DNA from: an uncultured virus (IMG/VR IMGVR_UViG_3300042356_001581)
Lineage: Duplodnaviria; Heunggongvirae; Uroviricota; Caudoviricetes
Length of the DNA stretch: 64,000 nt
Virus record (IMG/VR): IMGVR_UViG_3300042356_001581
Strand: one strand, 5' to 3'
Below are positions 1-64,000 of the stretch, piece after piece. The position numbers and the translations under genes were made by a program. The stretch's first letter is position 1; every line of letters begins with the position of its first letter. Below the pieces are notes generated by a model that saw only the letters and a program-made list of their open reading frames with translations, had not been told where the DNA came from and ran no database searches.

Positions 1-182
1 AATTTCGTTTTTCATTTCAGAATGATTTTTTTGTTAAACTTATTTTTAATGATAATTATTTACAGAAATAATATCAAAGCCAAATTTATAGCATATATTG
101 AAATCAAAATTAATTAACGCCTAGTTTATCAATAAATAATCAAGTTGTAATTATTTATTTTTAGAATGTAAAAGTAGGAAGC

Positions 183-210
183 AAAAAAAAACGCACCGTA
201 TAGGTGCGCT
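183..210 (-). terminator. Rho-independent terminator after the lysis cassette
   Basis: Minus strand GCGCACC-TATAC-GGTGCGT hairpin followed by a T9 tract, just downstream of the stop at 216. Confidence 0.8.
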
Positions 211-215
211 TTGAA

Positions 216-653
216 TTAAGGTTTTATTATCAGCAGTGCGGTAGAAGCGACCCCTAACAAAGAAAAGAACTTGTAAAGGAATGTTGTTCGCTTTTGTTTT
301 GATAGTTCTTTTTTAAATGTTTTAGATATTTCCTCTTGCTTGGCAAACATTTCATCTTTTTTAGATATTATCAAATTCAGATTTTCTTTTTGCTTACCTA
401 AAGTTTTAATAATACTGTCTTTTAGAATAACTTCTTTCTGTTTTAAATCTAAATTACTCCTAACTAACTTTATTTCTGCTTTACAAAAATCTCCGCTTAC
501 AAGGTCTGTGGCTATCTTTCTTGCTATAATAGTATCTATACATACTAAGTCTGACTTAATGTCGCTACTTTTTGGTTTTGTACCTGTCTGTGAAATAACG
601 CTCATACATACGAGCATCATAAGACTTGAACTTATCAATTTCAATTTTTTCAT
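216..653 (-). CDS. Putative spanin-like lysis protein (signal peptide, coiled coil, C-terminal TM)
   Basis: Signal peptide ending ...SVISQ, coiled-coil body, hydrophobic C-terminus; overlaps the upstream TM/coiled-coil gene; follows holin and endolysin. Confidence 0.5.
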   Translation of the reverse strand: MKKLKLISSSLMMLVCMSVISQTGTKPKSSDIKSDLVCIDTIIARKIATDLVSGDFCKAEIKLVRSNLDLKQKEVILKDSIIKTLGKQKENLNLIISKKDEMFAKQEEISKTFKKELSKQKRTTFLYKFFSLLGVASTALLIIKP

Positions 654-936
654 CTTTTTTTAATTTATCTATTTTAATATTGTTTATTTTAACTACTTCG
701 TGAATTTGATTTATTCTTATATTGAATGTGTCAATTTTTTTATCTAAAGCCTTTTCAGATTCGTAAATAGCTTTTATCTCATCTTTTAGTAGTGTAATTT
801 CTTTTTTGATGTAGTCAACTTTTTGCGCCTCTTCACCAGTCTTAAATAAAATAAATACTTGAAAACAAAAAATAATTGCCATCAAAATGATAATGAAGTT
901 TAACTTGTCCGATAAAATGTTTTTTAAATTTTCCAT
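565..936 (-). CDS. Putative inner-membrane spanin-like protein
   Basis: N-terminal TM (FIIILMAIIFCFQVFILF) plus coiled coil, right after endolysin; start 936 preferred (alternative 948). Confidence 0.5.
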   Translation of the reverse strand: MENLKNILSDKLNFIIILMAIIFCFQVFILFKTGEEAQKVDYIKKEITLLKDEIKAIYESEKALDKKIDTFNIRINQIHEVVKINNIKIDKLKKDEKIEIDKFKSYDARMYERYFTDRYKTKK

Positions 937-937
937 A

Positions 938-1465
938 CTAACTTTCATTTTTAGAAATTACACCGTTACTTTCGAGTTTTATGACCCTTACGTTAGTTGG
1001 TTGTTTTACCTTCCAATTTGTACGTCTAATGCTGTTTAGCCTTGATTTTTCAATGCGAGTAACATTTACCATATTTGATTGGTTTCCGCCAAGAATATGA
1101 TAGCAAACATCATCTTCTCCAACATAGATACCAACGTGTCCACCACCATTTCTTTTAAACGTGAGAATATCTCCAAGCATTGCTACTGATTGCTTTGTGC
1201 CAAACTTACTCCAATTTAAAGCCCATAAAGCTTGTTTGGGTGTTAAATTAGTTTCTACATTTGCTCTTTTACATACTTCCGCCATAGCTAAACCGCACCA
1301 AGCTATTTCATCAGAGGTGTATATTTTTTCAAGACCTAAATTTTTAGCCCAACCCATTATAATATCACTATGGATATTCCCAACGATTTCTTTAGTTCCT
1401 AAAAGCAATTTTGCTTGAACTAAAATTTGAGGAGAACTCTCTTTACTTAAATAACTGTACGACAT
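938..1465 (-). CDS. Endolysin, TIGR02594-like NlpC/P60-CHAP peptidase
   Basis: DEIAWCG (catalytic Cys), GGGHVGIYVG (His), LGGNQSN motifs; adjacent to holin. Confidence 0.8.
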   Translation of the reverse strand: MSYSYLSKESSPQILVQAKLLLGTKEIVGNIHSDIIMGWAKNLGLEKIYTSDEIAWCGLAMAEVCKRANVETNLTPKQALWALNWSKFGTKQSVAMLGDILTFKRNGGGHVGIYVGEDDVCYHILGGNQSNMVNVTRIEKSRLNSIRRTNWKVKQPTNVRVIKLESNGVISKNES

Positions 1466-1466
1466 A

Positions 1467-1691
1467 TTATTCTACTGTTTGATTAATTTGTGAACTTCCT
1501 GTTTTTGCTTTCAAAATTCTTTCTACAATACTTGTTGCACCCTCAAGTGAAATATAGATTGAGGATATAATAACCCAATCTGAACTTTGAACATTTCCTG
1601 TAAAAAGCGCAACCGAAGCAATCATAAATACTAATAGCTTACGGCTAATCCATTTAGATTGCACTTTGTCAATAAATTCTTGTTTACTCAT
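1467..1691 (-). CDS. Putative holin
   Basis: 74 aa, SRKLLV followed by two hydrophobic helices, directly upstream of endolysin. Confidence 0.6.
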   Translation of the reverse strand: MSKQEFIDKVQSKWISRKLLVFMIASVALFTGNVQSSDWVIISSIYISLEGATSIVERILKAKTGSSQINQTVE

Positions 1692-1770
1692 AACTTTAAT
1701 TTTTATTGATTAATATTCAGTTAATTAAAGCTTCTTGGTTTATATTTTTTTTTAACAAAAATAATGAAAA

Positions 1771-2586
1771 TTATCCAACATACTGTTTCATTAATAATTG
1801 AGTTTTATGTTTTAAAGCCCCCTCAAGGGTTAATGGCTTTGTGGAAACAAGTGGATTTTTAACAGTTAAAGGGACTAATAATTTCTTTTGATTAGCAATA
1901 AGGTAGGTTTCTATTATTCTTTGAAACCTTTTTCTGTCTTTTACTAAAACTTTTTCATCATCAATATCAACGTATGTAAAAACTCTTTTATCGCCCTCTT
2001 CATATTGTGTGTTAATATACGCTTCAACTAATAATAGCAATTCTAATTTTTCCTCAAATTTATTCCTATGTTTAATTACATCGTCTGTAATTTTATGAAA
2101 TCTAATCCAATTCAAATTTTGCCATATTTTAGGAGAAATACGTCCTATTGACTGAAAATGAAGAATAATATCTGTATCTGTATGTCTATTGGTGCAAATA
2201 GCACCAACAAGGTCATTCGGCAAGTAGTCACTAACATATCTATTAATGTCTTCGATAAGCAATAATCCGCCTCTGTAGTCGTTTAGTATTTTAAACAATA
2301 CTTCTTGAATTTCTCTTAAAGTCATTCTGACACCGTTATCGTGGAACGGTCTAATTCGTCTTGCTTCAATTTTAGGGTGCGCCGAAAATCTAACAATGTC
2401 GGATTGTTTTAATGCCTTTATATCTTCAAATTCATCGTTAACGTCAAGAATTAACGCACGTCTTGCAGGGATTCCTTTGGCGGGATTTCCTAATACATAT
2501 TGTTTAATCATCTTGGTAGTAGTATAGGTTTTTCCACAACCCTTCCTACCTACAGCAACCCCTAATTTTGGTTCTCTAACTTCCAT
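1771..2586 (-). CDS. A32/P9-like FtsK-HerA superfamily genome packaging ATPase
   Basis: Walker A GRKGCGKT at the extreme N-terminus, Walker B LLLIED, Arg-finger NRH, then IILHFQS (conserved Gln); 271 aa with no nuclease domain. Confidence 0.7.
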   Translation of the reverse strand: MEVREPKLGVAVGRKGCGKTYTTTKMIKQYVLGNPAKGIPARRALILDVNDEFEDIKALKQSDIVRFSAHPKIEARRIRPFHDNGVRMTLREIQEVLFKILNDYRGGLLLIEDINRYVSDYLPNDLVGAICTNRHTDTDIILHFQSIGRISPKIWQNLNWIRFHKITDDVIKHRNKFEEKLELLLLVEAYINTQYEEGDKRVFTYVDIDDEKVLVKDRKRFQRIIETYLIANQKKLLVPLTVKNPLVSTKPLTLEGALKHKTQLLMKQYVG

Positions 2587-2587
2587 A

Positions 2588-2701
2588 TTATATCGCTTGT
2601 TTAAGTCTGTAAATAAATATAATTAACCAAATTACTAATACCAGCAAAACAACCCACATAGGGTTGTTATTGCTTGGCTTATTTGCTGAATTTGCGTTCA
2701 T
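2588..2701 (-). CDS. 37-aa single-TM protein (not in ORF track)
   Basis: MNANSANKPSNNNPMWVVLLVLVIWLIIFIYRLKQAI*; fills the gap immediately upstream of the ATPase. Confidence 0.55.
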   Translation of the reverse strand: MNANSANKPSNNNPMWVVLLVLVIWLIIFIYRLKQAI

Positions 2702-2703
2702 AA

Positions 2704-3798
2704 TTATTTTTTACCTCTTGGTTTTCTTAAAGCGGTTGTTCTTACCTTTCTAACAGGTTTAGTAGGGTCTTTTTTGCTCAATCTTTCTAATTCTGACATA
2801 ATTAATGGGTCTCCGTATTGAGGCATACCAGCTACGTCTTGAAAACTCTCTGTAAAACCTTGTTTGTCTTTTAAGTTGCTGAAAACCTCTTGTTCTTCTG
2901 GCTCAAAGTAAGTTAACTGCTCATCTAAATTTGTTTGAGGTTTTCTTCTAACAGGTTTTTCGTTTTTCTGTTTTTTAACAGGCTCACTAATTACCTCTGC
3001 TATGTTATCAGAGTAGTCCACATCAAAATTTCTTGATGGTTCTTGGTATGTTTGTTGAGAGCTTGGTCTTTCTTGATACGCTTGTTGAGGTGCAGGTGCA
3101 GGAGGTGCTTGAGTTCTAATTGTATTTTCTCTAATTGCCATCGTATTTTCTTTCAATGAATCTAAAATACCATTGGCGGTTTTTCGCAACATAAATGCTT
3201 GTGCGCCTTTCGCACCTAAATCGGTTACGAAATAGTAAGCCAATAATTGCTCATCAGTCATACCAATTCCACGTTTTTTGAAAACACGAATTAATGGTGG
3301 TCTTACCTTCTCTTTGAATTCATCACTAACTAGAAACGCATCTTTAATACTTTCGTTATATTCTACGGCAAAGTCTTTAACAGGCATACCACCTGCTTCT
3401 GTTTGAAGTTGGATTGAAGGGTCGATTTCTCCCTCTGCTATTAATTTGTCAAGTTTATCTTCACTTATTTCGGGGATTTTACCCATATAGAAACAAGCCT
3501 TGTCATAAATGTCTAACGTCATATCCGCCATCATTTCCGCACCCATAGTTTTTTCTTTTCCATCTAATTCACTGTAAGACGGATTAAAAGGTCTTTCGGG
3601 TTCGGAAGATTCTTCTTCGGAAGTACCATCAAGGTCTGAAAAACTAGGTCTTTCAAAGCTAGGCTCTTCCAAGTCTTGCATAACTTGGCTTTCATCTATT
3701 TTGTGTTGAGTGTATGCCCTTTGTTTTACAGGGGCATCTAATGGAGAGAAGTCATCATTAATTATCTCTACATCTTGGTAGTCGTCTTGGTTAATCAT
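2704..3798 (-). CDS. Hypothetical protein (acidic N-terminus, basic C-terminus)
   Basis: 364-aa ORF tightly packed in the operon. Confidence 0.6.
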   Translation of the reverse strand: MINQDDYQDVEIINDDFSPLDAPVKQRAYTQHKIDESQVMQDLEEPSFERPSFSDLDGTSEEESSEPERPFNPSYSELDGKEKTMGAEMMADMTLDIYDKACFYMGKIPEISEDKLDKLIAEGEIDPSIQLQTEAGGMPVKDFAVEYNESIKDAFLVSDEFKEKVRPPLIRVFKKRGIGMTDEQLLAYYFVTDLGAKGAQAFMLRKTANGILDSLKENTMAIRENTIRTQAPPAPAPQQAYQERPSSQQTYQEPSRNFDVDYSDNIAEVISEPVKKQKNEKPVRRKPQTNLDEQLTYFEPEEQEVFSNLKDKQGFTESFQDVAGMPQYGDPLIMSELERLSKKDPTKPVRKVRTTALRKPRGKK

Positions 3799-4234
3799 TT
3801 TTTATTTTATTTTTAATAGTTTCAGTTATCGTTTTTATTTTTTCCAATACTTGCCTGTCTTGGGGATGGTTTGAATTTAATCTGATTATTTCTTGCTTAT
3901 ACAAAGAAACAGCCTCATCTGATTTTTTCAAAATATATGAAATATCAGAATTACTTAAATTCATTTCCTTTTGGATTATAAAAGCAGAAACGCCTATCGT
4001 TACTCTTCTTCCTGTTTTTCTATTGTTGTCGAAGAATTCACTTAAGCTAATTCCAAATTCATCACAGACTGTTTTTATAATTTCTAAACATCTGTTTATT
4101 TGGGCTTCGTTTATGTTTGTAGTAGTCAGCCTTGAATATTTTAAGATTTCAAGGAGTTTTTCTGTTCCGATTACTTGGATAGTCTTATCCAATTCCTTTA
4201 AAACCTTTGATACGTTGTTAGTTTCTTGTTCCAT
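3791..4234 (-). CDS. DnaA C-terminal-like HTH protein
   Basis: IIKTVCDEFGISLSEF...LSNSDISYILKKS resembles DnaA domain IV-type HTH. Confidence 0.45.
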   Translation of the reverse strand: MEQETNNVSKVLKELDKTIQVIGTEKLLEILKYSRLTTTNINEAQINRCLEIIKTVCDEFGISLSEFFDNNRKTGRRVTIGVSAFIIQKEMNLSNSDISYILKKSDEAVSLYKQEIIRLNSNHPQDRQVLEKIKTITETIKNKIKND

Positions 4235-4236
4235 AT

Positions 4237-4623
4237 TTATTGTGTTAAATATTCGTCAATAATTTCCTTCGTCATATCAAAACCCCAAGAAAAAACTGCC
4301 TTATAACCTTTTGAAGTTAATTTCTGCAAACATTCGTGCTGTAGTTTTAAATGGTCTTTTGTAGAAGCCTTTATAGTGCCGTCTTTTTTGAAAGGAGTTT
4401 GTATTTTAAGCTCTATAAACAAACCAAAAAAGTTGTGTCGAGGTTCAAAAATAATCAAATCAGGCATTTTAAAATTATTCTTTTGAATAAGTTTATTACG
4501 ACTTGCTTGTCTATCGGTTAGCTTTACAGAGGCAATAGTGTCTGAAAAAAAATCTATTTCAGGATACTGGTAAGATAAATAACGTGCTACCGACTTTTGT
4601 AGTTCATATTCCTCGTGTTTCAT
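4237..4623 (-). CDS. VRR-NUC family PD-(D/E)xK nuclease
   Basis: EYELQ...MPDLIIF...GLFIELK...Q...GYKAVF pattern. Confidence 0.75.
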   Translation of the reverse strand: MKHEEYELQKSVARYLSYQYPEIDFFSDTIASVKLTDRQASRNKLIQKNNFKMPDLIIFEPRHNFFGLFIELKIQTPFKKDGTIKASTKDHLKLQHECLQKLTSKGYKAVFSWGFDMTKEIIDEYLTQ

Positions 4624-4668
4624 ATTAGTTGTTGTTGGTTCTTGGTGTTGTTTTAATATTTTTTAATT

Positions 4669-5316
4669 TTATATTCCATATTTTTTTGCGAATTCAGGAT
4701 GTTTTAAAATTTCTTTTGCAAGTTCTTTTGCGCCATCGTTGTCGCTTGAATAATGATGTCCTAAATAAACCCTACTATATGAAATATCTTCGATAAGCTC
4801 TTTACAGAATGGATATTCAGTTGGATTTTTATTTCCAATTACATTTAGTAGCACAACTGCTTGTAAGCAATGTCCGCTTGGAAAAGAAGGACTATGTGCT
4901 GAAAAACTTTTATAAGGAAACAATTTCAGCTTATAGTATTGAGCTATTTGTTTCGGTCTTGGTCTTTGATAATAATACTTTAGTTTATAAATTAAACCTT
5001 GAATATCTTCTACAATATCAATACATAATTCTTCAACATCAATATTTTTTTCCTTAAATATGCCTGTCAATGCCTGTATTAAATTTCTATCGTAAGACTG
5101 GTATCTTTTTAAGAAACTTTGGTTTTCAGGTTGCGCCATTGTTGATAAACAATCTACAATTTCATTTAGTTCGTCTTTAACTAATTCCGAATCATTTTTA
5201 GGAAAAGTCAAAGTATTTTTTAATTTTTCAAATAAGTCGTCAGTCAGCCCTTTTTTCTGTATAAAATCTATTTCTTGTACAGTTGGATTGCCATAAGTTA
5301 TATCGTTAAATTCCAT
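4669..5316 (-). CDS. PAP2/haloperoxidase-family phosphatase
   Basis: KYYYQRPRP, SFPSGH, SRVYLGHHYSSD match the three PAP2 motifs. Confidence 0.85.
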   Translation of the reverse strand: MEFNDITYGNPTVQEIDFIQKKGLTDDLFEKLKNTLTFPKNDSELVKDELNEIVDCLSTMAQPENQSFLKRYQSYDRNLIQALTGIFKEKNIDVEELCIDIVEDIQGLIYKLKYYYQRPRPKQIAQYYKLKLFPYKSFSAHSPSFPSGHCLQAVVLLNVIGNKNPTEYPFCKELIEDISYSRVYLGHHYSSDNDGAKELAKEILKHPEFAKKYGI

Positions 5317-5329
5317 AAATTATACTTTA

Positions 5330-5668
5330 CTATGTTCGGATTAAACAATTTTCCATAAACTTATCATAAGTACTTTGTCTTTCTTGTTCTGAACGGAAAC
5401 GTTTGTTTTTAGAAAATTTAACCCAATTTTCTTTGCAAACAGCCAAGTTTGGGTCAACTAATGTTTCTCCGCCTTTTACAACTGATGTTACTGAAGTATC
5501 ACTTTTACTTTTTGTCGAAATAGGTGGTACTGTTAGCGAAGACGTATCTGTAAGACTTGTTGCCCCAGTTGTTTCATTTGAAACAGAGTTTTTCTTATTC
5601 ATAACGCCTACTAATAAGTACCCAACTACTGCTCCTGCACCTACTAAAATAAAATCTCTTGTGTTCAT
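5330..5668 (-). CDS. Small N-terminally anchored membrane protein with Cys pair
   Basis: FILVGAGAVVGYLLV TM; C...C in C-terminal domain. Confidence 0.6.
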   Translation of the reverse strand: MNTRDFILVGAGAVVGYLLVGVMNKKNSVSNETTGATSLTDTSSLTVPPISTKSKSDTSVTSVVKGGETLVDPNLAVCKENWVKFSKNKRFRSEQERQSTYDKFMENCLIRT

Positions 5669-5679
5669 ATTTTTTTGAT

Positions 5680-5928
5680 TTATGAATTATTCATACATTC
5701 TTCAATTTTGCTTTTCTTGTAAGCATCTAAATCAACGCCATTTTTAAATTTAGATTGCTCCATAACTTTATTTGCTTTTGCTTCACAATCTTTATACTTT
5801 TGAGAAAATACATAGTTAGTTTCATCAGTTGAATTTGCTAAAACCGAACTTCTTTTGTCCCATTGATTTTTTAAAAAGTAACCAGCTACAAAACCAAGAG
5901 CAAACATTACTACATCGTTAGTTTTCAT
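5680..5928 (-). CDS. Small N-terminally anchored membrane protein with Cys pair
   Basis: VVMFALGFVAGYFL TM; CEAK...EEC. Confidence 0.6.
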   Translation of the reverse strand: MKTNDVVMFALGFVAGYFLKNQWDKRSSVLANSTDETNYVFSQKYKDCEAKANKVMEQSKFKNGVDLDAYKKSKIEECMNNS

Positions 5929-5933
5929 AACGA

Positions 5934-6071
5934 TTATTTTGCCTTATAAACAGTTAAGCCTGTTTTAGTTTTTGATGCTACATAAGTCTTACCATTATAC
6001 TCGAAAGACTCTGAATTACTCTTTTTGGCTTCCAACATTGCTTTGAAATACCCATTTACCGCTTTTGCCAT
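5934..6071 (-). CDS. 45-aa basic protein (not in ORF track)
   Basis: MAKAVNGYFKAMLEAKKSNSESFEYNGKTYVASKTKTGLTVYKAK*. Confidence 0.55.
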   Translation of the reverse strand: MAKAVNGYFKAMLEAKKSNSESFEYNGKTYVASKTKTGLTVYKAK

Positions 6072-6094
6072 AATTTCTATTTTTTTAATTGTTT

Positions 6095-6274
6095 TTATTT
6101 TTTTGTTTGTTTTGTGATTATTCTATTAATAGTTAGATATTCGTGAAAGCCGTTTTTTCCGTAATTACCTTTCTTTTTTTCTTTTTCTAATCTTTTTTCT
6201 GCACTAATCTTAGACTTATAACTACCCAAAGTTATTTTTCTACCCCCTACTTCATAAACAACAGTATAATTCAT
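6095..6274 (-). CDS. 59-aa basic hypothetical protein (not in ORF track)
   Basis: MNYTVVYEVGGRKITLGSYKSKISAEKRLEKEKKKGNYG...; packed between neighbours. Confidence 0.45.
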   Translation of the reverse strand: MNYTVVYEVGGRKITLGSYKSKISAEKRLEKEKKKGNYGKNGFHEYLTINRIITKQTKK

Positions 6275-6278
6275 TTTT

Positions 6279-6461
6279 CTATTTTTTAAATAATTTTAAT
6301 ATCCTTTGAACATTTTTCCCGTCATACGGTACTTTACCGTTTAACCAATTTTGTCTTGCTTCGCAACCACAATCTTCTACGACTGCTTCTACAACTGCTT
6401 TTATTCCTGTGAATTTAGTAATTTTCCCAATGGTGTCGCCTAAACCCTTACTTTTTTCCAT
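6279..6461 (-). CDS. Small phage protein with DCGC motif
   Basis: SKGLGDTI.K.TKFTGIK...DCGCEARQNWLN, a small-protein type I recall from Bacteroidota phages. Confidence 0.6.
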   Translation of the reverse strand: MEKSKGLGDTIGKITKFTGIKAVVEAVVEDCGCEARQNWLNGKVPYDGKNVQRILKLFKK

Positions 6462-6607
6462 TGTTTTATTTTGTTGTTATATACTTGGTTTATTATTATT
6501 TAGGTAAAGATATTATTTTTTTTTAAATAATAACTATTTTAATGCCTATGCTATTTTATATAATCTTTACTAAGAAATTCTAATTAGCTTTGCTTTTGGC
6601 AATTAGC

Positions 6608-6940
6608 TTATGTGTTTGAATATCTTTGACCCAATGCTTTTTTAACATTGTATTTCACTTCTTCAACATCATCTACTAGATTCAAGAACTCATCGTTTGG
6701 CTTTTTATCCTCGTTGAGTTTTGCTATTGCTTTTCTGTAATACGTTATTCCATAAAATGAAAAAGCAAACAAAAGTCCAAATAACAAAATGCTTTTTAAG
6801 TCCATAGGTTTTTGACTTGACATATTCTCAAATACATCGTCTCCACCACCTGATGTTGGTGCTACTGATTGAACAGGAGCTACCGCTTGAACTGGTGCTA
6901 CTGGTGCTACTGGTGCTACTGCTGAAATTTCATTTTCCAT
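6608..6940 (-). CDS. Membrane protein with APV repeats
   Basis: (VAP)n N-terminus, central TM. Confidence 0.6.
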   Translation of the reverse strand: MENEISAVAPVAPVAPVQAVAPVQSVAPTSGGGDDVFENMSSQKPMDLKSILLFGLLFAFSFYGITYYRKAIAKLNEDKKPNDEFLNLVDDVEEVKYNVKKALGQRYSNT

Positions 6941-6946
6941 AACTTT

Positions 6947-7225
6947 TTATTTATTAATTTTTTCTCCACTTTGAGTTATTTTTCCCTCTGAAATCATTCT
7001 ATCTCTTTGGTCTTTTACCTCCATATCTCTAACTCTTTCTGACAATTCTCTTGCTCTTTTTGCTTGTTCTTTTGTAATTTGAAAACCAATAATAAGACCT
7101 AATACAGAGCCAATTGCAATTCCATAGCCTTTTGATAATTTCAAATTTTTATGCAACGTAAAGCCTGAAATACCGCCTAATACTAAACCAATTATTGTAC
7201 TTTTGTGTCCCTCAATTTCAAACAT
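6947..7225 (-). CDS. Small two-TM glycine-zipper protein
   Basis: IIGLVLGGISG and GIAIGSVLGLIIG. Confidence 0.55.
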   Translation of the reverse strand: MFEIEGHKSTIIGLVLGGISGFTLHKNLKLSKGYGIAIGSVLGLIIGFQITKEQAKRARELSERVRDMEVKDQRDRMISEGKITQSGEKINK

Positions 7226-7229
7226 AATT

Positions 7230-7496
7230 TTATTTATTAAATTTTTTATATGCGAAGTACCCTAATACCATTACTCCAGCCGTAACTAATATGTAATATA
7301 TTGGTTCTTTTGGAATATATGGCTCTAATGATTTAACTCCACCATTATTTTTACAAGGTGCATCTGTTTTGCTATAATCTCCAAAACCAGTAGTACCATC
7401 ATTACAAGTTAATTTCATTGTTACCTCTTGTCTATATGTACTACTTTGTTCTGCTTGTTTTAAGTAACCTAGAGGTTGATTTGGCATTTGGCTCAT
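7230..7496 (-). CDS. Small C-terminally anchored membrane protein
   Basis: Ends AGVMVLGYFAYKKFNK; Cys pair. Confidence 0.6.
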   Translation of the reverse strand: MSQMPNQPLGYLKQAEQSSTYRQEVTMKLTCNDGTTGFGDYSKTDAPCKNNGGVKSLEPYIPKEPIYYILVTAGVMVLGYFAYKKFNK

Positions 7497-7500
7497 AATC

Positions 7501-8064
7501 TTAATTTTTATATTTTTTATATGCGAAGTACCCTAATACTAACACTCCAGCGATTAGCAAGTTGGTTTTGTTTTTTTGTAAAAATGTTTGTGGTAGCGTT
7601 TGATTTTCTGAAACTCCACTATCCGAGTTTATAGTCACTTTTTCAACATTCGGTGTTAAGATTGTTTTACCAAAGCTAATATTTTCTTTACTTAACTCCG
7701 TATTATCTAAAACTTTTGTTAAATAAGAAATTGGAACTGCTAAATTTTGTTCTGAAATAGGCAACTTTGCTCTGTCGCCATAAAACTCTTGAACATTAAT
7801 GACATCGCCAATTTTATAATTATAATGTTTATATTCAACGCAAGGATTATAACTACCCATACTACCTTGATATTTATTACAAACACTTTGCGTATAATTT
7901 TTTACAAATCTATATTTGCCTTTAATTCCTTTATTATTATTTTCTTGTGAAGGTGTATTTCCAGAAAGAATATCTTTTATATTTATATTTTCTAAAAAAA
8001 GACTACCAGACTTTTTAACATAAGGAAATGTTCCATTTATATCTGAATTTTCTACTTGACTCAT
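7501..8064 (-). CDS. C-terminally anchored membrane protein
   Basis: Ends AGVLVLGYFAYKKYKN, near-identical to the neighbour's anchor. Confidence 0.6.
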   Translation of the reverse strand: MSQVENSDINGTFPYVKKSGSLFLENINIKDILSGNTPSQENNNKGIKGKYRFVKNYTQSVCNKYQGSMGSYNPCVEYKHYNYKIGDVINVQEFYGDRAKLPISEQNLAVPISYLTKVLDNTELSKENISFGKTILTPNVEKVTINSDSGVSENQTLPQTFLQKNKTNLLIAGVLVLGYFAYKKYKN

Positions 8065-8070
8065 AATTTT

Positions 8071-8499
8071 TTATTTTTTAAATGCCTTAACAATTAGTAA
8101 TATTCCCGCCAAGCCACCTATTCCAGCATAAACTATTTTATGGTCTTTTAAGTGCTGAACAAACTTTTGTTTGGTTGATGCAGTTACAGCAAGTTTAGTA
8201 GAAGCATTAGAGGGCTTTTTACCTACGTTAACTACAACTTCTTGCAATTCTTCTACATCATCAGCTAACTTTATTTTTTGTCCTTGTAACTCACTTGCTT
8301 TACGAAATGTAGGTTTGTAACCAATGTAAGAAATCCTAAATTGAGATTCAGGACTAATACTTGCATTTTCTAAAACAAATTTACCGTCTAAATCAGATTG
8401 CGTACCCATTTTATTAGCACTATCACCTGTAATAATGGTGATATTTGCAAAAGCCATTGGTTCGTTACCTGTATCTAAAACTTGTCCAAATATTTTCAT
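8071..8499 (-). CDS. Carboxypeptidase-regulatory-like (CarbopepD_reg) domain protein with C-terminal TM
   Basis: GQVLD.GNEPMAFANI...GTQSDLDGKF.L...ISYIGYK...LQEVVV; typical of Bacteroidota. Confidence 0.75.
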   Translation of the reverse strand: MKIFGQVLDTGNEPMAFANITIITGDSANKMGTQSDLDGKFVLENASISPESQFRISYIGYKPTFRKASELQGQKIKLADDVEELQEVVVNVGKKPSNASTKLAVTASTKQKFVQHLKDHKIVYAGIGGLAGILLIVKAFKK

Positions 8500-8693
8500 T
8501 ACACTTTTCCTCCTGTTAATCTTCTAATTGTGTAATAATTAACAATTGCACCTAATGTAAAAGATACAATGCCTACTACAACAAAAATTGTAGATAAATG
8601 CTGATGGATTTGTTTATTGACATCTTTTTTTATTGTCGAGTCAATTTCTCCGTTTGATGTTCCTGTTTGACTATTTTGAACTGCCTCTACCAT
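8499..8693 (-). CDS. Small membrane protein
   Basis: TM IFVVVGIVSFTLGAIV; ATG at 8693 preferred over TTG at 8720. Confidence 0.5.
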   Translation of the reverse strand: MVEAVQNSQTGTSNGEIDSTIKKDVNKQIHQHLSTIFVVVGIVSFTLGAIVNYYTIRRLTGGKV

Positions 8694-9369
8694 ATTTGTA
8701 ATATAATGTTGCTCCAGCAACTATTAATAAAATTCCAATTGTAATTTTTGATTTATCCCCAGTCGATAATGCGTAAGGTTTGTTTAAAAGATAAAAACCG
8801 TCTAAACGATTAATCCATCCTTTAATGTTAGATGGCTGATTAAATGAAACGTAAAGACTTTTTCTAAAATCATAAAGTTTTTCAAATAATTCTGGTGTTT
8901 TACCTTTTTCATCTATTTCATTTACATAATCTACAATTTGGGTAATGTTGTCAAAACTCTTATTGTATTCTTCTCTGAAAAAATTTTTAAGATATGGAAT
9001 AGCTCCTTTTTTTGCGCTATTACTATTACTCCCCACTCCACTTCCCCAAGCCATTTCTACAAAAGTATTTGCAATAGCTTGATTTTTTATCCTATCGCCT
9101 TGAATTGGATTCCAAAACCCTTCTTTATATATTTTAGCCCAAATATCATTTGGCATTTCAATAAAATTATCACAAGTAGCTGAATACTTTAGCTTACTTG
9201 CTAGTTCTTTAAAAGTTGCCCATTGAATACCCTTATTTGTATGATACGGTTTCCCATTAGAGCCATTACCACAATTAGATGGATTTCTTGATGCAGTATC
9301 AGAAGTAGCAGAGCTTAATCCCCCCTCTTTGTCTTTTATAAAACTAACTATTTTTGTATGTACAGCCAT
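8671..9369 (-). CDS. Glycoside hydrolase 108-like muramidase with C-terminal TM
   Basis: KEGG...D...TNKGI...IYKEGFW...GWINRL; C-terminal ITIGILLIVAGATLYY. Confidence 0.75.
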   Translation of the reverse strand: MAVHTKIVSFIKDKEGGLSSATSDTASRNPSNCGNGSNGKPYHTNKGIQWATFKELASKLKYSATCDNFIEMPNDIWAKIYKEGFWNPIQGDRIKNQAIANTFVEMAWGSGVGSNSNSAKKGAIPYLKNFFREEYNKSFDNITQIVDYVNEIDEKGKTPELFEKLYDFRKSLYVSFNQPSNIKGWINRLDGFYLLNKPYALSTGDKSKITIGILLIVAGATLYYKYGRGSSK

Positions 9370-9663
9370 TTACCACAATATTTTATCAGCATACCAACCA
9401 TTTGTTCCCGTTTTATGACGGTCTTTTTCGTGACGTTGCTTATATAATTTTCTTCTTTCTTTGGCGTACCCTTTTGGATAATACCCTTTATTTTCTTTGT
9501 CTAAATAGGTTGGGTAATCATTCATACCTCTCGCCCCTATTGAAGCAATTTTTTTACCATTCTTAAAAACATCAATTTTTTTTAGGATATTTGATGATGG
9601 CTTTATAACCACCCCCAACTCCTTTGCCTTTCTGAAGCTATATGGTAAAATTTTGTAAGCCAT
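9370..9663 (-). CDS. DUF5754-like basic protein
   Basis: KKIDVF...IGARGMNDY...RRKLYKQRH...GWYADKILW; ATG at 9663 overlaps upstream stop (TAATG). Confidence 0.6.
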   Translation of the reverse strand: MAYKILPYSFRKAKELGVVIKPSSNILKKIDVFKNGKKIASIGARGMNDYPTYLDKENKGYYPKGYAKERRKLYKQRHEKDRHKTGTNGWYADKILW

Positions 9664-9794
9664 TATGCCCCACAACCGCAACCGCCAGTTGCATTATAAA
9701 AACCGTCTTTGTTTTTCTTTGGTTTGCTGTAGAAAGCAAATAATGCTATTGCACCAACAACCGCTAATCCTGCAATTATATATTCTTTTTTCAT
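9663..9794 (-). CDS. 43-aa membrane protein ending GGCGCGA (not in ORF track)
   Basis: MKKEYIIAGLAVVGAIALFAFYSKPKKNKDGFYNATGGCGCGA*. Confidence 0.6.
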   Translation of the reverse strand: MKKEYIIAGLAVVGAIALFAFYSKPKKNKDGFYNATGGCGCGA

Positions 9795-9831
9795 AGTTTA
9801 TTTATCATTTTTGTTAAAAATTAAAAAAGTT

Positions 9832-10047
9832 TTAATAAGAAACCTCTCCAAATTTCTCTTTTGTTCCACATTTTTCTAAAAAATCATTTTCAAAATTAGG
9901 TGGTTTTACATCTTGTTGCATTAATCTACTTTCTAATTGAGCCTTACAATTTTCTGAATATTCTTTTACGTTACTTTTACTTTTTTTATAGAGCAAGTAA
10001 GCAACTACTAAAACTCCAGCACCTATTAACAAATTTCTGTTATTCAT
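9832..10047 (-). CDS. Small N-terminally anchored membrane protein with Cys pair
   Basis: MNNRNLLIGAGVLVVAYLLYKK. Confidence 0.6.
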   Translation of the reverse strand: MNNRNLLIGAGVLVVAYLLYKKSKSNVKEYSENCKAQLESRLMQQDVKPPNFENDFLEKCGTKEKFGEVSY

Positions 10048-10050
10048 AAT

Positions 10051-10758
10051 TTAATTATATATTACTGTTGGTTTAATATTATTTACGCAATTATACATAA
10101 AATATTCTTTTCTTGCATCACGAGTAGAGCCAATCATTCCTTTATCTATTTCGGCTTTTGAATTCCATTTTTTTTCACAATCATTACTTTTTGGTTGCTT
10201 TAAAAATTCATTGTATGCTTCTACAAATGCTCGATTAGTAATTATTTTTGGTTGCGCTCCAGAATCCCCAGTTGTAGAAAATGCTTGTTTATAAACCCCT
10301 CCAAATTTTTTATCTTTATAGTATCTTGTGTTAAAACCATTTGATTTAATTGTAAAATTATCTGGCAACTTCAGAACTTGTGCTAAAAATTCCATATCTG
10401 GGTCTGATGTAACTATTCGCTGATTAAATTTATCTACAAAAGCATCTTTAGGTTGCTTTAAAAATTGCTTGTAAGCATCTTCAAATTCTTGAGCCGTAAT
10501 TGAAATCGGACTACCCATACCAATAGAACCGTCTGTTCTACCTGATATTTTTGAATAAACAATAGTACCTGTATTTCCTAGAGGTGCTAAATATTTTGAA
10601 TAAGTTGTAGCATAACCATCTGACTTTATCACAAAGGTATCTGGAATAGTATTCACATCAGTTGACACATCACTAACGCTATTTTTTTTACTTTTTGTAT
10701 AGAGTAAGTAACCTACTACTAAAACTCCAGCACCTATTAACAAATTTCTATTAATCAT
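10051..10758 (-). CDS. N-terminally anchored protein with duplicated internal domain
   Basis: MINRNLLIGAGVLVVGYLLY (start 10758); two copies of PD.F.IKS.G..T.Y...AY..FLKQPK; terminal Cys pair. Confidence 0.6.
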   Translation of the reverse strand: MINRNLLIGAGVLVVGYLLYTKSKKNSVSDVSTDVNTIPDTFVIKSDGYATTYSKYLAPLGNTGTIVYSKISGRTDGSIGMGSPISITAQEFEDAYKQFLKQPKDAFVDKFNQRIVTSDPDMEFLAQVLKLPDNFTIKSNGFNTRYYKDKKFGGVYKQAFSTTGDSGAQPKIITNRAFVEAYNEFLKQPKSNDCEKKWNSKAEIDKGMIGSTRDARKEYFMYNCVNNIKPTVIYN

Positions 10759-10812
10759 AATTTTAAATTTTTCATTACTCAAGTAGGTTGTTGTTATGTT
10801 TCTTGTTTTTAT

Positions 10813-11526
10813 TTAGACGTTTTCGACAACATAGAGTTGTAAGTAACCATCTTTGCCTAAGACTTTCACTAAATAATTTCTTGTTTCTTTTGGTATTACC
10901 TTATCTTGAAACAAAGCAGTTGTTGAAACAAATTTGCCTTTGTATTTTGATATTCTACCATAAGCACTTTGATTGTAAGCAATTATCCCTTTTTGGACAT
11001 AAGCTAATTCATTAGCTCGTGTTATTTCTAAATTCCATCTCAAAACCATAGCTCCAGCCATAATGTTGAAATTAGCATCTTTAGACAAAATAGTTTCTAA
11101 CTTAGAAGTATTTGAGCTTGATAAATCTTGATTGTTTGGTGTCAAATTTAATAAGTAAGGAGCTTTTGCTTTTATTAAAGAAACAGCTTGTATAGGTAAA
11201 GCTTCTCTTGTGATTGTTTTAAATTTAGAAACAGCTTCAATTATTGCAGTAACAGTAACTTGTGTTAATCCAATTGCCCCTGCTCGATTTTTACCAACCA
11301 TTTTTCCTGAACTTTCAACAGCTATAAAACTTGTCAAAACAGGCTCTCCTATTTCAAAAACATCAGCCCATTCTTTAACAAACGTGCCGTAATTTTTTTT
11401 TATGTTTTTTAACTTTTCAAGATTAGCATCCCTATTATTATTTTTAGAATAGTCTTCTCCGCCACCAACAAATCTGTATGGTAAGTCAGGTAGAATAAAG
11501 TCTGTTATTTGTGTAAATTTTAACAT
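10813..11526 (-). CDS. Lytic transglycosylase (SLT domain)
   Basis: IAVESSG, GAIGLTQV, NIMAG, AYN, ETRNYLVKV motifs. Confidence 0.85.
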   Translation of the reverse strand: MLKFTQITDFILPDLPYRFVGGGEDYSKNNNRDANLEKLKNIKKNYGTFVKEWADVFEIGEPVLTSFIAVESSGKMVGKNRAGAIGLTQVTVTAIIEAVSKFKTITREALPIQAVSLIKAKAPYLLNLTPNNQDLSSSNTSKLETILSKDANFNIMAGAMVLRWNLEITRANELAYVQKGIIAYNQSAYGRISKYKGKFVSTTALFQDKVIPKETRNYLVKVLGKDGYLQLYVVENV

Positions 11527-11540
11527 ATAGTGATAGTTTT

Positions 11541-11708
11541 TTATTCGACATCTTCGGAAGACAAAGCGGGTTCGTCTTCTTCTTTTACGGTTATTTTATA
11601 ATATTTATATTTCCGTACATTGCGAGTGAGGTATTTTGCTAAAGCAAAACCCCCAATTGCAACGCCTAAAATGCCTACTATCAATAAAATTTTTTTCGAT
11701 TTGGTCAT
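11541..11708 (-). CDS. 55-aa membrane protein (not in ORF track)
   Basis: MTKSKKILLIVGILGVAIGGFALAKYLTR...; start overlaps upstream stop. Confidence 0.55.
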   Translation of the reverse strand: MTKSKKILLIVGILGVAIGGFALAKYLTRNVRKYKYYKITVKEEDEPALSSEDVE

Positions 11709-12277
11709 TATCTATTATTTCCGAAATACTTAAATGCTCCACCTGTTAACACAAGTATCGCACCGCCTAAAAGCAAACTGCCCCAACCGATACCTGATTT
11801 TTTTTCAGTATCAGTTTTTGCATCTGCTTCTAATGACTTTTCTTCCAATTGTTTTTTCTCTAATTCTTCTTGTGCTAATAGAGCTTCTTTTTTAGCATTT
11901 TCATCAGCTTCTCTTTTTGCTCTTAATTGCTCTTGAACACGTTTTTTTGCTTCTTCTTGATTTTTTAATTCAGCTTCTCTTTTGGCTCTTGATTGCTCTT
12001 GAACACGTTTTTTTGCTTCTTCTTGAATTTTTAAATTAGCATTTCTTTTTTGCTCAACAAGCTCTTGCAAATCATCCACCAAATCATCTTCGGTATCATT
12101 GATAAAATCAATTATTTCTTCTAATGATTCTTGAGATTCTTCCGTTGGATTTTCATTATGTTCTCTTTTTGCAATTGCTAATTTTTCGTTTAGTTTTTTC
12201 AAACCATCTAATCTTTTAGCAATTGAAGATGGTACTTTGTTATCCAAATCTCTTAATAATTCATTAATTGTTTCCAT
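11708..12277 (-). CDS. Coiled-coil protein with C-terminal TM
   Basis: Tandem QEEAKKRVQEQxRAKREA repeat; ends GWGSLLLGGAILVLTGG. Confidence 0.65.
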   Translation of the reverse strand: METINELLRDLDNKVPSSIAKRLDGLKKLNEKLAIAKREHNENPTEESQESLEEIIDFINDTEDDLVDDLQELVEQKRNANLKIQEEAKKRVQEQSRAKREAELKNQEEAKKRVQEQLRAKREADENAKKEALLAQEELEKKQLEEKSLEADAKTDTEKKSGIGWGSLLLGGAILVLTGGAFKYFGNNR

Positions 12278-12311
12278 AGTGTTCTGACTTTTATAAAGTT
12301 AATTTTAACGA

Positions 12312-12319
12312 CAAATATA
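12312..12319 (-). promoter_or_regulatory. Bacteroidota -7 promoter element
   Basis: TATATTTG (TAnnTTTG) ~35 nt upstream of the ATG at 12277. Confidence 0.55.
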
Positions 12320-12373
12320 ATAAAAATATAATAAGCAAGTAATTAATGCCTACTTTTTATGGTTAATTGTTTT

Positions 12374-15300
12374 TTAAGCTTCCTTTTGTTTTCTTAATTC
12401 AGCGAAAGCTCTTTTTCTAGCATCTAACCAACTCTCTCCATTCATTCTAATTTTTTTAGCTAAATCATTTGCTTGTTTCATAGTTTCAGCACCAGCGTTC
12501 ATTTTTTTAGTTCCAGTTTGACCACCTGCTTTAAAATTAGTCATATCAACTTCAGAAATATCAATGTTGCGTAGTTTTACTCCTGAACCAATTTTACCTA
12601 CATTCATTACACTTAAAGTATTTTCGTCTTGCGTAAAAATCATAACAAACTCACCTGATTTTAGAGGAACTTGTTTACCTTCAAGGTTCGGGTATTTTGG
12701 TTTGGCTTTAGCTAAATTTTTAACATTTTTAAATAAACCTCCAAATGCTTTTTTATCAGTTTGCATTGCTTTCACTTTACCTGCAACTTTGTCGCCAACC
12801 TCTTGTGCTTCTTCTCTTGAATAATATTTACCGTATTCTTCTTGATATTGGTTCTTTACAGGTTTCCCCTCGTACTGTTTTGCTACTTTATCAGAAAGTT
12901 TGTCAAAGTTGGATATTTTACCTCCACCTCTGAACATTCCTGTTTCCATAAACTTTTTGAACTTGGCTAAACCTTTGGCGTGTTGCTCTGCAACAACCTT
13001 ATCAGTCAAACGGCTTGGTTTTGAAACTTCTAAAGTGTGATATGGGTCTTCATACATCATATATTTGAACGTTGTATATCCATCTCCGTCTTCACTCTTT
13101 CCTCCTTTGGCAGAAGTTAATAATTGACCGTTTGAAGTTTTAAATGTAGAAATTCTCCAATCATAATTATTAAAATCGTCAATATTGGTAGTTGCACTCC
13201 ACCCGTAAGCACCTTTTTTAATATAGGTTTCTCCGACTTTTGTTGCTGATTTAGATGAAGAAGTAGGTGTTGGTTTATCTGAAAAAACGTAAATTCCATT
13301 ATTCAAATTAATCAAAACTTCTTTTTCCCCAATTACATCTTTCTTCACTCCGTCTTTATAAACGTCAAATCTAAAGTTTTTAGAATCGTATTTTAAAACC
13401 AAATCAATAGCAGGTGCGCCACTCATCGCAGGAGCATTAATACTTATTGAAGAACCGTCTTTTGGCAAATCTTTAGAAGTAAAGACTTGTTTAGATTCAA
13501 TTGGTTCAGCACCTTTCTTAACCCAATACCCATTTACGGGCTTAACAGTAGTTCCGTCTTTCAACTCAACAGAAACTACATCACGCTTTGGAATATAATT
13601 TGCCTTTGAAGTCAAATCTCCGCCTTTGGCAAGTACATTAGCCCCATTAAGAACGTCAGTACCTTTGTAGGTAACTTCTTTGCCATTACGTTTAACTGTA
13701 ACGGTTTTGATGTCTGCTTTTAAGATGTATTTTTTAAGATTTCCACCGTCAGCGTAAACATTGTCCATAAAGCCACCGTCAGCGTAAATTTTATGTAATT
13801 GGTCTTCTTCAAAAACATCGCCTAATCTTTTACTTGTTTCAGAAATTAAAAATCCATCTTTGTCATAACCTGCTTTATTGTCAACAACATAGTAGTTTGA
13901 ATCATATCCGTAGTTAGGCTCTTTTACCTCAACAATGTCGCCTAATTTAATATTACCGCCCTTAGCGTAAGAACTTTTTAAATTATTTCTATGCTCTAAA
14001 ATTGTGTTTATTTCTCTGATTTCTTTATCAATTCTGAATTTACCTAAATCAGTACGCTCATTATTTTTCATCATTTTTAAATATTGAAGTCTTTTTTCGT
14101 AAGTTTCATTAGTAACTTCGCCACCGTCAGAGTATTGCTTTTCAAATAATTCGCTAATTTCTTGTTTTGAGAAAAATGTAGTTTTGGTTGATGTTTTTCT
14201 TCCTTTTTTAGTGGTTTGCTTAACTTTCCAGCCTTTAGCAGTAGGTTCTAATAATTCAATAGTTATATCCTCGCCCCAACCTTTACTGTGCTTGTGTGAA
14301 TAGACTTCGCCACCGTCAGCAAAACTACCTTGTATTAAATTTATCCACAATGGAGTTACACCTCTTGTTTCAAAAATTATATCATCATTGTCGTTTGATA
14401 CAGGAAAGTATAAAAGTGCTTTTTCAATATTTATTTTGATAAAAGGCATCATACCTCCAATAGCAGTAGTGCGGTTAACATATCTAAAAACTTTTTCCCC
14501 TTGCTTTAGATTCAAGTTTTTAATCAAATTTTGGTCGTAATCATCTAGCTTGTATAAGAAGCCGTCAGCTATGTTTGACTTTTTATTACTTAGTATTTTC
14601 CAACCAAAACTACCAACAAAAGAATCTGATTCAATTCTGTCTTTTACTTTTGCGTATATTTCTTTTTCAAAACTTCCGCTTGGTCTGCTTAATCTATGTT
14701 GATTTTCATTGTTGAAATAAGTAACACCACCTTTAGCATAATTATTATTATTTTCATTTATAAAACTAATAGCTTCATCAATTTTCTGAACAGTGTGTCC
14801 ACCTTCAGCCCCTTCATCACTGTAACTTCTAATAAATCCATATTTACCAAAATCAAGATGTATAATAAATTTTCCGCCGTCAATAATTATTGAATTTTTA
14901 CCTTTTTCAAAGGTGTGGTTAGGCAATGCTTTCTTTAACTCAACAATACTTTCATCTTCAAATCCTTTTCCAAAATATTGATTAACATAATCAACACTTC
15001 CACCCCCATCATAAACACCCGAAGCCCCTGAATTATCAGATTTTACAATTGAACTTCCGACACTTGAACCCGAAGTTTTATTGATAAATGCTTTTAAATT
15101 TTCTAAGTCGCTTTCGCTTATTGTAAACGGAGTAAGTTTATCCATTTGCAAGTGAACAAAGTAAGCACCGCTTGAATGACTTTGGCTCATTACACCAACT
15201 CCTTTTACCAAGTTAATTTGACCTATTCTTGTTCCTGATTGAATTGTAATAACACTTCTTGCATCGTCAGCACCAATAGGGTAAACAATAAAGTCTTGAG

Positions 15301-18019
15301 CTTTTCTCATTCCTGATATTCTCATTTCAATATCAGTAGTTCCCATTATGTTTCTTTTCAATCCAAAAATTTCTGCTTTGGCAATTTCTCCGCCTTTGGC
15401 GAAATTTATAGAATAATGAGATTTTATTTTATCTCTTGCTTCCGTAAGATGTTTTACAACTACATTTTTTTTCAAATCAAACTCAATCTCTTGATTACCG
15501 TCTGTAATAATTGTGTTAAAAGGCTTACCACTTACTCCAATAGCATCAGTATTTTCATTTTTTAAAAATTCAAATTCTTTGTCGCTTAAAATTGACTTTA
15601 CATCAGAATTTTTAATCAACATTGATTTTAACATAAAAGTATCTATTGAACCAACGTTCGGGATAAATGAATCAACTTTTCCGCCTTTAGCATAATTAGT
15701 CATATAAGTAGAAACTTTCGGAATAGTTCCGTCAAAATACCCACCGTCAGACAATTTTTTTGTAGTTTTTAAAAAGTGTTGTTGGTTTCCATATCCACCT
15801 TTTGTTAAAGTATATTCGCCTTTTGTAAACTTTTCAATATTTGCTTTGGCTTTATCGAAAGGAGCGTGAGTAACTTTATATATTAAGTTTTTAATGTCTG
15901 TACTATCTCCATAACCTTTAAACTGATTAGTTAAAGACCCTAATGCCAAACCTATGCCATCAACAAAAACATATCCATCGCTATAATATAATATTTCAGG
16001 TTTATATTGCATTAACAATTTAGACGCTTTTTTGTAATCTACAACTCCATCATACACACGACCTCCGTCATCATAAACACCATTCATAAACCCACCGTCT
16101 TCAAACTTCGCTCTATCCCAACCAAAGAATTGAGAATTTGCAGTAAACTTTTGTTTTCCACCCTCACGACTATAAGCAACTTCCCCTACTTCTTCTCCGT
16201 CACCGTCAAAAAACGTAAATACGGCATTAGAAACACCGTTTTCGTCAGAGTTGATGATTGGCTCTATTTCAAATTGTTCGTCCTTGTAATCGAATGTGTA
16301 ATCATCACGCAATTCAATTCCTTCCATACCTTTTAAGAAACCTTTCAAGTTACCCATAGCATCGTCAGTAAACTTTTTAGTCATTTCTGCTTTTGTTTCC
16401 GCAGACACGTTTATTGGTTCTACAACTTCTTTGTTTCCGATTTCATCTTCGTCCTCGTTTTCTTCTTCATCCTCCTCTTCGTTTTCATCTTCAATTTCGT
16501 CCTCCATTAATTCCTTTTCTCCGTCAAGGTAATGAGTTACGTCAGATATACTTTGAGTAGCAGTTGCCATTTTAGCAACTACCCAAGCAGGAACAGGGAC
16601 TTTATCTTCTAAAATATCTTCCAATTCTTCGTGATGATGTTCTAATTCAACATTTTGATTCATAATCATTTGTTGATTGTCTGTGAAATCAGAAATGTTT
16701 CCGCCATCAGCATAGCCAAAAGAAAACAAATGTTTATTTTGTTGATACAATTCGTTTTTTTCATCGTAAGTAGGTAAATCTATTGCTTTTATGTCAGTTA
16801 TAATTTCCCTGCCGTCATTTAGCAGTACTCTTATTTGACCGCCTAATTTAACTGTTCCTTTTATGAATTTTCCATTTACAGGCTCGACAAATCTTTTAAA
16901 GTCATTTCCGTAAGCGTATTTTGATAAATCGTAATACCCATATCCTTTGGATAATGTAACTTCATCTCCTGAAATTTCTCCGCCGTCAGCAAAGTTATTT
17001 TTGTAACCTTGTTGCAAAAGTTTAAATTCTTCCTCCGCTTCATTAATGTTTTCTGAAGGATATATCATTCTACCGATTTGAACTCCGTAGCTTTCTGAAC
17101 TTCCACTTCTTTTAATTAATCTTAAAACTTTATTATTATCAGGTTTATTTTCAAAACCTTTCGTTTTAGATTCTTTTAATATTGTACCAAGAATTTTCCC
17201 TTTTATGTCTTTTACTTCTCCGCCAATAGCCATTTGTCCGCCGTCAGCATATTTAGTTTCGTAACCTTTTAAATTCCAAAGTCTTTCCAAATCCTCTTGT
17301 TTATTACGATTGTAATTATCAAGAACCGCAACTTGGTCTTTACCGCTAAAAGTATAACCTTTTTGCTCTCTTCCTTTGCTTAATAAAAGCATTTTAATCG
17401 GTTTTTTTGAACCTAACGAACGCTCATAAACAACTTCGATTTCTCCGCCGTCAGCAAAGTTTCTTTTACCAAATTGATTTTCCAAAGCATTTAATAATCC
17501 TTGAACGCTAAAGCCTCTATAAATTACATCTTCTTCATACATTAAATCAACGTTTCTTAACTCGTGGTCAACAGAGCCAACATAACCTCTTTTATAGTAC
17601 ATATCTAAACCATACTTGCTTCGCCCTTTTTTAAATCCAAACTCTTCAAATATGTTTTGCCAAGTATCTTTTCCTTGTACGTTTCCACCATCAGCATAGT
17701 ATTCCCCATTACGAAGCCCTTGATAAAGTTCTTCTGCGTTAATAGGGTCAAACCCTAAATCACGTTCAAATCCTAAACCAAATCGACCACGATAAGTTTC
17801 AAGGTCGCTACGGCTTACTGAACCTACTTCAGCACCATATCCCAAATCTACAATAGCCCAAAGGTAATCAGGGTCTTGTGGGTCAGAATTTAGTATGTAC
17901 CAGCTTCCTGCACCTTGAGGGTTAAATATCTTGACAACAACCTCTTGTTTAGAGAGGTCGCTACCAAGTGCATATTGTTTAAATAATTGTCTGTCAATTG
18001 TTTTATTAAATAATCTCAT
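12374..18019 (-). CDS. 1881-aa modular polyvalent protein/polyprotein; N-terminal DUF2958-like domain, ~20 [FYML]xxGG junctions
   Basis: N-terminal KIFNPQGAGSWYI...VDLGYGAEVGSVS..DL...GLGFERDL resembles DUF2958; repeated YADGG/FADGG/YAKGG. Confidence 0.8.
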   Translation of the reverse strand: MRLFNKTIDRQLFKQYALGSDLSKQEVVVKIFNPQGAGSWYILNSDPQDPDYLWAIVDLGYGAEVGSVSRSDLETYRGRFGLGFERDLGFDPINAEELYQGLRNGEYYADGGNVQGKDTWQNIFEEFGFKKGRSKYGLDMYYKRGYVGSVDHELRNVDLMYEEDVIYRGFSVQGLLNALENQFGKRNFADGGEIEVVYERSLGSKKPIKMLLLSKGREQKGYTFSGKDQVAVLDNYNRNKQEDLERLWNLKGYETKYADGGQMAIGGEVKDIKGKILGTILKESKTKGFENKPDNNKVLRLIKRSGSSESYGVQIGRMIYPSENINEAEEEFKLLQQGYKNNFADGGEISGDEVTLSKGYGYYDLSKYAYGNDFKRFVEPVNGKFIKGTVKLGGQIRVLLNDGREIITDIKAIDLPTYDEKNELYQQNKHLFSFGYADGGNISDFTDNQQMIMNQNVELEHHHEELEDILEDKVPVPAWVVAKMATATQSISDVTHYLDGEKELMEDEIEDENEEEDEEENEDEDEIGNKEVVEPINVSAETKAEMTKKFTDDAMGNLKGFLKGMEGIELRDDYTFDYKDEQFEIEPIINSDENGVSNAVFTFFDGDGEEVGEVAYSREGGKQKFTANSQFFGWDRAKFEDGGFMNGVYDDGGRVYDGVVDYKKASKLLMQYKPEILYYSDGYVFVDGIGLALGSLTNQFKGYGDSTDIKNLIYKVTHAPFDKAKANIEKFTKGEYTLTKGGYGNQQHFLKTTKKLSDGGYFDGTIPKVSTYMTNYAKGGKVDSFIPNVGSIDTFMLKSMLIKNSDVKSILSDKEFEFLKNENTDAIGVSGKPFNTIITDGNQEIEFDLKKNVVVKHLTEARDKIKSHYSINFAKGGEIAKAEIFGLKRNIMGTTDIEMRISGMRKAQDFIVYPIGADDARSVITIQSGTRIGQINLVKGVGVMSQSHSSGAYFVHLQMDKLTPFTISESDLENLKAFINKTSGSSVGSSIVKSDNSGASGVYDGGGSVDYVNQYFGKGFEDESIVELKKALPNHTFEKGKNSIIIDGGKFIIHLDFGKYGFIRSYSDEGAEGGHTVQKIDEAISFINENNNNYAKGGVTYFNNENQHRLSRPSGSFEKEIYAKVKDRIESDSFVGSFGWKILSNKKSNIADGFLYKLDDYDQNLIKNLNLKQGEKVFRYVNRTTAIGGMMPFIKINIEKALLYFPVSNDNDDIIFETRGVTPLWINLIQGSFADGGEVYSHKHSKGWGEDITIELLEPTAKGWKVKQTTKKGRKTSTKTTFFSKQEISELFEKQYSDGGEVTNETYEKRLQYLKMMKNNERTDLGKFRIDKEIREINTILEHRNNLKSSYAKGGNIKLGDIVEVKEPNYGYDSNYYVVDNKAGYDKDGFLISETSKRLGDVFEEDQLHKIYADGGFMDNVYADGGNLKKYILKADIKTVTVKRNGKEVTYKGTDVLNGANVLAKGGDLTSKANYIPKRDVVSVELKDGTTVKPVNGYWVKKGAEPIESKQVFTSKDLPKDGSSISINAPAMSGAPAIDLVLKYDSKNFRFDVYKDGVKKDVIGEKEVLINLNNGIYVFSDKPTPTSSSKSATKVGETYIKKGAYGWSATTNIDDFNNYDWRISTFKTSNGQLLTSAKGGKSEDGDGYTTFKYMMYEDPYHTLEVSKPSRLTDKVVAEQHAKGLAKFKKFMETGMFRGGGKISNFDKLSDKVAKQYEGKPVKNQYQEEYGKYYSREEAQEVGDKVAGKVKAMQTDKKAFGGLFKNVKNLAKAKPKYPNLEGKQVPLKSGEFVMIFTQDENTLSVMNVGKIGSGVKLRNIDISEVDMTNFKAGGQTGTKKMNAGAETMKQANDLAKKIRMNGESWLDARKRAFAELRKQKEA

Positions 18020-18030
18020 ATTGAATATAA

Positions 18031-21000
18031 TTAATCGTTTTTATGTGTGTTTGAAGTAGGCTTTGGCAAATCACTTATAATCATTCTTTGATTAACCGCC
18101 ATCATTTTGTTTGGATTTCTATTGATTGGATTAAAACCCATTTTTGCTCTTACTCTACCGTCCTCGTTTAAGTCTATGTCTTCATCAAGCGGTCTAATAA
18201 CTACTTCATTACTTCTACTGCTTACATTGTCCGTTAGGTCTATTGGCTCATCAATAACATCTACCTCAACCTCTGTTTCAGGGTATCTAAAACTTCTCTC
18301 GTTGTCTGCCCTCATAAACCCGTCATTGTCGTCAAACATTCCGCCGTCAGCAAAATAACTTTCTAATTCTTTTATTTTTTCAACAAAATTAGATTTATCT
18401 GTTCTAACCTCTTCTTTATTATTTAATGTTTTTGCATAAACAAAAAAGCCATTTTTACCATATACTTTTGGAGGAGTGGCAACTAATCTTAGTTTAGTTC
18501 CTTTGGGAATTAACTCATTTGAATATGAGGCATAAACATCTTTTTTTAAAGTTATAATACTTCCTTTTTCTATATCTCCGCCGTCAGCATAACCAAAAGA
18601 TTCTTTTTGTTCAATTTCTCTAAATAAAGTGTCTAATTTTTTATCTTCTTGTCTTGAAAACCATTGAGATTTTGCAGACAGATAACTTTTAGCAGGAGAA
18701 ACACCTCTTACACCTTTAATTTTTTCATAATCATTTTCGGTCATAAACATAATCGTAGTCCCTGCACTTGTGTTAGCACCTCCAAGTGAGTACAACGAGA
18801 TGTATTTTACATCACTTCTATTTATTTGTTTGGTTGCTCTATGGCTTCCTGAATTAACAAAAACATATCCCTTTGGAGCGACTAACTTATTTGCATCTTT
18901 TTTAACCACCGTTTTTGGAGCAAGGGTTGAATTTTCAAATCTCCCTTTTTCTTCCATAGCATTAACTAATTTTAATACTAATTCATCGCTACCTTTCATT
19001 AAATTAGTTCTACCAATAAAACCCTCTTTTTCTTCGGAAGTTCTGATAAAGTCAATATTTCCGTCAGGAGTTTGTAAATAAAAATCTCCGTAACCATAAT
19101 GTTTCAATTCTGTATTAGGTAAATTACCTTGAGATTGATTTACAAAATTACTATCTACAAAAACCTCAAATTTACCTCCACCACTAACGTCCATTTTAAA
19201 ATGCGCTTTGGTTTCGTCTATTTTAGGAGGAGTATTTGTAGTCTGTGAATAATACATTGGATTATTACCAAAATCTTCAACTTGTTTTAATGCTTCTTTA
19301 ACCGAAAAACCATATCCTGTCATTGGATTTCCGTCAACGTCAATAAAGTCGTATTGTCTTGAACCATTTAGACCTGTTACATAACTTTTTGCTAAAGCAA
19401 GGTTTATCGTTTTACCATTGATTACAACTTTATGATTAAAGTTTACGTTTGGATAGTTTGGGCTTGTAACTTTTCCCGTTTTAGGAGGAGTACTTGCGTT
19501 CTTTTTACCCATAGGCTCTGCCCCTTTCTTAATCCAATACCCGTTTACAGGATGTATTACATCTCCATTTTTAAGTTCAACTGAAATTACATCACGTTTA
19601 GCAATGTAGAAAGCAATTTTACTCAAATCCCCACCTTTTTCCATTAGGTTCGCTCCATTAAGAACGTCTTCGCCTTTAAAACTTACTTCTTTGCCTTTAT
19701 AGTTTACTGTAACGCTTTTAATATCATCGTGGTCGATGTATTTTTTTGGTTTTGAAGAAGTTTTTGTTGGTTTTGGTTTCAAGAATAAATCCTCAATCAT
19801 AGTCGCTACTTTTGAACCTGCCATTTTTGTTATAAAGAAGTAGGCGTTAATAATATCATCTCCATCATAATCACATTCTCTTGCGACTTCTCTTGCGAAA
19901 GAAGCCACTTCTTCATTTGGATTAAAAGATTCTGCTCGATATAAATCATCAGACCACTTTGTTTTACCTTCTGCCTTTACAACAACTTGTTTTGCTTCAT
20001 CGTGAAAGTTAGCATCAGTTAAAGATTCTACTAATGCTTGTGTCATTATTTTATTATATTCTGAAGTAGCCCAATCACTAATTTCAAAACCTCTTACATC
20101 GGCTAATTTTTGTATTTTCTTGTTTAACATACCGTTAATTTGACCACCACCTAAAAAGTAAGCATCGTTCATAAATTCAGTTCCGTTTGAAACGTTTGGA
20201 GCGAAAGAACCGCCGTTAGCCATTTTATCTAATTTTTTCCAAATACCTCTACTTATAAAGAAATTAATGTTGTTAGCAGAATAAATAGAATGTTCTCCAT
20301 CTTCCCAAGTTACATTATACACATTAGGAATATCGCTTTCTTTTCCAATTGTAAGTTGCATTTTTTCTTTTTTATCAAAATACTTTTCGCCTTGACCTAC
20401 TTTGAACTTTAATGCACCACCGTCAGCCATTTTTTCACTCAACAATTCATTCCATTGAGAGATAGTATATTGACCATATCTTTTTCTTGCTTCTGAATCA
20501 GAAATATTAAATTTCTGCATAGCCTTATAAATGTTTTCTCCATAAGTTTTAGATGGAGGTAAAACATCTCCGCCGTCAGCCATTTTATATGCTTTATCAG
20601 ATTTTGCAAAAGCAACAACTTCTTTTTGTTTAGGATTATTTTTATTACCCACTAAAGCAGTAACAAAATCGCTTGGGCTTATCATTTTTCTACCAAGACC
20701 TGACATTAAATTGGATAATTCTGAATCAGTTAAATTATTCTCATTTGCAAAAGCATCAACACTTGTTGCTCTTGTTCGTGTCAAAGAAGCAATTTGCTCA
20801 ATGTAGAGTTCTCTCATAGATGGTCTGCTTTTAGTCTTTCCACCGTAAGCATAAACTCCATTTATAAATTGAGTTCCGTCTGAAACGTCAGGAGTAAAAC
20901 CGCCGTCAGCCATTTTTTTAGTTCTCCAATCTTTTTCGCTTACTCTAATGTATTCTGTATCAAACGCTTCGTTAAGAGCATCTTGCGCTTTGTTTTTATC

Positions 21001-24000
21001 TCCATTGAAGACCACAACTTCGGGTTGGTTAAACCAACCTCTGTCGTTTTCTAAACGAATATTTTTAGCACCTATTTTTTCTAAAACAGACATTATTTTT
21101 TCTTCATCGTATTTGTTTGAAGTAAAATAACTTGAATATTCAACGTATAATGCTTTTCCTAAAGAACCGCCTTCAGCATAACTTCCGTAATCAAATTCTC
21201 TTCGGTAGTCCGCACCTTTTTGAGTTATTTTATAACCCAAACCGCTTTCATCTACAAATCCTTTTTCTATCAAAGAACTTAATGCTTTTTTTACTTTTTG
21301 TGTTTGAGCTTCAGTTGCATTTTGATTAAATCTATAATTGCTAAATCCTATTGATTCATACAGCCCATTAAGATTAAGACCATCATTATAACCTGCTAAA
21401 CCTCCTAAAACTTTTAATTCAAATCTTTCGTCTTCTGATAATTCTTTTGCGTTTTTTAAAGAACCACCGTCTTTGTAAATACCTTGACTTGCGCCCTCGC
21501 CCAAGTAGTAATTAACATAAGATTGAGAAGCATCATTGATTACTTGTTGGTTTTGAGCCATAGCCCCACCTGCTTCAAAAATTTCATTTCCATCCCAATT
21601 ATAAATTTGAAGACCTTTGGTATCTAAAGCAATTTGCATATCCTCTTTTACAGATTCTCTATTCACTCTTGAATTTAAAGCACTTTCAACACTTCTTACA
21701 TCACTTGCTCCTGTATCTCCTTTAAAATATCTAAACCATCTTCTTTTTCCTAAAAGTTTGTTTAAAGTTGAAATCAATTTTTCGTCTGAAATTTTTCCCT
21801 CTAAAAAAGACTGAAATGCTTTATACATAGCATTTTTTATATCTTCTACTTTAGTTGTTTTTTCAATTCCACCGCCATTCTCGAACAACTCTCCACTTGA
21901 CATAGCACCTGTTTCTCCAACAAGACCTGTATAGTTAGTTCCTGAAACTCCACTTAAAGGCATTGGATTACCCAAACCATCAGAACCTCCCGTATGACCT
22001 GCTAAATCTGTCATTACAAATGCTCCGCCAAGTTCAAACTTTTTACCTGCAATTTTTAACGATTCTAAATCAACATCAATACTATCATTTGTAGCAAACA
22101 TTTCATTAATTTGATTATACACCTCATCTTCCAATTCTTGACCTTTAATATCTTCAAATGCTACACTATAACTTTTTGCAATTGCAGAATATTTATTATC
22201 TCCAATTTTCTTTACATCTATCAAATCCATCATATCACCACCAATATTACCATTTAGATACAAATCTTCGTCTGATGTTGTAAATTCAATAACGTGATTT
22301 AATGTATGTCCGTCTGTTTCTCCACCGTGAGCAAACGCACCTGTATTTTGGAAGTTTCCAAAGTTAGGGTCTGTCATAAATGGAAGTGAGCCGCCGTTAG
22401 CCATTTTTAATGATTCCAAGTGTTGACCCCAATAAGAGAAAAATCTTTCTTCTTCTTCTTTATCCCCATCGTTTACTGCTTTTTCTAATTTTTCCAAGTC
22501 ATCTTTCAAGAAATTATACATTCTACCATTAGTTTTGGTTTCAAGAGATTTCAAGTGACCAGAACTACCAAGCCAATAAGAGAAAAATCTTTCTACTTCT
22601 TCTCTGTCGCCATCACTTATTGCTTCTTCTAATTCCTCCAAATCGTCTTTTAAGAAATTGTACATTCTGTCGTTACCAACAGAACCGCCGTTAGCCATTT
22701 TGTATTGTGAATCTAATTGTTCTTTTGTTATTATTGGATATTTTTGAGATTTAAAATCGCTTAATTTTCTACCGTAATCACTCGCTAGTGCAATATCTCC
22801 ATTATCAAAAATTTCAACAATTTTTTGTTCGTATAAATTAGGCGAAACTTTTGTAGGTTTACCTACCCTGTAAACACCGCTATCCAATTTTCCTGAAATA
22901 CCACCGCCTTTAGCAAAAGAAACATTTTGCATTGTTAGGTCGGTCATTCCGCCGTTGGAAAAACCTTTTGCTTTGTAAAAGGCAAATAACTCTTCAGGGG
23001 TATCTATACCCATTTGACCACCTTTAGGGTTTTCAACCCAAAAAGTTCTCGCATATCTATCAAACTCGTAATATGCAACTTCTTTTCCGTTATGAAGAAC
23101 TTTACCATAACTTCCCTCTTCGTCCGAATCAATATTCTTTAATTCCCAACTATCATCTACATTTCCTCCGTTAGCATAGTTATCTGAACCTAACCATTTT
23201 TTGTAAATAAATTCATAGTCAACACCATAAATTTTAGATAATTCATCGAAGATTCGCTCTCTTACAAGACTATCTCCAACACCAAAAACAGAATAAACAT
23301 CAGTACCTTTATTTAGGGCAGTCCAAACATCTTCAAAGGTAGCGTCTTCATCAAGTTCCTCGCCTAAATCATCTGTTGGATAATTTTCTAAATACCAATC
23401 CTTAATTTTTACATTTTTTTCATCTTCAACACCATCAGGATAAATTTTTAAAACTTTTGGATTTAAAATTAAATCTCTAAGTTTTTCTCCCGTGTCCTTA
23501 ATATAAACATCTGCAAGATTATATGGTTTGTCTTCCTTAATTTTTTCAATAACGAGTTCTTTATTAGAAAAATGATTAATCATATCTAATATCGGTTTAT
23601 CCATATAACGGTTTTTTTGAGTTGGAAAAGAAACAATTTCTCCCACTTTAAAATTATGTTGAATTTTACCGCCTTTAGCATAGTCGTCTTTACTTTGCGC
23701 TTTAGTCCAAAAATAATTTACTACTTCAGGAATGTTCTTTTTGTAGTATGGTTGATTATCCATAGCCCACGCTTTAACCTCTTCTTTGGTTTTAAATGGT
23801 TTTTGCCAAGAACGACCACTCATAATTTGATTGAATGTAGGCTCTAATTCTTGGATAAAATCTCCAACAGTCCAACCCTCCCAAATATGCTTATTCATAT
23901 TGACAGAACCTCCATTTGCATAAACAGGGGTATTGAAAAAGTCTGTGCTATTGTGAATAGACATATTGTCCATCATTCCGCCATCAGCATATTTTTCTGA

Positions 24001-25407
24001 ATTAAACCTATCTCTTAAATTTTCTAAAAACATAAGTTTTAAATTTGCTTTAGAAAGTCTTTCTTCTTTTTGCTCTTCAGTTTCCCCCATATAAATATCT
24101 CTTAAAGACATTTGAATAGGATTAATTTTTCTTTCAAAAGCAGAATTAATTTCCTTTTTAGAATATTCTTCAACAACATTGTTGAATATTTTATTTAAGC
24201 TTTCTTTAGAAACAGGTTTACCGTTAATATCATTCACACTACCAATTAAATCTGCTCTGAATAAAAAGTCAATACTTGCAAATAATTTGTCTTTTGATTT
24301 TTTATCTTTTGCGCCCTTAGTTTCCAAAACTTCTTCTAAAGCCTGAATTTCTTTCATAGTAATTAAAACGTCTTTAAAGTCTGTGCTATATTTTTTCAAG
24401 ATAGCCACATCTTTATCATTACCGTTTGCGTCTGCAATTGCTATTCGCATCATAGATGAAAATTCACTATCAGATTTTGACCCGCCACCTGCTTTGATTT
24501 GATAATCCATATAAGAATCATAACTCCATATCATAGCATCACGAACACCTTTTTCAGTTGGTTGTTTTTTATCGTCAAACCAACTTCTTAATGTAGCCGT
24601 AACTTCATTATCTTCGTTAAAATATTTACTGTAAACAATATTTACATTCTTTTGAGCAAGTACATAATCTAAACCCATAAATTTATGTTTGTCAATATAG
24701 TCTTGTAATTCTTGGTCAACACCGTCAACATAATAAGTACCAAATGCGGTAGTTATTTTATCTCCTTTTTTGTATTTTTTAGAGCCAATACTACCCCCAC
24801 TTGCTAACAAAGGCATATCTTGTGGGTAATTAGGGGCAAGTCTATCTGTTCTATTTTCTCTGCTTTCGTAATATACGTTACCATCTTTGGAAATTCTTCT
24901 ACCTCTTGGCAACGCAGTTCTTCTCGAATCTCTTTCAACATCAGAATTAGCAAAACCTTGAAGTTCTTTTTTAGTTCTCACAAGAGCTAAAAGCTTTTCC
25001 ATTTCAGTTTTCTTTTTTTCAACAACTTGCTCTCTACGTTGTTTAAGAACGTCTTTTGCACGTTCCATAGCATCTTTCCAAGATTCTCCTGATTTTTGAA
25101 TTTCTTTAGCAACAGACATAATGTTATTGCCTGAATTTTTAGCAGTAGAAGTAGTTGCAGTTTTTTTCGCTTTAACGACTTTCTTGGCTTTAGCTACTGT
25201 TTTAGCAACCACTTGTGGCTTTTTTATAGCATCGGGATTCAATAATTCGATTTGATTTAATATTTTTTCAGCGACTTTGTTTTTCGCTTCATCAGTTTCC
25301 TCGAAATTATTAGTAAGTTTTTTTAATTGCTCCAAAACCTTTTTATCTTTTTCAGTTACTTTAGACTGGTCAATAGTTTCGTATTTTTTTAACAATGTAG
25401 AGTTCAT
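18031..25407 (-). CDS. 2458-aa modular polyvalent protein/polyprotein with ~24 [FYML]xxGG junctions
   Basis: Repeated MADGG/MANGG/YANGG/FExGG separating unrelated modules; basic N-terminal region. Confidence 0.8.
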   Translation of the reverse strand: MNSTLLKKYETIDQSKVTEKDKKVLEQLKKLTNNFEETDEAKNKVAEKILNQIELLNPDAIKKPQVVAKTVAKAKKVVKAKKTATTSTAKNSGNNIMSVAKEIQKSGESWKDAMERAKDVLKQRREQVVEKKKTEMEKLLALVRTKKELQGFANSDVERDSRRTALPRGRRISKDGNVYYESRENRTDRLAPNYPQDMPLLASGGSIGSKKYKKGDKITTAFGTYYVDGVDQELQDYIDKHKFMGLDYVLAQKNVNIVYSKYFNEDNEVTATLRSWFDDKKQPTEKGVRDAMIWSYDSYMDYQIKAGGGSKSDSEFSSMMRIAIADANGNDKDVAILKKYSTDFKDVLITMKEIQALEEVLETKGAKDKKSKDKLFASIDFLFRADLIGSVNDINGKPVSKESLNKIFNNVVEEYSKKEINSAFERKINPIQMSLRDIYMGETEEQKEERLSKANLKLMFLENLRDRFNSEKYADGGMMDNMSIHNSTDFFNTPVYANGGSVNMNKHIWEGWTVGDFIQELEPTFNQIMSGRSWQKPFKTKEEVKAWAMDNQPYYKKNIPEVVNYFWTKAQSKDDYAKGGKIQHNFKVGEIVSFPTQKNRYMDKPILDMINHFSNKELVIEKIKEDKPYNLADVYIKDTGEKLRDLILNPKVLKIYPDGVEDEKNVKIKDWYLENYPTDDLGEELDEDATFEDVWTALNKGTDVYSVFGVGDSLVRERIFDELSKIYGVDYEFIYKKWLGSDNYANGGNVDDSWELKNIDSDEEGSYGKVLHNGKEVAYYEFDRYARTFWVENPKGGQMGIDTPEELFAFYKAKGFSNGGMTDLTMQNVSFAKGGGISGKLDSGVYRVGKPTKVSPNLYEQKIVEIFDNGDIALASDYGRKLSDFKSQKYPIITKEQLDSQYKMANGGSVGNDRMYNFLKDDLEELEEAISDGDREEVERFFSYWLGSSGHLKSLETKTNGRMYNFLKDDLEKLEKAVNDGDKEEEERFFSYWGQHLESLKMANGGSLPFMTDPNFGNFQNTGAFAHGGETDGHTLNHVIEFTTSDEDLYLNGNIGGDMMDLIDVKKIGDNKYSAIAKSYSVAFEDIKGQELEDEVYNQINEMFATNDSIDVDLESLKIAGKKFELGGAFVMTDLAGHTGGSDGLGNPMPLSGVSGTNYTGLVGETGAMSSGELFENGGGIEKTTKVEDIKNAMYKAFQSFLEGKISDEKLISTLNKLLGKRRWFRYFKGDTGASDVRSVESALNSRVNRESVKEDMQIALDTKGLQIYNWDGNEIFEAGGAMAQNQQVINDASQSYVNYYLGEGASQGIYKDGGSLKNAKELSEDERFELKVLGGLAGYNDGLNLNGLYESIGFSNYRFNQNATEAQTQKVKKALSSLIEKGFVDESGLGYKITQKGADYRREFDYGSYAEGGSLGKALYVEYSSYFTSNKYDEEKIMSVLEKIGAKNIRLENDRGWFNQPEVVVFNGDKNKAQDALNEAFDTEYIRVSEKDWRTKKMADGGFTPDVSDGTQFINGVYAYGGKTKSRPSMRELYIEQIASLTRTRATSVDAFANENNLTDSELSNLMSGLGRKMISPSDFVTALVGNKNNPKQKEVVAFAKSDKAYKMADGGDVLPPSKTYGENIYKAMQKFNISDSEARKRYGQYTISQWNELLSEKMADGGALKFKVGQGEKYFDKKEKMQLTIGKESDIPNVYNVTWEDGEHSIYSANNINFFISRGIWKKLDKMANGGSFAPNVSNGTEFMNDAYFLGGGQINGMLNKKIQKLADVRGFEISDWATSEYNKIMTQALVESLTDANFHDEAKQVVVKAEGKTKWSDDLYRAESFNPNEEVASFAREVARECDYDGDDIINAYFFITKMAGSKVATMIEDLFLKPKPTKTSSKPKKYIDHDDIKSVTVNYKGKEVSFKGEDVLNGANLMEKGGDLSKIAFYIAKRDVISVELKNGDVIHPVNGYWIKKGAEPMGKKNASTPPKTGKVTSPNYPNVNFNHKVVINGKTINLALAKSYVTGLNGSRQYDFIDVDGNPMTGYGFSVKEALKQVEDFGNNPMYYSQTTNTPPKIDETKAHFKMDVSGGGKFEVFVDSNFVNQSQGNLPNTELKHYGYGDFYLQTPDGNIDFIRTSEEKEGFIGRTNLMKGSDELVLKLVNAMEEKGRFENSTLAPKTVVKKDANKLVAPKGYVFVNSGSHRATKQINRSDVKYISLYSLGGANTSAGTTIMFMTENDYEKIKGVRGVSPAKSYLSAKSQWFSRQEDKKLDTLFREIEQKESFGYADGGDIEKGSIITLKKDVYASYSNELIPKGTKLRLVATPPKVYGKNGFFVYAKTLNNKEEVRTDKSNFVEKIKELESYFADGGMFDDNDGFMRADNERSFRYPETEVEVDVIDEPIDLTDNVSSRSNEVVIRPLDEDIDLNEDGRVRAKMGFNPINRNPNKMMAVNQRMIISDLPKPTSNTHKND

Positions 25408-25461
25408 ATTTTTAATTTTTAATTTTTAGTATAGTTTTAATAAGTCGTCAAAATTTTTAGT

Positions 25462-26754
25462 TTAATCTAATCCGTATAATGCTAATAAGTCTTCAACGTT
25501 TTCTGTTTCTTCAATCGGTTTTTCTATTACAGCTTCTTTTTTAGTTGGAGGAATTACTTCTACTACTTCGTCACTATCATAATACAAGTCTGTCATTTTA
25601 ATTTCACTTCGTACTTTTTCTCTTATTTTTTGTAAAGCTTCATCTTGATTATCTGCATAAACATCATAAATTGAAGGATATTTTGTACCACCATCTTTTT
25701 CCATTGCAGAAACAATAACGTTTATCTTGTAAAGAGTTTTACTTGCATTTTCGTCAATCACATCATTTATTGGTTCGACAGCTTTTATTAGCTCTTTTTC
25801 TTCGGCTAAAGATACTGAAATTAAATCATAATTTTTACCCTCGTAAATATCGTAAAAATAATTTGGAGCTTTTGCTAAAGCGTCTTCTTCATCAACCCCA
25901 TAAACAAACTCTTCAACAGTTAAAACTTCTTTGTCTGAAGGGTTAAGCTTATAGGTAAATTCAACGTTAAATCTTACTTCTTCCTTACTTTGTTTTTGTG
26001 GTTTTTTTGACTCTGACTTAATACCTATGCTGTTGTTTTCCTTAGCAAGAATTAAAGTTTGCTTAATCAAATTAATAATTTCGTTCTTAATATTTTCTTC
26101 TTTAATTTGATTTAACTTTTTAGAATTAATAACATTGTAAAATTCATCTAAAGTAATTTGTTCCGTAGGATAAGGAGCAAATTCATTGATAATAAAGTCT
26201 TTTCCAATTACTTCTTCAAAAGGCAATCTATCTCTAATTACGTTCCATTCAATATTTTCTTCCGAAGCGAAAGGAGTAATAAGATATTCAGCCCAATTCA
26301 AGTCAAATTCGGGTTGTAAATCGCCCAATCTGCCTAATCTATCAAAGACAATGTATTTTTCTTTTGCTTTATTAAAATCAAACAAAATAGGTCTTATTAA
26401 AGTAAAACTTAAAACTTTTCTTTCTGTCCTACCCATAAGCATCATCTGTTTGTAGTCAAATTCTACAATAGAGCCAACTTCAACGTCATAAACAATTGGA
26501 AATTTATTCAAATTATTTGTAGTAGTAACAACAAATTTAGCATTGAGCTTTTCAATATCGTCTTTATTGGTTAAATCATAATTTTCCCAAGTGAATATAG
26601 GCAATTTATTTTTCCATTCAGAATATGGCGTTGTCAGCATATTTCTGTTGAATTCCACTATAACCATATTGTAAAGAGTTTTGAACAAGACCAAATACAA
26701 AGTATTTCCCTCATTCATTAAATTACCCTCTTTATAGTCCATTATTAATTCCAT
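25462..26754 (-). CDS. Hypothetical protein
   Basis: 430-aa ORF; two similar C-terminal modules (V.G.DEEDAL.K / VYADNQDEALQK). Confidence 0.6.
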   Translation of the reverse strand: MELIMDYKEGNLMNEGNTLYLVLFKTLYNMVIVEFNRNMLTTPYSEWKNKLPIFTWENYDLTNKDDIEKLNAKFVVTTTNNLNKFPIVYDVEVGSIVEFDYKQMMLMGRTERKVLSFTLIRPILFDFNKAKEKYIVFDRLGRLGDLQPEFDLNWAEYLITPFASEENIEWNVIRDRLPFEEVIGKDFIINEFAPYPTEQITLDEFYNVINSKKLNQIKEENIKNEIINLIKQTLILAKENNSIGIKSESKKPQKQSKEEVRFNVEFTYKLNPSDKEVLTVEEFVYGVDEEDALAKAPNYFYDIYEGKNYDLISVSLAEEKELIKAVEPINDVIDENASKTLYKINVIVSAMEKDGGTKYPSIYDVYADNQDEALQKIREKVRSEIKMTDLYYDSDEVVEVIPPTKKEAVIEKPIEETENVEDLLALYGLD

Positions 26755-26770
26755 TTCTTACCTTTTTAAA

Positions 26771-27046
26771 TTATATTTCTGTTGGTTTTAAATCGCCTAA
26801 AAAAGCACCATACTCTAATTGTGTCATTCCTTTTTCCAAATCTTGCCAACCCTTTTCAAGTTCGTAGGTTTCGAGTATTTCTATTTCGTTGTAAATTCCA
26901 CCTTGTCCAATTTTGTAAATAACGTGAACAAAAAATGTATTGGGAATTTCAGAATGTTTCAAAACCTCAACTTTACTCAAAGATACGTTTTTATGTTTAC
27001 CAAAATCTTGATAATAATTTTTCCGTTTTGTTACTTCTGCTATCAT
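26771..27046 (-). CDS. Hypothetical protein
   Basis: 91-aa ORF in operon. Confidence 0.55.
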   Translation of the reverse strand: MIAEVTKRKNYYQDFGKHKNVSLSKVEVLKHSEIPNTFFVHVIYKIGQGGIYNEIEILETYELEKGWQDLEKGMTQLEYGAFLGDLKPTEI

Positions 27047-27047
27047 C

Positions 27048-28637
27048 TTAACTTAATGTTTTATCTATTGCTTTTATTAAATCATTTGTTCGTTCTTGAA
27101 TTCTTAAAACTTCATCAGTAGGCGTTTCGTACACCTTTAAATTTGGGTCGTTTAAATTAGGGACGACTTGTAAATTGTCTCTAATAAGACTTGATAAATA
27201 TCTTCTTATATCTTGTTTTTTATTTGCATCAGTATAATTAGCATATTTCGGTTCGTCCTTTTCTCTAATATAAATACCTTGAATAAATTTTGACGGATTG
27301 TTTGTTAATAACATACCAACGTAATCTAATATTCTATAAACCTCTTCTTTTATTTTTACAAATGTATCTGCGCTATTAGCTCCAGTTAATCTATCGCTTG
27401 TTTTTAAATCTCTTAACCCTCCAAGTATCATTAAACCTTTGTCGTTAATTTTGGTAGTATTTTTTACAGAGCCTTTTTGATTAAAAACCCAATTTTTATA
27501 CATTTGAAAAGCATCATACAAATCATCCCTACTCCCATTTTTAAAACCATACAAAGTTGAACCATAACCATAAGGATATTCGGTACTGTTTGGGTTATTT
27601 ACCTTTTTAGCCATTCTTCTTATGGTAGCTAAACTACGCCAAAGGTTTACCCTAAAAAAACGAATATCAGAAGTAAATGAGGCAAGGTTTCCGAAATCAA
27701 GAGTTTCTCCATATTCTTTTAATGCAAAAGGCAAGAAAACCAAAGTATCTTCAGGCGTATCATAACCCCTAACGCCATAAATTCTAACTTTAACTCCTGC
27801 TTTTTCTAAAATGTCAGCAACGATAAATGTAGGCAAATTTTTTGCCAACATATTTTCGGTGTTTAAATCCCCAAGCCCCCCCACAACGATAAACAAGTCA
27901 ACAAAAGGCGAAATTCCACCACCAAGTTTTTCTCTATACATATAGACTTTCTTAGTAGTAGTAGCGTATTTTAATTTTGCATAAATACCTTTAACTTTAT
28001 CGACTTCAAATCCACAACCATTATAGATTTTACCGTCTTTAAAAGGCAAGAATAACTTGTTAGTTTCTGAATATTCAATTTTTACGTCTTTACAATTTTT
28101 CTCTACTAAAAAAGTTCCTTCTTGTTGTTTTCTTAAATATAATTTGTTTCCTTTAAAATTATAATAAGGAGCTTTATTTATATCGCTTTGTAAAACAAGA
28201 TTACTATCAATTATAATATCGTTAGTTTCATCATAGTATTCAACTTTTCTATACAAACCTTTAGAAGCAATTCCAAAATTGAAAACACCTCTTGGTAAAG
28301 AAGTGAATTTCATTCTTGCAGAATCAAAATCCCCTCCTAAGTCTAAACTCTTTCTAATGTCAGAAAAACTATTTAAGGCATTTTCTAATAAAGGCATATC
28401 GCTAAATACCTTAATTTCGTCATAAGAGAATTGCTCGGCGAGAGATTTACTACTCGTAGAATCGTAACCAAAAAAACTAGGCGTACTTCTAATCATAGTA
28501 TCCGAAGTAGAAACACTATTAATACTATTAATTTCTGTTGGGTTATTCAACCAATAGTCTTCTACTTCTTTTAGCAAATCCCTTTGGGAGTTGTAAAAGT
28601 AAAACTCTAATTTATTTGCAAGACGTGCGTTTATCAT
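27048..28637 (-). CDS. Putative vWA-like partner of the MoxR ATPase
   Basis: Directly downstream of AAA+ gene; VDLFIVVG...VADILEKAGVKVRIYG...LKEYGE resembles a divergent CobT/vWA fold; MIDAS motif not clear. Confidence 0.45.
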   Translation of the reverse strand: MINARLANKLEFYFYNSQRDLLKEVEDYWLNNPTEINSINSVSTSDTMIRSTPSFFGYDSTSSKSLAEQFSYDEIKVFSDMPLLENALNSFSDIRKSLDLGGDFDSARMKFTSLPRGVFNFGIASKGLYRKVEYYDETNDIIIDSNLVLQSDINKAPYYNFKGNKLYLRKQQEGTFLVEKNCKDVKIEYSETNKLFLPFKDGKIYNGCGFEVDKVKGIYAKLKYATTTKKVYMYREKLGGGISPFVDLFIVVGGLGDLNTENMLAKNLPTFIVADILEKAGVKVRIYGVRGYDTPEDTLVFLPFALKEYGETLDFGNLASFTSDIRFFRVNLWRSLATIRRMAKKVNNPNSTEYPYGYGSTLYGFKNGSRDDLYDAFQMYKNWVFNQKGSVKNTTKINDKGLMILGGLRDLKTSDRLTGANSADTFVKIKEEVYRILDYVGMLLTNNPSKFIQGIYIREKDEPKYANYTDANKKQDIRRYLSSLIRDNLQVVPNLNDPNLKVYETPTDEVLRIQERTNDLIKAIDKTLS

Positions 28638-28640
28638 CTC

Positions 28641-30049
28641 TTATAGTGGAATTGCATTATTTAATGCGTAACTTGCCTCTGCTTGTTCTATAATAAGTTT
28701 AGCAGTCTCTCTCTCTTCATCGGTAGCAGTACCTAATAATAATAAAGGAGTTACATCTTTAACATCACAAGTATCATAAAAAGACTTAAATTCACTTGCC
28801 AACTCTTGCTCTAAAACCTCTTTTTGTTGTTGCGAAAACAATGTTAAAAATGACTTAACAACTTCGCTTAATTTTTTAGGTCTTGGTATCTTATTTGGAG
28901 TTTCTTCTCGATTTACAAGAAAAGCGATAAACGTATCTCTTGATACAATCATCAAACGTGTAGAAACAAAGGCAATACCTGTTAATTTCTTCTCTACAAT
29001 TTTCATCCGTAATTGAGATAAAAAGTTAAATGCAAAAGTCATATCCACTAAAGTTCCGTCAGGGAAACTTTTTGAAGATATTTTTGTCATTATGTCTTCA
29101 TATTCAAATTTGTAATTATAGGTAATTCTATAACAACTTCCTGCAAAACGGTCTTGTAAAGATAAATCTTGTTTAAAGTTCGCTTCGTAGTCTTTATTTG
29201 CCTCGTTTAACAATGAGTTACCAGTTGCAATGATGAAAATTTTAGCCCTCGAAATTCTTTGCCCTTTACCATTTGAAATTGTAGGTTGAACTTCTATTTT
29301 TGTTCCGTTAGACAATTCAACAATATCAACGGCATCTTTTATCTTTGCTAAACCGTCATTCAACAAACCTGCTGTGTTAGGGTCTATTTTAGGCAACTCA
29401 TCTAAAAGAAGTAAAGCACCCTCGTAAGGTTGGTTTTTAGCATTTAATCCTAAATCAATGTTGCCCCAAGCTTCGGTAAGCCTACCCTCTTGATAACCGT
29501 CAATAGTTTGTCCGCCCAAAATATCTAATGGAGAAGTGTATTGGTTACAGTTTAAAGTAATTAGTTTATAATTGATTCTTTTGGCAATAATTCCTGCTAT
29601 AAAAGTTTTTCCAGTTCCCGCCTCTCCGTATAAATAAACGTTATTTTGAGCTTCATAATCAGACAGCAAGACATCAATTAATCTTCGGTCTTGACCTGTT
29701 TTACCGCTAAAAGTTTTTACATTATTAACCTTTACCTCAACAGTTTTAGTTTCACCTATTAATTTTTTAAGTTCAGGAGAAAGATTACTTTCGTTAATCT
29801 TCATCTTTTTTAACCTTTCGTTAATTGCGTTGTCTATTTCTCTGTTTGACAAACTAGCATTACTATTGTAAACCTTATCAATCAAACTATTAATAGACTG
29901 AACAACTCCAGAAAAGTCTTTGTCAACATCAACTTTTTTACGTTCTTTAATTCGGTCTAATTTTTCTTGTGCTATTTTAGCAATTGGAGAATCGGCTGGG
30001 TTATTTGCAATAATCCTTTCATATTTCTCGATTTCAGTTGTATTATCCA

Positions 30050-30050
<1 letters not shown>
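28641..30050 (-). CDS. MoxR/CobS-like AAA+ ATPase
   Basis: VYLYGEAGTGKT, LLLLDE, IIATGN, DLSLQDRF. Confidence 0.85.
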
Positions 30051-31750
<1,700 letters not shown>

Positions 31751-31758
31751 TTTTTTTA

Positions 31759-34700
31759 TTAATTAACTTTTCCACCTTGTTCAAATCTCCAATCGTCTAA
31801 AGACGAATCAAATAACATCGCATCTACTAATTTAACTTGATTTGAGTTAAACACGGCAGTTGCTTTAGTTATATTTTCTTCCATTTCTCCAGTAATCTCA
31901 CTAATAATCATATCCGATGGGTTGTTTTCATAATAAATAAAACCGTCATAGTCTGTATTATCTCTAATATGCTTATTTAATTCAGGAAATTGTCTGATTA
32001 TATACCAAGCTCTAAAATTTCTACCAATTAACTGATTATTCATAATAGCCATAGCCGTATTTGGTGGCAACACGTCATATATTTTTGCAAGTGGGTAAAC
32101 AGTGTCAATGAACTGAATAATGTCTCTTAAATCGACTTCTTCTACACCAAAAACAGTTAAGTCAATTGGGTTTTTAATATTTACAAAACATTGCGTCAAA
32201 TAATCTCCTTGCTTTTGATAAGGACTGTCTGTTGCGCTAAACCATTCAGCATAACTTCTGTTTTCAGCCAAATAAACAACACCGTTACTAACTTGTCTGT
32301 ATGAATATTTGATGCGTTTAGCACCGTGAAACATTACAACAGGTTTTCCATTTGCAGTTAACGCTTTGCTGACATAATCATATTCTTTTGTGATTAACGC
32401 TTCTTCCCAATTTCCAAACCAATTTTTAAACTTATCAGTGTAAATAACAGATTCTATTTCTTGTTCAGGGACTTCGTTTATCATTATTTCGCCTATTCCT
32501 GATTCCTTCCAATTTTCGCTTTTTTCCAATCTATCTATAACCTTAGCCAAAATATAATAAGCACCGCCATTTTTCAATTCAGTAATTCTTGTTATCTCTT
32601 TTTGAACCTCATTTATTTTCTTCATCAATTCAATACGCTCATACATAAAAGAACTTTCAGGAGTAAAACTTAATGCAAGAGAATATTCTTCTTTTACCTC
32701 TTTAAACAACTGCAAACTATCTTCGTAATCTGCTGTATTGTATTTTTTAGATGCTTGAGATGCAAAACCCTCTAATGCACTAACTGCTTCTTTGAAATCT
32801 GTAAATTTTTTATCATCAACAGTTTTTGGTACGACAGGTTTTGAAGTAGTATTTGGAGTTCCAAATAATTCATCGACAGTAATTTCTCTATAAGTGTTAT
32901 CACTATCAAATATTTGTCTGTCATAATCTCCATAATATATGTCTTTGTCAGCATTGAAATAAAGAGCAGGTCTATTTGTGAATTTAGTGCTTTTAGGCAT
33001 TGTAAGTCCTTTAAAAGACCAACCAAGTTCAAACGCTCTTTCCTGTATTTGCTTACTAACTTCTTCATCATTTCCTATCCAAATTTTAGTTTGAGATAAA
33101 TCAAATGGTTGAGCCGAACTTGAAGTAGTCGTTTGTGCCTCTTTAAAGAAATCTGACCAATTAAGTTCAGGATACCACTCAATAGATAAATAACCTTTCA
33201 ATTCAGAAATTGAAAGAGTTGATGGTTGTACAGAGTTTTTTGAAGCTCTAATTGTGTCTAAAAGAATATTTAAAGGACTAGATAAAGTCGTCACAAAACC
33301 TTGAGGTTGCAAGATAATACCCATTGTTGACCTACCTCCTGTTTTCCATAATTCAACTATCTTGTCCAAAAGTCTTTGTTCGTTCAAAGCAACATATTGT
33401 TGACCTCCTGCATAAGTAACTAAAACACTTTGCACATCTTTTTTTGAAGAACTTTGAGCAGAAGTTGTTGAAGAAGTGATATTAGGCGTTTGGCTTCCGA
33501 AAATTTCCACTTCGGTTATTTCTCTTTTTGGGCTATTGACAAAACTACTTGCAGTAAAACCGTCAGACATACTTTTCTTTGTAAAATATAAGTAATTTAT
33601 AGTACTATAATCAATAGCCTTACCAATTCCGTTTTCCCATTCCCAACCACTTTCAAAGGCTTTCTTCTGAACCTTTACTGATAAATCAAGGTCTCCTTTA
33701 ACATTTATTTTAGTATCTGTAAAATCAAAAGGCTTATTAGAACTTGAAGTTGAAGAAGATGTAGTTATTACAGCTTTTTTAGCCAACAAAATATCTTGTG
33801 GGTTTATTTCTTTGCTAATATTCGCATCGAAAGCTTCTCTACCGTCTTTTCTATATCCAATAAACTTCATTGAATTAAAAACCAAATACTTCGCATCTGT
33901 ATTTTGTACAGTTTTGCCACCACTCCAACTCCAACCAAGTTCAAAAGCTACTTCTTGAATTGCCTTTGAAAGTCTTTCGTCATCTCCAATCCATACTTTC
34001 GTGTCAGATAAATCTAAAGGCAAATAGCTATAAGTAGGCGTTTGACTTCCAAACAAGTCGTGTTCAAATATTTCTTTGAACTGATTTGATTGAAATCCTG
34101 AAAAATTAACACCAAATGATATGTTTTTTTCTTTATTAAAAAACATAAATCTTTCACCTCTTTTTTTAACTTCTTTTGAACCATTCCAACTCCAACCAAG
34201 TTCAAAAGCCCTTTTCTGAACTTTTTCAGACATTTCAGGGTCGTCAAGTACAATTTTAGTATTAGTTAAATCAAATGGTTGAGCCGAAGTTGAAGTAGGC
34301 GTTTGCGAATTGGTGGTAGATGGTTTTACTTTTGAAAGAAACCAATCTTCCCAATCAAATTTTTGAAAAATTCTTGGTCTTGAGTTAGCTAATGACTTTT
34401 CTAAATTTTTATAATTACCAGTTGTCGGATTAAAGTTTTTTACTGTATTTTTTTGGTCTGCAATATATGTATTTGCATTAACTAATTTATTGTCGTTTTC
34501 ATCGTATGCTTGTATCTCAACAAAACTTCTACGAATTGGCTTTATGTTAACAAATGGTTTATAAGCCTCTTGTACGCTTTCTGCAAACTCTATGTAGCTG
34601 TTGTATTTCAGACCCATTAATTTAACTAACGAAGCACCTGTATTGCTTATTTTTACATAAGCAACCTTTGGCAATCCTACTCCGCCACCTGTACTTAAAA

Positions 34701-36459
34701 CAGAAACAGAATCTCCTTCCAAATTAGCATCGTAAGGTGTTACTCCGCCTTTAGCGTAAGTTTTATTACATATCCAGTTATTTCTTTCGTCTTCGTAATA
34801 ACCGTCATCATCACCATCATCATCTAAATTATTTAAAGATAAATCAGATTTTTTACAATATTGCTTTGAAGCATATTGGTCTAACCAATAAACGTAATTA
34901 TCATCTACATCAAATATAGATTTTCCGTATTTTCCAAAATTGGTAATTAAATCCCCCTCTTTTGGTTCATTTCCTAATTTACCACCATTAGCGAAAATCA
35001 ATCCATTGTCAGCACCAACAATTGAGTCAGCTTGAACGTCCAACAAATCATTGTAGTTGTTTAAATCTCTTGCTGGAGTATCTCCTTTTTTAGAATTTTC
35101 AACTAAATCTTGTTTTTGGATATGTCCGCCCATTTTAAGCCCTGCTTTTGCAAGAATAGAATAGTAGTTAGGGTTTTCTACTAAATGGTCTTTTGCAACC
35201 CTTGTACGCTCTTTAAAATCGGCAAAGTGTTCTTTCTCTACTTCCAACCCTTTTGCAAGTTGTTCGTTGATGTGAGCCAAAGAAACGTTGTGCATTTCAG
35301 CTATTTGCTTTAAGGATTTGTTTTTTGATAAATGACCGCCTTCAGCATAAAGTTTTACTGAACTAAAAGACGGATTAAGATAATTATTGTTTTGGTCGTA
35401 AAAATCAATTTCTTTTATCTTGTAATCATCTTTTTGATTATCATCAAATGTTACTTCAAACAAGTAATCATCATAAACATTAGGTTTATTGCTATTTCCT
35501 ATGCGTTTAACACCTGTTATTTTTCCAAACTGCTTTCTTTCACTATTCGCTCCCTTTAATGTTTTTAAATATTTTTTATCAACATTTTTATCTCCATAAA
35601 TACCACCCTTATAGTGAATTTTTACTTTGCTTCCGACTAACTCGATTGGGTCTTTTTTTATTGTAATGTTACCACCCAACTCAAATTTATTGTTTTTTGT
35701 AAACTTGGCAATTTGTTTTGGGTCTTCAATGTAATAAGTTTTTATAGTTTTCTTGCCTTTTAAGTAGGCATTGTTCATTCTATGATTACCGTCAATCAGA
35801 ACTTCTTCGCCATTTTCCAAGCGAACCATTATTCCGTTTGGTTTTCGGAAATCAGTTTTAACTGTTTCGCTATATTCCTTGTCGTAAATAGGGTACTTCA
35901 TAGCAAAAGTTTCAACTTCTTTAGTTTTTAAACGAAGTTTGCCTTTTTTAATAGCATTGTAAATAGCATCTACATCATAAGTCTTACCACCAGAAGAAAA
36001 TTGTTGTTTACCTTTTTTCAAAGTAGAGTTCATACCTAATGAATGTGCTATATCTGAATCTTGAACCATTTTACCACCATATTCGTATTGCTTATCTGTC
36101 GTATGTATTTTAGCAGGTATGTCGCCACCATCGGCAAAAGACACTCCGCCACCGTCTGAATTTATTTTTGAAAGTATCTCACGGTTAGTCATCATTTTGC
36201 CCTCAAACTCACGTTTTGTTGTATCTGAAACTGCTGGAGCAGTAATAACAATTTCGCCTCCTTGCATTTCTAAAGGCTGACCCGTTGCTTTATTAACTGC
36301 TTTTATGCCACCGTCTTTATGTAGTTTACCAACCAAATAGCCCGACATAGTTCCCTCATCGTGTATAATTGTTTGTCCGTCTTTTTTTCCAATAAAAGCA
36401 CCACCCGCAGGTGTAAACTCTGCTTTTTCTTCGGTTATAAATTCTTCTTTATTTTTCAT
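31759..36459 (-). CDS. Polyvalent protein: ParB-like, DUF5661-like, four internal repeats, C-terminal ART-like domain
   Basis: VLIDGNHR (ParB/Srx); KGLEVEKEH...AKDHLVENPNYY (DUF5661-like); FKNWFGNW...PVVMFHG...YDGFI...NQVK (ART-PolyVal-like); start MKNKEE at 36459. Confidence 0.75.
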   Translation of the reverse strand: MKNKEEFITEEKAEFTPAGGAFIGKKDGQTIIHDEGTMSGYLVGKLHKDGGIKAVNKATGQPLEMQGGEIVITAPAVSDTTKREFEGKMMTNREILSKINSDGGGVSFADGGDIPAKIHTTDKQYEYGGKMVQDSDIAHSLGMNSTLKKGKQQFSSGGKTYDVDAIYNAIKKGKLRLKTKEVETFAMKYPIYDKEYSETVKTDFRKPNGIMVRLENGEEVLIDGNHRMNNAYLKGKKTIKTYYIEDPKQIAKFTKNNKFELGGNITIKKDPIELVGSKVKIHYKGGIYGDKNVDKKYLKTLKGANSERKQFGKITGVKRIGNSNKPNVYDDYLFEVTFDDNQKDDYKIKEIDFYDQNNNYLNPSFSSVKLYAEGGHLSKNKSLKQIAEMHNVSLAHINEQLAKGLEVEKEHFADFKERTRVAKDHLVENPNYYSILAKAGLKMGGHIQKQDLVENSKKGDTPARDLNNYNDLLDVQADSIVGADNGLIFANGGKLGNEPKEGDLITNFGKYGKSIFDVDDNYVYWLDQYASKQYCKKSDLSLNNLDDDGDDDGYYEDERNNWICNKTYAKGGVTPYDANLEGDSVSVLSTGGGVGLPKVAYVKISNTGASLVKLMGLKYNSYIEFAESVQEAYKPFVNIKPIRRSFVEIQAYDENDNKLVNANTYIADQKNTVKNFNPTTGNYKNLEKSLANSRPRIFQKFDWEDWFLSKVKPSTTNSQTPTSTSAQPFDLTNTKIVLDDPEMSEKVQKRAFELGWSWNGSKEVKKRGERFMFFNKEKNISFGVNFSGFQSNQFKEIFEHDLFGSQTPTYSYLPLDLSDTKVWIGDDERLSKAIQEVAFELGWSWSGGKTVQNTDAKYLVFNSMKFIGYRKDGREAFDANISKEINPQDILLAKKAVITTSSSTSSSNKPFDFTDTKINVKGDLDLSVKVQKKAFESGWEWENGIGKAIDYSTINYLYFTKKSMSDGFTASSFVNSPKREITEVEIFGSQTPNITSSTTSAQSSSKKDVQSVLVTYAGGQQYVALNEQRLLDKIVELWKTGGRSTMGIILQPQGFVTTLSSPLNILLDTIRASKNSVQPSTLSISELKGYLSIEWYPELNWSDFFKEAQTTTSSSAQPFDLSQTKIWIGNDEEVSKQIQERAFELGWSFKGLTMPKSTKFTNRPALYFNADKDIYYGDYDRQIFDSDNTYREITVDELFGTPNTTSKPVVPKTVDDKKFTDFKEAVSALEGFASQASKKYNTADYEDSLQLFKEVKEEYSLALSFTPESSFMYERIELMKKINEVQKEITRITELKNGGAYYILAKVIDRLEKSENWKESGIGEIMINEVPEQEIESVIYTDKFKNWFGNWEEALITKEYDYVSKALTANGKPVVMFHGAKRIKYSYRQVSNGVVYLAENRSYAEWFSATDSPYQKQGDYLTQCFVNIKNPIDLTVFGVEEVDLRDIIQFIDTVYPLAKIYDVLPPNTAMAIMNNQLIGRNFRAWYIIRQFPELNKHIRDNTDYDGFIYYENNPSDMIISEITGEMEENITKATAVFNSNQVKLVDAMLFDSSLDDWRFEQGGKVN

Positions 36460-36464
36460 TTTTT

Positions 36465-37019
36465 TTACAATAAATGTTTCCAAGCCTTTTCCAACAAAAT
36501 TAGGCTAATTAATGACATATCTACGTTATATATTTTCCCAACTTCTTTTAATGTTTTTGTTCTTCCAATTGCTCTTATTTCTAAAACTTCTTTTTCAGTA
36601 AGTTTTGAATTTGTGTGTGATGAACCTTTTATTGAAATTTTAAGATTATTATTTAAAGCGTGAATTACATTTTCAGAACCCGTAGCCCATTCTAAATTTT
36701 CAACGCAATTATCATCTTTTATTCCGTTCTTATGATTAACTTGAGGTTTATTTAAAGAGTTTTCTAAAAATTCATTAGCAACTAATCTATGAACTATCAC
36801 GCTTTTTTCACTACAAATATCATCTGATTTTTTACAGAGTTTCAAAGTTAAGTAACCTTTTATATTTTTAGTTGGTTTTAAAAATTTTTCTTTTTTATTT
36901 CCAAAAATACCCTTCCTAATTTCCACGACCCTTGCCAAAGATTTAACCCTACCTAAGTCAGAAACTTGATAATATCCTTCGTAACCTTTAATATCTTTCC
37001 AAACTTCAACTTTCTCCAT
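36465..37019 (-). CDS. NUMOD4-HNH homing endonuclease
   Basis: EVWKDIKGYEGYYQVSDLGRVKS (NUMOD4); VHRLVA..F...QVNHKNGIKDDN.VENLEW (HNH). Confidence 0.9.
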   Translation of the reverse strand: MEKVEVWKDIKGYEGYYQVSDLGRVKSLARVVEIRKGIFGNKKEKFLKPTKNIKGYLTLKLCKKSDDICSEKSVIVHRLVANEFLENSLNKPQVNHKNGIKDDNCVENLEWATGSENVIHALNNNLKISIKGSSHTNSKLTEKEVLEIRAIGRTKTLKEVGKIYNVDMSLISLILLEKAWKHLL

Positions 37020-37023
37020 ATTC

Positions 37024-40000
37024 TTATTTTCCTAAAAACATTTTTAAATAATCAGGTGATAAGCCTATACCCGAATTTAATCCTCCGCCTTTCAATAATC
37101 TATTAATTGGGTCAGAGGTGTAAAAACTTGTATTGTCAAAACCGCATTTATGACAAATATACATATCCCATAATTCGGAATCTTTTTTATTCCATTCCCA
37201 ACCACAGTTGATACATCTTATATCTTTTTTCATTTCTCCGCCATTTTTATAATTAGCAACTTTATATCCTAATTCATCAATCAAATCATCATCTTGGTTA
37301 TATTTTCCTGACTTACTTTTACCGTTTACAATTTTATATATAAAGGCATTTAAACGAGCCAATCCCCAAGCCACTCTACTATTTGGCTTACCACCAGAAA
37401 TAGTTGGTCTGTGAGAACTTGAATAAGCCCCCATACCTCTGCGAACAACTGCTTTAGCACTTGCCAAGTTTATTTTTTTATCAGGGTATTCTGCATTATG
37501 CTCCTTAACCTTTTTTTTTATAGACTCAATCGTTTTATCATCAAATTTAATCAATTTTGCGCTTGATAGATTTTTTGAAGAACTTTTTTTGTTTACATCG
37601 CTACCTTGAACTTGGTCTTTTTTTGGAGCAGGTGTTTGTGATATTGTTCTTCCGCCATTTTTAAATTGAATATCAGGATTTCTTTTAAGCCACAATTTTT
37701 GTGCTTCTATTGATATTTTGTCAGGAGATGGCTTTAGTTTTTTACCTATTACATATTCAATATATTCATAAAGATTTGATGCTAAACCTCTTCTTCTGTA
37801 ATCATAATCTAACCTAATGTTGGTTAAGTAGTTCCCTTTTTCATTTAAAGTGGCTCTACCTACTTCGATTCCGTTCGGCAATTCAATTGTAAATACATTT
37901 AGTTCAGGATAAATATTTAACCTTGAAAAATAAAAATTAGCCTCTCCTACATTTTTGTACGCTCGATTTTGATACACTTCTTTTAAATCATCATCTAATT
38001 CTTCAATAACGAAACCTTGTTCGTTTGTTATTCCACCCTTTTCGTATTTTGATTTTTCAGAAACTATTTTTTTTAGTTCTTTTTTGTATTTATCATTTAT
38101 TGCCGAATCCATAGCGTAATAAACATCTTCATTCCAATTTTTCAATGCTGTTGGATTCAGAAAATAGATTGCAAAGTTTTCAGCAAATGTTTCTCCACTA
38201 TGGGTTGTGCCATAATTTGTTGGAGAATAGGCAGGGTTTTTAATAATTCCTGTTAATACGTTTTGAAAGTCGTATATATGTCCAATCTCGTGTAAAAAAT
38301 AATACAAATCTGCTTCTTTCGTGTAAACAATTGTATCGCCAAACGCTCGTGCTATATCTCCACTACCCGTTCCTCTCTCTTTGTATTCAACTTTCTGTAC
38401 TGTAAAATCAAGTTTTTTAGAAGTTTCATTCCAATTTTCATCTGTCATTTCTTCGGAACGACCCCAATAAGAATCCATTGGAACGAAACCTCTTTTCTTG
38501 CTAATTATTTTTGCATATTGCAACCAATTCCCAAAGTCAAAAAAATCATCTTTACTTTTGATGTCATTTAGTGTTGCGTTATCAATATACTCTTGGTCTT
38601 TATAGATTAAATCAAAATCAATACCGAATTTATCCTTTAAAAGCACTTTGTATTTTTGATATTTTTCTAATTTTGGATTCATTGATATAATATCAATTAA
38701 CTGTTGCGCTTCTTCATTTATTTCTCCTCCGCCCTCAAATCTAATGTCATCATTACTTAAATCAAAAGTTGTATTCGTTCCGTCAGCAAGTTTAATTTGG
38801 TTTGAATTATTAACAACGTATAAATTATCTTTTCTTGTTCCAAATATTATTATACCATCAAGCATTTCATCAATAAATAATGCTCTAATGTAATCTCCTC
38901 TATTAATATCATAATTATCAGCAGGTGCATAATAATCACTATTTGTTTTTCTAATTAAAGGATTTTTTGTGTTTAAAAAACATTCGTAAACAAAACCTTT
39001 GCCTTTAAGTTCAGAATGTAATTTAGCATAGTTTTCAGCAGATTGTTTTCTTTGAGTAAAGAAAAAACCACCTTGCTCACTTTGAACATAATTTAAACCT
39101 ATTTTTTCTCTATCAAATTCATAAAAATTAAAAGAACTTCCGTGATAGACAACCAAAGGCTCTCCGTTATCATCAATAACTTTACTAGCATTATCAGGGT
39201 CATTTATCCAATCCCCAAACCAATTGATAAAGGCAGAACTTCTGACCAATTTGTATTGCTCGGCATTTAGGTTGCTTGGTTTTCCGTTAGGCGCAATTAG
39301 ACCACCGTTTTTAAACTCAATATCAAATATTGTATCATAAGGTAAAGAATATTTTGTCCAATTTTCCGAATCTTTTCTATCATCAAAAGGGTCGCCATAA
39401 AAATTATAATGTTTTCTTATATCTTTTTTTGCGGTATCAGTTGCCATTTTATTTTGATAATCTTCAGGACTAACTCTTTCCTTTTTCATCTTTCCCCCTT
39501 TCTCAAATCTAATATCAGGATTACTATCATCAAAAGTGGCATTAGTTCCGTCAGCAAGTTTGATTTGAGTGTTTTTTCTAACCATATAAATATTAGAAAC
39601 ATCAAGTATAAATTTACTACCTAATTTACCATTAAAATCAATTACATTTTTAAATATTATACCATCAAAAGACGGTAATACATTTTCGTCAAAAAATGAA
39701 TCAGGGCTATTTTTTTTATCAATAACTTTCCATATATATTGTCCATCCCCATTAATTATATATGGTTTCTGTATTTTTAAAAAAACCTCATAAATTATAT
39801 TGCCATAACTTTCTGATAATCTTTTATTTTCAGTAAAACTACTATAACTGCTATATATACCCTTACCAATATTAAATTTAAAAGTGTTGAAATCACTATT
39901 TGAAGAATGATAAACAACCAAAGGCTCTCCATTTTCATCAATAACCTTACTTGCATTATCAGGGTCTTTCTCCCAATCCCCAAACCATTTTTTAAACGCA

Positions 40001-40935
40001 GGTGTGCGAACCAATTTGTATTGCTCGGCATTTAGGTTGCTTGGTTTTCCGTTAGGTGCTAATAAAACTTCGCCACCTTGCTCAAATCTGATATTATTAT
40101 TTTCAATATCATACTCGCCATTATTAGCTATTGCTGATTTTATTTGATTAGAATTTTTTACCCAAATAGTTTCTCCAACTTCAGAAACGCCATACGCTTC
40201 ATTAATAGCAGAGCCTAAATCCACTATATTCTTAAAAATAGCACCGTCATTTTCTAAGTCCATTAAATCACTTATGTATTCGTTTAAGTGCTTTCCTCCT
40301 TTATAACTTGTAAACTCAACAGTAATAGGAATATTTTTCTTTGCTTTTTTTAATTCCAAAATTTTTATTTTAGCTTCTTTTTCTGTTTTAAACTTAAAAT
40401 GAGTTCCGCCATTTTTTGAGTCTCTAATATGCCATAAATTATCCCAATCTATGAATTGTAGTATTAAATCTTTTGGATTGGTTTCAAAGTCTTTTTTATA
40501 TGTGTATTTATCTGAACCAATTTCTCTAAAATGGTTGTTTTTAGCATCTACAATTAATGGATTTATTAATCTTAAAAAAACAGGTATTATATTTGCGTTT
40601 TTCTCATAAGCAGAACCGCTTTTTATTCTTTCGGGATTTGAAAATCCTACAATAGTATAACTTTCGGCTTGAATGACATTAGAAGTGAAAAAAAAGCCGT
40701 TTCCACTATGACCTTTCCTTTCCGCATCTTCACTAAAATCTTCAAAGTCAGCACTTGTTCCGTGATAGACTACAAGAGGTTCTTTAGTTTCTTCATCAAT
40801 AACTTTACTAGCATTAACAGGGTCGTTTTCCCAATCTCCAAACCATTTTTTAAACGCAGTTGTGCGAACCAATTTGTATTGGGTTGCATTTAGTTTGCTT
40901 GGTTTTCCGTTAGGTGCTAATAACTCGTTTTTCAT
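37024..40935 (-). CDS. Polyvalent protein: 3 ART-like domains, zincin peptidase, GNAT, DUF5824-like domain, Zn ribbon
   Basis: Three APNGKPS.LN..QYKLVR..F..WFGDW...PLVVYH units; HEIGH; YRRRGLASNLY; RRGMGAY..SHRP...WGLARLNAF; CxxC...CxxC; ends PDYLKMFLGK. Confidence 0.8.
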   Translation of the reverse strand: MKNELLAPNGKPSKLNATQYKLVRTTAFKKWFGDWENDPVNASKVIDEETKEPLVVYHGTSADFEDFSEDAERKGHSGNGFFFTSNVIQAESYTIVGFSNPERIKSGSAYEKNANIIPVFLRLINPLIVDAKNNHFREIGSDKYTYKKDFETNPKDLILQFIDWDNLWHIRDSKNGGTHFKFKTEKEAKIKILELKKAKKNIPITVEFTSYKGGKHLNEYISDLMDLENDGAIFKNIVDLGSAINEAYGVSEVGETIWVKNSNQIKSAIANNGEYDIENNNIRFEQGGEVLLAPNGKPSNLNAEQYKLVRTPAFKKWFGDWEKDPDNASKVIDENGEPLVVYHSSNSDFNTFKFNIGKGIYSSYSSFTENKRLSESYGNIIYEVFLKIQKPYIINGDGQYIWKVIDKKNSPDSFFDENVLPSFDGIIFKNVIDFNGKLGSKFILDVSNIYMVRKNTQIKLADGTNATFDDSNPDIRFEKGGKMKKERVSPEDYQNKMATDTAKKDIRKHYNFYGDPFDDRKDSENWTKYSLPYDTIFDIEFKNGGLIAPNGKPSNLNAEQYKLVRSSAFINWFGDWINDPDNASKVIDDNGEPLVVYHGSSFNFYEFDREKIGLNYVQSEQGGFFFTQRKQSAENYAKLHSELKGKGFVYECFLNTKNPLIRKTNSDYYAPADNYDINRGDYIRALFIDEMLDGIIIFGTRKDNLYVVNNSNQIKLADGTNTTFDLSNDDIRFEGGGEINEEAQQLIDIISMNPKLEKYQKYKVLLKDKFGIDFDLIYKDQEYIDNATLNDIKSKDDFFDFGNWLQYAKIISKKRGFVPMDSYWGRSEEMTDENWNETSKKLDFTVQKVEYKERGTGSGDIARAFGDTIVYTKEADLYYFLHEIGHIYDFQNVLTGIIKNPAYSPTNYGTTHSGETFAENFAIYFLNPTALKNWNEDVYYAMDSAINDKYKKELKKIVSEKSKYEKGGITNEQGFVIEELDDDLKEVYQNRAYKNVGEANFYFSRLNIYPELNVFTIELPNGIEVGRATLNEKGNYLTNIRLDYDYRRRGLASNLYEYIEYVIGKKLKPSPDKISIEAQKLWLKRNPDIQFKNGGRTISQTPAPKKDQVQGSDVNKKSSSKNLSSAKLIKFDDKTIESIKKKVKEHNAEYPDKKINLASAKAVVRRGMGAYSSSHRPTISGGKPNSRVAWGLARLNAFIYKIVNGKSKSGKYNQDDDLIDELGYKVANYKNGGEMKKDIRCINCGWEWNKKDSELWDMYICHKCGFDNTSFYTSDPINRLLKGGGLNSGIGLSPDYLKMFLGK

Positions 40936-40939
40936 ATTT

Positions 40940-41845
40940 CTATTTTCCTAAAAACATTTTTAAATAATCAGGCGTACCGCTTTCTGTGATACCGCCTTTT
41001 TTATAAATTCTATATTTTCCAATTTCTGAATCATAGTTTGCGTCATTACTTCTTTCTAATGATTTCCATAGATATTCAGCGTCTTCGCTTCTTGAAGAAT
41101 CTGAAATAATTGGTTTACCTAATATTTTTCTTAATTTCAAATATGCTTTTTTGCCAATTCCTTTTCCTTTTTCTATTACATTTGAATTACTAATCTGATA
41201 GCCATTCAAATCACTTCTATACATTAACTCAATTTTACCTATTTTTTCGCCTTTTTCATTTAATATTTCAAAAGGGAAAAAATCTTTATCATTCCTTATT
41301 TTTTTTAGTCTTTCATCAATCTGTAAATCAATTTCGCCACCTTGCTCAAATCTTATGTCATCACTACTTGAATCAAATTTAGTATTCGTTCCGTCAGCAA
41401 GTTTTATTTGATTAGGCTCAAAAGCAATTATTTCATATAAATTTTTATTACCTAAATGTTTAGCGTGTCCATAGTCCATTATTCCGTCATAGCCTTTTGT
41501 TATAAGGTATTTTAAATCTGACTCAAACATTTCGTAAGACGGGTTTACAATATTTAAAAAGTATGAATCTATTTTTGATTTACCGTAAACGCTTAATCTT
41601 GATTTATTTGGAGCAAAGAAAAAACCTTCTTTAGATTTCTTTTTGCTGAAAACGTAAAAATCTTTAGAGGTAGTGTGATACACGACCATCGGCTCTCCAT
41701 TATCGTCAACAACTTTACTCGCATTATCAGGGTCTTTTTCCCAATCCCCAAACCACTTTTTAAAGTCAGGAGTGCGAACTAATTTGTATTGCTCGGCATT
41801 TAGGTTACTTGGTTTTCCGTTAGGTGCTAATAACTCGTTTTTCAT
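40940..41845 (-). CDS. ART-like plus GNAT-like protein
   Basis: Paralogous N-terminus MKNELLAPNGKPS; VYHTT..GFFFA..YDGI..EIIAF..NQIK; KGKGIGKKAY; ends PDYLKMFLGK. Confidence 0.75.
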   Translation of the reverse strand: MKNELLAPNGKPSNLNAEQYKLVRTPDFKKWFGDWEKDPDNASKVVDDNGEPMVVYHTTSKDFYVFSKKKSKEGFFFAPNKSRLSVYGKSKIDSYFLNIVNPSYEMFESDLKYLITKGYDGIMDYGHAKHLGNKNLYEIIAFEPNQIKLADGTNTKFDSSSDDIRFEQGGEIDLQIDERLKKIRNDKDFFPFEILNEKGEKIGKIELMYRSDLNGYQISNSNVIEKGKGIGKKAYLKLRKILGKPIISDSSRSEDAEYLWKSLERSNDANYDSEIGKYRIYKKGGITESGTPDYLKMFLGK

Positions 41846-41849
41846 ATTC

Positions 41850-43082
41850 TTATTTTCCTAAAAACATTCTTAAATAGTCAGGCGTACCGCTTTCGGTAAC
41901 TCCGCCGTTTTCGTAAGTTATCTTGCAATTTGTTTGGTCAAAAAGAACCATATTTAAAAAGTCTTTATCCGCAGGAGAAAGTCTGCTTGGGTTCAATGCT
42001 CTGACCAATGTAGTTCGATAACTATCGCCTTTTACTTCTTCTAAAGCATTATCATATAGCCATTGATTCCATTTCTTATCGCTATTGATTGCGGTTCTAT
42101 TATTAGAGTAATTACCTTTTGGTAGCGGAGTTAAGCTTTTTCCTGAAATGCTTTTTGGGTTTTTAGCATTAAGAGTGAATATACCTCCACCACTTTCCAT
42201 TTTACTTGTTTTTTCCAATTCAGCAATAGGAACTCCAAATTTCGAGTAAGCACGGCGTTTAGGCAGTTTCATTCCTCCACGTTCAATTACATTATAATCA
42301 CCGCCTGAACCATCAACAACCATATAACCGTCAGCCTTGCTTTTAAGTTCGTTAAGTGCGCTTTTGCCCCTTGTAAAGAAATCATCTATCACAGCCATAG
42401 GGACAAATCGCCCACTCTTTTTGTACCTTTCTAAAGCACGTTTCTTCACAACCTCTTCTTCAACTTTATCTATGTAAACAATAAAGATTTTGTAACCTAA
42501 TTTTTTCAATAAGGCAATTAACGGTAAGTAACTCTTGGTGCTATTCATAGTTCCGTCATAAATAATATCATATTTACAAGGAATACCAATAGTTCTATCA
42601 CTCAAAAGGGTATTTACAATGTCTTTTGTTTCTTGATGGGTTGATGTAGCGTTCCAGCCTTTATATTCAGGAAGTTTTGCTCTAATTTCGTCAGCATCAA
42701 CTTTTAAAATTTCTTCTTTTAACAAGTATGGAGCATATTTTCTTAAAAACGTGCTTTTACCACTTGCAGGAGAACCCCCCATTAGAATTGCAATCGGCTC
42801 GTTATTCTGAATACAAATTAAATCCTTTTTGAAGGAATCCATTATTCTTTGGTGTAGTTTTTGTCTTTCGGGGTAGTAATTCCCTGTTGACTTACTCGTA
42901 TTTAAGTCTTTAGTTTGAGGTAAATTCTCGGCATAGTTTGTTAAAACTTCAATTGCTTCTATGTCAATTCTTCTTTCTCCGTCAGCATCGTAAATATCTT
43001 TTCGTATTCTTAAAGGAATTGAGCTGTCGATTTTTCCTCCGTCTTTGTAGTAATCAGAATAGTCTATGTTACTGTTTTTCAT
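41850..43082 (-). CDS. Zeta-toxin-family P-loop kinase protein
   Basis: AILMGGSPASGKST, VDADEIR, YDGT, RALERYKKSGRFVP; ends PDYLRMFLGK. Confidence 0.8.
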   Translation of the reverse strand: MKNSNIDYSDYYKDGGKIDSSIPLRIRKDIYDADGERRIDIEAIEVLTNYAENLPQTKDLNTSKSTGNYYPERQKLHQRIMDSFKKDLICIQNNEPIAILMGGSPASGKSTFLRKYAPYLLKEEILKVDADEIRAKLPEYKGWNATSTHQETKDIVNTLLSDRTIGIPCKYDIIYDGTMNSTKSYLPLIALLKKLGYKIFIVYIDKVEEEVVKKRALERYKKSGRFVPMAVIDDFFTRGKSALNELKSKADGYMVVDGSGGDYNVIERGGMKLPKRRAYSKFGVPIAELEKTSKMESGGGIFTLNAKNPKSISGKSLTPLPKGNYSNNRTAINSDKKWNQWLYDNALEEVKGDSYRTTLVRALNPSRLSPADKDFLNMVLFDQTNCKITYENGGVTESGTPDYLRMFLGK

Positions 43083-43101
43083 AGTTTTAAGTATTAAATG
43101 G

Positions 43102-43132
43102 CAAATATATTAATAATAAACGAATTAACAAA
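43102..43132 (-). promoter_or_regulatory. Bacteroidota promoter driving the polyvalent-protein operon
   Basis: TTTG-N19-TATATTTG on minus strand, 20 nt upstream of ATG 43082. Confidence 0.65.
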
Positions 43133-43219
43133 ATCTTATTATTTATAATATGATTAAGGTATATTGGTTTAAATATTTTTTATTCTTAAATTTAGTTATA
43201 ATTAGAAATTATTGAATAT

Positions 43220-43252
43220 TTTGTAAATGTAAAAAATATTTAGTTACATTTG
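43220..43252 (+). promoter_or_regulatory. Bacteroidota promoter for the plus-strand small gene
   Basis: TTTG-N21-TACATTTG. Confidence 0.65.
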
Positions 43253-43284
43253 TCTTCAATTATTAATAATTAAATTTAAAAACT

Positions 43285-43413
43285 ATGAACACAAAAGGAG
43301 TATTAGACATTACCAGTCCAAACTGGCTTTTTGGAAATAATGTGCATAACACATTGATTCTATTAGGGGTTGTCGCTATCGCTTGGAAAGTTGGAGTATT
43401 CAAAAAAGTATAA
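43285..43413 (+). CDS. 42-aa hydrophobic peptide; the only credible plus-strand gene (not in ORF track)
   Basis: MNTKGVLDITSPNWLFGNNVHNTLILLGVVAIAWKVGVFKKV*, with its own promoter and terminator. Confidence 0.7.
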   Translation: MNTKGVLDITSPNWLFGNNVHNTLILLGVVAIAWKVGVFKKV

Positions 43414-43434
43414 TCCGACCTTTACAAAAAAAAG

Positions 43435-43467
43435 AAAAACCACCCTAGTTTAGAGTGGTTTTTTTTT
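43435..43467. terminator. Bidirectional intrinsic terminator
   Basis: AAAAACCAC-CCTAGTTTAGA-GTGGTTTTTTTTT between convergent genes. Confidence 0.75.
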
Positions 43468-43485
43468 ATTTCGATAGTAAATATT

Positions 43486-43938
43486 TTACACAAACAAACT
43501 CTTGACTGCATACATACAAGATGTTTCGGCTTCTGTTTGAGCAATTGAAAGCTCTCTGTTATTAGTACCTGTCTTTAATGCTTCTAAACAATCAAGTAGT
43601 TCAGCATACATTTGTTTTAAATCTTCTACTTCTTTTTTAGCAGAAGGATTGAAATTTCTTTGGACTCTTTTTTGTCCTAATGTTAAATTTTCCATATTAG
43701 TTGTAGCACTTAGCCTTGCAATCGGGTTCTTGGTTTGTTTTTTAAAGTTCATTTTTCCTATTTTACAATTAATTTCCACTATAACAGCATCTTTTTTTAT
43801 TGAAAAATCATCTCTATATATTTTTTTTTCATCATAATTATCAACTGTATCTTCCATATTATTTTCACACAATCTTAAATAATTATTAAGAGATATTAAA
43901 TCTGCTATTGACAAATCTTTTAAATTAATTTTTTCCAT
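43486..43938 (-). CDS. Hypothetical N-terminal module in frame with an Acb2/Tad1-like domain (likely internal start 43695)
   Basis: C-terminal FNPS...RELSIAQTEAETSCMYAVKS resembles the Acb2/Tad1 helical hairpin; repeated leader precedes ATG 43695. Confidence 0.5.
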   Translation of the reverse strand: MEKINLKDLSIADLISLNNYLRLCENNMEDTVDNYDEKKIYRDDFSIKKDAVIVEINCKIGKMNFKKQTKNPIARLSATTNMENLTLGQKRVQRNFNPSAKKEVEDLKQMYAELLDCLEALKTGTNNRELSIAQTEAETSCMYAVKSLFV

Positions 43939-43970
43939 ATTAGTCGTAATATTTAACCTTGCAATCGGGT

Positions 43971-44450
43971 TTATAATTTTTCTTGTAATTTTTTAACAAA
44001 CTCCTCCAAACACAATTTGTTTTTTATTGCCTTATTTATAATATTTTTAACGGTATTCATTTTTACTGAAATCTCATTGTACTTATTTCCTTTTTTAGCA
44101 GATTCAGCTTTAACCTCAATCAATTCTTTTTCTAAAACTCTAACTTTTATTTGAAATTCATTTGTCCCAGAAGAACCGTTCTTGCCATTTTCAAAATTTT
44201 TTAATGCTATTTTTACTTTAAAAAGCTCGTTTTCTCTTGACCTTAACAGCTCTTTCAATTTTGTTAATTCAGATTTTAAATTTTTTAGGTTTTCTTGTTT
44301 AGTAATGTGCCAAGTGTTACATTTTTTACACAAGTAAGCATTTTTTGGACTTACTAATCTTTCGCTTTTTTTTTCAATTATAGCAATATGTTCTAACGCA
44401 AAATACTCTGTACTGTACGATGTTTTCTTACATAAGGTATTCATAATCAT
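43971..44450 (-). CDS. Hypothetical protein with Zn-finger-like motif and coiled coil
   Basis: CKK..Y...AYLCKKCNTWHIT. Confidence 0.55.
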   Translation of the reverse strand: MIMNTLCKKTSYSTEYFALEHIAIIEKKSERLVSPKNAYLCKKCNTWHITKQENLKNLKSELTKLKELLRSRENELFKVKIALKNFENGKNGSSGTNEFQIKVRVLEKELIEVKAESAKKGNKYNEISVKMNTVKNIINKAIKNKLCLEEFVKKLQEKL

Positions 44451-44674
44451 TAAGCAATTCTGTAACCAGTATAATCACACCTCTCGCTTGAGCAACCAAC
44501 GTTTTTCTTTGGAGGCATAGATGTAAGAGTTACGTTTGGTTGAGTATCTAGTAATTCTTTTCCGCACTTAGGACAAGATATTCCATTAAGAATGGGTTTT
44601 TGAACCATTAAGCCCCAATAAAAAGTAGAATTTGTAGTATTATGTTCTTGTAAGCTTTTTATTTTCTTTGCCAT
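44450..44674 (-). CDS. Zn-ribbon protein
   Basis: CPKCG...C...CDYTG. Confidence 0.6.
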   Translation of the reverse strand: MAKKIKSLQEHNTTNSTFYWGLMVQKPILNGISCPKCGKELLDTQPNVTLTSMPPKKNVGCSSERCDYTGYRIA

Positions 44675-44780
44675 TAATACTGTTTTTAGAATTAATTTTT
44701 AAATTCAGCCCTTGAAACTTCGCTACTTTATGTACAATTTTTCACGAAGTTTCCCTACTTGCCATTAACGCAGGTTTTTT

Positions 44781-44984
44781 TTATTTTTCTAATAATTCAA
44801 TTCTGATAATTAAAATATTCAAATAACTGTTCATTGCTTCTAATTGTTGTCCTAACAATAGGTAATTAGCTTCTGATAGTGTTTGAGTATGTCCTTCTTT
44901 AGCCAAAAAAGTCGCTAACTTTGTTACTTTATCAAGCAACTCTTCTTTTTCTGTTTTTAATCTGTCTAAAAATGTAGTTTCCAT
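44781..44984 (-). CDS. crAss001_48-like small helical protein
   Basis: RLKTEKEEL..K..KL..FL...LL.QQLEAM..YL.IL..RI; paralog at 63170. Confidence 0.55.
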   Translation of the reverse strand: METTFLDRLKTEKEELLDKVTKLATFLAKEGHTQTLSEANYLLLGQQLEAMNSYLNILIIRIELLEK

Positions 44985-45023
44985 AATGTGTGTAGCACTT
45001 AACCTTGCAATGGGTTTCTTGAT

Positions 45024-46301
45024 TTATTTTGCGAGTTTGTCAATTTTTTCTTTAAACTGTTTAGCAATCACCTCCCACTTCATACCTTTTACTTTTTCGT
45101 AAGCACGGTCAATTTTATCTTGAGAAATTTGACGTACTTCTTCTTCATCGTTCTTCAAATTATAAACTATTCCAAGTAGATTAGTTACTTCGTGAGGGTT
45201 TGTTGTGAAACGTATTTTTTCAAAGTCATTTACAAAAATATTTGCTTGATTAAACATAAATGAAATGCTATTGTGTCCAAACTCTGTAATCTCACTTAAA
45301 GAGGTGTGTTGAGGAGAAACTACTAATGTTTTGGTAGCCATAGCTTCTGTAATGGTTAATCCCCAACCTTCAGCCGTAGTGGTAGTTATGAAACAATCGA
45401 AAGCATTGTAAATTCTATTTAATTCTGAATTATCGCAACCTTGATTTTCATTATGCTGTTTAGGTAAAATAATATCCACACCCACTCGCAAACCTACACG
45501 CTCACACAATCTGTAAATATTTATTCCTGATTGGTCTAAAGGGTTACAGTGTAAATAAAGCACGGCATTTGGTTTTGATTCGTGCCTAATAAACGTAGCA
45601 AAACCTAAAATTAAACTACCCAAATCTTTTCTAGCTGAATTTCTATTTACAGTTCCAAACAAGAACTTATCTTGATTGCCCTCTCCAACAATTTCTAATT
45701 TTGCTTTTAATTTTTCTTCTTCAGAAAGCGGGTAAAAATCTTTGGTATTACAACCGTGAGGAATTACTTTAATTCTTTTTGCATTAGTTGGCGTAGTCAA
45801 AGGAGTCAAAACTCTTTTAGCGTATTCCGTATATGTTACAACTTCATCAAAGAACTCTAATATTTTTAAATCAACGGGTCTTGGTTCACTATCAATAGGG
45901 AAGTAAACCATAGACTTGAAGTTAGGTTTATTTTGTTTTCTCTTTTCTTTTTTTACCGTTCTTAAATGCTCGTCCATTTCGTTGAAAATTTCAATATCGT
46001 TCAAACAAAATACAACATCAAAATCATTGTGCATCAAAAGTCGTAAAAACTGTAATCGGCAATAAAAATCGTCTTTTGGTTCGTCAGGAAGTACAGACGA
46101 CATCGCTGGTATTACTTTCACGTTTGGCAAGTAGTCATAAGGCTCTTTACCGTAGTCGTTAATAGCAAATACTACAATTCTCAAATTTTTATCTTTAGCC
46201 CAATTTTCAATTAATTGTTTTGAAACGTTTGCGAATCCTGTTGTGCAACCAAAATCCCCGAAGAATAATAGGTTGGTAATTTTTTGTGGTTTTTTAGCCA
46301 T
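45024..46301 (-). CDS. GT4-family glycosyltransferase
   Basis: TGFANV, IPHG, VNRNSARKD, YNAFD, EGWGLTITEAMA. Confidence 0.85.
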   Translation of the reverse strand: MAKKPQKITNLLFFGDFGCTTGFANVSKQLIENWAKDKNLRIVVFAINDYGKEPYDYLPNVKVIPAMSSVLPDEPKDDFYCRLQFLRLLMHNDFDVVFCLNDIEIFNEMDEHLRTVKKEKRKQNKPNFKSMVYFPIDSEPRPVDLKILEFFDEVVTYTEYAKRVLTPLTTPTNAKRIKVIPHGCNTKDFYPLSEEEKLKAKLEIVGEGNQDKFLFGTVNRNSARKDLGSLILGFATFIRHESKPNAVLYLHCNPLDQSGINIYRLCERVGLRVGVDIILPKQHNENQGCDNSELNRIYNAFDCFITTTTAEGWGLTITEAMATKTLVVSPQHTSLSEITEFGHNSISFMFNQANIFVNDFEKIRFTTNPHEVTNLLGIVYNLKNDEEEVRQISQDKIDRAYEKVKGMKWEVIAKQFKEKIDKLAK

Positions 46302-46307
46302 TTTTTA

Positions 46308-46676
46308 TTATTTTAAAGAATCAACAATTGCGCAGAAAAGAGCGTCTTTTTTCTTTTGAAATTCAGGTAGTTCCTCGAAAGGTACTATACAAGGGTGTGT
46401 TTTGGCTTCGGCATCTTTAACCTCTCCATAAACCCAACCGTCTTTTTTCTTGTCTTCCAACCAAGCGTTGTGTTGCGCATCGTGTCCTGCGTTTGGATTT
46501 TCCAATCTAAACTTCACGCCCATAATTGCGCTTTGACGTTGCCAACCCTCTGCTCCGTGCCAATCTTTTTGAGAATTATCATCGTTGGCTTCGCACCACG
46601 CTTTATTTGCCTGATGACATACTAAAGCAATTTGCAGTACCTCTAATGACGGTTCTGATTTAATTTTTTCATTCAT
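46308..46676 (-). CDS. RyR-domain protein
   Basis: HNAWLEDKKKDGWVYGEVKDAEAKTHPCIVPFEELPEFQKKKD. Confidence 0.8.
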   Translation of the reverse strand: MNEKIKSEPSLEVLQIALVCHQANKAWCEANDDNSQKDWHGAEGWQRQSAIMGVKFRLENPNAGHDAQHNAWLEDKKKDGWVYGEVKDAEAKTHPCIVPFEELPEFQKKKDALFCAIVDSLK

Positions 46677-46709
46677 AATTTTTGTTTTAGTGATTAATAA
46701 ATGTTGTTG

Positions 46710-46970
46710 TTAAAATTCCAACTCTTTTTGAGCGAAATTAGTAGCTTCTTTGATTGCTTTCAATATTGCAATCCACATCAAAGCAGAATTAGTACCTCCT
46801 TGACAAAAAATAAATTTTCCTGCCGTTTGGTTTTCTGGAGTAATACTAAATGTTTTATTGTGATAATTAATCAGTAAATCGACAGTAACCTTTTGTGTTT
46901 TTTCGGTTATGTCTGTCCACGTTTTGTAGAACTTGAATTTAGCCTCTACTTTCTTGAAGTTTTGTTCCAT
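46710..46970 (-). CDS. Hypothetical protein
   Basis: 86-aa ORF with its own promoter. Confidence 0.55.
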   Translation of the reverse strand: MEQNFKKVEAKFKFYKTWTDITEKTQKVTVDLLINYHNKTFSITPENQTAGKFIFCQGGTNSALMWIAILKAIKEATNFAQKELEF

Positions 46971-46971
46971 T

Positions 46972-47011
46972 TTTTGTTGTTATTAAAAAGTTTCTTGATT
47001 ACAAATATAAA
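46972..47011 (-). promoter_or_regulatory. Promoter/leader repeat, copy 1 (TATATTTG at 47002-47009)
   Basis: Nearly identical to 62761-62796. Confidence 0.65.
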
Positions 47012-47014
47012 TAT

Positions 47015-47341
47015 TTAAACCTTACGACCATTTATTTTTACCCATAAAATTCCGTCTTTCAAAATTAGTACATCGCTATGTGAGGTGCATTGAAAAGCCA
47101 AATCTTTATGCTTCCCACTATCTCCTACTTTCGGTCTTAACTCTTGAAATAAACTACCTTTATTTTCCATTTTTATTAACCAATCGCCATCATAGGTAAT
47201 AATGCCTTTTGTTTCGTCGGAACACTCAAAAGAAATACCTCTTTTAGCAAGTGTGTAATTATTGTATTCTCCCTCTACTTGACCTTCAATTTCAATTACG
47301 TCATCAGATGAGCCATAAACAAGTGTATGTGTTTTTTGCAT
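47015..47341 (-). CDS. Hypothetical phage protein
   Basis: VYGSSDDVIEIEG motif. Confidence 0.55.
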   Translation of the reverse strand: MQKTHTLVYGSSDDVIEIEGQVEGEYNNYTLAKRGISFECSDETKGIITYDGDWLIKMENKGSLFQELRPKVGDSGKHKDLAFQCTSHSDVLILKDGILWVKINGRKV

Positions 47342-47363
47342 TTTTTTTGTAATTTTTATAAGT

Positions 47364-47642
47364 TTATTTTTTAAATTTTATTTTCATACGATTTATAAAT
47401 ATTTTTAAATAACCTAATATAAATATAATCACAAATATCCAAGACCAAAAAAAATTTGAAATAAAAATTACGTTAGGTTTTATAAATTTTTTTGCTTCAT
47501 AAATATTAAATTTTTCTAAGATAAAATCTTCGGTTTTTTCATATATTTCTTCTAAATTATTACTTATATCTTTTATTAAAAATATGGTTAATAAAATTGA
47601 AGTAAAAGAACCTAAAATATAGATTAATAAAAATAGTTTCAT
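47364..47642 (-). CDS. Two-TM membrane protein
   Basis: Two hydrophobic segments; very AT-rich. Confidence 0.45.
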   Translation of the reverse strand: MKLFLLIYILGSFTSILLTIFLIKDISNNLEEIYEKTEDFILEKFNIYEAKKFIKPNVIFISNFFWSWIFVIIFILGYLKIFINRMKIKFKK

Positions 47643-47651
47643 AATGATTTT

Positions 47652-48359
47652 TTAATAGTTTTCGTTTTCGTGTATGCAAGTTACCGCTCTAATAACATAG
47701 CATTTTAAGTTTTCTGCTTTGCATTTTTCCCTAATTCTTTCCCACATATCTCCGTCACTTGGAAATATAATACCTTGTTGCTGATACATATCTCTATAAG
47801 GCAAATGTATTTGTTCTAAATCCATATAAACCGAACTATGAATCAAACGGCAGTAAGCTGGATAATGCTCTACTACTTGCCCATCAACTACCATTTCAGG
47901 AAATATAGGATTACCTATGTATCGACTTAAAGTATGAATGAAAGGCGGATTATTTTTTTCTAAAATGGCTTTAGCAATCAACTCCAAATGATTAGGCAAC
48001 CAAATGTCATCGTGGTCTAAATGGCAAACTTTTGTAATACCGTGAACCTTTGCCAAGTTGTTGGCGTGATTCAGCGCATTTGCACCACCGCAATTCCAAA
48101 GAGCAGTATTATTAATACCTAAATACTTATCTCTTTCGTGAGCAAAGTGTAAGTTCTCATAGACTATTTTATCAGCGATTTCAATAAAGCTATTTATAAT
48201 GGCTTCAAACTCGGTATTATCTTCGTATTTATCTCCAATTATAAAAATTTTAAAGTTTTGGTACGACTGATTTACAACACTTTGAATAGCCCTCAACAGC
48301 AAGTGTGGGGTTTGACCATCTGACCTTTGATATGTGCTTATTGTAACTCCTAATGTCAT
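47652..48359 (-). CDS. GT2-family glycosyltransferase
   Basis: VTISTYQR...AIQSVVNQSY, HLDHDDIWLPNHL; start 48359 (TAATG overlap). Confidence 0.8.
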   Translation of the reverse strand: MTLGVTISTYQRSDGQTPHLLLRAIQSVVNQSYQNFKIFIIGDKYEDNTEFEAIINSFIEIADKIVYENLHFAHERDKYLGINNTALWNCGGANALNHANNLAKVHGITKVCHLDHDDIWLPNHLELIAKAILEKNNPPFIHTLSRYIGNPIFPEMVVDGQVVEHYPAYCRLIHSSVYMDLEQIHLPYRDMYQQQGIIFPSDGDMWERIREKCKAENLKCYVIRAVTCIHENENY

Positions 48360-49006
48360 TAGTTTATTCTTTTTATAACAAAACAATTTCCGTTTTTAAG
48401 TTCACTTGGATAAGCACCTAAAGTATTCTCTAAAGTACCTATTATTTCATAATCTACAAGATTTGGTAAGATAATTTCGTCTAATGCTTTTTTTACATCA
48501 GGACTATGAATATCATCGTAATAATCATCGAATACAATATAACCGCCAATTACAACTAAATCACTATACATATTGAAGTCAGCGATTACTCCATTTAAAG
48601 AATGGTCGCCGTCAATAAATAACAAATCAATTTTGTTGGTAAAACCTAATGCTCTTGAGTTACTTAAAGCTTCAATTACTTGGTTTTTGGTTTCTATTAC
48701 TTGAGAACTTCCCTGTATATATTTATAATAATTATTATTATTTTTGTAATTAAGTACATTCTCAAAAACTACCCCTTTTGATATTGGTTCTCCTAAGTCA
48801 ATACTGATAATAGTTGTATTAGGTCTTTGTAGCATTAAACAAGAACTTCCACCTGCATAAGCCCCTATTTCAAGGTAGTTTATTTTCTTTTCTCCAAAGG
48901 TTTCAGCTATGTCAAAAAGTATATGATAATGATGGTGGAAAGTTGCTACTTTGGTAGCTATTTCTACTACCATATCTAACGATTTCTGTGTTGGTTTTAA
49001 ATTCAT
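48359..49006 (-). CDS. Class I SAM methyltransferase (Methyltransf_24-like)
   Basis: YLEIGAYAGGS, IDLLFIDGDHS, GGYIVFDDY. Confidence 0.85.
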   Translation of the reverse strand: MNLKPTQKSLDMVVEIATKVATFHHHYHILFDIAETFGEKKINYLEIGAYAGGSSCLMLQRPNTTIISIDLGEPISKGVVFENVLNYKNNNNYYKYIQGSSQVIETKNQVIEALSNSRALGFTNKIDLLFIDGDHSLNGVIADFNMYSDLVVIGGYIVFDDYYDDIHSPDVKKALDEIILPNLVDYEIIGTLENTLGAYPSELKNGNCFVIKRIN

Positions 49007-49093
49007 TTTTTCTTATTTTTATAATACTATCAAGGTAAATTATTTGAGATTTTTTCTTGATGTGGCATAATTTATTTAGTTTAGTGTTAATCT

Positions 49094-49771
49094 TTACTTT
49101 AAAAACTTTTCTCCTTCACTTCTTGCTCTTATTTTGTTTATTGGGTTTCCATAAGCTAGTACATTGTCAGGAATGTCTTTTAAAACTAAACTCCCCGAAC
49201 CTATTACTGAATTTTCTCCAATTTTCAACCTGTCTAATATTGTCACTCCTAATGTAATGGCTGAAAACTTACCAATTGTAACGTATCCACCCATTACAGA
49301 ACCAGCGGAAACACTTCCATAATCTTCAATTATACAGTCGTGTTCAATTTGACAACCTGTTGCGAAAAAAGTAAAGTTTCCAATTTTAGACAAAGGGTTT
49401 ATAATAACTCCCGCCATCATCACAACACCAAATCCTAACTGAACGTTTTTGCCAATAATAACAGATGGGTGTATAGCGTTAACGAATTCAAAACTCGGCA
49501 TTTGTTCAGTTATTGATTGATGAACTTTAAAGCGTGACCAGTTGTCTCCAATAGTTATAATTCCAGCATCTATTTTATATTTTTGAACGATTTCAATTAA
49601 GTTTTCTTGTCTGCCTAAAACTTTATAACCATACCTATCAGTATAAATTGGATGTACAGAGTCAATTATTCCAACAATTTCGTACTTATTTTCTTTTTCT
49701 ATGATGTCAATGGTATAATGAACTTGATTACCACCACCAAACAATAAAATTCTTTTTTTAATTTCTCCCAT
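49094..49771 (-). CDS. NeuD/PglD-like sugar acetyltransferase
   Basis: LFGGGNQ Rossmann start, ITIGDN, AIHPS, hexapeptide repeats, EHDC, AYGNP. Confidence 0.85.
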   Translation of the reverse strand: MGEIKKRILLFGGGNQVHYTIDIIEKENKYEIVGIIDSVHPIYTDRYGYKVLGRQENLIEIVQKYKIDAGIITIGDNWSRFKVHQSITEQMPSFEFVNAIHPSVIIGKNVQLGFGVVMMAGVIINPLSKIGNFTFFATGCQIEHDCIIEDYGSVSAGSVMGGYVTIGKFSAITLGVTILDRLKIGENSVIGSGSLVLKDIPDNVLAYGNPINKIRARSEGEKFLK

Positions 49772-49801
49772 ACCTTATTGTTTTTTTAATAAAAATTTAT
49801 T

Positions 49802-50287
49802 TTAATCAGATATTTTAGTTAAAAAGCAAATTCCAAGAAACTTATATTTTGTTACAATAATATTCTTTTTTTCAATTAAATCTATCTTTAACTTTTCGTT
49901 GTCCTGCATACACTTTTCCAAAGTTACCGAAACTTGCTCGTACATACCTTCTGAATCAGCGTATTTTTTACTAATTTCTTTGATGGTTTGCTTTAGAAGT
50001 TTATCTTCTTTATTACGTGCATACATAATACTTTCGTGGTTCATTATAATTTCATCTTTACGCTGAATTTCTTGAGTAATTTGGTTAATTACTTGCACCA
50101 ATTTTTCTTTAGGCGGAGTTGTATTTATAATTTTAATTTTTGTTTTAAGCAATTCTATTTCTTGATTTAAACTCTTAATTTCAATAAGCAGTCTTCTTTT
50201 TACATCTGCTGGTTTATCGCTAAACTGACGTGGTTTTAAGTGTTTTTTTTCAAGATTATTATTTTCAGTTTCTTGTGTTTGTATCAT
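49802..50287 (-). CDS. Coiled-coil hypothetical protein
   Basis: ORF; start 50287 (TAATG overlap). Confidence 0.55.
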   Translation of the reverse strand: MIQTQETENNNLEKKHLKPRQFSDKPADVKRRLLIEIKSLNQEIELLKTKIKIINTTPPKEKLVQVINQITQEIQRKDEIIMNHESIMYARNKEDKLLKQTIKEISKKYADSEGMYEQVSVTLEKCMQDNEKLKIDLIEKKNIIVTKYKFLGICFLTKISD

Positions 50288-50967
50288 TATTTCCAAATTT
50301 TAAATTTACTTAAATCAGGATAAGGTAGTTCCAAATCCTCATTATGCTTTTTAGTTCCGTCTGAATTATAAAATTGATTTATAAGTAAAAGACCTCTTGC
50401 CGATAGTTCAGGCATCATATAATAGTTCCAACCAATAACAGGGTTATTGTCAAAATCATCTTCGTGGTAGCTACATTCACTTCTTCCACTAAAACGAGCT
50501 TTTTTTAGCCAATTGTAGGCATCTAAATCGTCTAATAGTATTGCACCGCCTTTTGACAGTTTAAAGTGCTTGTAAGCTCCTGTGAAAGAAACACACATCA
50601 TTGAATCAGGAATGTACATATCAGCCGTAAAGCGTAACGCTGAATCCCACACGTTGCTTGGCTTAAGTTGATAAGCACCTTTTAAAGTTTCCCCCTCTAA
50701 TTCGGTGAAATTTATCTTTGCACCAGCGTGAATTACTTCACAAGGAACAGACGGATATGTTCTTTGTGGAACGTCAATAGTTGGTGGTTTGAAATTTCCA
50801 TTCCACCAATTAGTATTTACTTCTTTGTTTTTTACATTAATCCAATAATACAAAGCCAAAAATAAACCATTGCTTTGATTATCTACGCAGATAACATACG
50901 GTGCGCCCGTATATCTTGCTAACTCTTTCTCGAAATCAGCAGTAACTTGATGAATTCCTTGTGCCAT
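50287..50967 (-). CDS. DegT/DnrJ/EryC1-like PLP sugar aminotransferase (short)
   Basis: FEKELARYTGAPY, DSA, SFTGAYKH (PLP Lys), GGAIL, GWNYYM. Confidence 0.75.
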   Translation of the reverse strand: MAQGIHQVTADFEKELARYTGAPYVICVDNQSNGLFLALYYWINVKNKEVNTNWWNGNFKPPTIDVPQRTYPSVPCEVIHAGAKINFTELEGETLKGAYQLKPSNVWDSALRFTADMYIPDSMMCVSFTGAYKHFKLSKGGAILLDDLDAYNWLKKARFSGRSECSYHEDDFDNNPVIGWNYYMMPELSARGLLLINQFYNSDGTKKHNEDLELPYPDLSKFKIWK

Positions 50968-50985
50968 ATTTTTTTTTATTTTTTT

Positions 50986-51357
50986 TTAGAACTCTATAGG
51001 TACTGATTCTATATGCGCATATTGACCTTTATATTTATCTTTGAGATAAAAATTTAAAGCAACCATCATTTCGTTAGTCAAATAATACTCATCACGAATT
51101 TTAACAGTTAGAACAACCCCCTCTCTCCATTCGCTCCAAGCAGAGCCTCTTACATCACCACCTAACACAAATTCATATTTTTTATCTTCAAATTCGATAG
51201 TATAATATTTGTCAGTTGGCAAATTAGCGTAAAATTCATCAGTAGTTGGCTGACTTAATTTTTTCAAGTATTCAATTTTTTCTTCAAAAATAGCAACTTG
51301 CTCTCTGTTTTTTAATAACAGCTTTTCGTAGCCATTGATTTTTTCTTGTAAATCCAT
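50986..51357 (-). CDS. Hypothetical protein
   Basis: 123-aa ORF. Confidence 0.5.
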   Translation of the reverse strand: MDLQEKINGYEKLLLKNREQVAIFEEKIEYLKKLSQPTTDEFYANLPTDKYYTIEFEDKKYEFVLGGDVRGSAWSEWREGVVLTVKIRDEYYLTNEMMVALNFYLKDKYKGQYAHIESVPIEF

Positions 51358-51360
51358 ATC

Positions 51361-52077
51361 TTATGCTCTTAAAATTTTTTGCCCATTAATTTTAACCAAA
51401 CAACCTAAAACTCTTTCAAGTTGATGTGCTATTGAGCCATCGCCAATATAACCATCCGCAAATTCTTTGTAAAATCTATCGTAAATACTTTCGAGAACAA
51501 ACCAATCCATAATTAAGTTGAAATTAGCCATAAACATTGTTCCTGCTACAAATTCATAGTCAGAGAATGTTATTGGCGCTTTAAAGAATTGTTGTTCATA
51601 GCCAACCACTTTTTGCGTTTGAATCCAAGAAGAACTTCCAACCATAGATTTATCAGAACCTACACAAGAAAAATACCCGCTATGTAATTTTGAAAGTGAC
51701 CCCAACAAGGCATCTGTTAGCTGGTTTCTCCAACGCTCTCCAAGTTCAAAGCTGTGAGCCAAGCTTTTCTTGCTATGAAGCTTAATCATTACATCATAAG
51801 TTTTTTTGCTCAAAAATATTTCATTCATCACATACAAAAAAGGTGCTACATCCATTCCTCTATTAGGTAAAGAATAAATATATGCTTGTGGAAAATGCAA
51901 AATAACTGCATCGTGAATATCTGTAAATTGACCTGAATGACCGTCCGTGATTGTAACGTATAAATCAATATTGTCGTCGATTAATTTTAAGTAAGGCAAA
52001 AAATAGCCCCATAAATCAATATAATACAAATGTAGAATAACACATACCTTTTTGTGGTTCGCTAAGTCTTTTTCCAT
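51361..52077 (-). CDS. Rhamnan synthesis protein F (RgpF)-like glycosyltransferase
   Basis: VILHLYYIDLW, NRGMDVAPF, KLHSKKS, FVAGTMF, AHQLER. Confidence 0.8.
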   Translation of the reverse strand: MEKDLANHKKVCVILHLYYIDLWGYFLPYLKLIDDNIDLYVTITDGHSGQFTDIHDAVILHFPQAYIYSLPNRGMDVAPFLYVMNEIFLSKKTYDVMIKLHSKKSLAHSFELGERWRNQLTDALLGSLSKLHSGYFSCVGSDKSMVGSSSWIQTQKVVGYEQQFFKAPITFSDYEFVAGTMFMANFNLIMDWFVLESIYDRFYKEFADGYIGDGSIAHQLERVLGCLVKINGQKILRA

Positions 52078-52089
52078 AGTGTTTTTTTG

Positions 52090-52803
52090 TTATACTTCTT
52101 CTTTACAGAATTGTGAAATTTGTTTCTTAAAATTTCTGATTCCCACATAATTAATCAAATTTACATACATTTTTACGTCTTTAAAAATTCCTTTTGAAAA
52201 ACTATATTTTTTGTATTTATAGTTATTTAAGGCGGAGCTTTTTGACCAAAAGCACTTTTCTTGCAAGTCATTTTTTATGAAGTATTGGTTTGTTGCAACT
52301 TCTAATTCATAGTTTTTGACTCCTGATTGTAAAATATTTATTAAATGTTTCTTTTTAATTATTCTCTCACCTGACAAAAGCGTGTCTGCTCGAATCAATT
52401 TCACTAACATTGATGAATTAACACGTCTTAAAATAATAAGTTCTAAATCAAGTACTTTAAATTTCTTTATTGCCTTACTAATTTCTTTTTTATCTAAACC
52501 TTTTAAGTCCGCATCAATTAAAAGAATATTTTCATTAGAAGTAAGTCTTAATCCGTGACTAATTGCAAATGATTTTCCAAAATTATTATCAAGCCTAATT
52601 AATCTTACAGGTTGCTTAAATGGAAATACTTTTTTTAATAAATTAAATGTAGTTTTATATTTAGAACCATCATCTACAACAACGATGTCGTTAACTTCTG
52701 GAATTTGCATAACAGTATAAATAATCTTCAAAAGATTATGAGCGTCCTCGTTGTAAAAAGGGATTACACAAGTTACATTTTTTATGTTTAGAACGCTTTG
52801 CAT
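52090..52803 (-). CDS. GT2-family glycosyltransferase
   Basis: VIPFYNE, VVDDGS, NFGKS, IDADL. Confidence 0.85.
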   Translation of the reverse strand: MQSVLNIKNVTCVIPFYNEDAHNLLKIIYTVMQIPEVNDIVVVDDGSKYKTTFNLLKKVFPFKQPVRLIRLDNNFGKSFAISHGLRLTSNENILLIDADLKGLDKKEISKAIKKFKVLDLELIILRRVNSSMLVKLIRADTLLSGERIIKKKHLINILQSGVKNYELEVATNQYFIKNDLQEKCFWSKSSALNNYKYKKYSFSKGIFKDVKMYVNLINYVGIRNFKKQISQFCKEEV

Positions 52804-53429
52804 TATTGATTAAATGGAGTTGTGAAAGTTTCTTCGTGAGGAAGACCTCCCCATTTATTTATGTAGTTTTGACGATACTCCAAAAACCTCGTATTCAAAC
52901 TAGGGTCTTTTGCAATTGTCATACTGTTTCTGTATATAACAGGGTTTAACATAGCGGTATAAATCATATCCATATTTAACAATTTCATACGATAAAACAT
53001 ATCGTTGTCATTGAAGTAATTTGGGAATAGATTTTCGTCAAAATTACCCACTTGGTTATATCCATCTAATGACATTATGAAACTACACCAATTCATTTCT
53101 GAATTAAAAAAAGGCGCAGTACCCCAAAGTCTTAAAATTGTCTGTATTTCTAATTCTGATTTCCCTAAATAAACATCATCGTTCAACATAAGGACGTGAG
53201 TTGCATTTACTTTTTTAGCATAATCCATAATTAGATTCCAACTTCCAGAAACGTTAAGATTACTTTCTGGTCGATAAATGACAAAGTTTTTTTCTCTTGT
53301 AATTAATTCTTGATTTCCGTTGTCAACTATAAATATTTCAGTTTCTTTAAAGTCTTCAAAATATTTAGCTAATGCTTCATTTAAAAGGTCTGCTCTGTTA
53401 ATTGTAGGGATTCCGATAATAAGTTTCAT
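52803..53429 (-). CDS. GT2-family glycosyltransferase
   Basis: IGIPTINR, IVDNG, MLNDD, GNFDENLFPNYFND; start 53429. Confidence 0.8.
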   Translation of the reverse strand: MKLIIGIPTINRADLLNEALAKYFEDFKETEIFIVDNGNQELITREKNFVIYRPESNLNVSGSWNLIMDYAKKVNATHVLMLNDDVYLGKSELEIQTILRLWGTAPFFNSEMNWCSFIMSLDGYNQVGNFDENLFPNYFNDNDMFYRMKLLNMDMIYTAMLNPVIYRNSMTIAKDPSLNTRFLEYRQNYINKWGGLPHEETFTTPFNQ

Positions 53430-53495
53430 TGGTGTAATTTTTGTTGTTACTGTATTTGTTAATTGGCTGTTTTTCAAAAATTTTATTTTAAAAAA

Positions 53496-53503
53496 CAAAT
53501 GTA
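53496..53503 (-). promoter_or_regulatory. Bacteroidota -7 promoter element for the glycosylation cluster
   Basis: TACATTTG on minus strand upstream of ATG 53429. Confidence 0.5.
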
Positions 53504-53526
53504 ATAATTTAATTTTTCATAGCTCA

Positions 53527-53832
53527 CTAAACCATTTCTAAAACTTCAGAAACAACTTCGACCATACTTTCGTGTGATGCTAATTTTCTAAATCTCCATT
53601 CCGCAAAGGCAGGTTCTTGAACTCTACCTAACAAGGGAATAAAAACAAATGGATTTGTAATTTCTTCAAGCAATATACCTAACGCTATACCACTGTTATC
53701 TTGAAAACCTCTTATGGTATATTCTTCGTCTTGAACAACCCAATTAGGAACAGTTCTTTTCAATTCTTCTATTGCTTCTGGTCGCATAGATGAATCAATA
53801 CAAGCAACTCTATCTCCAATATAAAAAGCCAT
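53527..53832 (-). CDS. Hypothetical protein
   Basis: FYIGDRVACID...YTIRG...EPAF..WRFRKL. Confidence 0.55.
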   Translation of the reverse strand: MAFYIGDRVACIDSSMRPEAIEELKRTVPNWVVQDEEYTIRGFQDNSGIALGILLEEITNPFVFIPLLGRVQEPAFAEWRFRKLASHESMVEVVSEVLEMV

Positions 53833-53836
53833 AATA

Positions 53837-54079
53837 TTATTTTTTAATTTTTTTATCAATTAACCATTTAGGCGCATTTAGAAAATATGAAGGCAACTCT
53901 TTTGCGCTGTCTTTTGGCTCTACTTTTTCAACTGTACATAGGCTTTTAGGAAACCATTGTAAATCATAAGCGGAAATATTTTTTCCGTTTTCGTCAAATC
54001 TTAAATGAACTAATACCCCAATTGAATTTTCACTTTCTCTCGGAGAAGAAACTTGAACTCTAATTAAATCTTTTGACAT
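53837..54079 (-). CDS. Hypothetical protein
   Basis: WFPKS...PKWL small beta-domain. Confidence 0.5.
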   Translation of the reverse strand: MSKDLIRVQVSSPRESENSIGVLVHLRFDENGKNISAYDLQWFPKSLCTVEKVEPKDSAKELPSYFLNAPKWLIDKKIKK

Positions 54080-54307
54080 AGTATTTTATTTACCATTTTG
54101 TTTCGTTTGGACAATTCTTTGAGCTTTCCTTTAGCCATTTTATTAATTTAATTATTAATTTTTCGATTACATCTCTCATAATTTTTTATTTACCATTTAT
54201 TAAAAAATCTTAACAGTCACTAATTTGTATTCAAGATAAAGACCAAAAAATGCCAATTTACCAATGTTTTTTAAAAATTATTATTCTCCTGACATACTTA
54301 ATATTTT

Positions 54308-54616
54308 TTATCCTATTATTTCCCCTGTCGATAAATCAACAATTAATTGTTGTGGAGATTTTTTAGCAATTACTTGAATTTTATCTATGATTGCGCTTGT
54401 GAAGTATTTGTCTTGCCATTTTTTAGACTTGATGTAATAATCAATTTTTACAGTATCTCCTTTTTCAATATTAATTTGCTGAATAAGAATCTTGATTTCT
54501 AAATATGCCGTAAAAGCGACAGGGAAATAAGAATCATTCTTTTTTACCCGAATTACCACTTGCATAACCGTATCGGTTACAAGAACTAAATCTAATATAC
54601 TACCTTTACAAACCAT
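54308..54616 (-). CDS. OB-fold SSB-like protein (DUF3127-like)
   Basis: KGDTVKIDYYIKSKKWQDKYFTS; next to replication genes. Confidence 0.5.
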   Translation of the reverse strand: MVCKGSILDLVLVTDTVMQVVIRVKKNDSYFPVAFTAYLEIKILIQQINIEKGDTVKIDYYIKSKKWQDKYFTSAIIDKIQVIAKKSPQQLIVDLSTGEIIG

Positions 54617-54652
54617 AATAATAATTATTGTTTGTAAAAATAAATATTATTT

Positions 54653-55510
54653 CTAATATAAAAGCATTTCATAGGTTAAATTTTTCAATGTTAAATCCAA
54701 GTTCATTTTTTCTACCCACAATTGAGCCACATACCTCCTTGCATAACGCCTCACCATTTCATCTTTTTTTGTTTTAGTGAAAGAAACATCGTTTATTAAT
54801 TTCTTTAAGTTGCCACGCTTTGAATCACTCACGTAAGACCCGAACTCTTGCTCCCCACTCTCCATAGCTTTGTCAATCAATTTTTGGTCTATATTGCCCT
54901 TTGTTATAGGCATTAATTTATTGAACTTTATAAAATTATAAACTACTTCTCCTGTGTCCTCAAAAAAATCTCCATCATTGACGGTTTTTTTTGCGTTAAT
55001 AAGTAGCTCCTTAAAATTACCCATACGCTCTTTTTTTGACATAGGAGGTTTATTATCTTGTTCTAATTTTAAAACCTTTTCTCTAACTCCAAAACAAACC
55101 GTGCTTTTGTATTTTTCATAAGCTTTTAAAACCTTAGAAACGTAAATCATAGTGAGTTTTCCATAATGCTCGGCATCTGTTTCAAGCAATTCAGAATCAA
55201 TAGAAACAAGTCTAACACAAACTTTTAAATCAAAAATATTTATGTTTGGAAAACTCTCTCTAATAAAAGTATTAAGAAGAACTAAATCTTGGGAAATAAC
55301 AGTAATTCCCAAAGCATAACCCCATTGAGCAATAGTCTTTGTTATTTCAGTAATTTCTGCTTTGTCAGAATTGCTGATTTCTTTAAGTTTCTTATCAGTC
55401 TGTTTTTTATTGTAAATAAGAATATCATTTGGATTTGTATTTGGCAAAGCTCCAACGACAATGTTATTATTGACTATTAAAGAATTCTGTTGCGAGATTA
55501 ACTTGGTCAT
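54653..55510 (-). CDS. Hypothetical replication-associated protein
   Basis: Overlaps the initiator gene; position typical of a helicase loader. Confidence 0.45.
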   Translation of the reverse strand: MTKLISQQNSLIVNNNIVVGALPNTNPNDILIYNKKQTDKKLKEISNSDKAEITEITKTIAQWGYALGITVISQDLVLLNTFIRESFPNINIFDLKVCVRLVSIDSELLETDAEHYGKLTMIYVSKVLKAYEKYKSTVCFGVREKVLKLEQDNKPPMSKKERMGNFKELLINAKKTVNDGDFFEDTGEVVYNFIKFNKLMPITKGNIDQKLIDKAMESGEQEFGSYVSDSKRGNLKKLINDVSFTKTKKDEMVRRYARRYVAQLWVEKMNLDLTLKNLTYEMLLY

Positions 55511-56180
55511 AAGTATTTTTTAAATTAGAGTTCGGTGTATTAGAAACTACATTTTCGTTTAGATAAGATTCAAACTTGTTTGAAAATAAGGTTTCAGGTC
55601 TTAAAAATTGTTCCATTTTACTACCTAACCAATTAATGCTTTTTACTTCAATAACTCTCTTAAAATCATCAACTGTAAAACCATCATTAAGTCTTGAGGT
55701 AATAAATTTTCGATTAATTACAGAGTTGTTTTTATAGTTCTTACCTGTTAATTGATTAAGGCAGTCAATTATTTCTTCATAAATCTCATTTGGATATGAA
55801 ATTTCATCTGCTTTTTTTCTTGGTGATTTTGACTTTTCTAATATTGGCTCTGCGATTATAATTACGTCTTTTTTACTGATATTTTCTATTTTATTAGACT
55901 GACTATGCTCTTCTATAAAATCTTGGATTAAACCATCTTTTTTGCTTAAAACCAAACCAATATTGTTTTTTTTTAAAGAATAAAAAGTAACGTATTTTGG
56001 AAAAACCGAAACGCCATAGTTTATAATTCTATAATACGTTGTTTTTGGTACGTCAAATGGCGTTTTTAATTTAATAATCACGTTTTCTTCTTTATGGAAT
56101 TGCACGATTATGGGAAGCCAAATATTGTAATATTGACCGCCCATTTTTCTTAAATCATTAATGAAGTTAATTATTTCCAT
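55467..56180 (-). CDS. Phage replication initiator (Phg_2220_C-like C-terminal domain)
   Basis: IIDCLNQLTGKNY...RLNDGFTVDDFKRVI...FLRPETLFSNKFESYLN. Confidence 0.8.
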   Translation of the reverse strand: MEIINFINDLRKMGGQYYNIWLPIIVQFHKEENVIIKLKTPFDVPKTTYYRIINYGVSVFPKYVTFYSLKKNNIGLVLSKKDGLIQDFIEEHSQSNKIENISKKDVIIIAEPILEKSKSPRKKADEISYPNEIYEEIIDCLNQLTGKNYKNNSVINRKFITSRLNDGFTVDDFKRVIEVKSINWLGSKMEQFLRPETLFSNKFESYLNENVVSNTPNSNLKNTYDQVNLATEFFNSQ

Positions 56181-56407
56181 CAGTCAACTATATCATCAAT
56201 AGGTACATTAAGAGCATTGCAAATAAGAATAGCTGTATTAATAGTATAGTTTTTTCTTTTACCATTTACAATCTCATTTAAAATATACATCGAAACAGAT
56301 TTTCCGTTATTTGATTCTGAAATTAAGCTGTGTAAATCTTTTTGCGACATACTCCTGTCAAGAAGTATCTTGTATAATTTAGTTATTTCTACCTGTATTT
56401 TTTGCAT
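56180..56407 (-). CDS. XRE/Cro-type HTH regulator
   Basis: MSQKDL...LNEIVNGK...ICNALNVPIDDI. Confidence 0.75.
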   Translation of the reverse strand: MQKIQVEITKLYKILLDRSMSQKDLHSLISESNNGKSVSMYILNEIVNGKRKNYTINTAILICNALNVPIDDIVD

Positions 56408-56413
56408 TTTTTT

Positions 56414-56623
56414 TTAAATATTTAAAATTTTTATAGCTCCATCAAAATTATTACTTAAAAAAGTTTCGTTGTAAATGTCAATAAAAGTTTGATTTCCTTT
56501 TTCTGAAAGAAAATTCAATATCTTGTATTGAATTTCATTTTTTGTAGCTTTTTTGGTTTTAGAAGATAACACCTCACTAAAGTAATCAACGGACTGTAAA
56601 GTTACACTTTTAATTTGCTCCAT
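56414..56623 (-). CDS. Hypothetical protein
   Basis: 69-aa ORF. Confidence 0.45.
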   Translation of the reverse strand: MEQIKSVTLQSVDYFSEVLSSKTKKATKNEIQYKILNFLSEKGNQTFIDIYNETFLSNNFDGAIKILNI

Positions 56624-57233
56624 CAGAAGTTACTAATCTATAATTATTGACTTTTGTTTTTTCCCCCAATTCGTTGTGAAGTTCAACAGTTTCATTTTTG
56701 ATATTCATACCTTGCTTTCGTAACTCACAGATAAGATTATCTAATCGTTTAAGACCAAAATTTTCCGAACAAGTTCTTTTATCAATAGAGCCGTATTTTA
56801 ATAAATATTGTATCACTTGTTGCTCCTTATTTAAAGGCAAAGAGTTTACCAATACCTTTTTATTCCAGTTAGTTAATACGGTTTTATTTTTTGGCTTTGA
56901 AATATTAGATTTAGACTTAACAAAAGTCACCGTTGAAGTTTCCTTTTCAATATGAGTAATATATTCAGCGTCTAAATTAGGTGTTTTACAAACGCCAAAG
57001 TTTACAGGGGTAGAAATGTCGCAAAAATTCTTTACTTCGTCTGGAAAAGCACAAGATTTATATTTATCAAGTTTATCCACTTCGGAATTATAAGCCCCTA
57101 TTTTACCTGAAACACTTTCAGCTTTATAAGCCACTTTTAATTTAGGCTCATCTATTGAACCTCCCCTACCAAATACTTCTTGTTTTTTTGATTTACCAAA
57201 AATGGCGTTCCAAATGTATTTTAAAATTCCCAT
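56610..57233 (-). CDS. Protein with C-terminal winged HTH
   Basis: QVIQYLLKYGSI...FGLKRL..LICELRKQGMNI...YRL. Confidence 0.65.
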   Translation of the reverse strand: MGILKYIWNAIFGKSKKQEVFGRGGSIDEPKLKVAYKAESVSGKIGAYNSEVDKLDKYKSCAFPDEVKNFCDISTPVNFGVCKTPNLDAEYITHIEKETSTVTFVKSKSNISKPKNKTVLTNWNKKVLVNSLPLNKEQQVIQYLLKYGSIDKRTCSENFGLKRLDNLICELRKQGMNIKNETVELHNELGEKTKVNNYRLVTSDGAN

Positions 57234-57261
57234 AATTTGTTTTTTTTTGATGATTAATTAT

Positions 57262-57783
57262 TTATTTTGAACAATCTACTTCTATTATTTTTTGATTTGA
57301 AAAAGCCCTTACAAAATAATCTCTTTCGTCTTGTTTTAGAGTAATAGTAAGACTTTCGTATGAACGACCATTAGTAAATCTAATCGTATTCACTTTTTTT
57401 GTTGAAAGGTCGGTTAATTGGCTATCGCTAAAGTCAAAATAAGCATTTCCCTCGCAGTTAAATTTATTCCAAGCAGTTAAAGTAATTTTAGTATCGTCAT
57501 CAAATAAAATTATCAAGCTATCATTTTCATCGCAACTACCAATATTCACGTTTTTACACATAAAACCATTGTTTTTCATACCTCCATTTTCGGCTTTAAA
57601 ATTAGGAAGCACAGTAAATCCTTTTGTTTTTTCAGGATTGGCGCAAATAAGTTTTCTTTGAGAAAAGTAAAACTCTTTGTCTGTCATTTTATCCTTGCAA
57701 TGCTCTATTACAAAAGGAGTTGTTGTTTGAGAAAATGCGCTTATAGAAATAAGCAATAGTAAATTCAATAATAATTTTTTCAT
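57262..57783 (-). CDS. Secreted hypothetical protein
   Basis: Signal peptide MKKLLL...SAFS-Q. Confidence 0.65.
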   Translation of the reverse strand: MKKLLLNLLLLISISAFSQTTTPFVIEHCKDKMTDKEFYFSQRKLICANPEKTKGFTVLPNFKAENGGMKNNGFMCKNVNIGSCDENDSLIILFDDDTKITLTAWNKFNCEGNAYFDFSDSQLTDLSTKKVNTIRFTNGRSYESLTITLKQDERDYFVRAFSNQKIIEVDCSK

Positions 57784-57798
57784 TGTTTTTTTTTAAAT

Positions 57799-58023
57799 TT
57801 AATTGTTTTTTAGTTTTTTGGATTTTTCAATTTCAGTAGAAGCGAAGTGTGTCAATCCAAAACCAACTCCGCTTATAAGGCTAACTTCAATAAAATTTTT
57901 TAATTCAGGGTATTGTAAATAACCATTGATGTAATAGTCAAATAAGACTATTAAAATGATTAAACTTGCAGAAATAAGCACTCCAACAAAGTAATGATAA
58001 AGTGCTTTTTTAAATACGTCCAT
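57799..58023 (-). CDS. Two-TM membrane protein
   Basis: Hydrophobic segments; TAAGTTTG element at 58043-58050. Confidence 0.55.
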   Translation of the reverse strand: MDVFKKALYHYFVGVLISASLIILIVLFDYYINGYLQYPELKNFIEVSLISGVGFGLTHFASTEIEKSKKLKNN

Positions 58024-58108
58024 AGTGTTTTTTTTTGTTTGTCAAACTTACAACATATTACTTATAATATCAAATATTTTATATATTATTTTTTATTATA
58101 AATATTTT

Positions 58109-59182
58109 CTAAAAAGTTTCCTTAAACTCATCAGCTTCTTTAATGTCTATCATAGCCTTATTTATCAAATCTCTCAAATTTTGAGGTACAATAAAGTACA
58201 ATACCGCTTCCAAAGCAGTCTTGGCAATAGCATATCTTTTTTTAAGAGTTTCGTACTCTGAACGATTGACCATTATAATATCTTCGTTTTTAGTTTGAGG
58301 TCTTGTAAGTATGGTAACAGGAATTGGCGGAGCAGGTGGTTGAATCGGTTCTGAAATTGAAGCAGGTGTAGGCGTTTGTTTTGCTTGTTGCTTGAGTTGT
58401 TTTATTTCTTGTGCTTTCTTCTCGTTCTGCTTTTTAAGGGCTTCATTTTCTTTTGCTAATTTCTCTTGCGCTTTTAAGTATTCTGTTTTCCTAAAAATTA
58501 AATCGTTCATTAAAGAATCAAATTTAGACTGTTCGGTTTCTGTAGTTAGAATTAAATCGGTTTCAGAATTGTAAAACTGCTTGTATTCAACAATCTGTAA
58601 TCTTCTCTCTTGAAACAACTTTTGCTTTCTATCATTTTCTAAACGCTCTTCCTCAACTCTCAATGCTTCGGCTTTTTTGCTTTCTAAAGAGAATTTTGCG
58701 CCATTCAATATAGTCGTAAACGCTTCTTCTGTAATCAAGTCTAATTGAATTGAATTTGGGTCAATAACTTCTTTGTACGGTTCTAACAATTTAGTTCTAT
58801 CAGCTTTTAACTGAATACGCTTATTTTGCTCTATAATTTCAACAAACTTTTCTTGAAGTTCCAAATGCTTTTCTGCGGGTTCAATAAGACCTGTTAGATA
58901 CTTTGCAACACTATCAATTAATCTGCCCTCGCTTAAAGATTGCTCTTTTAGAGATTTTCTTTTTTTCTCTATCTCAATTCTTTTAGCTTTAAGCAATAAT
59001 CTACCCTCTCTTGCCTCCGACATTAACTCTTTTTGAGTTTCGTCTGTTACGACTATCGCATTAGCTTTTTTAGACCACTCTTCAACTGCTTGTGTGAAGT
59101 CTTGAAACTCTTGTCTAATGTAGTCCCCTTTTGTTTTTTCGATTAATCCTGCGTTTATTAACGCATCTATTTCTTGGCTCAT
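58109..59182 (-). CDS. Coiled-coil phage protein (DUF1351-like)
   Basis: AREGRLLLKAKRIEIEKKRKSLKEQSL.EGRLID..AK.L...IEPAEKHL. Confidence 0.55.
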   Translation of the reverse strand: MSQEIDALINAGLIEKTKGDYIRQEFQDFTQAVEEWSKKANAIVVTDETQKELMSEAREGRLLLKAKRIEIEKKRKSLKEQSLSEGRLIDSVAKYLTGLIEPAEKHLELQEKFVEIIEQNKRIQLKADRTKLLEPYKEVIDPNSIQLDLITEEAFTTILNGAKFSLESKKAEALRVEEERLENDRKQKLFQERRLQIVEYKQFYNSETDLILTTETEQSKFDSLMNDLIFRKTEYLKAQEKLAKENEALKKQNEKKAQEIKQLKQQAKQTPTPASISEPIQPPAPPIPVTILTRPQTKNEDIIMVNRSEYETLKKRYAIAKTALEAVLYFIVPQNLRDLINKAMIDIKEADEFKETF

Positions 59183-59191
59183 TTTTTTTAT

Positions 59192-59620
59192 TTATTTTGA
59201 TGTTTTAAAATTGTTTTTTAAATAATCTGCAATATCACTTAAATATGATTTTATAAACAAATCAGTTACCTTATTATCCAAATCATTTATCATCATTTCT
59301 AGTTTTTTCAATTTTTGCTTTGTGGTTACTCTTGGGGGTAATTTTTTTGGCTGATTATTAGTTAAATCCCATTCAATAGAATTTACACCAGTTATACTAC
59401 ATTTACGAACACTTACTTCGTAAATTACACCAAGCTCTCTCAATTCAGTAAGCCTTGTAGGTTCGATTTTAACAACAGGAATTCTTGCAAATATCTCTCT
59501 TGCTGTTGACGGTTTATTTAGATTATATAAAGTTTCGTAAACTTTAAACCTGCTTTTAGATAAAGAACCGCTATTTTTTATTTGATTAAAACAATCAATC
59601 GAAGTTTTTCTTGTACTCAT
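59192..59620 (-). CDS. Winged-HTH protein
   Basis: TSIDCF...TAREI...RLTELRELGVI...RKCSITG. Confidence 0.6.
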   Translation of the reverse strand: MSTRKTSIDCFNQIKNSGSLSKSRFKVYETLYNLNKPSTAREIFARIPVVKIEPTRLTELRELGVIYEVSVRKCSITGVNSIEWDLTNNQPKKLPPRVTTKQKLKKLEMMINDLDNKVTDLFIKSYLSDIADYLKNNFKTSK

Positions 59621-59625
59621 AACTT

Positions 59626-60363
59626 TTATTTTAAAATCGTTCTTAATTTAGCTTTTGTTTCTTCTGGGAAGTCGCTATTAAGCACCCAATTCAAGTAGGC
59701 AGTATCTTTCGTTACAGGATTGTTAGCGTTCTTTCCGATTGACCAGCAAACCTCTCCGTTTGCGTTCAAATAAGTTTTACCGCTTATATCAAAACGCTTT
59801 CTCTCCCCTTGACACATTAAATCAATTTCTTGCGGTGTAAGGTCTTCTTTTCCGTGTTTCTGCAATTGACACATCAAAACCTCAAAAGTCGCTCTAATGT
59901 CATTCAGCGCATCGTGCGCACCCTCTAAAGCTTTTCCAGTGTATCTCTTGTAAACTTCTTCTAGCTTATTTGAGTTCAGCATACGTTCAAACTTCAAAAC
60001 ATCGACTAAATTTAATTCCCAAGTAGGAAATTCAATTCCGCATCTGCTAAACTCTTTCATTAAAAGAGGTACATCGTAGTAATCAGAATTAAAACCTGCA
60101 ATATCACAGTTTTCAAAGTAGGTAAATAGAGATTTTGAAATTTGCTTGAATGTAGGCGCATCGACTACCATTTCATCTGTAATACCGTGTATGTCTGATG
60201 CTTCTTTTGGAATCATCATTTCAGGGTTAATTAAGATTTTTTTTTCTGTGGTTTTGCCTTCTAAATCTATTTTAAGCGTTGCGATAGATACGGCTCTGTC
60301 CTTTGATAAATCAAGTCCCGTCGTCTCCAAATCAAAAAATACAATTGGTCTTGTAATGTTCAT
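59626..60363 (-). CDS. DEDDh 3'-5' exonuclease (DnaQ/ExoX-like)
   Basis: FFDLETTG, HGIT, GFNSDYYD, AHDALND. Confidence 0.9.
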   Translation of the reverse strand: MNITRPIVFFDLETTGLDLSKDRAVSIATLKIDLEGKTTEKKILINPEMMIPKEASDIHGITDEMVVDAPTFKQISKSLFTYFENCDIAGFNSDYYDVPLLMKEFSRCGIEFPTWELNLVDVLKFERMLNSNKLEEVYKRYTGKALEGAHDALNDIRATFEVLMCQLQKHGKEDLTPQEIDLMCQGERKRFDISGKTYLNANGEVCWSIGKNANNPVTKDTAYLNWVLNSDFPEETKAKLRTILK

Positions 60364-60367
60364 AGTG

Positions 60368-60634
60368 TTATTTTTTTTGTTTTATAATTCTTGGTGGATA
60401 ATAATTTTCTTTGAGCCATTTTGGAAGAGAATGAAAAATATCTGTAGGCATATCATCGTATTTATCAAGATATTTATCCATTATTTTATCCCAAGTCACC
60501 ACACCTTTCTTAATACTGTCGTTATGGAATCGTGTCTTACATTCTACGGAGCAATACTTTTTATTAGTTCTTTCAAAACTTCCGACTATATCAGCACATT
60601 TTGGATTCGCACATTTTCTAATTTTAATTGCCAT
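60368..60634 (-). CDS. Zn-finger hypothetical protein
   Basis: CANPKC...KYCSVECK. Confidence 0.55.
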   Translation of the reverse strand: MAIKIRKCANPKCADIVGSFERTNKKYCSVECKTRFHNDSIKKGVVTWDKIMDKYLDKYDDMPTDIFHSLPKWLKENYYPPRIIKQKK

Positions 60635-60723
60635 AAAATATGTATTTTAAAATTGCTGTTATAATCAAAAAAGTTACAAGCCAAGCGGTAAATTCTATTA
60701 AAGAGTTTTTTATTTTTTTCATT

Positions 60724-61062
60724 TTAATTATCTTTACATATTTCTAATTCGTCTTCATTAAACCATTCAAAACTATCAGATTCTCCAACTTGAACAGTAA
60801 TGGGGAAATCTAATTTATTATTTTCGATGTCAACCACGAACAATTTATATTGATTTAAGTGTTCATAAGCATTACCTTTTTTTACTTTGACTTCTTTGTG
60901 AATCCATTTTTCTTTAAAGTCACAGTCTTGGCAAATAATAATATCTTTCTTGTCTATATTTGTAAATTCATCTACAACAACAACTAGCCTTATTAAATTA
61001 ACTTCCGTTGAGTGATACATAAATTCTTCATTGCATCTTGGACAAACTGTTACAGTGTGCAT
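60724..61062 (-). CDS. Zn-binding hypothetical protein
   Basis: CPRC...CQDC. Confidence 0.5.
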   Translation of the reverse strand: MHTVTVCPRCNEEFMYHSTEVNLIRLVVVVDEFTNIDKKDIIICQDCDFKEKWIHKEVKVKKGNAYEHLNQYKLFVVDIENNKLDFPITVQVGESDSFEWFNEDELEICKDN

Positions 61063-61068
61063 AATTAA

Positions 61069-61446
61069 TTATTTATGAAATTCAACAAAATTCCCATCAG
61101 AAATCAAAATTCTCAAAGTAGAATCTTCATCAAATAACTGTAACGCTACTTTTTTACCATTTTCGTCATCAATGCAAATTATAATTTGATAAGCTTCTCC
61201 TGATTTAGTTTTGTCTTTTGTTACATCGCCAACTTGATGAAATCTTTTAACGTTTCCGTTTGTGTAATAAAAAACAATATCGCCTGTGTCTGTTTCATTA
61301 AAAACAACAGTAATCGAAATGGTTTCCCATTTACCTAAAATACCTGCTTTTTCTGCAATAACAGAATTGTACTTATTTACGAAAGTTTGTGAAAATGACA
61401 CAACTGAAAGCATCAAAAGTAATACTGATAAAAATAGTTTTTTCAT
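61069..61446 (-). CDS. Secreted hypothetical protein
   Basis: Signal peptide MKKLFL...VSFS-Q. Confidence 0.6.
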   Translation of the reverse strand: MKKLFLSVLLLMLSVVSFSQTFVNKYNSVIAEKAGILGKWETISITVVFNETDTGDIVFYYTNGNVKRFHQVGDVTKDKTKSGEAYQIIICIDDENGKKVALQLFDEDSTLRILISDGNFVEFHK

Positions 61447-61452
61447 TGTTTT

Positions 61453-61791
61453 CTATAGTGTTTTTTTATCCTTTTTATTTAATTCAGCAATAAGACTGTC
61501 AGCATCTATACCAAAATCAATATTGGCTTTAGTCAAACAAACCATTAAAAGAGCAAGTGTTAATTTAGATAACCTCATTTTTTGGTCAGTTATTAATTCA
61601 GAATATGGTTTTTCCTCGCTTTCTTCAAAACGTCTTACATTTATAACTGTAGTTTCGTCTTCGAGGTATCTAAAGATTATTTCTCTATCTTCGGTTTCAA
61701 GACGAAAGTTTTTTAAAACTTTTAATTCCCCATCAAGAGTGGTTACAATACCCAATTCGTTTTCGATTTTTTCTTCTTTTTCTTTCGACAT
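61453..61791 (-). CDS. Hypothetical protein
   Basis: 112-aa ORF. Confidence 0.5.
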   Translation of the reverse strand: MSKEKEEKIENELGIVTTLDGELKVLKNFRLETEDREIIFRYLEDETTVINVRRFEESEEKPYSELITDQKMRLSKLTLALLMVCLTKANIDFGIDADSLIAELNKKDKKTL

Positions 61792-61804
61792 AATTTTAAG
61801 CTTT

Positions 61805-61824
61805 AAAAGGGGCTTTTCAGCCCC
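61805..61824 (-). terminator. Intrinsic terminator after DUF932 gene
   Basis: GGGGCT-GAAA-AGCCCC followed by TTTT on minus strand. Confidence 0.65.
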
Positions 61825-61831
61825 GATTATT

Positions 61832-62749
61832 TTATACAGTAGTTACTAATGTTGGTAACGCATCAACAATGATGTTGTAGGCGTTTAAGTTCTTTCTATA
61901 ACCCGAACCAACCATTACATTTTCCAGCCCTTTATCTTCTTTTACATCTTGATGGTTAGTTTTCCAAGTTACTGCATTAAAAAGACCCCATAAAGTTTGA
62001 CCGTGAGAGTTTAGTTCTGATTCAAGTATTTTGCTGAATTTAGCGATGTCGTTTACTTTTTTAGTAGAAAAGTCTTTAGTTTCTTTATCAAAATCTTCTT
62101 CGGAAAATTTGAATAAATCAGCAATAACTTTTTTGGTAACTGCGGTATTGATTTTAGTATCAGCCATACGCTTGTAGTTATCCATAAGACTGCTTTCCGC
62201 TTTTAACACTCTTCTAATTTCTTCTCTAGCCAATTCAACTCTTTGTTGAGCAGAAGCACTGTGTCTAAATCGGTTTACTTCTTTCATAGCCATATAGAAT
62301 GTATTTTGACAAACTACAACAGTATTGGTAAATCCAAAACCGATTGAAGAAGAACCATCGTGACTGTTTAAACCAGTGATATATCTTTTAATTGTATCGT
62401 TAGCGATTTGAGTATCTAACAACTGTGCTTGGTAATAAACTTTCTTACCACCGTAAAGCTCTCCACCTCTAAATTTTTCACTAATATCCATTGATGCTTC
62501 GATGATGTTTTCAGCCAAAGTAGCGTTCTGCATCATTTCGTAAGTTTTACCAACAGTACCTAACCATTTGTTATTATCATTACGGTAAATACCAAATGAT
62601 TCAGTAGGATAGCCGTCAGGACAAGCTAAAGGTTTTTTTGTAACACCCCAAGTAGTTTTGGTGTCAGATAATAACTCAAAAGTTTTGTTGTAGATTTCTG
62701 TTTTGTCAACTACCACTTCTTGTGTTTGTGCGGTTTGAATTGCTTCCAT
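61832..62749 (-). CDS. DUF932 (LGT_TIGR03299-like) protein
   Basis: LGTVG..YE..QN, NSHDGSS, VVCQNT, FRH, TLWGLFNAVT. Confidence 0.85.
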   Translation of the reverse strand: MEAIQTAQTQEVVVDKTEIYNKTFELLSDTKTTWGVTKKPLACPDGYPTESFGIYRNDNNKWLGTVGKTYEMMQNATLAENIIEASMDISEKFRGGELYGGKKVYYQAQLLDTQIANDTIKRYITGLNSHDGSSSIGFGFTNTVVVCQNTFYMAMKEVNRFRHSASAQQRVELAREEIRRVLKAESSLMDNYKRMADTKINTAVTKKVIADLFKFSEEDFDKETKDFSTKKVNDIAKFSKILESELNSHGQTLWGLFNAVTWKTNHQDVKEDKGLENVMVGSGYRKNLNAYNIIVDALPTLVTTV

Positions 62750-62760
62750 AGTTTTAAGAA

Positions 62761-62796
62761 TTTGTTGTTATTAAGTTTCTTGAGTACAAATATAAA
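62761..62796 (-). promoter_or_regulatory. Promoter/leader repeat, copy 2 (TATATTTG at 62787-62794)
   Basis: TATATTTGTAcTCAAGAAACTT..AATAACAACAAA shared with 46972-47011. Confidence 0.65.
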
Positions 62797-62887
62797 AACT
62801 TATTTAGAATAAAAAAACTTATTTATAATATTTTTATATTTTTTTTTATTTTTATTAAAATGGACAATGTTCTTTTTTGGGAATCAA

Positions 62888-63079
62888 TTATAATTTACTT
62901 CTTAAAAAATTAAGTGAATAAAATTTACTCGCAACAACATAACCTATTGTACTTCCTTTTAATATTTGCTTGATTAACTTGCCAGACTGTAAATTGTAAC
63001 ACAATCCGCATTTTGTAAACACGTAATTTGTAGCGAAATTTAAACGGTAGTTTGCAATATAATTTACAGTAATAGTCAT
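62888..63079 (-). CDS. Small hypothetical protein
   Basis: 63-aa ORF. Confidence 0.5.
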   Translation of the reverse strand: MTITVNYIANYRLNFATNYVFTKCGLCYNLQSGKLIKQILKGSTIGYVVASKFYSLNFLRSKL

Positions 63080-63169
63080 AGTTAATTGTGTATTAAAGTT
63101 ACTGTTAGCGGATAGTTAGCGGATATGGCAGTAGAACCGAAGAACTACCGCCAAATCCAAGTAACAAGA

Positions 63170-63388
63170 TTACTTTTTAAAAGAAAACTTATCTCCTAAA
63201 ATCTCTAATCTTTGACCTAAAACTTGCAAATACTCATTCATCAATCTTGATTGTTTGTAAAGCAAATCTTTGTTTTGTCGGTCTAAATCAACAAAAGCCT
63301 GTGTACGCATAAAATCATTTAAGGAATTTGTTTTAGTTGCCAATTCTTGCGCTTCAATAAGAAGTCTGTCGTAAAATGAATCTCCCAT
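63170..63388 (-). CDS. crAss001_48-like small protein in a cassette-like unit
   Basis: Paralog of 44781..44984; flanked by 15-bp inverted repeats. Confidence 0.6.
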   Translation of the reverse strand: MGDSFYDRLLIEAQELATKTNSLNDFMRTQAFVDLDRQNKDLLYKQSRLMNEYLQVLGQRLEILGDKFSFKK

Positions 63389-63443
63389 AATATTTGTGTT
63401 TGGGTTTTATAACTCCGCCCAGAAGTTTAGTGGAAGCCACATC

Positions 63444-63574
63444 CGCTAACAGCTTGTATAGTTAATGCGGTCTATGGCTTAATTTATTGTTCAGTTTGCA
63501 CTTGGATTGTTCGGTCTTGAATGGAATTATTCGGCTTATTTTTCCGCACTAACCATATAAGCGAACCGTTATAT
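63444..63574 (-). mobile_element. attC-like integron cassette recombination site
   Basis: Minus strand ATATAAC...GCTTATATGGTTAGTGCGG [loop] CCGCATTAACTATACAAGC.GTTAGCG; ~130-bp imperfect palindrome right after a stop codon. Confidence 0.6.
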
Positions 63575-63585
63575 ACAATAAAAAT

Positions 63586-63963
63586 TTACCATCGCTCTTT
63601 TTTGAATATAATTTGTTTATCTAATTTTATTTGATGTATGGTGTGAAATGTCCGTTCTTTTACATATTTTTTAAATGTGTTGAAAACTTCTTCCGATACC
63701 ATTTTACTTTTCACATAATAAATATATGGACTTTTACCACTCATATCATCTCTCCACATATTAAAACCATATCTTTCCCCATTAGGAAAATTATGTCTAT
63801 GTTCGTGAATTAAATTATATTTTTTTGATTTAGCTTTATATGGTTTAAATTTACTAATAGCATCTACCATTAATTTAATATTCTCAATATCATTTTCATC
63901 CACATCTGATTTAAGATATGTGAAATCACCATCATTTGTATCAACTTTTATATTTATTATCAT
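63586..63963 (-). CDS. Hypothetical protein (possible cassette ORF)
   Basis: 125-aa ORF followed by the attC-like site. Confidence 0.55.
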   Translation of the reverse strand: MIINIKVDTNDGDFTYLKSDVDENDIENIKLMVDAISKFKPYKAKSKKYNLIHEHRHNFPNGERYGFNMWRDDMSGKSPYIYYVKSKMVSEEVFNTFKKYVKERTFHTIHQIKLDKQIIFKKERW

Positions 63964-64000
63964 AATATTATTTTAAAATTATCCAACGCACATTTTTACT

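Follow-up and report, generated by a model that had tools for sequence, protein, structure and literature searches.

Adenovirus adenain and ASFV pS273R cut structural polyproteins at GG|X inside the maturing particle, at the consensus (M/I/L)-X-G-G|X, in which one residue lies between the hydrophobic position and the GG. Among phages and conjugative elements, polyvalent proteins combine ART-PolyVal, Zeta-type kinase and zincin domains with many small domains, and it has been proposed that they accompany the DNA and act early against host defences (Iyer et al., 2017; PMC5512222). The abstract of that paper gives 2 to 15 domains per polypeptide; passages of its text propose processing by embedded zincins and cite the N4 virion RNA polymerase as being packaged unprocessed (PMC5512222). 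In T4 and phiKZ-like phages, proteins that are packed in the head and leave it together with the DNA bear targeting propeptides and undergo cleavage at short consensus sites, in some cases at several of them, and the ejection proteins of the phiKZ-like phages (SPN3US) are extensively processed by protease (PMC5694885). T5 pb2 is cut after R1127 by an enzyme that goes unnamed in the relevant part of that report (PMC10038345), and lambda gpH is converted to gpH* and gpHC, with both the enzyme and the exact site stated there to be unknown (PMC12617516). A sequence-only reading of the DNA analysed here had proposed virion polyproteins cut at a recurring Gly-Gly motif and had held that no such system was described in a bacterial virus; the polyvalent proteins and the phiKZ-like ejection proteins, as presented in those sections of the two papers, make that claim of novelty too broad.

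The window, a 64,000-nucleotide stretch from an uncultured virus (IMG/VR IMGVR_UViG_3300042356_001581), encodes six giant ORFs, all on the minus strand and with the coordinates first assigned to them. Proteins A (1881 aa, 12374..18019) and B (2458 aa, 18031..25407) carry 18 and 23 strict copies of the motif [FYM][AESKD]xGG, and proteins C (1574 aa from a TTG start, 31759..36483), D (1303 aa, 37024..40935), E (301 aa, 40940..41845) and F (410 aa, 41850..43082) carry 8, 7, 2 and 3 copies, respectively. The 1566 aa originally given for protein C presumably reflects a later start. Protein A has a DUF2958 module at its N terminus, changeable inner cassettes, one 203-aa module with a net charge of -42 and a conserved C-terminal block, and in protein B conserved N- and C-terminal modules enclose ∼25 cassettes. 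Protein C comprises a DUF5661 module, four phrog_17589 repeats and a C-terminal ART-PolyVal-like module (30.4 bits, slightly below the 31.2-bit cut-off). Three ART-PolyVal modules (Pfam, E down to 7.6e-54 over the whole protein) are found in protein D, together with an HExxH module, a Zn-ribbon-like module and a weak GNAT-like module; the GNAT domain recognised earlier is matched by Pfam at E of about 0.02 only. Protein E consists of an ART-PolyVal module and one orphan module, and protein F of a 16-residue N-terminal peptide ending in YKDGG, a Zeta-toxin-like kinase domain (Pfam Zeta_toxin, E 1e-24) and an orphan module.

Proteins D, E and F all end in a C-terminal tag of roughly 15–19 residues, ...GTPDYL[KR]MFLGK (minus strand, 37027-37083, 40943-40990 and 41853..41900), which stands just after a last motif copy and which also ends six counterparts in the relatives G001 and G002 (nine proteins in total). 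Between the giants, at 25462..31750 on the minus strand, lie four conserved genes that carry no strict motif and encode proteins of 430 aa, 529 aa (DUF7192-like), 469 aa (an AAA_5/MoxR-like ATPase) and 566 aa, the last with a (GQ/GE)n run plus polyQ.

By content the giants are polyvalent proteins, here in an extreme cassette form, the six together comprising some 60 to 80 small modules that can be swapped. Many unrelated domains share each polypeptide in a phage context: as had been anticipated, the segments are mostly unrelated to one another, since all-against-all BLAST of 82 segments related only 18 pairs, and 10 of these pairs link two of the five ART modules. The signature domains are also present, with ART-PolyVal in five modules alongside Zeta_toxin. 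The giants differ from the described polyvalent proteins in the number of their parts, with about 20–27 segments each versus 2–15 domains, and the relevant passages of PMC5512222 describe neither a conserved joint between modules, nor cassette turnover at such a joint, nor a codon dialect. They differ from the processed proteins of T4 and phiKZ-like phages, which are not arrays of dozens of modules and are cut at AxE or SxE by a known prohead serine protease, whereas the giants have another motif; a prohead protease of the S77/S78/S80 type, with its xxE consensus, was not found in Pfam scans of the window and G001 ORFs or, for S78, in three relatives.

The motif is confined to the giants in its strict form, with 61 copies in the six proteins (7927 aa) versus none in the comparison set, the other 50 window ORFs of at least 100 aa (10809 aa). 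This is the enrichment predicted by the sequence-only reading. Shuffling the residues of each giant 2000 times gave a mean of 0.09–0.89 strict copies and a maximum of 2–6. The loose pattern on which the prediction was based, [FYML]xxGG, is enriched as well (74 versus 10) but also picks up false positives within folds, such as ILMGG in the P-loop of the Zeta domain of protein F. A logo of 99 GG sites showed Y/F/M at position -3 relative to the first Gly, A/E/K at -2, D/K/N at -1 and I/V/T/M/L at +3. Because of the hydrophobic preference at +3, the element extends over seven residues rather than five, and the full joint is [YFM]-[AE]-[DKN]-G-G-x-[IVLM].

Known domains fit within the modules that the joints delimit, in agreement with the original placement of the motif at domain boundaries. 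DUF2958 (residues 25–92) precedes YADGG at 108–112, DUF5661 occupies a 70-aa module, positions 4–83 of the 83 in phrog_32873 occupy an 89-aa module, and [FY]ExGG stands ∼10 residues beyond the end of each of the five ART-PolyVal modules. In an AlphaFold model of protein B residues 821–1029, the modules were predicted with pLDDT above 90 and 65–85, and pLDDT fell below 50 at model positions 1–16, 88–91 and 183–209, at or beside the joints at 11–15, 84–88, 182–186 and 205–209.

The same borders appear in comparisons with other viruses. The ends of HSPs to the giants of G001 and G002 (n = 56) fell exactly on a joint in 11 cases, within 3 aa of one in 22 and within 10 aa in 39, where random placement gives 0.6, 4.1 and 11.7. 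An exhaustive search with protein B residues 471–1670 matched 1869 proteins, cluster representatives from a public protein library, at E ≤ 0.001; among the best 150 of these, 94 starts and 106 ends lay within 8 aa of a joint (37.5 expected by chance; maximum 54 in 1000 trials). In relatives the module matches cover entire modules (query 1–112, 1–203, 1–130, 1–139, 1–63 and so on), the order of modules differs, and core modules occur in 60–95 of 120 relatives and variable ones in 3–36. It is exactly at the joint that related viruses have acquired, lost and rearranged whole modules. LLAPNGKPSNL opens the ART modules, whether a start codon or FEQGG precedes it, which indicates that ORF borders and joints are interchangeable. 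The view of the giants as multi-module proteins, delimited by the motif and made of modules that act as independent units, is upheld by these comparisons, and the joint is very probably a seam between folded modules, mostly of 40–200 aa.

A seam need not be a cleavage site. The chains might instead stay whole, as beads on a string, with each joint a flexible linker flanked by hydrophobic anchors; each module could then fold, unfold and thread on its own while the cargo is packed and delivered, any cassette could be inserted, and the joint would be conserved through repeated reuse of the linker by recombination. The low-confidence stretches between confident domains, the breakpoints on joints and the reordered modules are all consistent with such an uncut hinge. 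Some copies also stand where cutting would achieve nothing: protein C terminates in FEQGGKVN, with a motif copy three residues from its C terminus, and cassette moves that left relics behind would readily account for copies near termini. For crAss-like phages, a review describes cargo proteins as probably stretched or partly unfolded, and the corresponding section makes no mention of their being cut (PMC10136315). The hinge is possible, if somewhat doubtful, in view of the points against it considered below.

Codon choice at the joint differs from that in the giants as a whole (p about 1e-8 to 4e-5). The same holds in G001 and G002. Ala is encoded by GCT in 30 of 33 cases, Asp by GAC in 16 of 20 and the first Gly by GGC in 28 of 61, versus 45%, 34% and 15% overall. 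All 17 occurrences of GCTGACGG in the window lie inside the giants and on the coding strand, and 40 of 41 GGCGG words are read in frame 0. This codon dialect points to a DNA-level or recombination component, which requires no cleavage, and a linker DNA with its own codon preference, common to relatives, would suit the hinge. The dialect might even be primary, with GCT-GAC-GGC-GG(A) serving as a recombination or template-switch site, or as an mRNA or translation signal, and the peptide largely a by-product. Against such a signal, the first joint position is encoded by TTT, TAT, TAC or ATG and the third by GAC, AAA, AAC or AAT, so that it is the residue class and not the codon that is retained; other lineages use different codons (e.g., TACGCTAAAGGTGG) for the same peptide, and the hydrophobic position at +3 has no fixed codon. 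A primary role for the nucleic acid is therefore considered highly unlikely.

The joint is real and widespread, and no description of it was found. Giant relatives numbered 137, and all 120 that were examined carry the motif, at 4.9–16 strict copies per 1000 aa. Seven joint positions, on both sides of the GG, are kept across 2542 GG sites in these 120 proteins, a degree of conservation that a pure linker rarely shows. Tandem joints are common, with a spacing peak at 10–30 aa. Some features of the giants resemble propeptides, namely the 16-residue N-terminal peptide of protein F, the shared C-terminal tag and the tandem joints 10–30 aa apart.

Outside the lineage the joint usually takes the form of a tandem pair, mainly in tape-measure and ejection proteins of unrelated phages. 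Among tandem-motif proteins there with a functionally annotated PHROG match, 11 of 12 are tape-measure, DNA-ejection or internal virion proteins. This lends weight to an alternative raised at the outset, a repeated signal like FAxGG in tape-measure or ejected proteins. The joint may in that case be a docking or loading tag bound by a component of the particle or of a loader (the inner capsid surface, a portal-like vertex, or the AAA_5/MoxR-like ATPase and its neighbours), the many copies providing avidity or cargo order. Confinement of the motif to particle-leaving proteins and the frequent tandem copies are in keeping with docking, as are the shared C-terminal tag, which suggests that peptide tags are in use here, and the four motif-free genes, the AAA+ ATPase among them, which stay inside the giant block in every relative seen. 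However, docking would not require a tag at every module border or recombination breakpoint, and the conserved end modules and C-terminal tags already supply a loading signal. We regard docking as unlikely.

In three cultured phages the ART-PolyVal giants show the motif no more often than chance, with 2 copies in the 1649 aa of F116 gp60, 2 in the 3633 aa of BF1-TP2 gp68 and none in the 3926 aa of the Y7 DarB-like protein. Homologues that keep the domains and lose the motif had been named as evidence against processing, and these three go part of the way. They also weigh against the hinge: since cultured polyvalent giants do without the joint, a generic need for hinges does not explain it. Two stand-alone homologues, P0197 and P0219, contain two module copies and no motif, which is a further point against processing.

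The element recurs where phage proteins are known to be cut. T5 pb2 reads FVPR|AEGGMM at its mapped cut, the sole AxGG among the five GG sites of the protein, and is cleaved before the Ala rather than after the GG. Lambda gpH has FATGGF and YATGGYV within the glycine-rich C-terminal region where it is cut. In both proteins an A-x-G-G-x-hydrophobic element like that of the giants, at the T5 cut and inside the lambda processing region, stands between functional parts of a chain that exits the particle, as the giants may also do. The presence of the same element at a mapped cut argues against a simple hinge. The likeness has limits: T5 pb2 and lambda gpH have one or two copies versus 18–23 in proteins A and B, T5 pb2 has Arg before the Ala where the giants have an aromatic residue, and neither the giants nor their modules gave a tape-measure match in PHROG or Pfam.

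The explanation that we favor, with a probability of roughly 0.45, is that the giants are polyvalent cassette cargo that is packed, delivered and then processed at the joints. Conserved end modules enclose an interior of small autonomous modules linked by the exposed joint; by means of these ends and the tags, the chains would be taken into the particle, and they would then be delivered together with the DNA. Packaging is suggested by the class to which the giants belong and, by analogy, by the occurrence of the motif in tape-measure and ejection proteins. Processing at the joints would release many small proteins from each chain, and these would probably be effectors of anti-defence or host takeover. 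As in T5 pb2 (R1127|AEGG), cleavage might occur at the joint itself or next to it, before the Ala and not after the GG. Cleavage of the joints in the giants is itself a tentative proposal, with odds just short of even. A bolder version, which we consider doubtful, would have bacterial-virus polyproteins, perhaps of a large tailless membrane-containing virus, loaded through end modules and tags and cut at 60 to 80 joints to release a swarm of exchangeable anti-defence effectors, the joint being a general 'cut here' code that includes T5 pb2 and lambda gpH.

If the joints are cut, dozens of small proteins would arrive ready-made from one gene at infection. The joint would then provide a simple rule for telling where hundreds of unknown small phage proteins begin and end, and many of these are likely to counter defences; it would also hint at what determines the T5 pb2 and lambda gpH cuts. 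Even uncut, it is a natural splice point for the swapping of viral cassettes, a property of use in dividing giant viral proteins into their parts and in designing cargo for phage particles.

For processing at the joints, the candidate cutters are an M48-like zincin of the lineage, the HExxH module of protein D, or a host enzyme; the first two revise the initial impression that no candidate protease was visible. The module of protein D (HEIGH, residue 882; 38032..38724, minus strand) has motif copies on both flanks and is a candidate metallopeptidase by its sequence. It has no match in Pfam, the MPTase-PolyVal model included, and is not in the giants of G001 or G002; MPTase-PolyVal was found in 0 of 3 relatives. 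The zincin, a 261-aa protein, is encoded in all three complete relatives just outside the region equivalent to the window. Its H188, E189, H192, E202, E204 and D206 (HEFxH) are invariant in 43 sequences, and its model (pLDDT 90.6) places the HExxH and a downstream Glu on a predicted zincin fold, as in M48 peptidases. The C-terminal domain aligns with BepA (Z 8.8, rmsd 3.8, 120 aligned), and further matches were 3c37 (Z 6.8) and Ste24p (Z 6.4), a resemblance to M48 peptidases at the fold level only, with modest Z scores. Within the lineage, zincin and motif co-occur in 39 of 50 records and, at a completeness of at least 90%, in 13 of 13, which may reflect shared descent only. Outside it, the zincin was found in 0 of 27 motif-bearing records (0 of 10 at least 90% complete), with lineage controls positive in 6 of 6. 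Neither zincin candidate tracks the motif, and the lack of a dedicated protease that does so is in line with the hinge.

Known maturation proteases were not detected by Pfam in the 56 window ORFs or in 59 further ORFs of G001. Among the complete relatives, C48 peptidases were found in 0 of 3 with a working control, C5 in 0 of 3 with a control that was silent everywhere, C39 in 0 of 3 with a control positive in 7 of 14 genomes (the host might still supply such an enzyme) and the S78 prohead protease in 0 of 3, in searches that could miss very divergent proteases. These results bear on the analogy first drawn with adenovirus and ASFV, in which an adenain/Ulp1-like cysteine protease would cut after the GG. 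The GG is invariant in the motif, and the lineage may be a tailless membrane-containing virus, of the broad kind related to adenovirus and ASFV. But the register is off, with two residues rather than one between Y/F/M and the GG, the T5 cut is before the Ala, and adenain and its ASFV counterpart belong to eukaryotic viruses and to clan CE, of which C48 was not detected in the three relatives. The analogy does not fit in register, and such an enzyme is most unlikely to be the cutter. A 175-aa papain-fold protein (NlpC/P60-LRAT-like; 938..1465, minus strand) is a weak protease candidate and probably a cell-wall peptidase.

The window, which is part of the genome of an uncultured bacterial virus, has a G+C content of ∼31%, and nearly all of its genes lie on the minus strand. 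Six giant ORFs of 1881, 2458, 1574, 1303, 301 and 410 aa occupy positions 12374–43082 on this strand. These giants (7927 aa) hold 61 copies of the strict motif [FYM][AESKD]xGG, whereas the 50 other ORFs of at least 100 aa in the window (10809 aa) hold none, and when the residues of each giant were shuffled the mean was below one strict copy. The loose pattern [FYML]xxGG, on which the sequence-only reading was based, is likewise enriched (74 copies in the giants, 10 in the other ORFs), and the claim that the giants repeat it is upheld. Because the conserved positions over 99 GG sites run from Y/F/M through A/E/K, D/K/N, G-G and any residue to I/V/T/M/L, the repeated element, referred to here as the joint, is a seven-residue unit. 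It is real, conserved and widespread. No description of the joint was found in the literature searched, nor any phage paper with the literal strings YADGG, FADGG, YAKGG, MADGG, FAxGG or YAxGG. Genome-wide questions were addressed with three related IMG/VR contigs, each with a CheckV completeness of 100%.

Four independent lines of evidence agree that the motif marks module borders, as the sequence-only reading had proposed. First, recognised families each sit within one inter-motif segment (DUF2958, DUF5661, phrog_32873 and the ART-PolyVal family, whose five modules each end ∼10 residues ahead of [FY]ExGG); the exception is the Zeta-type kinase, where ILMGG in the P-loop fits the loose pattern yet is no joint. 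Second, division of the giants at the loose motif gave 82 segments, which were aligned to the giants of the related contigs G001 (102 kb) and G002 (73 kb). Matches cover entire segments, with gain, loss and reordering by unit. The alignments have 56 ends, of which 11 coincide exactly with a joint (0.6 by chance) and 39 lie within 10 residues of one (11.7 by chance). Third, residues 471–1670 of the 2458-aa protein were searched exhaustively against 1.84 billion representative proteins, of which 1869 matched at E ≤ 0.001; in the top 150, 94 alignment starts and 106 ends lie no more than 8 residues from a joint, where 37.5 are expected, and 146 carry the strict motif. Fourth, the AlphaFold model of residues 821–1029 of the same protein contains two confident modules, and pLDDT drops below 50 only at or beside the four joints. 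The segments also proved mostly unrelated to one another, as had been claimed, with 18 related pairs among the 82. The view of the joint as an inter-module seam for recombination is well supported, with a probability of about 0.9. A paralogous region shared by the 1881- and 2458-aa proteins (window ∼12923–13741 and ∼19336–19743, minus strand) crosses one motif copy, KG.DVLNGAN[VL][LM][AE]KGGDL..., and this joint is embedded in conserved sequence instead of separating unrelated modules.

The joints also carry a signature at the DNA level. Alanine is encoded by GCT in 30 of 33 copies (45% in the same proteins), aspartate by GAC in 16 of 20 (34%) and the first glycine by GGC in 28 of 61 (15%), and the bias is seen in G001 and G002 as well. 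The sequence GCTGACGG occurs 17 times, on the coding strand every time and always within the giants. Together with the breakpoint data, the codon bias suggests that linker DNA is reused as a seam for cassette exchange. This layer alone does not explain the conservation of the peptide, since residue classes are kept where the bases differ.

The ART-PolyVal, Zeta-kinase and HExxH modules place the giants among the polyvalent proteins, which are proposed to be delivered along with the DNA and possibly to be processed by their own embedded zincins (Iyer and colleagues, PMC5512222); keyword searches of that paper found no mention of a linker or inter-domain motif. The giants belong to this known class but represent a new, extreme cassette form. 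The 1881-aa protein has 137 giant relatives, and all of the 120 listed carry the strict motif at 4.9 to 16 copies per 1000 residues, with a bimodal joint spacing of 10–30 and 50–100 residues. The architecture of this family is a conserved frame with variable filling. The components of the frame, namely the DUF2958 head, a 203-aa module, module 878–1007 and a C-terminal block, are present in 60–95 of the 120 listed relatives, and interior modules are found in 3–36 of them, almost always at full length. The 203-aa module (residues 441–643 of the 1881-aa protein, window 16091–16699, minus strand; 89 of the 120 listed relatives) has a net charge of −42 and may mimic DNA or serve to balance charge. 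Gene borders and joints are interchangeable, because a common tag, ...PDYL[KR]MFLGK, directly follows the last motif copy at the end of three smaller proteins encoded in succession and of their six counterparts in G001 and G002, and LLAPNGKPSNL opens ART modules whether a start codon or a joint precedes. Among 50,697 phage records, no close match was found to the 2458-aa protein or the AAA ATPase, and a locus search with a single module returned only five close loci. In a PHROG scan of 62 modules (E ≤ 0.001), 14 had any match and only that of the Zeta-kinase module was functionally labelled, so that the segments could not be matched to named, stand-alone small phage proteins.

Outside this lineage the joint occurs in other phage proteins. 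Searched at the DNA level, all viral contigs together yielded 63 tandem-joint loci, where a rough estimate of chance is <1. Of 21 carrier ORFs from outside the lineage compared with PHROGs, nine had no match; the others hit tape-measure proteins (eight), internal virion proteins with a lysin domain (two), a DNA ejection protein (one) and a family of unknown function (one). These matches, and the mere 2–7 pattern matches in each outside record, indicate that the joint is widespread in proteins that leave phage particles and is multiplied here. They also agree with the alternative raised by the sequence-only reading, a signal like that of tape-measure or ejected proteins. Homologues that keep the domains and lack the motif do exist: in the ART-PolyVal giants of three cultured phages the joint is at chance level, which partly counts against the sequence-only reading, and two small stand-alone homologues hold the module without a joint.

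Two tape-measure proteins with such an element are known to be cut. In T5 pb2, the cut has been mapped after R1127 (PMC10038345, with the mass-spectrometry evidence in its table S3 and in figures S5G and S8C). The sequence there is FVPR|AEGGMM, and none of the four other GG sites of pb2 has the form AxGG. In lambda gpH, the glycine-rich stretch in which the protein is cut includes FATGGF and YATGGYV (FATGG at residues 733–737, YATGG at 778–782); the exact site and the enzyme are stated to be unknown in PMC12617516. The T5 case and features resembling propeptides are the main grounds for regarding the joint as a putative proteolytic processing site; this is its most likely single function, at somewhat less than even odds. 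A hinge that stays uncleaved is a less likely reading, and a docking tag less likely still.

The protease families named in the sequence-only reading (C48, C39 and prohead-type) did not appear: C48, C39 and S78 were each not found in any of three complete relatives, nor was MPTase-PolyVal detected in the three, and in the C5 search the control itself was silent. No known maturation protease came up when 56 window ORFs and another 59 from G001 were scanned with Pfam. The earlier statement that the window holds no candidate protease needs correction, as the 1303-aa protein contains a HEIGH module, a zincin candidate that the giants of G001 and G002 lack. A further zincin candidate of 261 aa with a conserved HEFxH...E.E.D lies outside the window (L023:8177–8962, G001 65177–65959), ∼6 kb past the equivalent of its left edge, and is encoded in all three relatives. 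It has 1174 homologues of nearly fixed length and no Pfam family; HEFxH, E202, E204 and D206 are invariant in 43 sequences. In its model (pLDDT 90.6), the predicted C-terminal domain resembles M48 peptidases (BepA, Z 8.8, rmsd 3.8, 120 aligned; 3c37, Z 6.8; Ste24p, Z 6.4) and follows an N-terminal CBM/jelly-roll-like sandwich; Foldseek matched the sandwich only, and the M48 likeness came from a wider structural aligner. Within the lineage, zincin and motif occur together in 39 of 50 records (covering 50 of 61 loci) and in 13 of 13 of those at least 90% complete. The zincin is a lineage gene and not a general partner of the joint, since it was found in 0 of 27 motif-bearing records outside the lineage, against 6 of 6 controls. 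Predicted complexes of the zincin, Zn and a 51-residue tandem-joint segment of G001 scored 0.24 and 0.28, below the mark of 0.32, and weigh neither for nor against an interaction. PDB sequence searches with the 430-, 529- and 566-aa neighbours, the HExxH module, the 261-aa zincin, its 244- and 403-aa neighbours and a 271-aa ATPase candidate gave nothing usable.

Two other routes to a cut were considered. Papain-fold proteins (window 938–1465; G001 L025:728–1207) were rejected as GG proteases and are probably wall hydrolases, given that a tail lysozyme is the better PHROG match and that the weak NlpC/P60-LRAT-PPPDE-like matches (E 2e-4 to 5e-4) lie at or below the cut-offs. Spontaneous Asn/Asp-Gly chemistry was set aside because Lys precedes GG at 27% of sites.

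The nature of the particle bears on the comparison with adenovirus and ASFV. Pfam scans found no HK97-type capsid, portal or terminase families, and PHROGs gave a single weak large-terminase match (E 2.9e-5). In G001, 23 of the 39 ORFs at 57–77 kb contain a transmembrane-like stretch. The 271-aa ORF (window 1771–2586, minus strand) is a small ATPase candidate whose Atlas neighbours carry Zot, DUF87 or AAA domains in 13%–21% of cluster members. The viruses of this lineage may be large, lack a tail and contain a membrane, in which case the comparison becomes more apt in spirit. Two points nevertheless speak against taking the proposed analogy literally: adenain and ASFV sites have one residue between the hydrophobic position and GG whereas the joint has two, and the clan-CE protease C48 was not found in the three relatives.

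Several neighbouring genes are also of interest. A 566-aa protein (30050–31750, minus strand) has (GQ/GE)n dipeptide repeats over ∼160 residues and then 37 consecutive Gln; relatives keep forms of variable length (586 aa in G001, 448 aa in G002), and its gene adjoins an AAA_5/MoxR-like ATPase. An HNH/NUMOD4 homing endonuclease gene (36465–37019, minus strand) is inserted between two giants and overlaps the start of the 1574-aa ORF by 19 bases; G002 has a 183-aa ORF at this position and G001 none. Directly upstream of the giant block lies the gene for a 150-aa protein with an Acb2/Tad1 hairpin domain (43486–43938, minus strand; Pfam E 1.5e-9); members of this family are nucleotide sponges with an anti-defence role. 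A 122-aa protein with a RyR domain (46308–46676, minus strand; Pfam E 6e-12) matches several PHROGs of unknown function. A large sugar-modification block (45024–53498, minus strand) encodes several glycosyltransferases, a methyltransferase and aminotransferase-like, RgpF-like and hexapeptide transferase proteins, and G001 has additional sulfotransferase, APS kinase and ATP-sulfurylase-like genes (L024:14361–17071).
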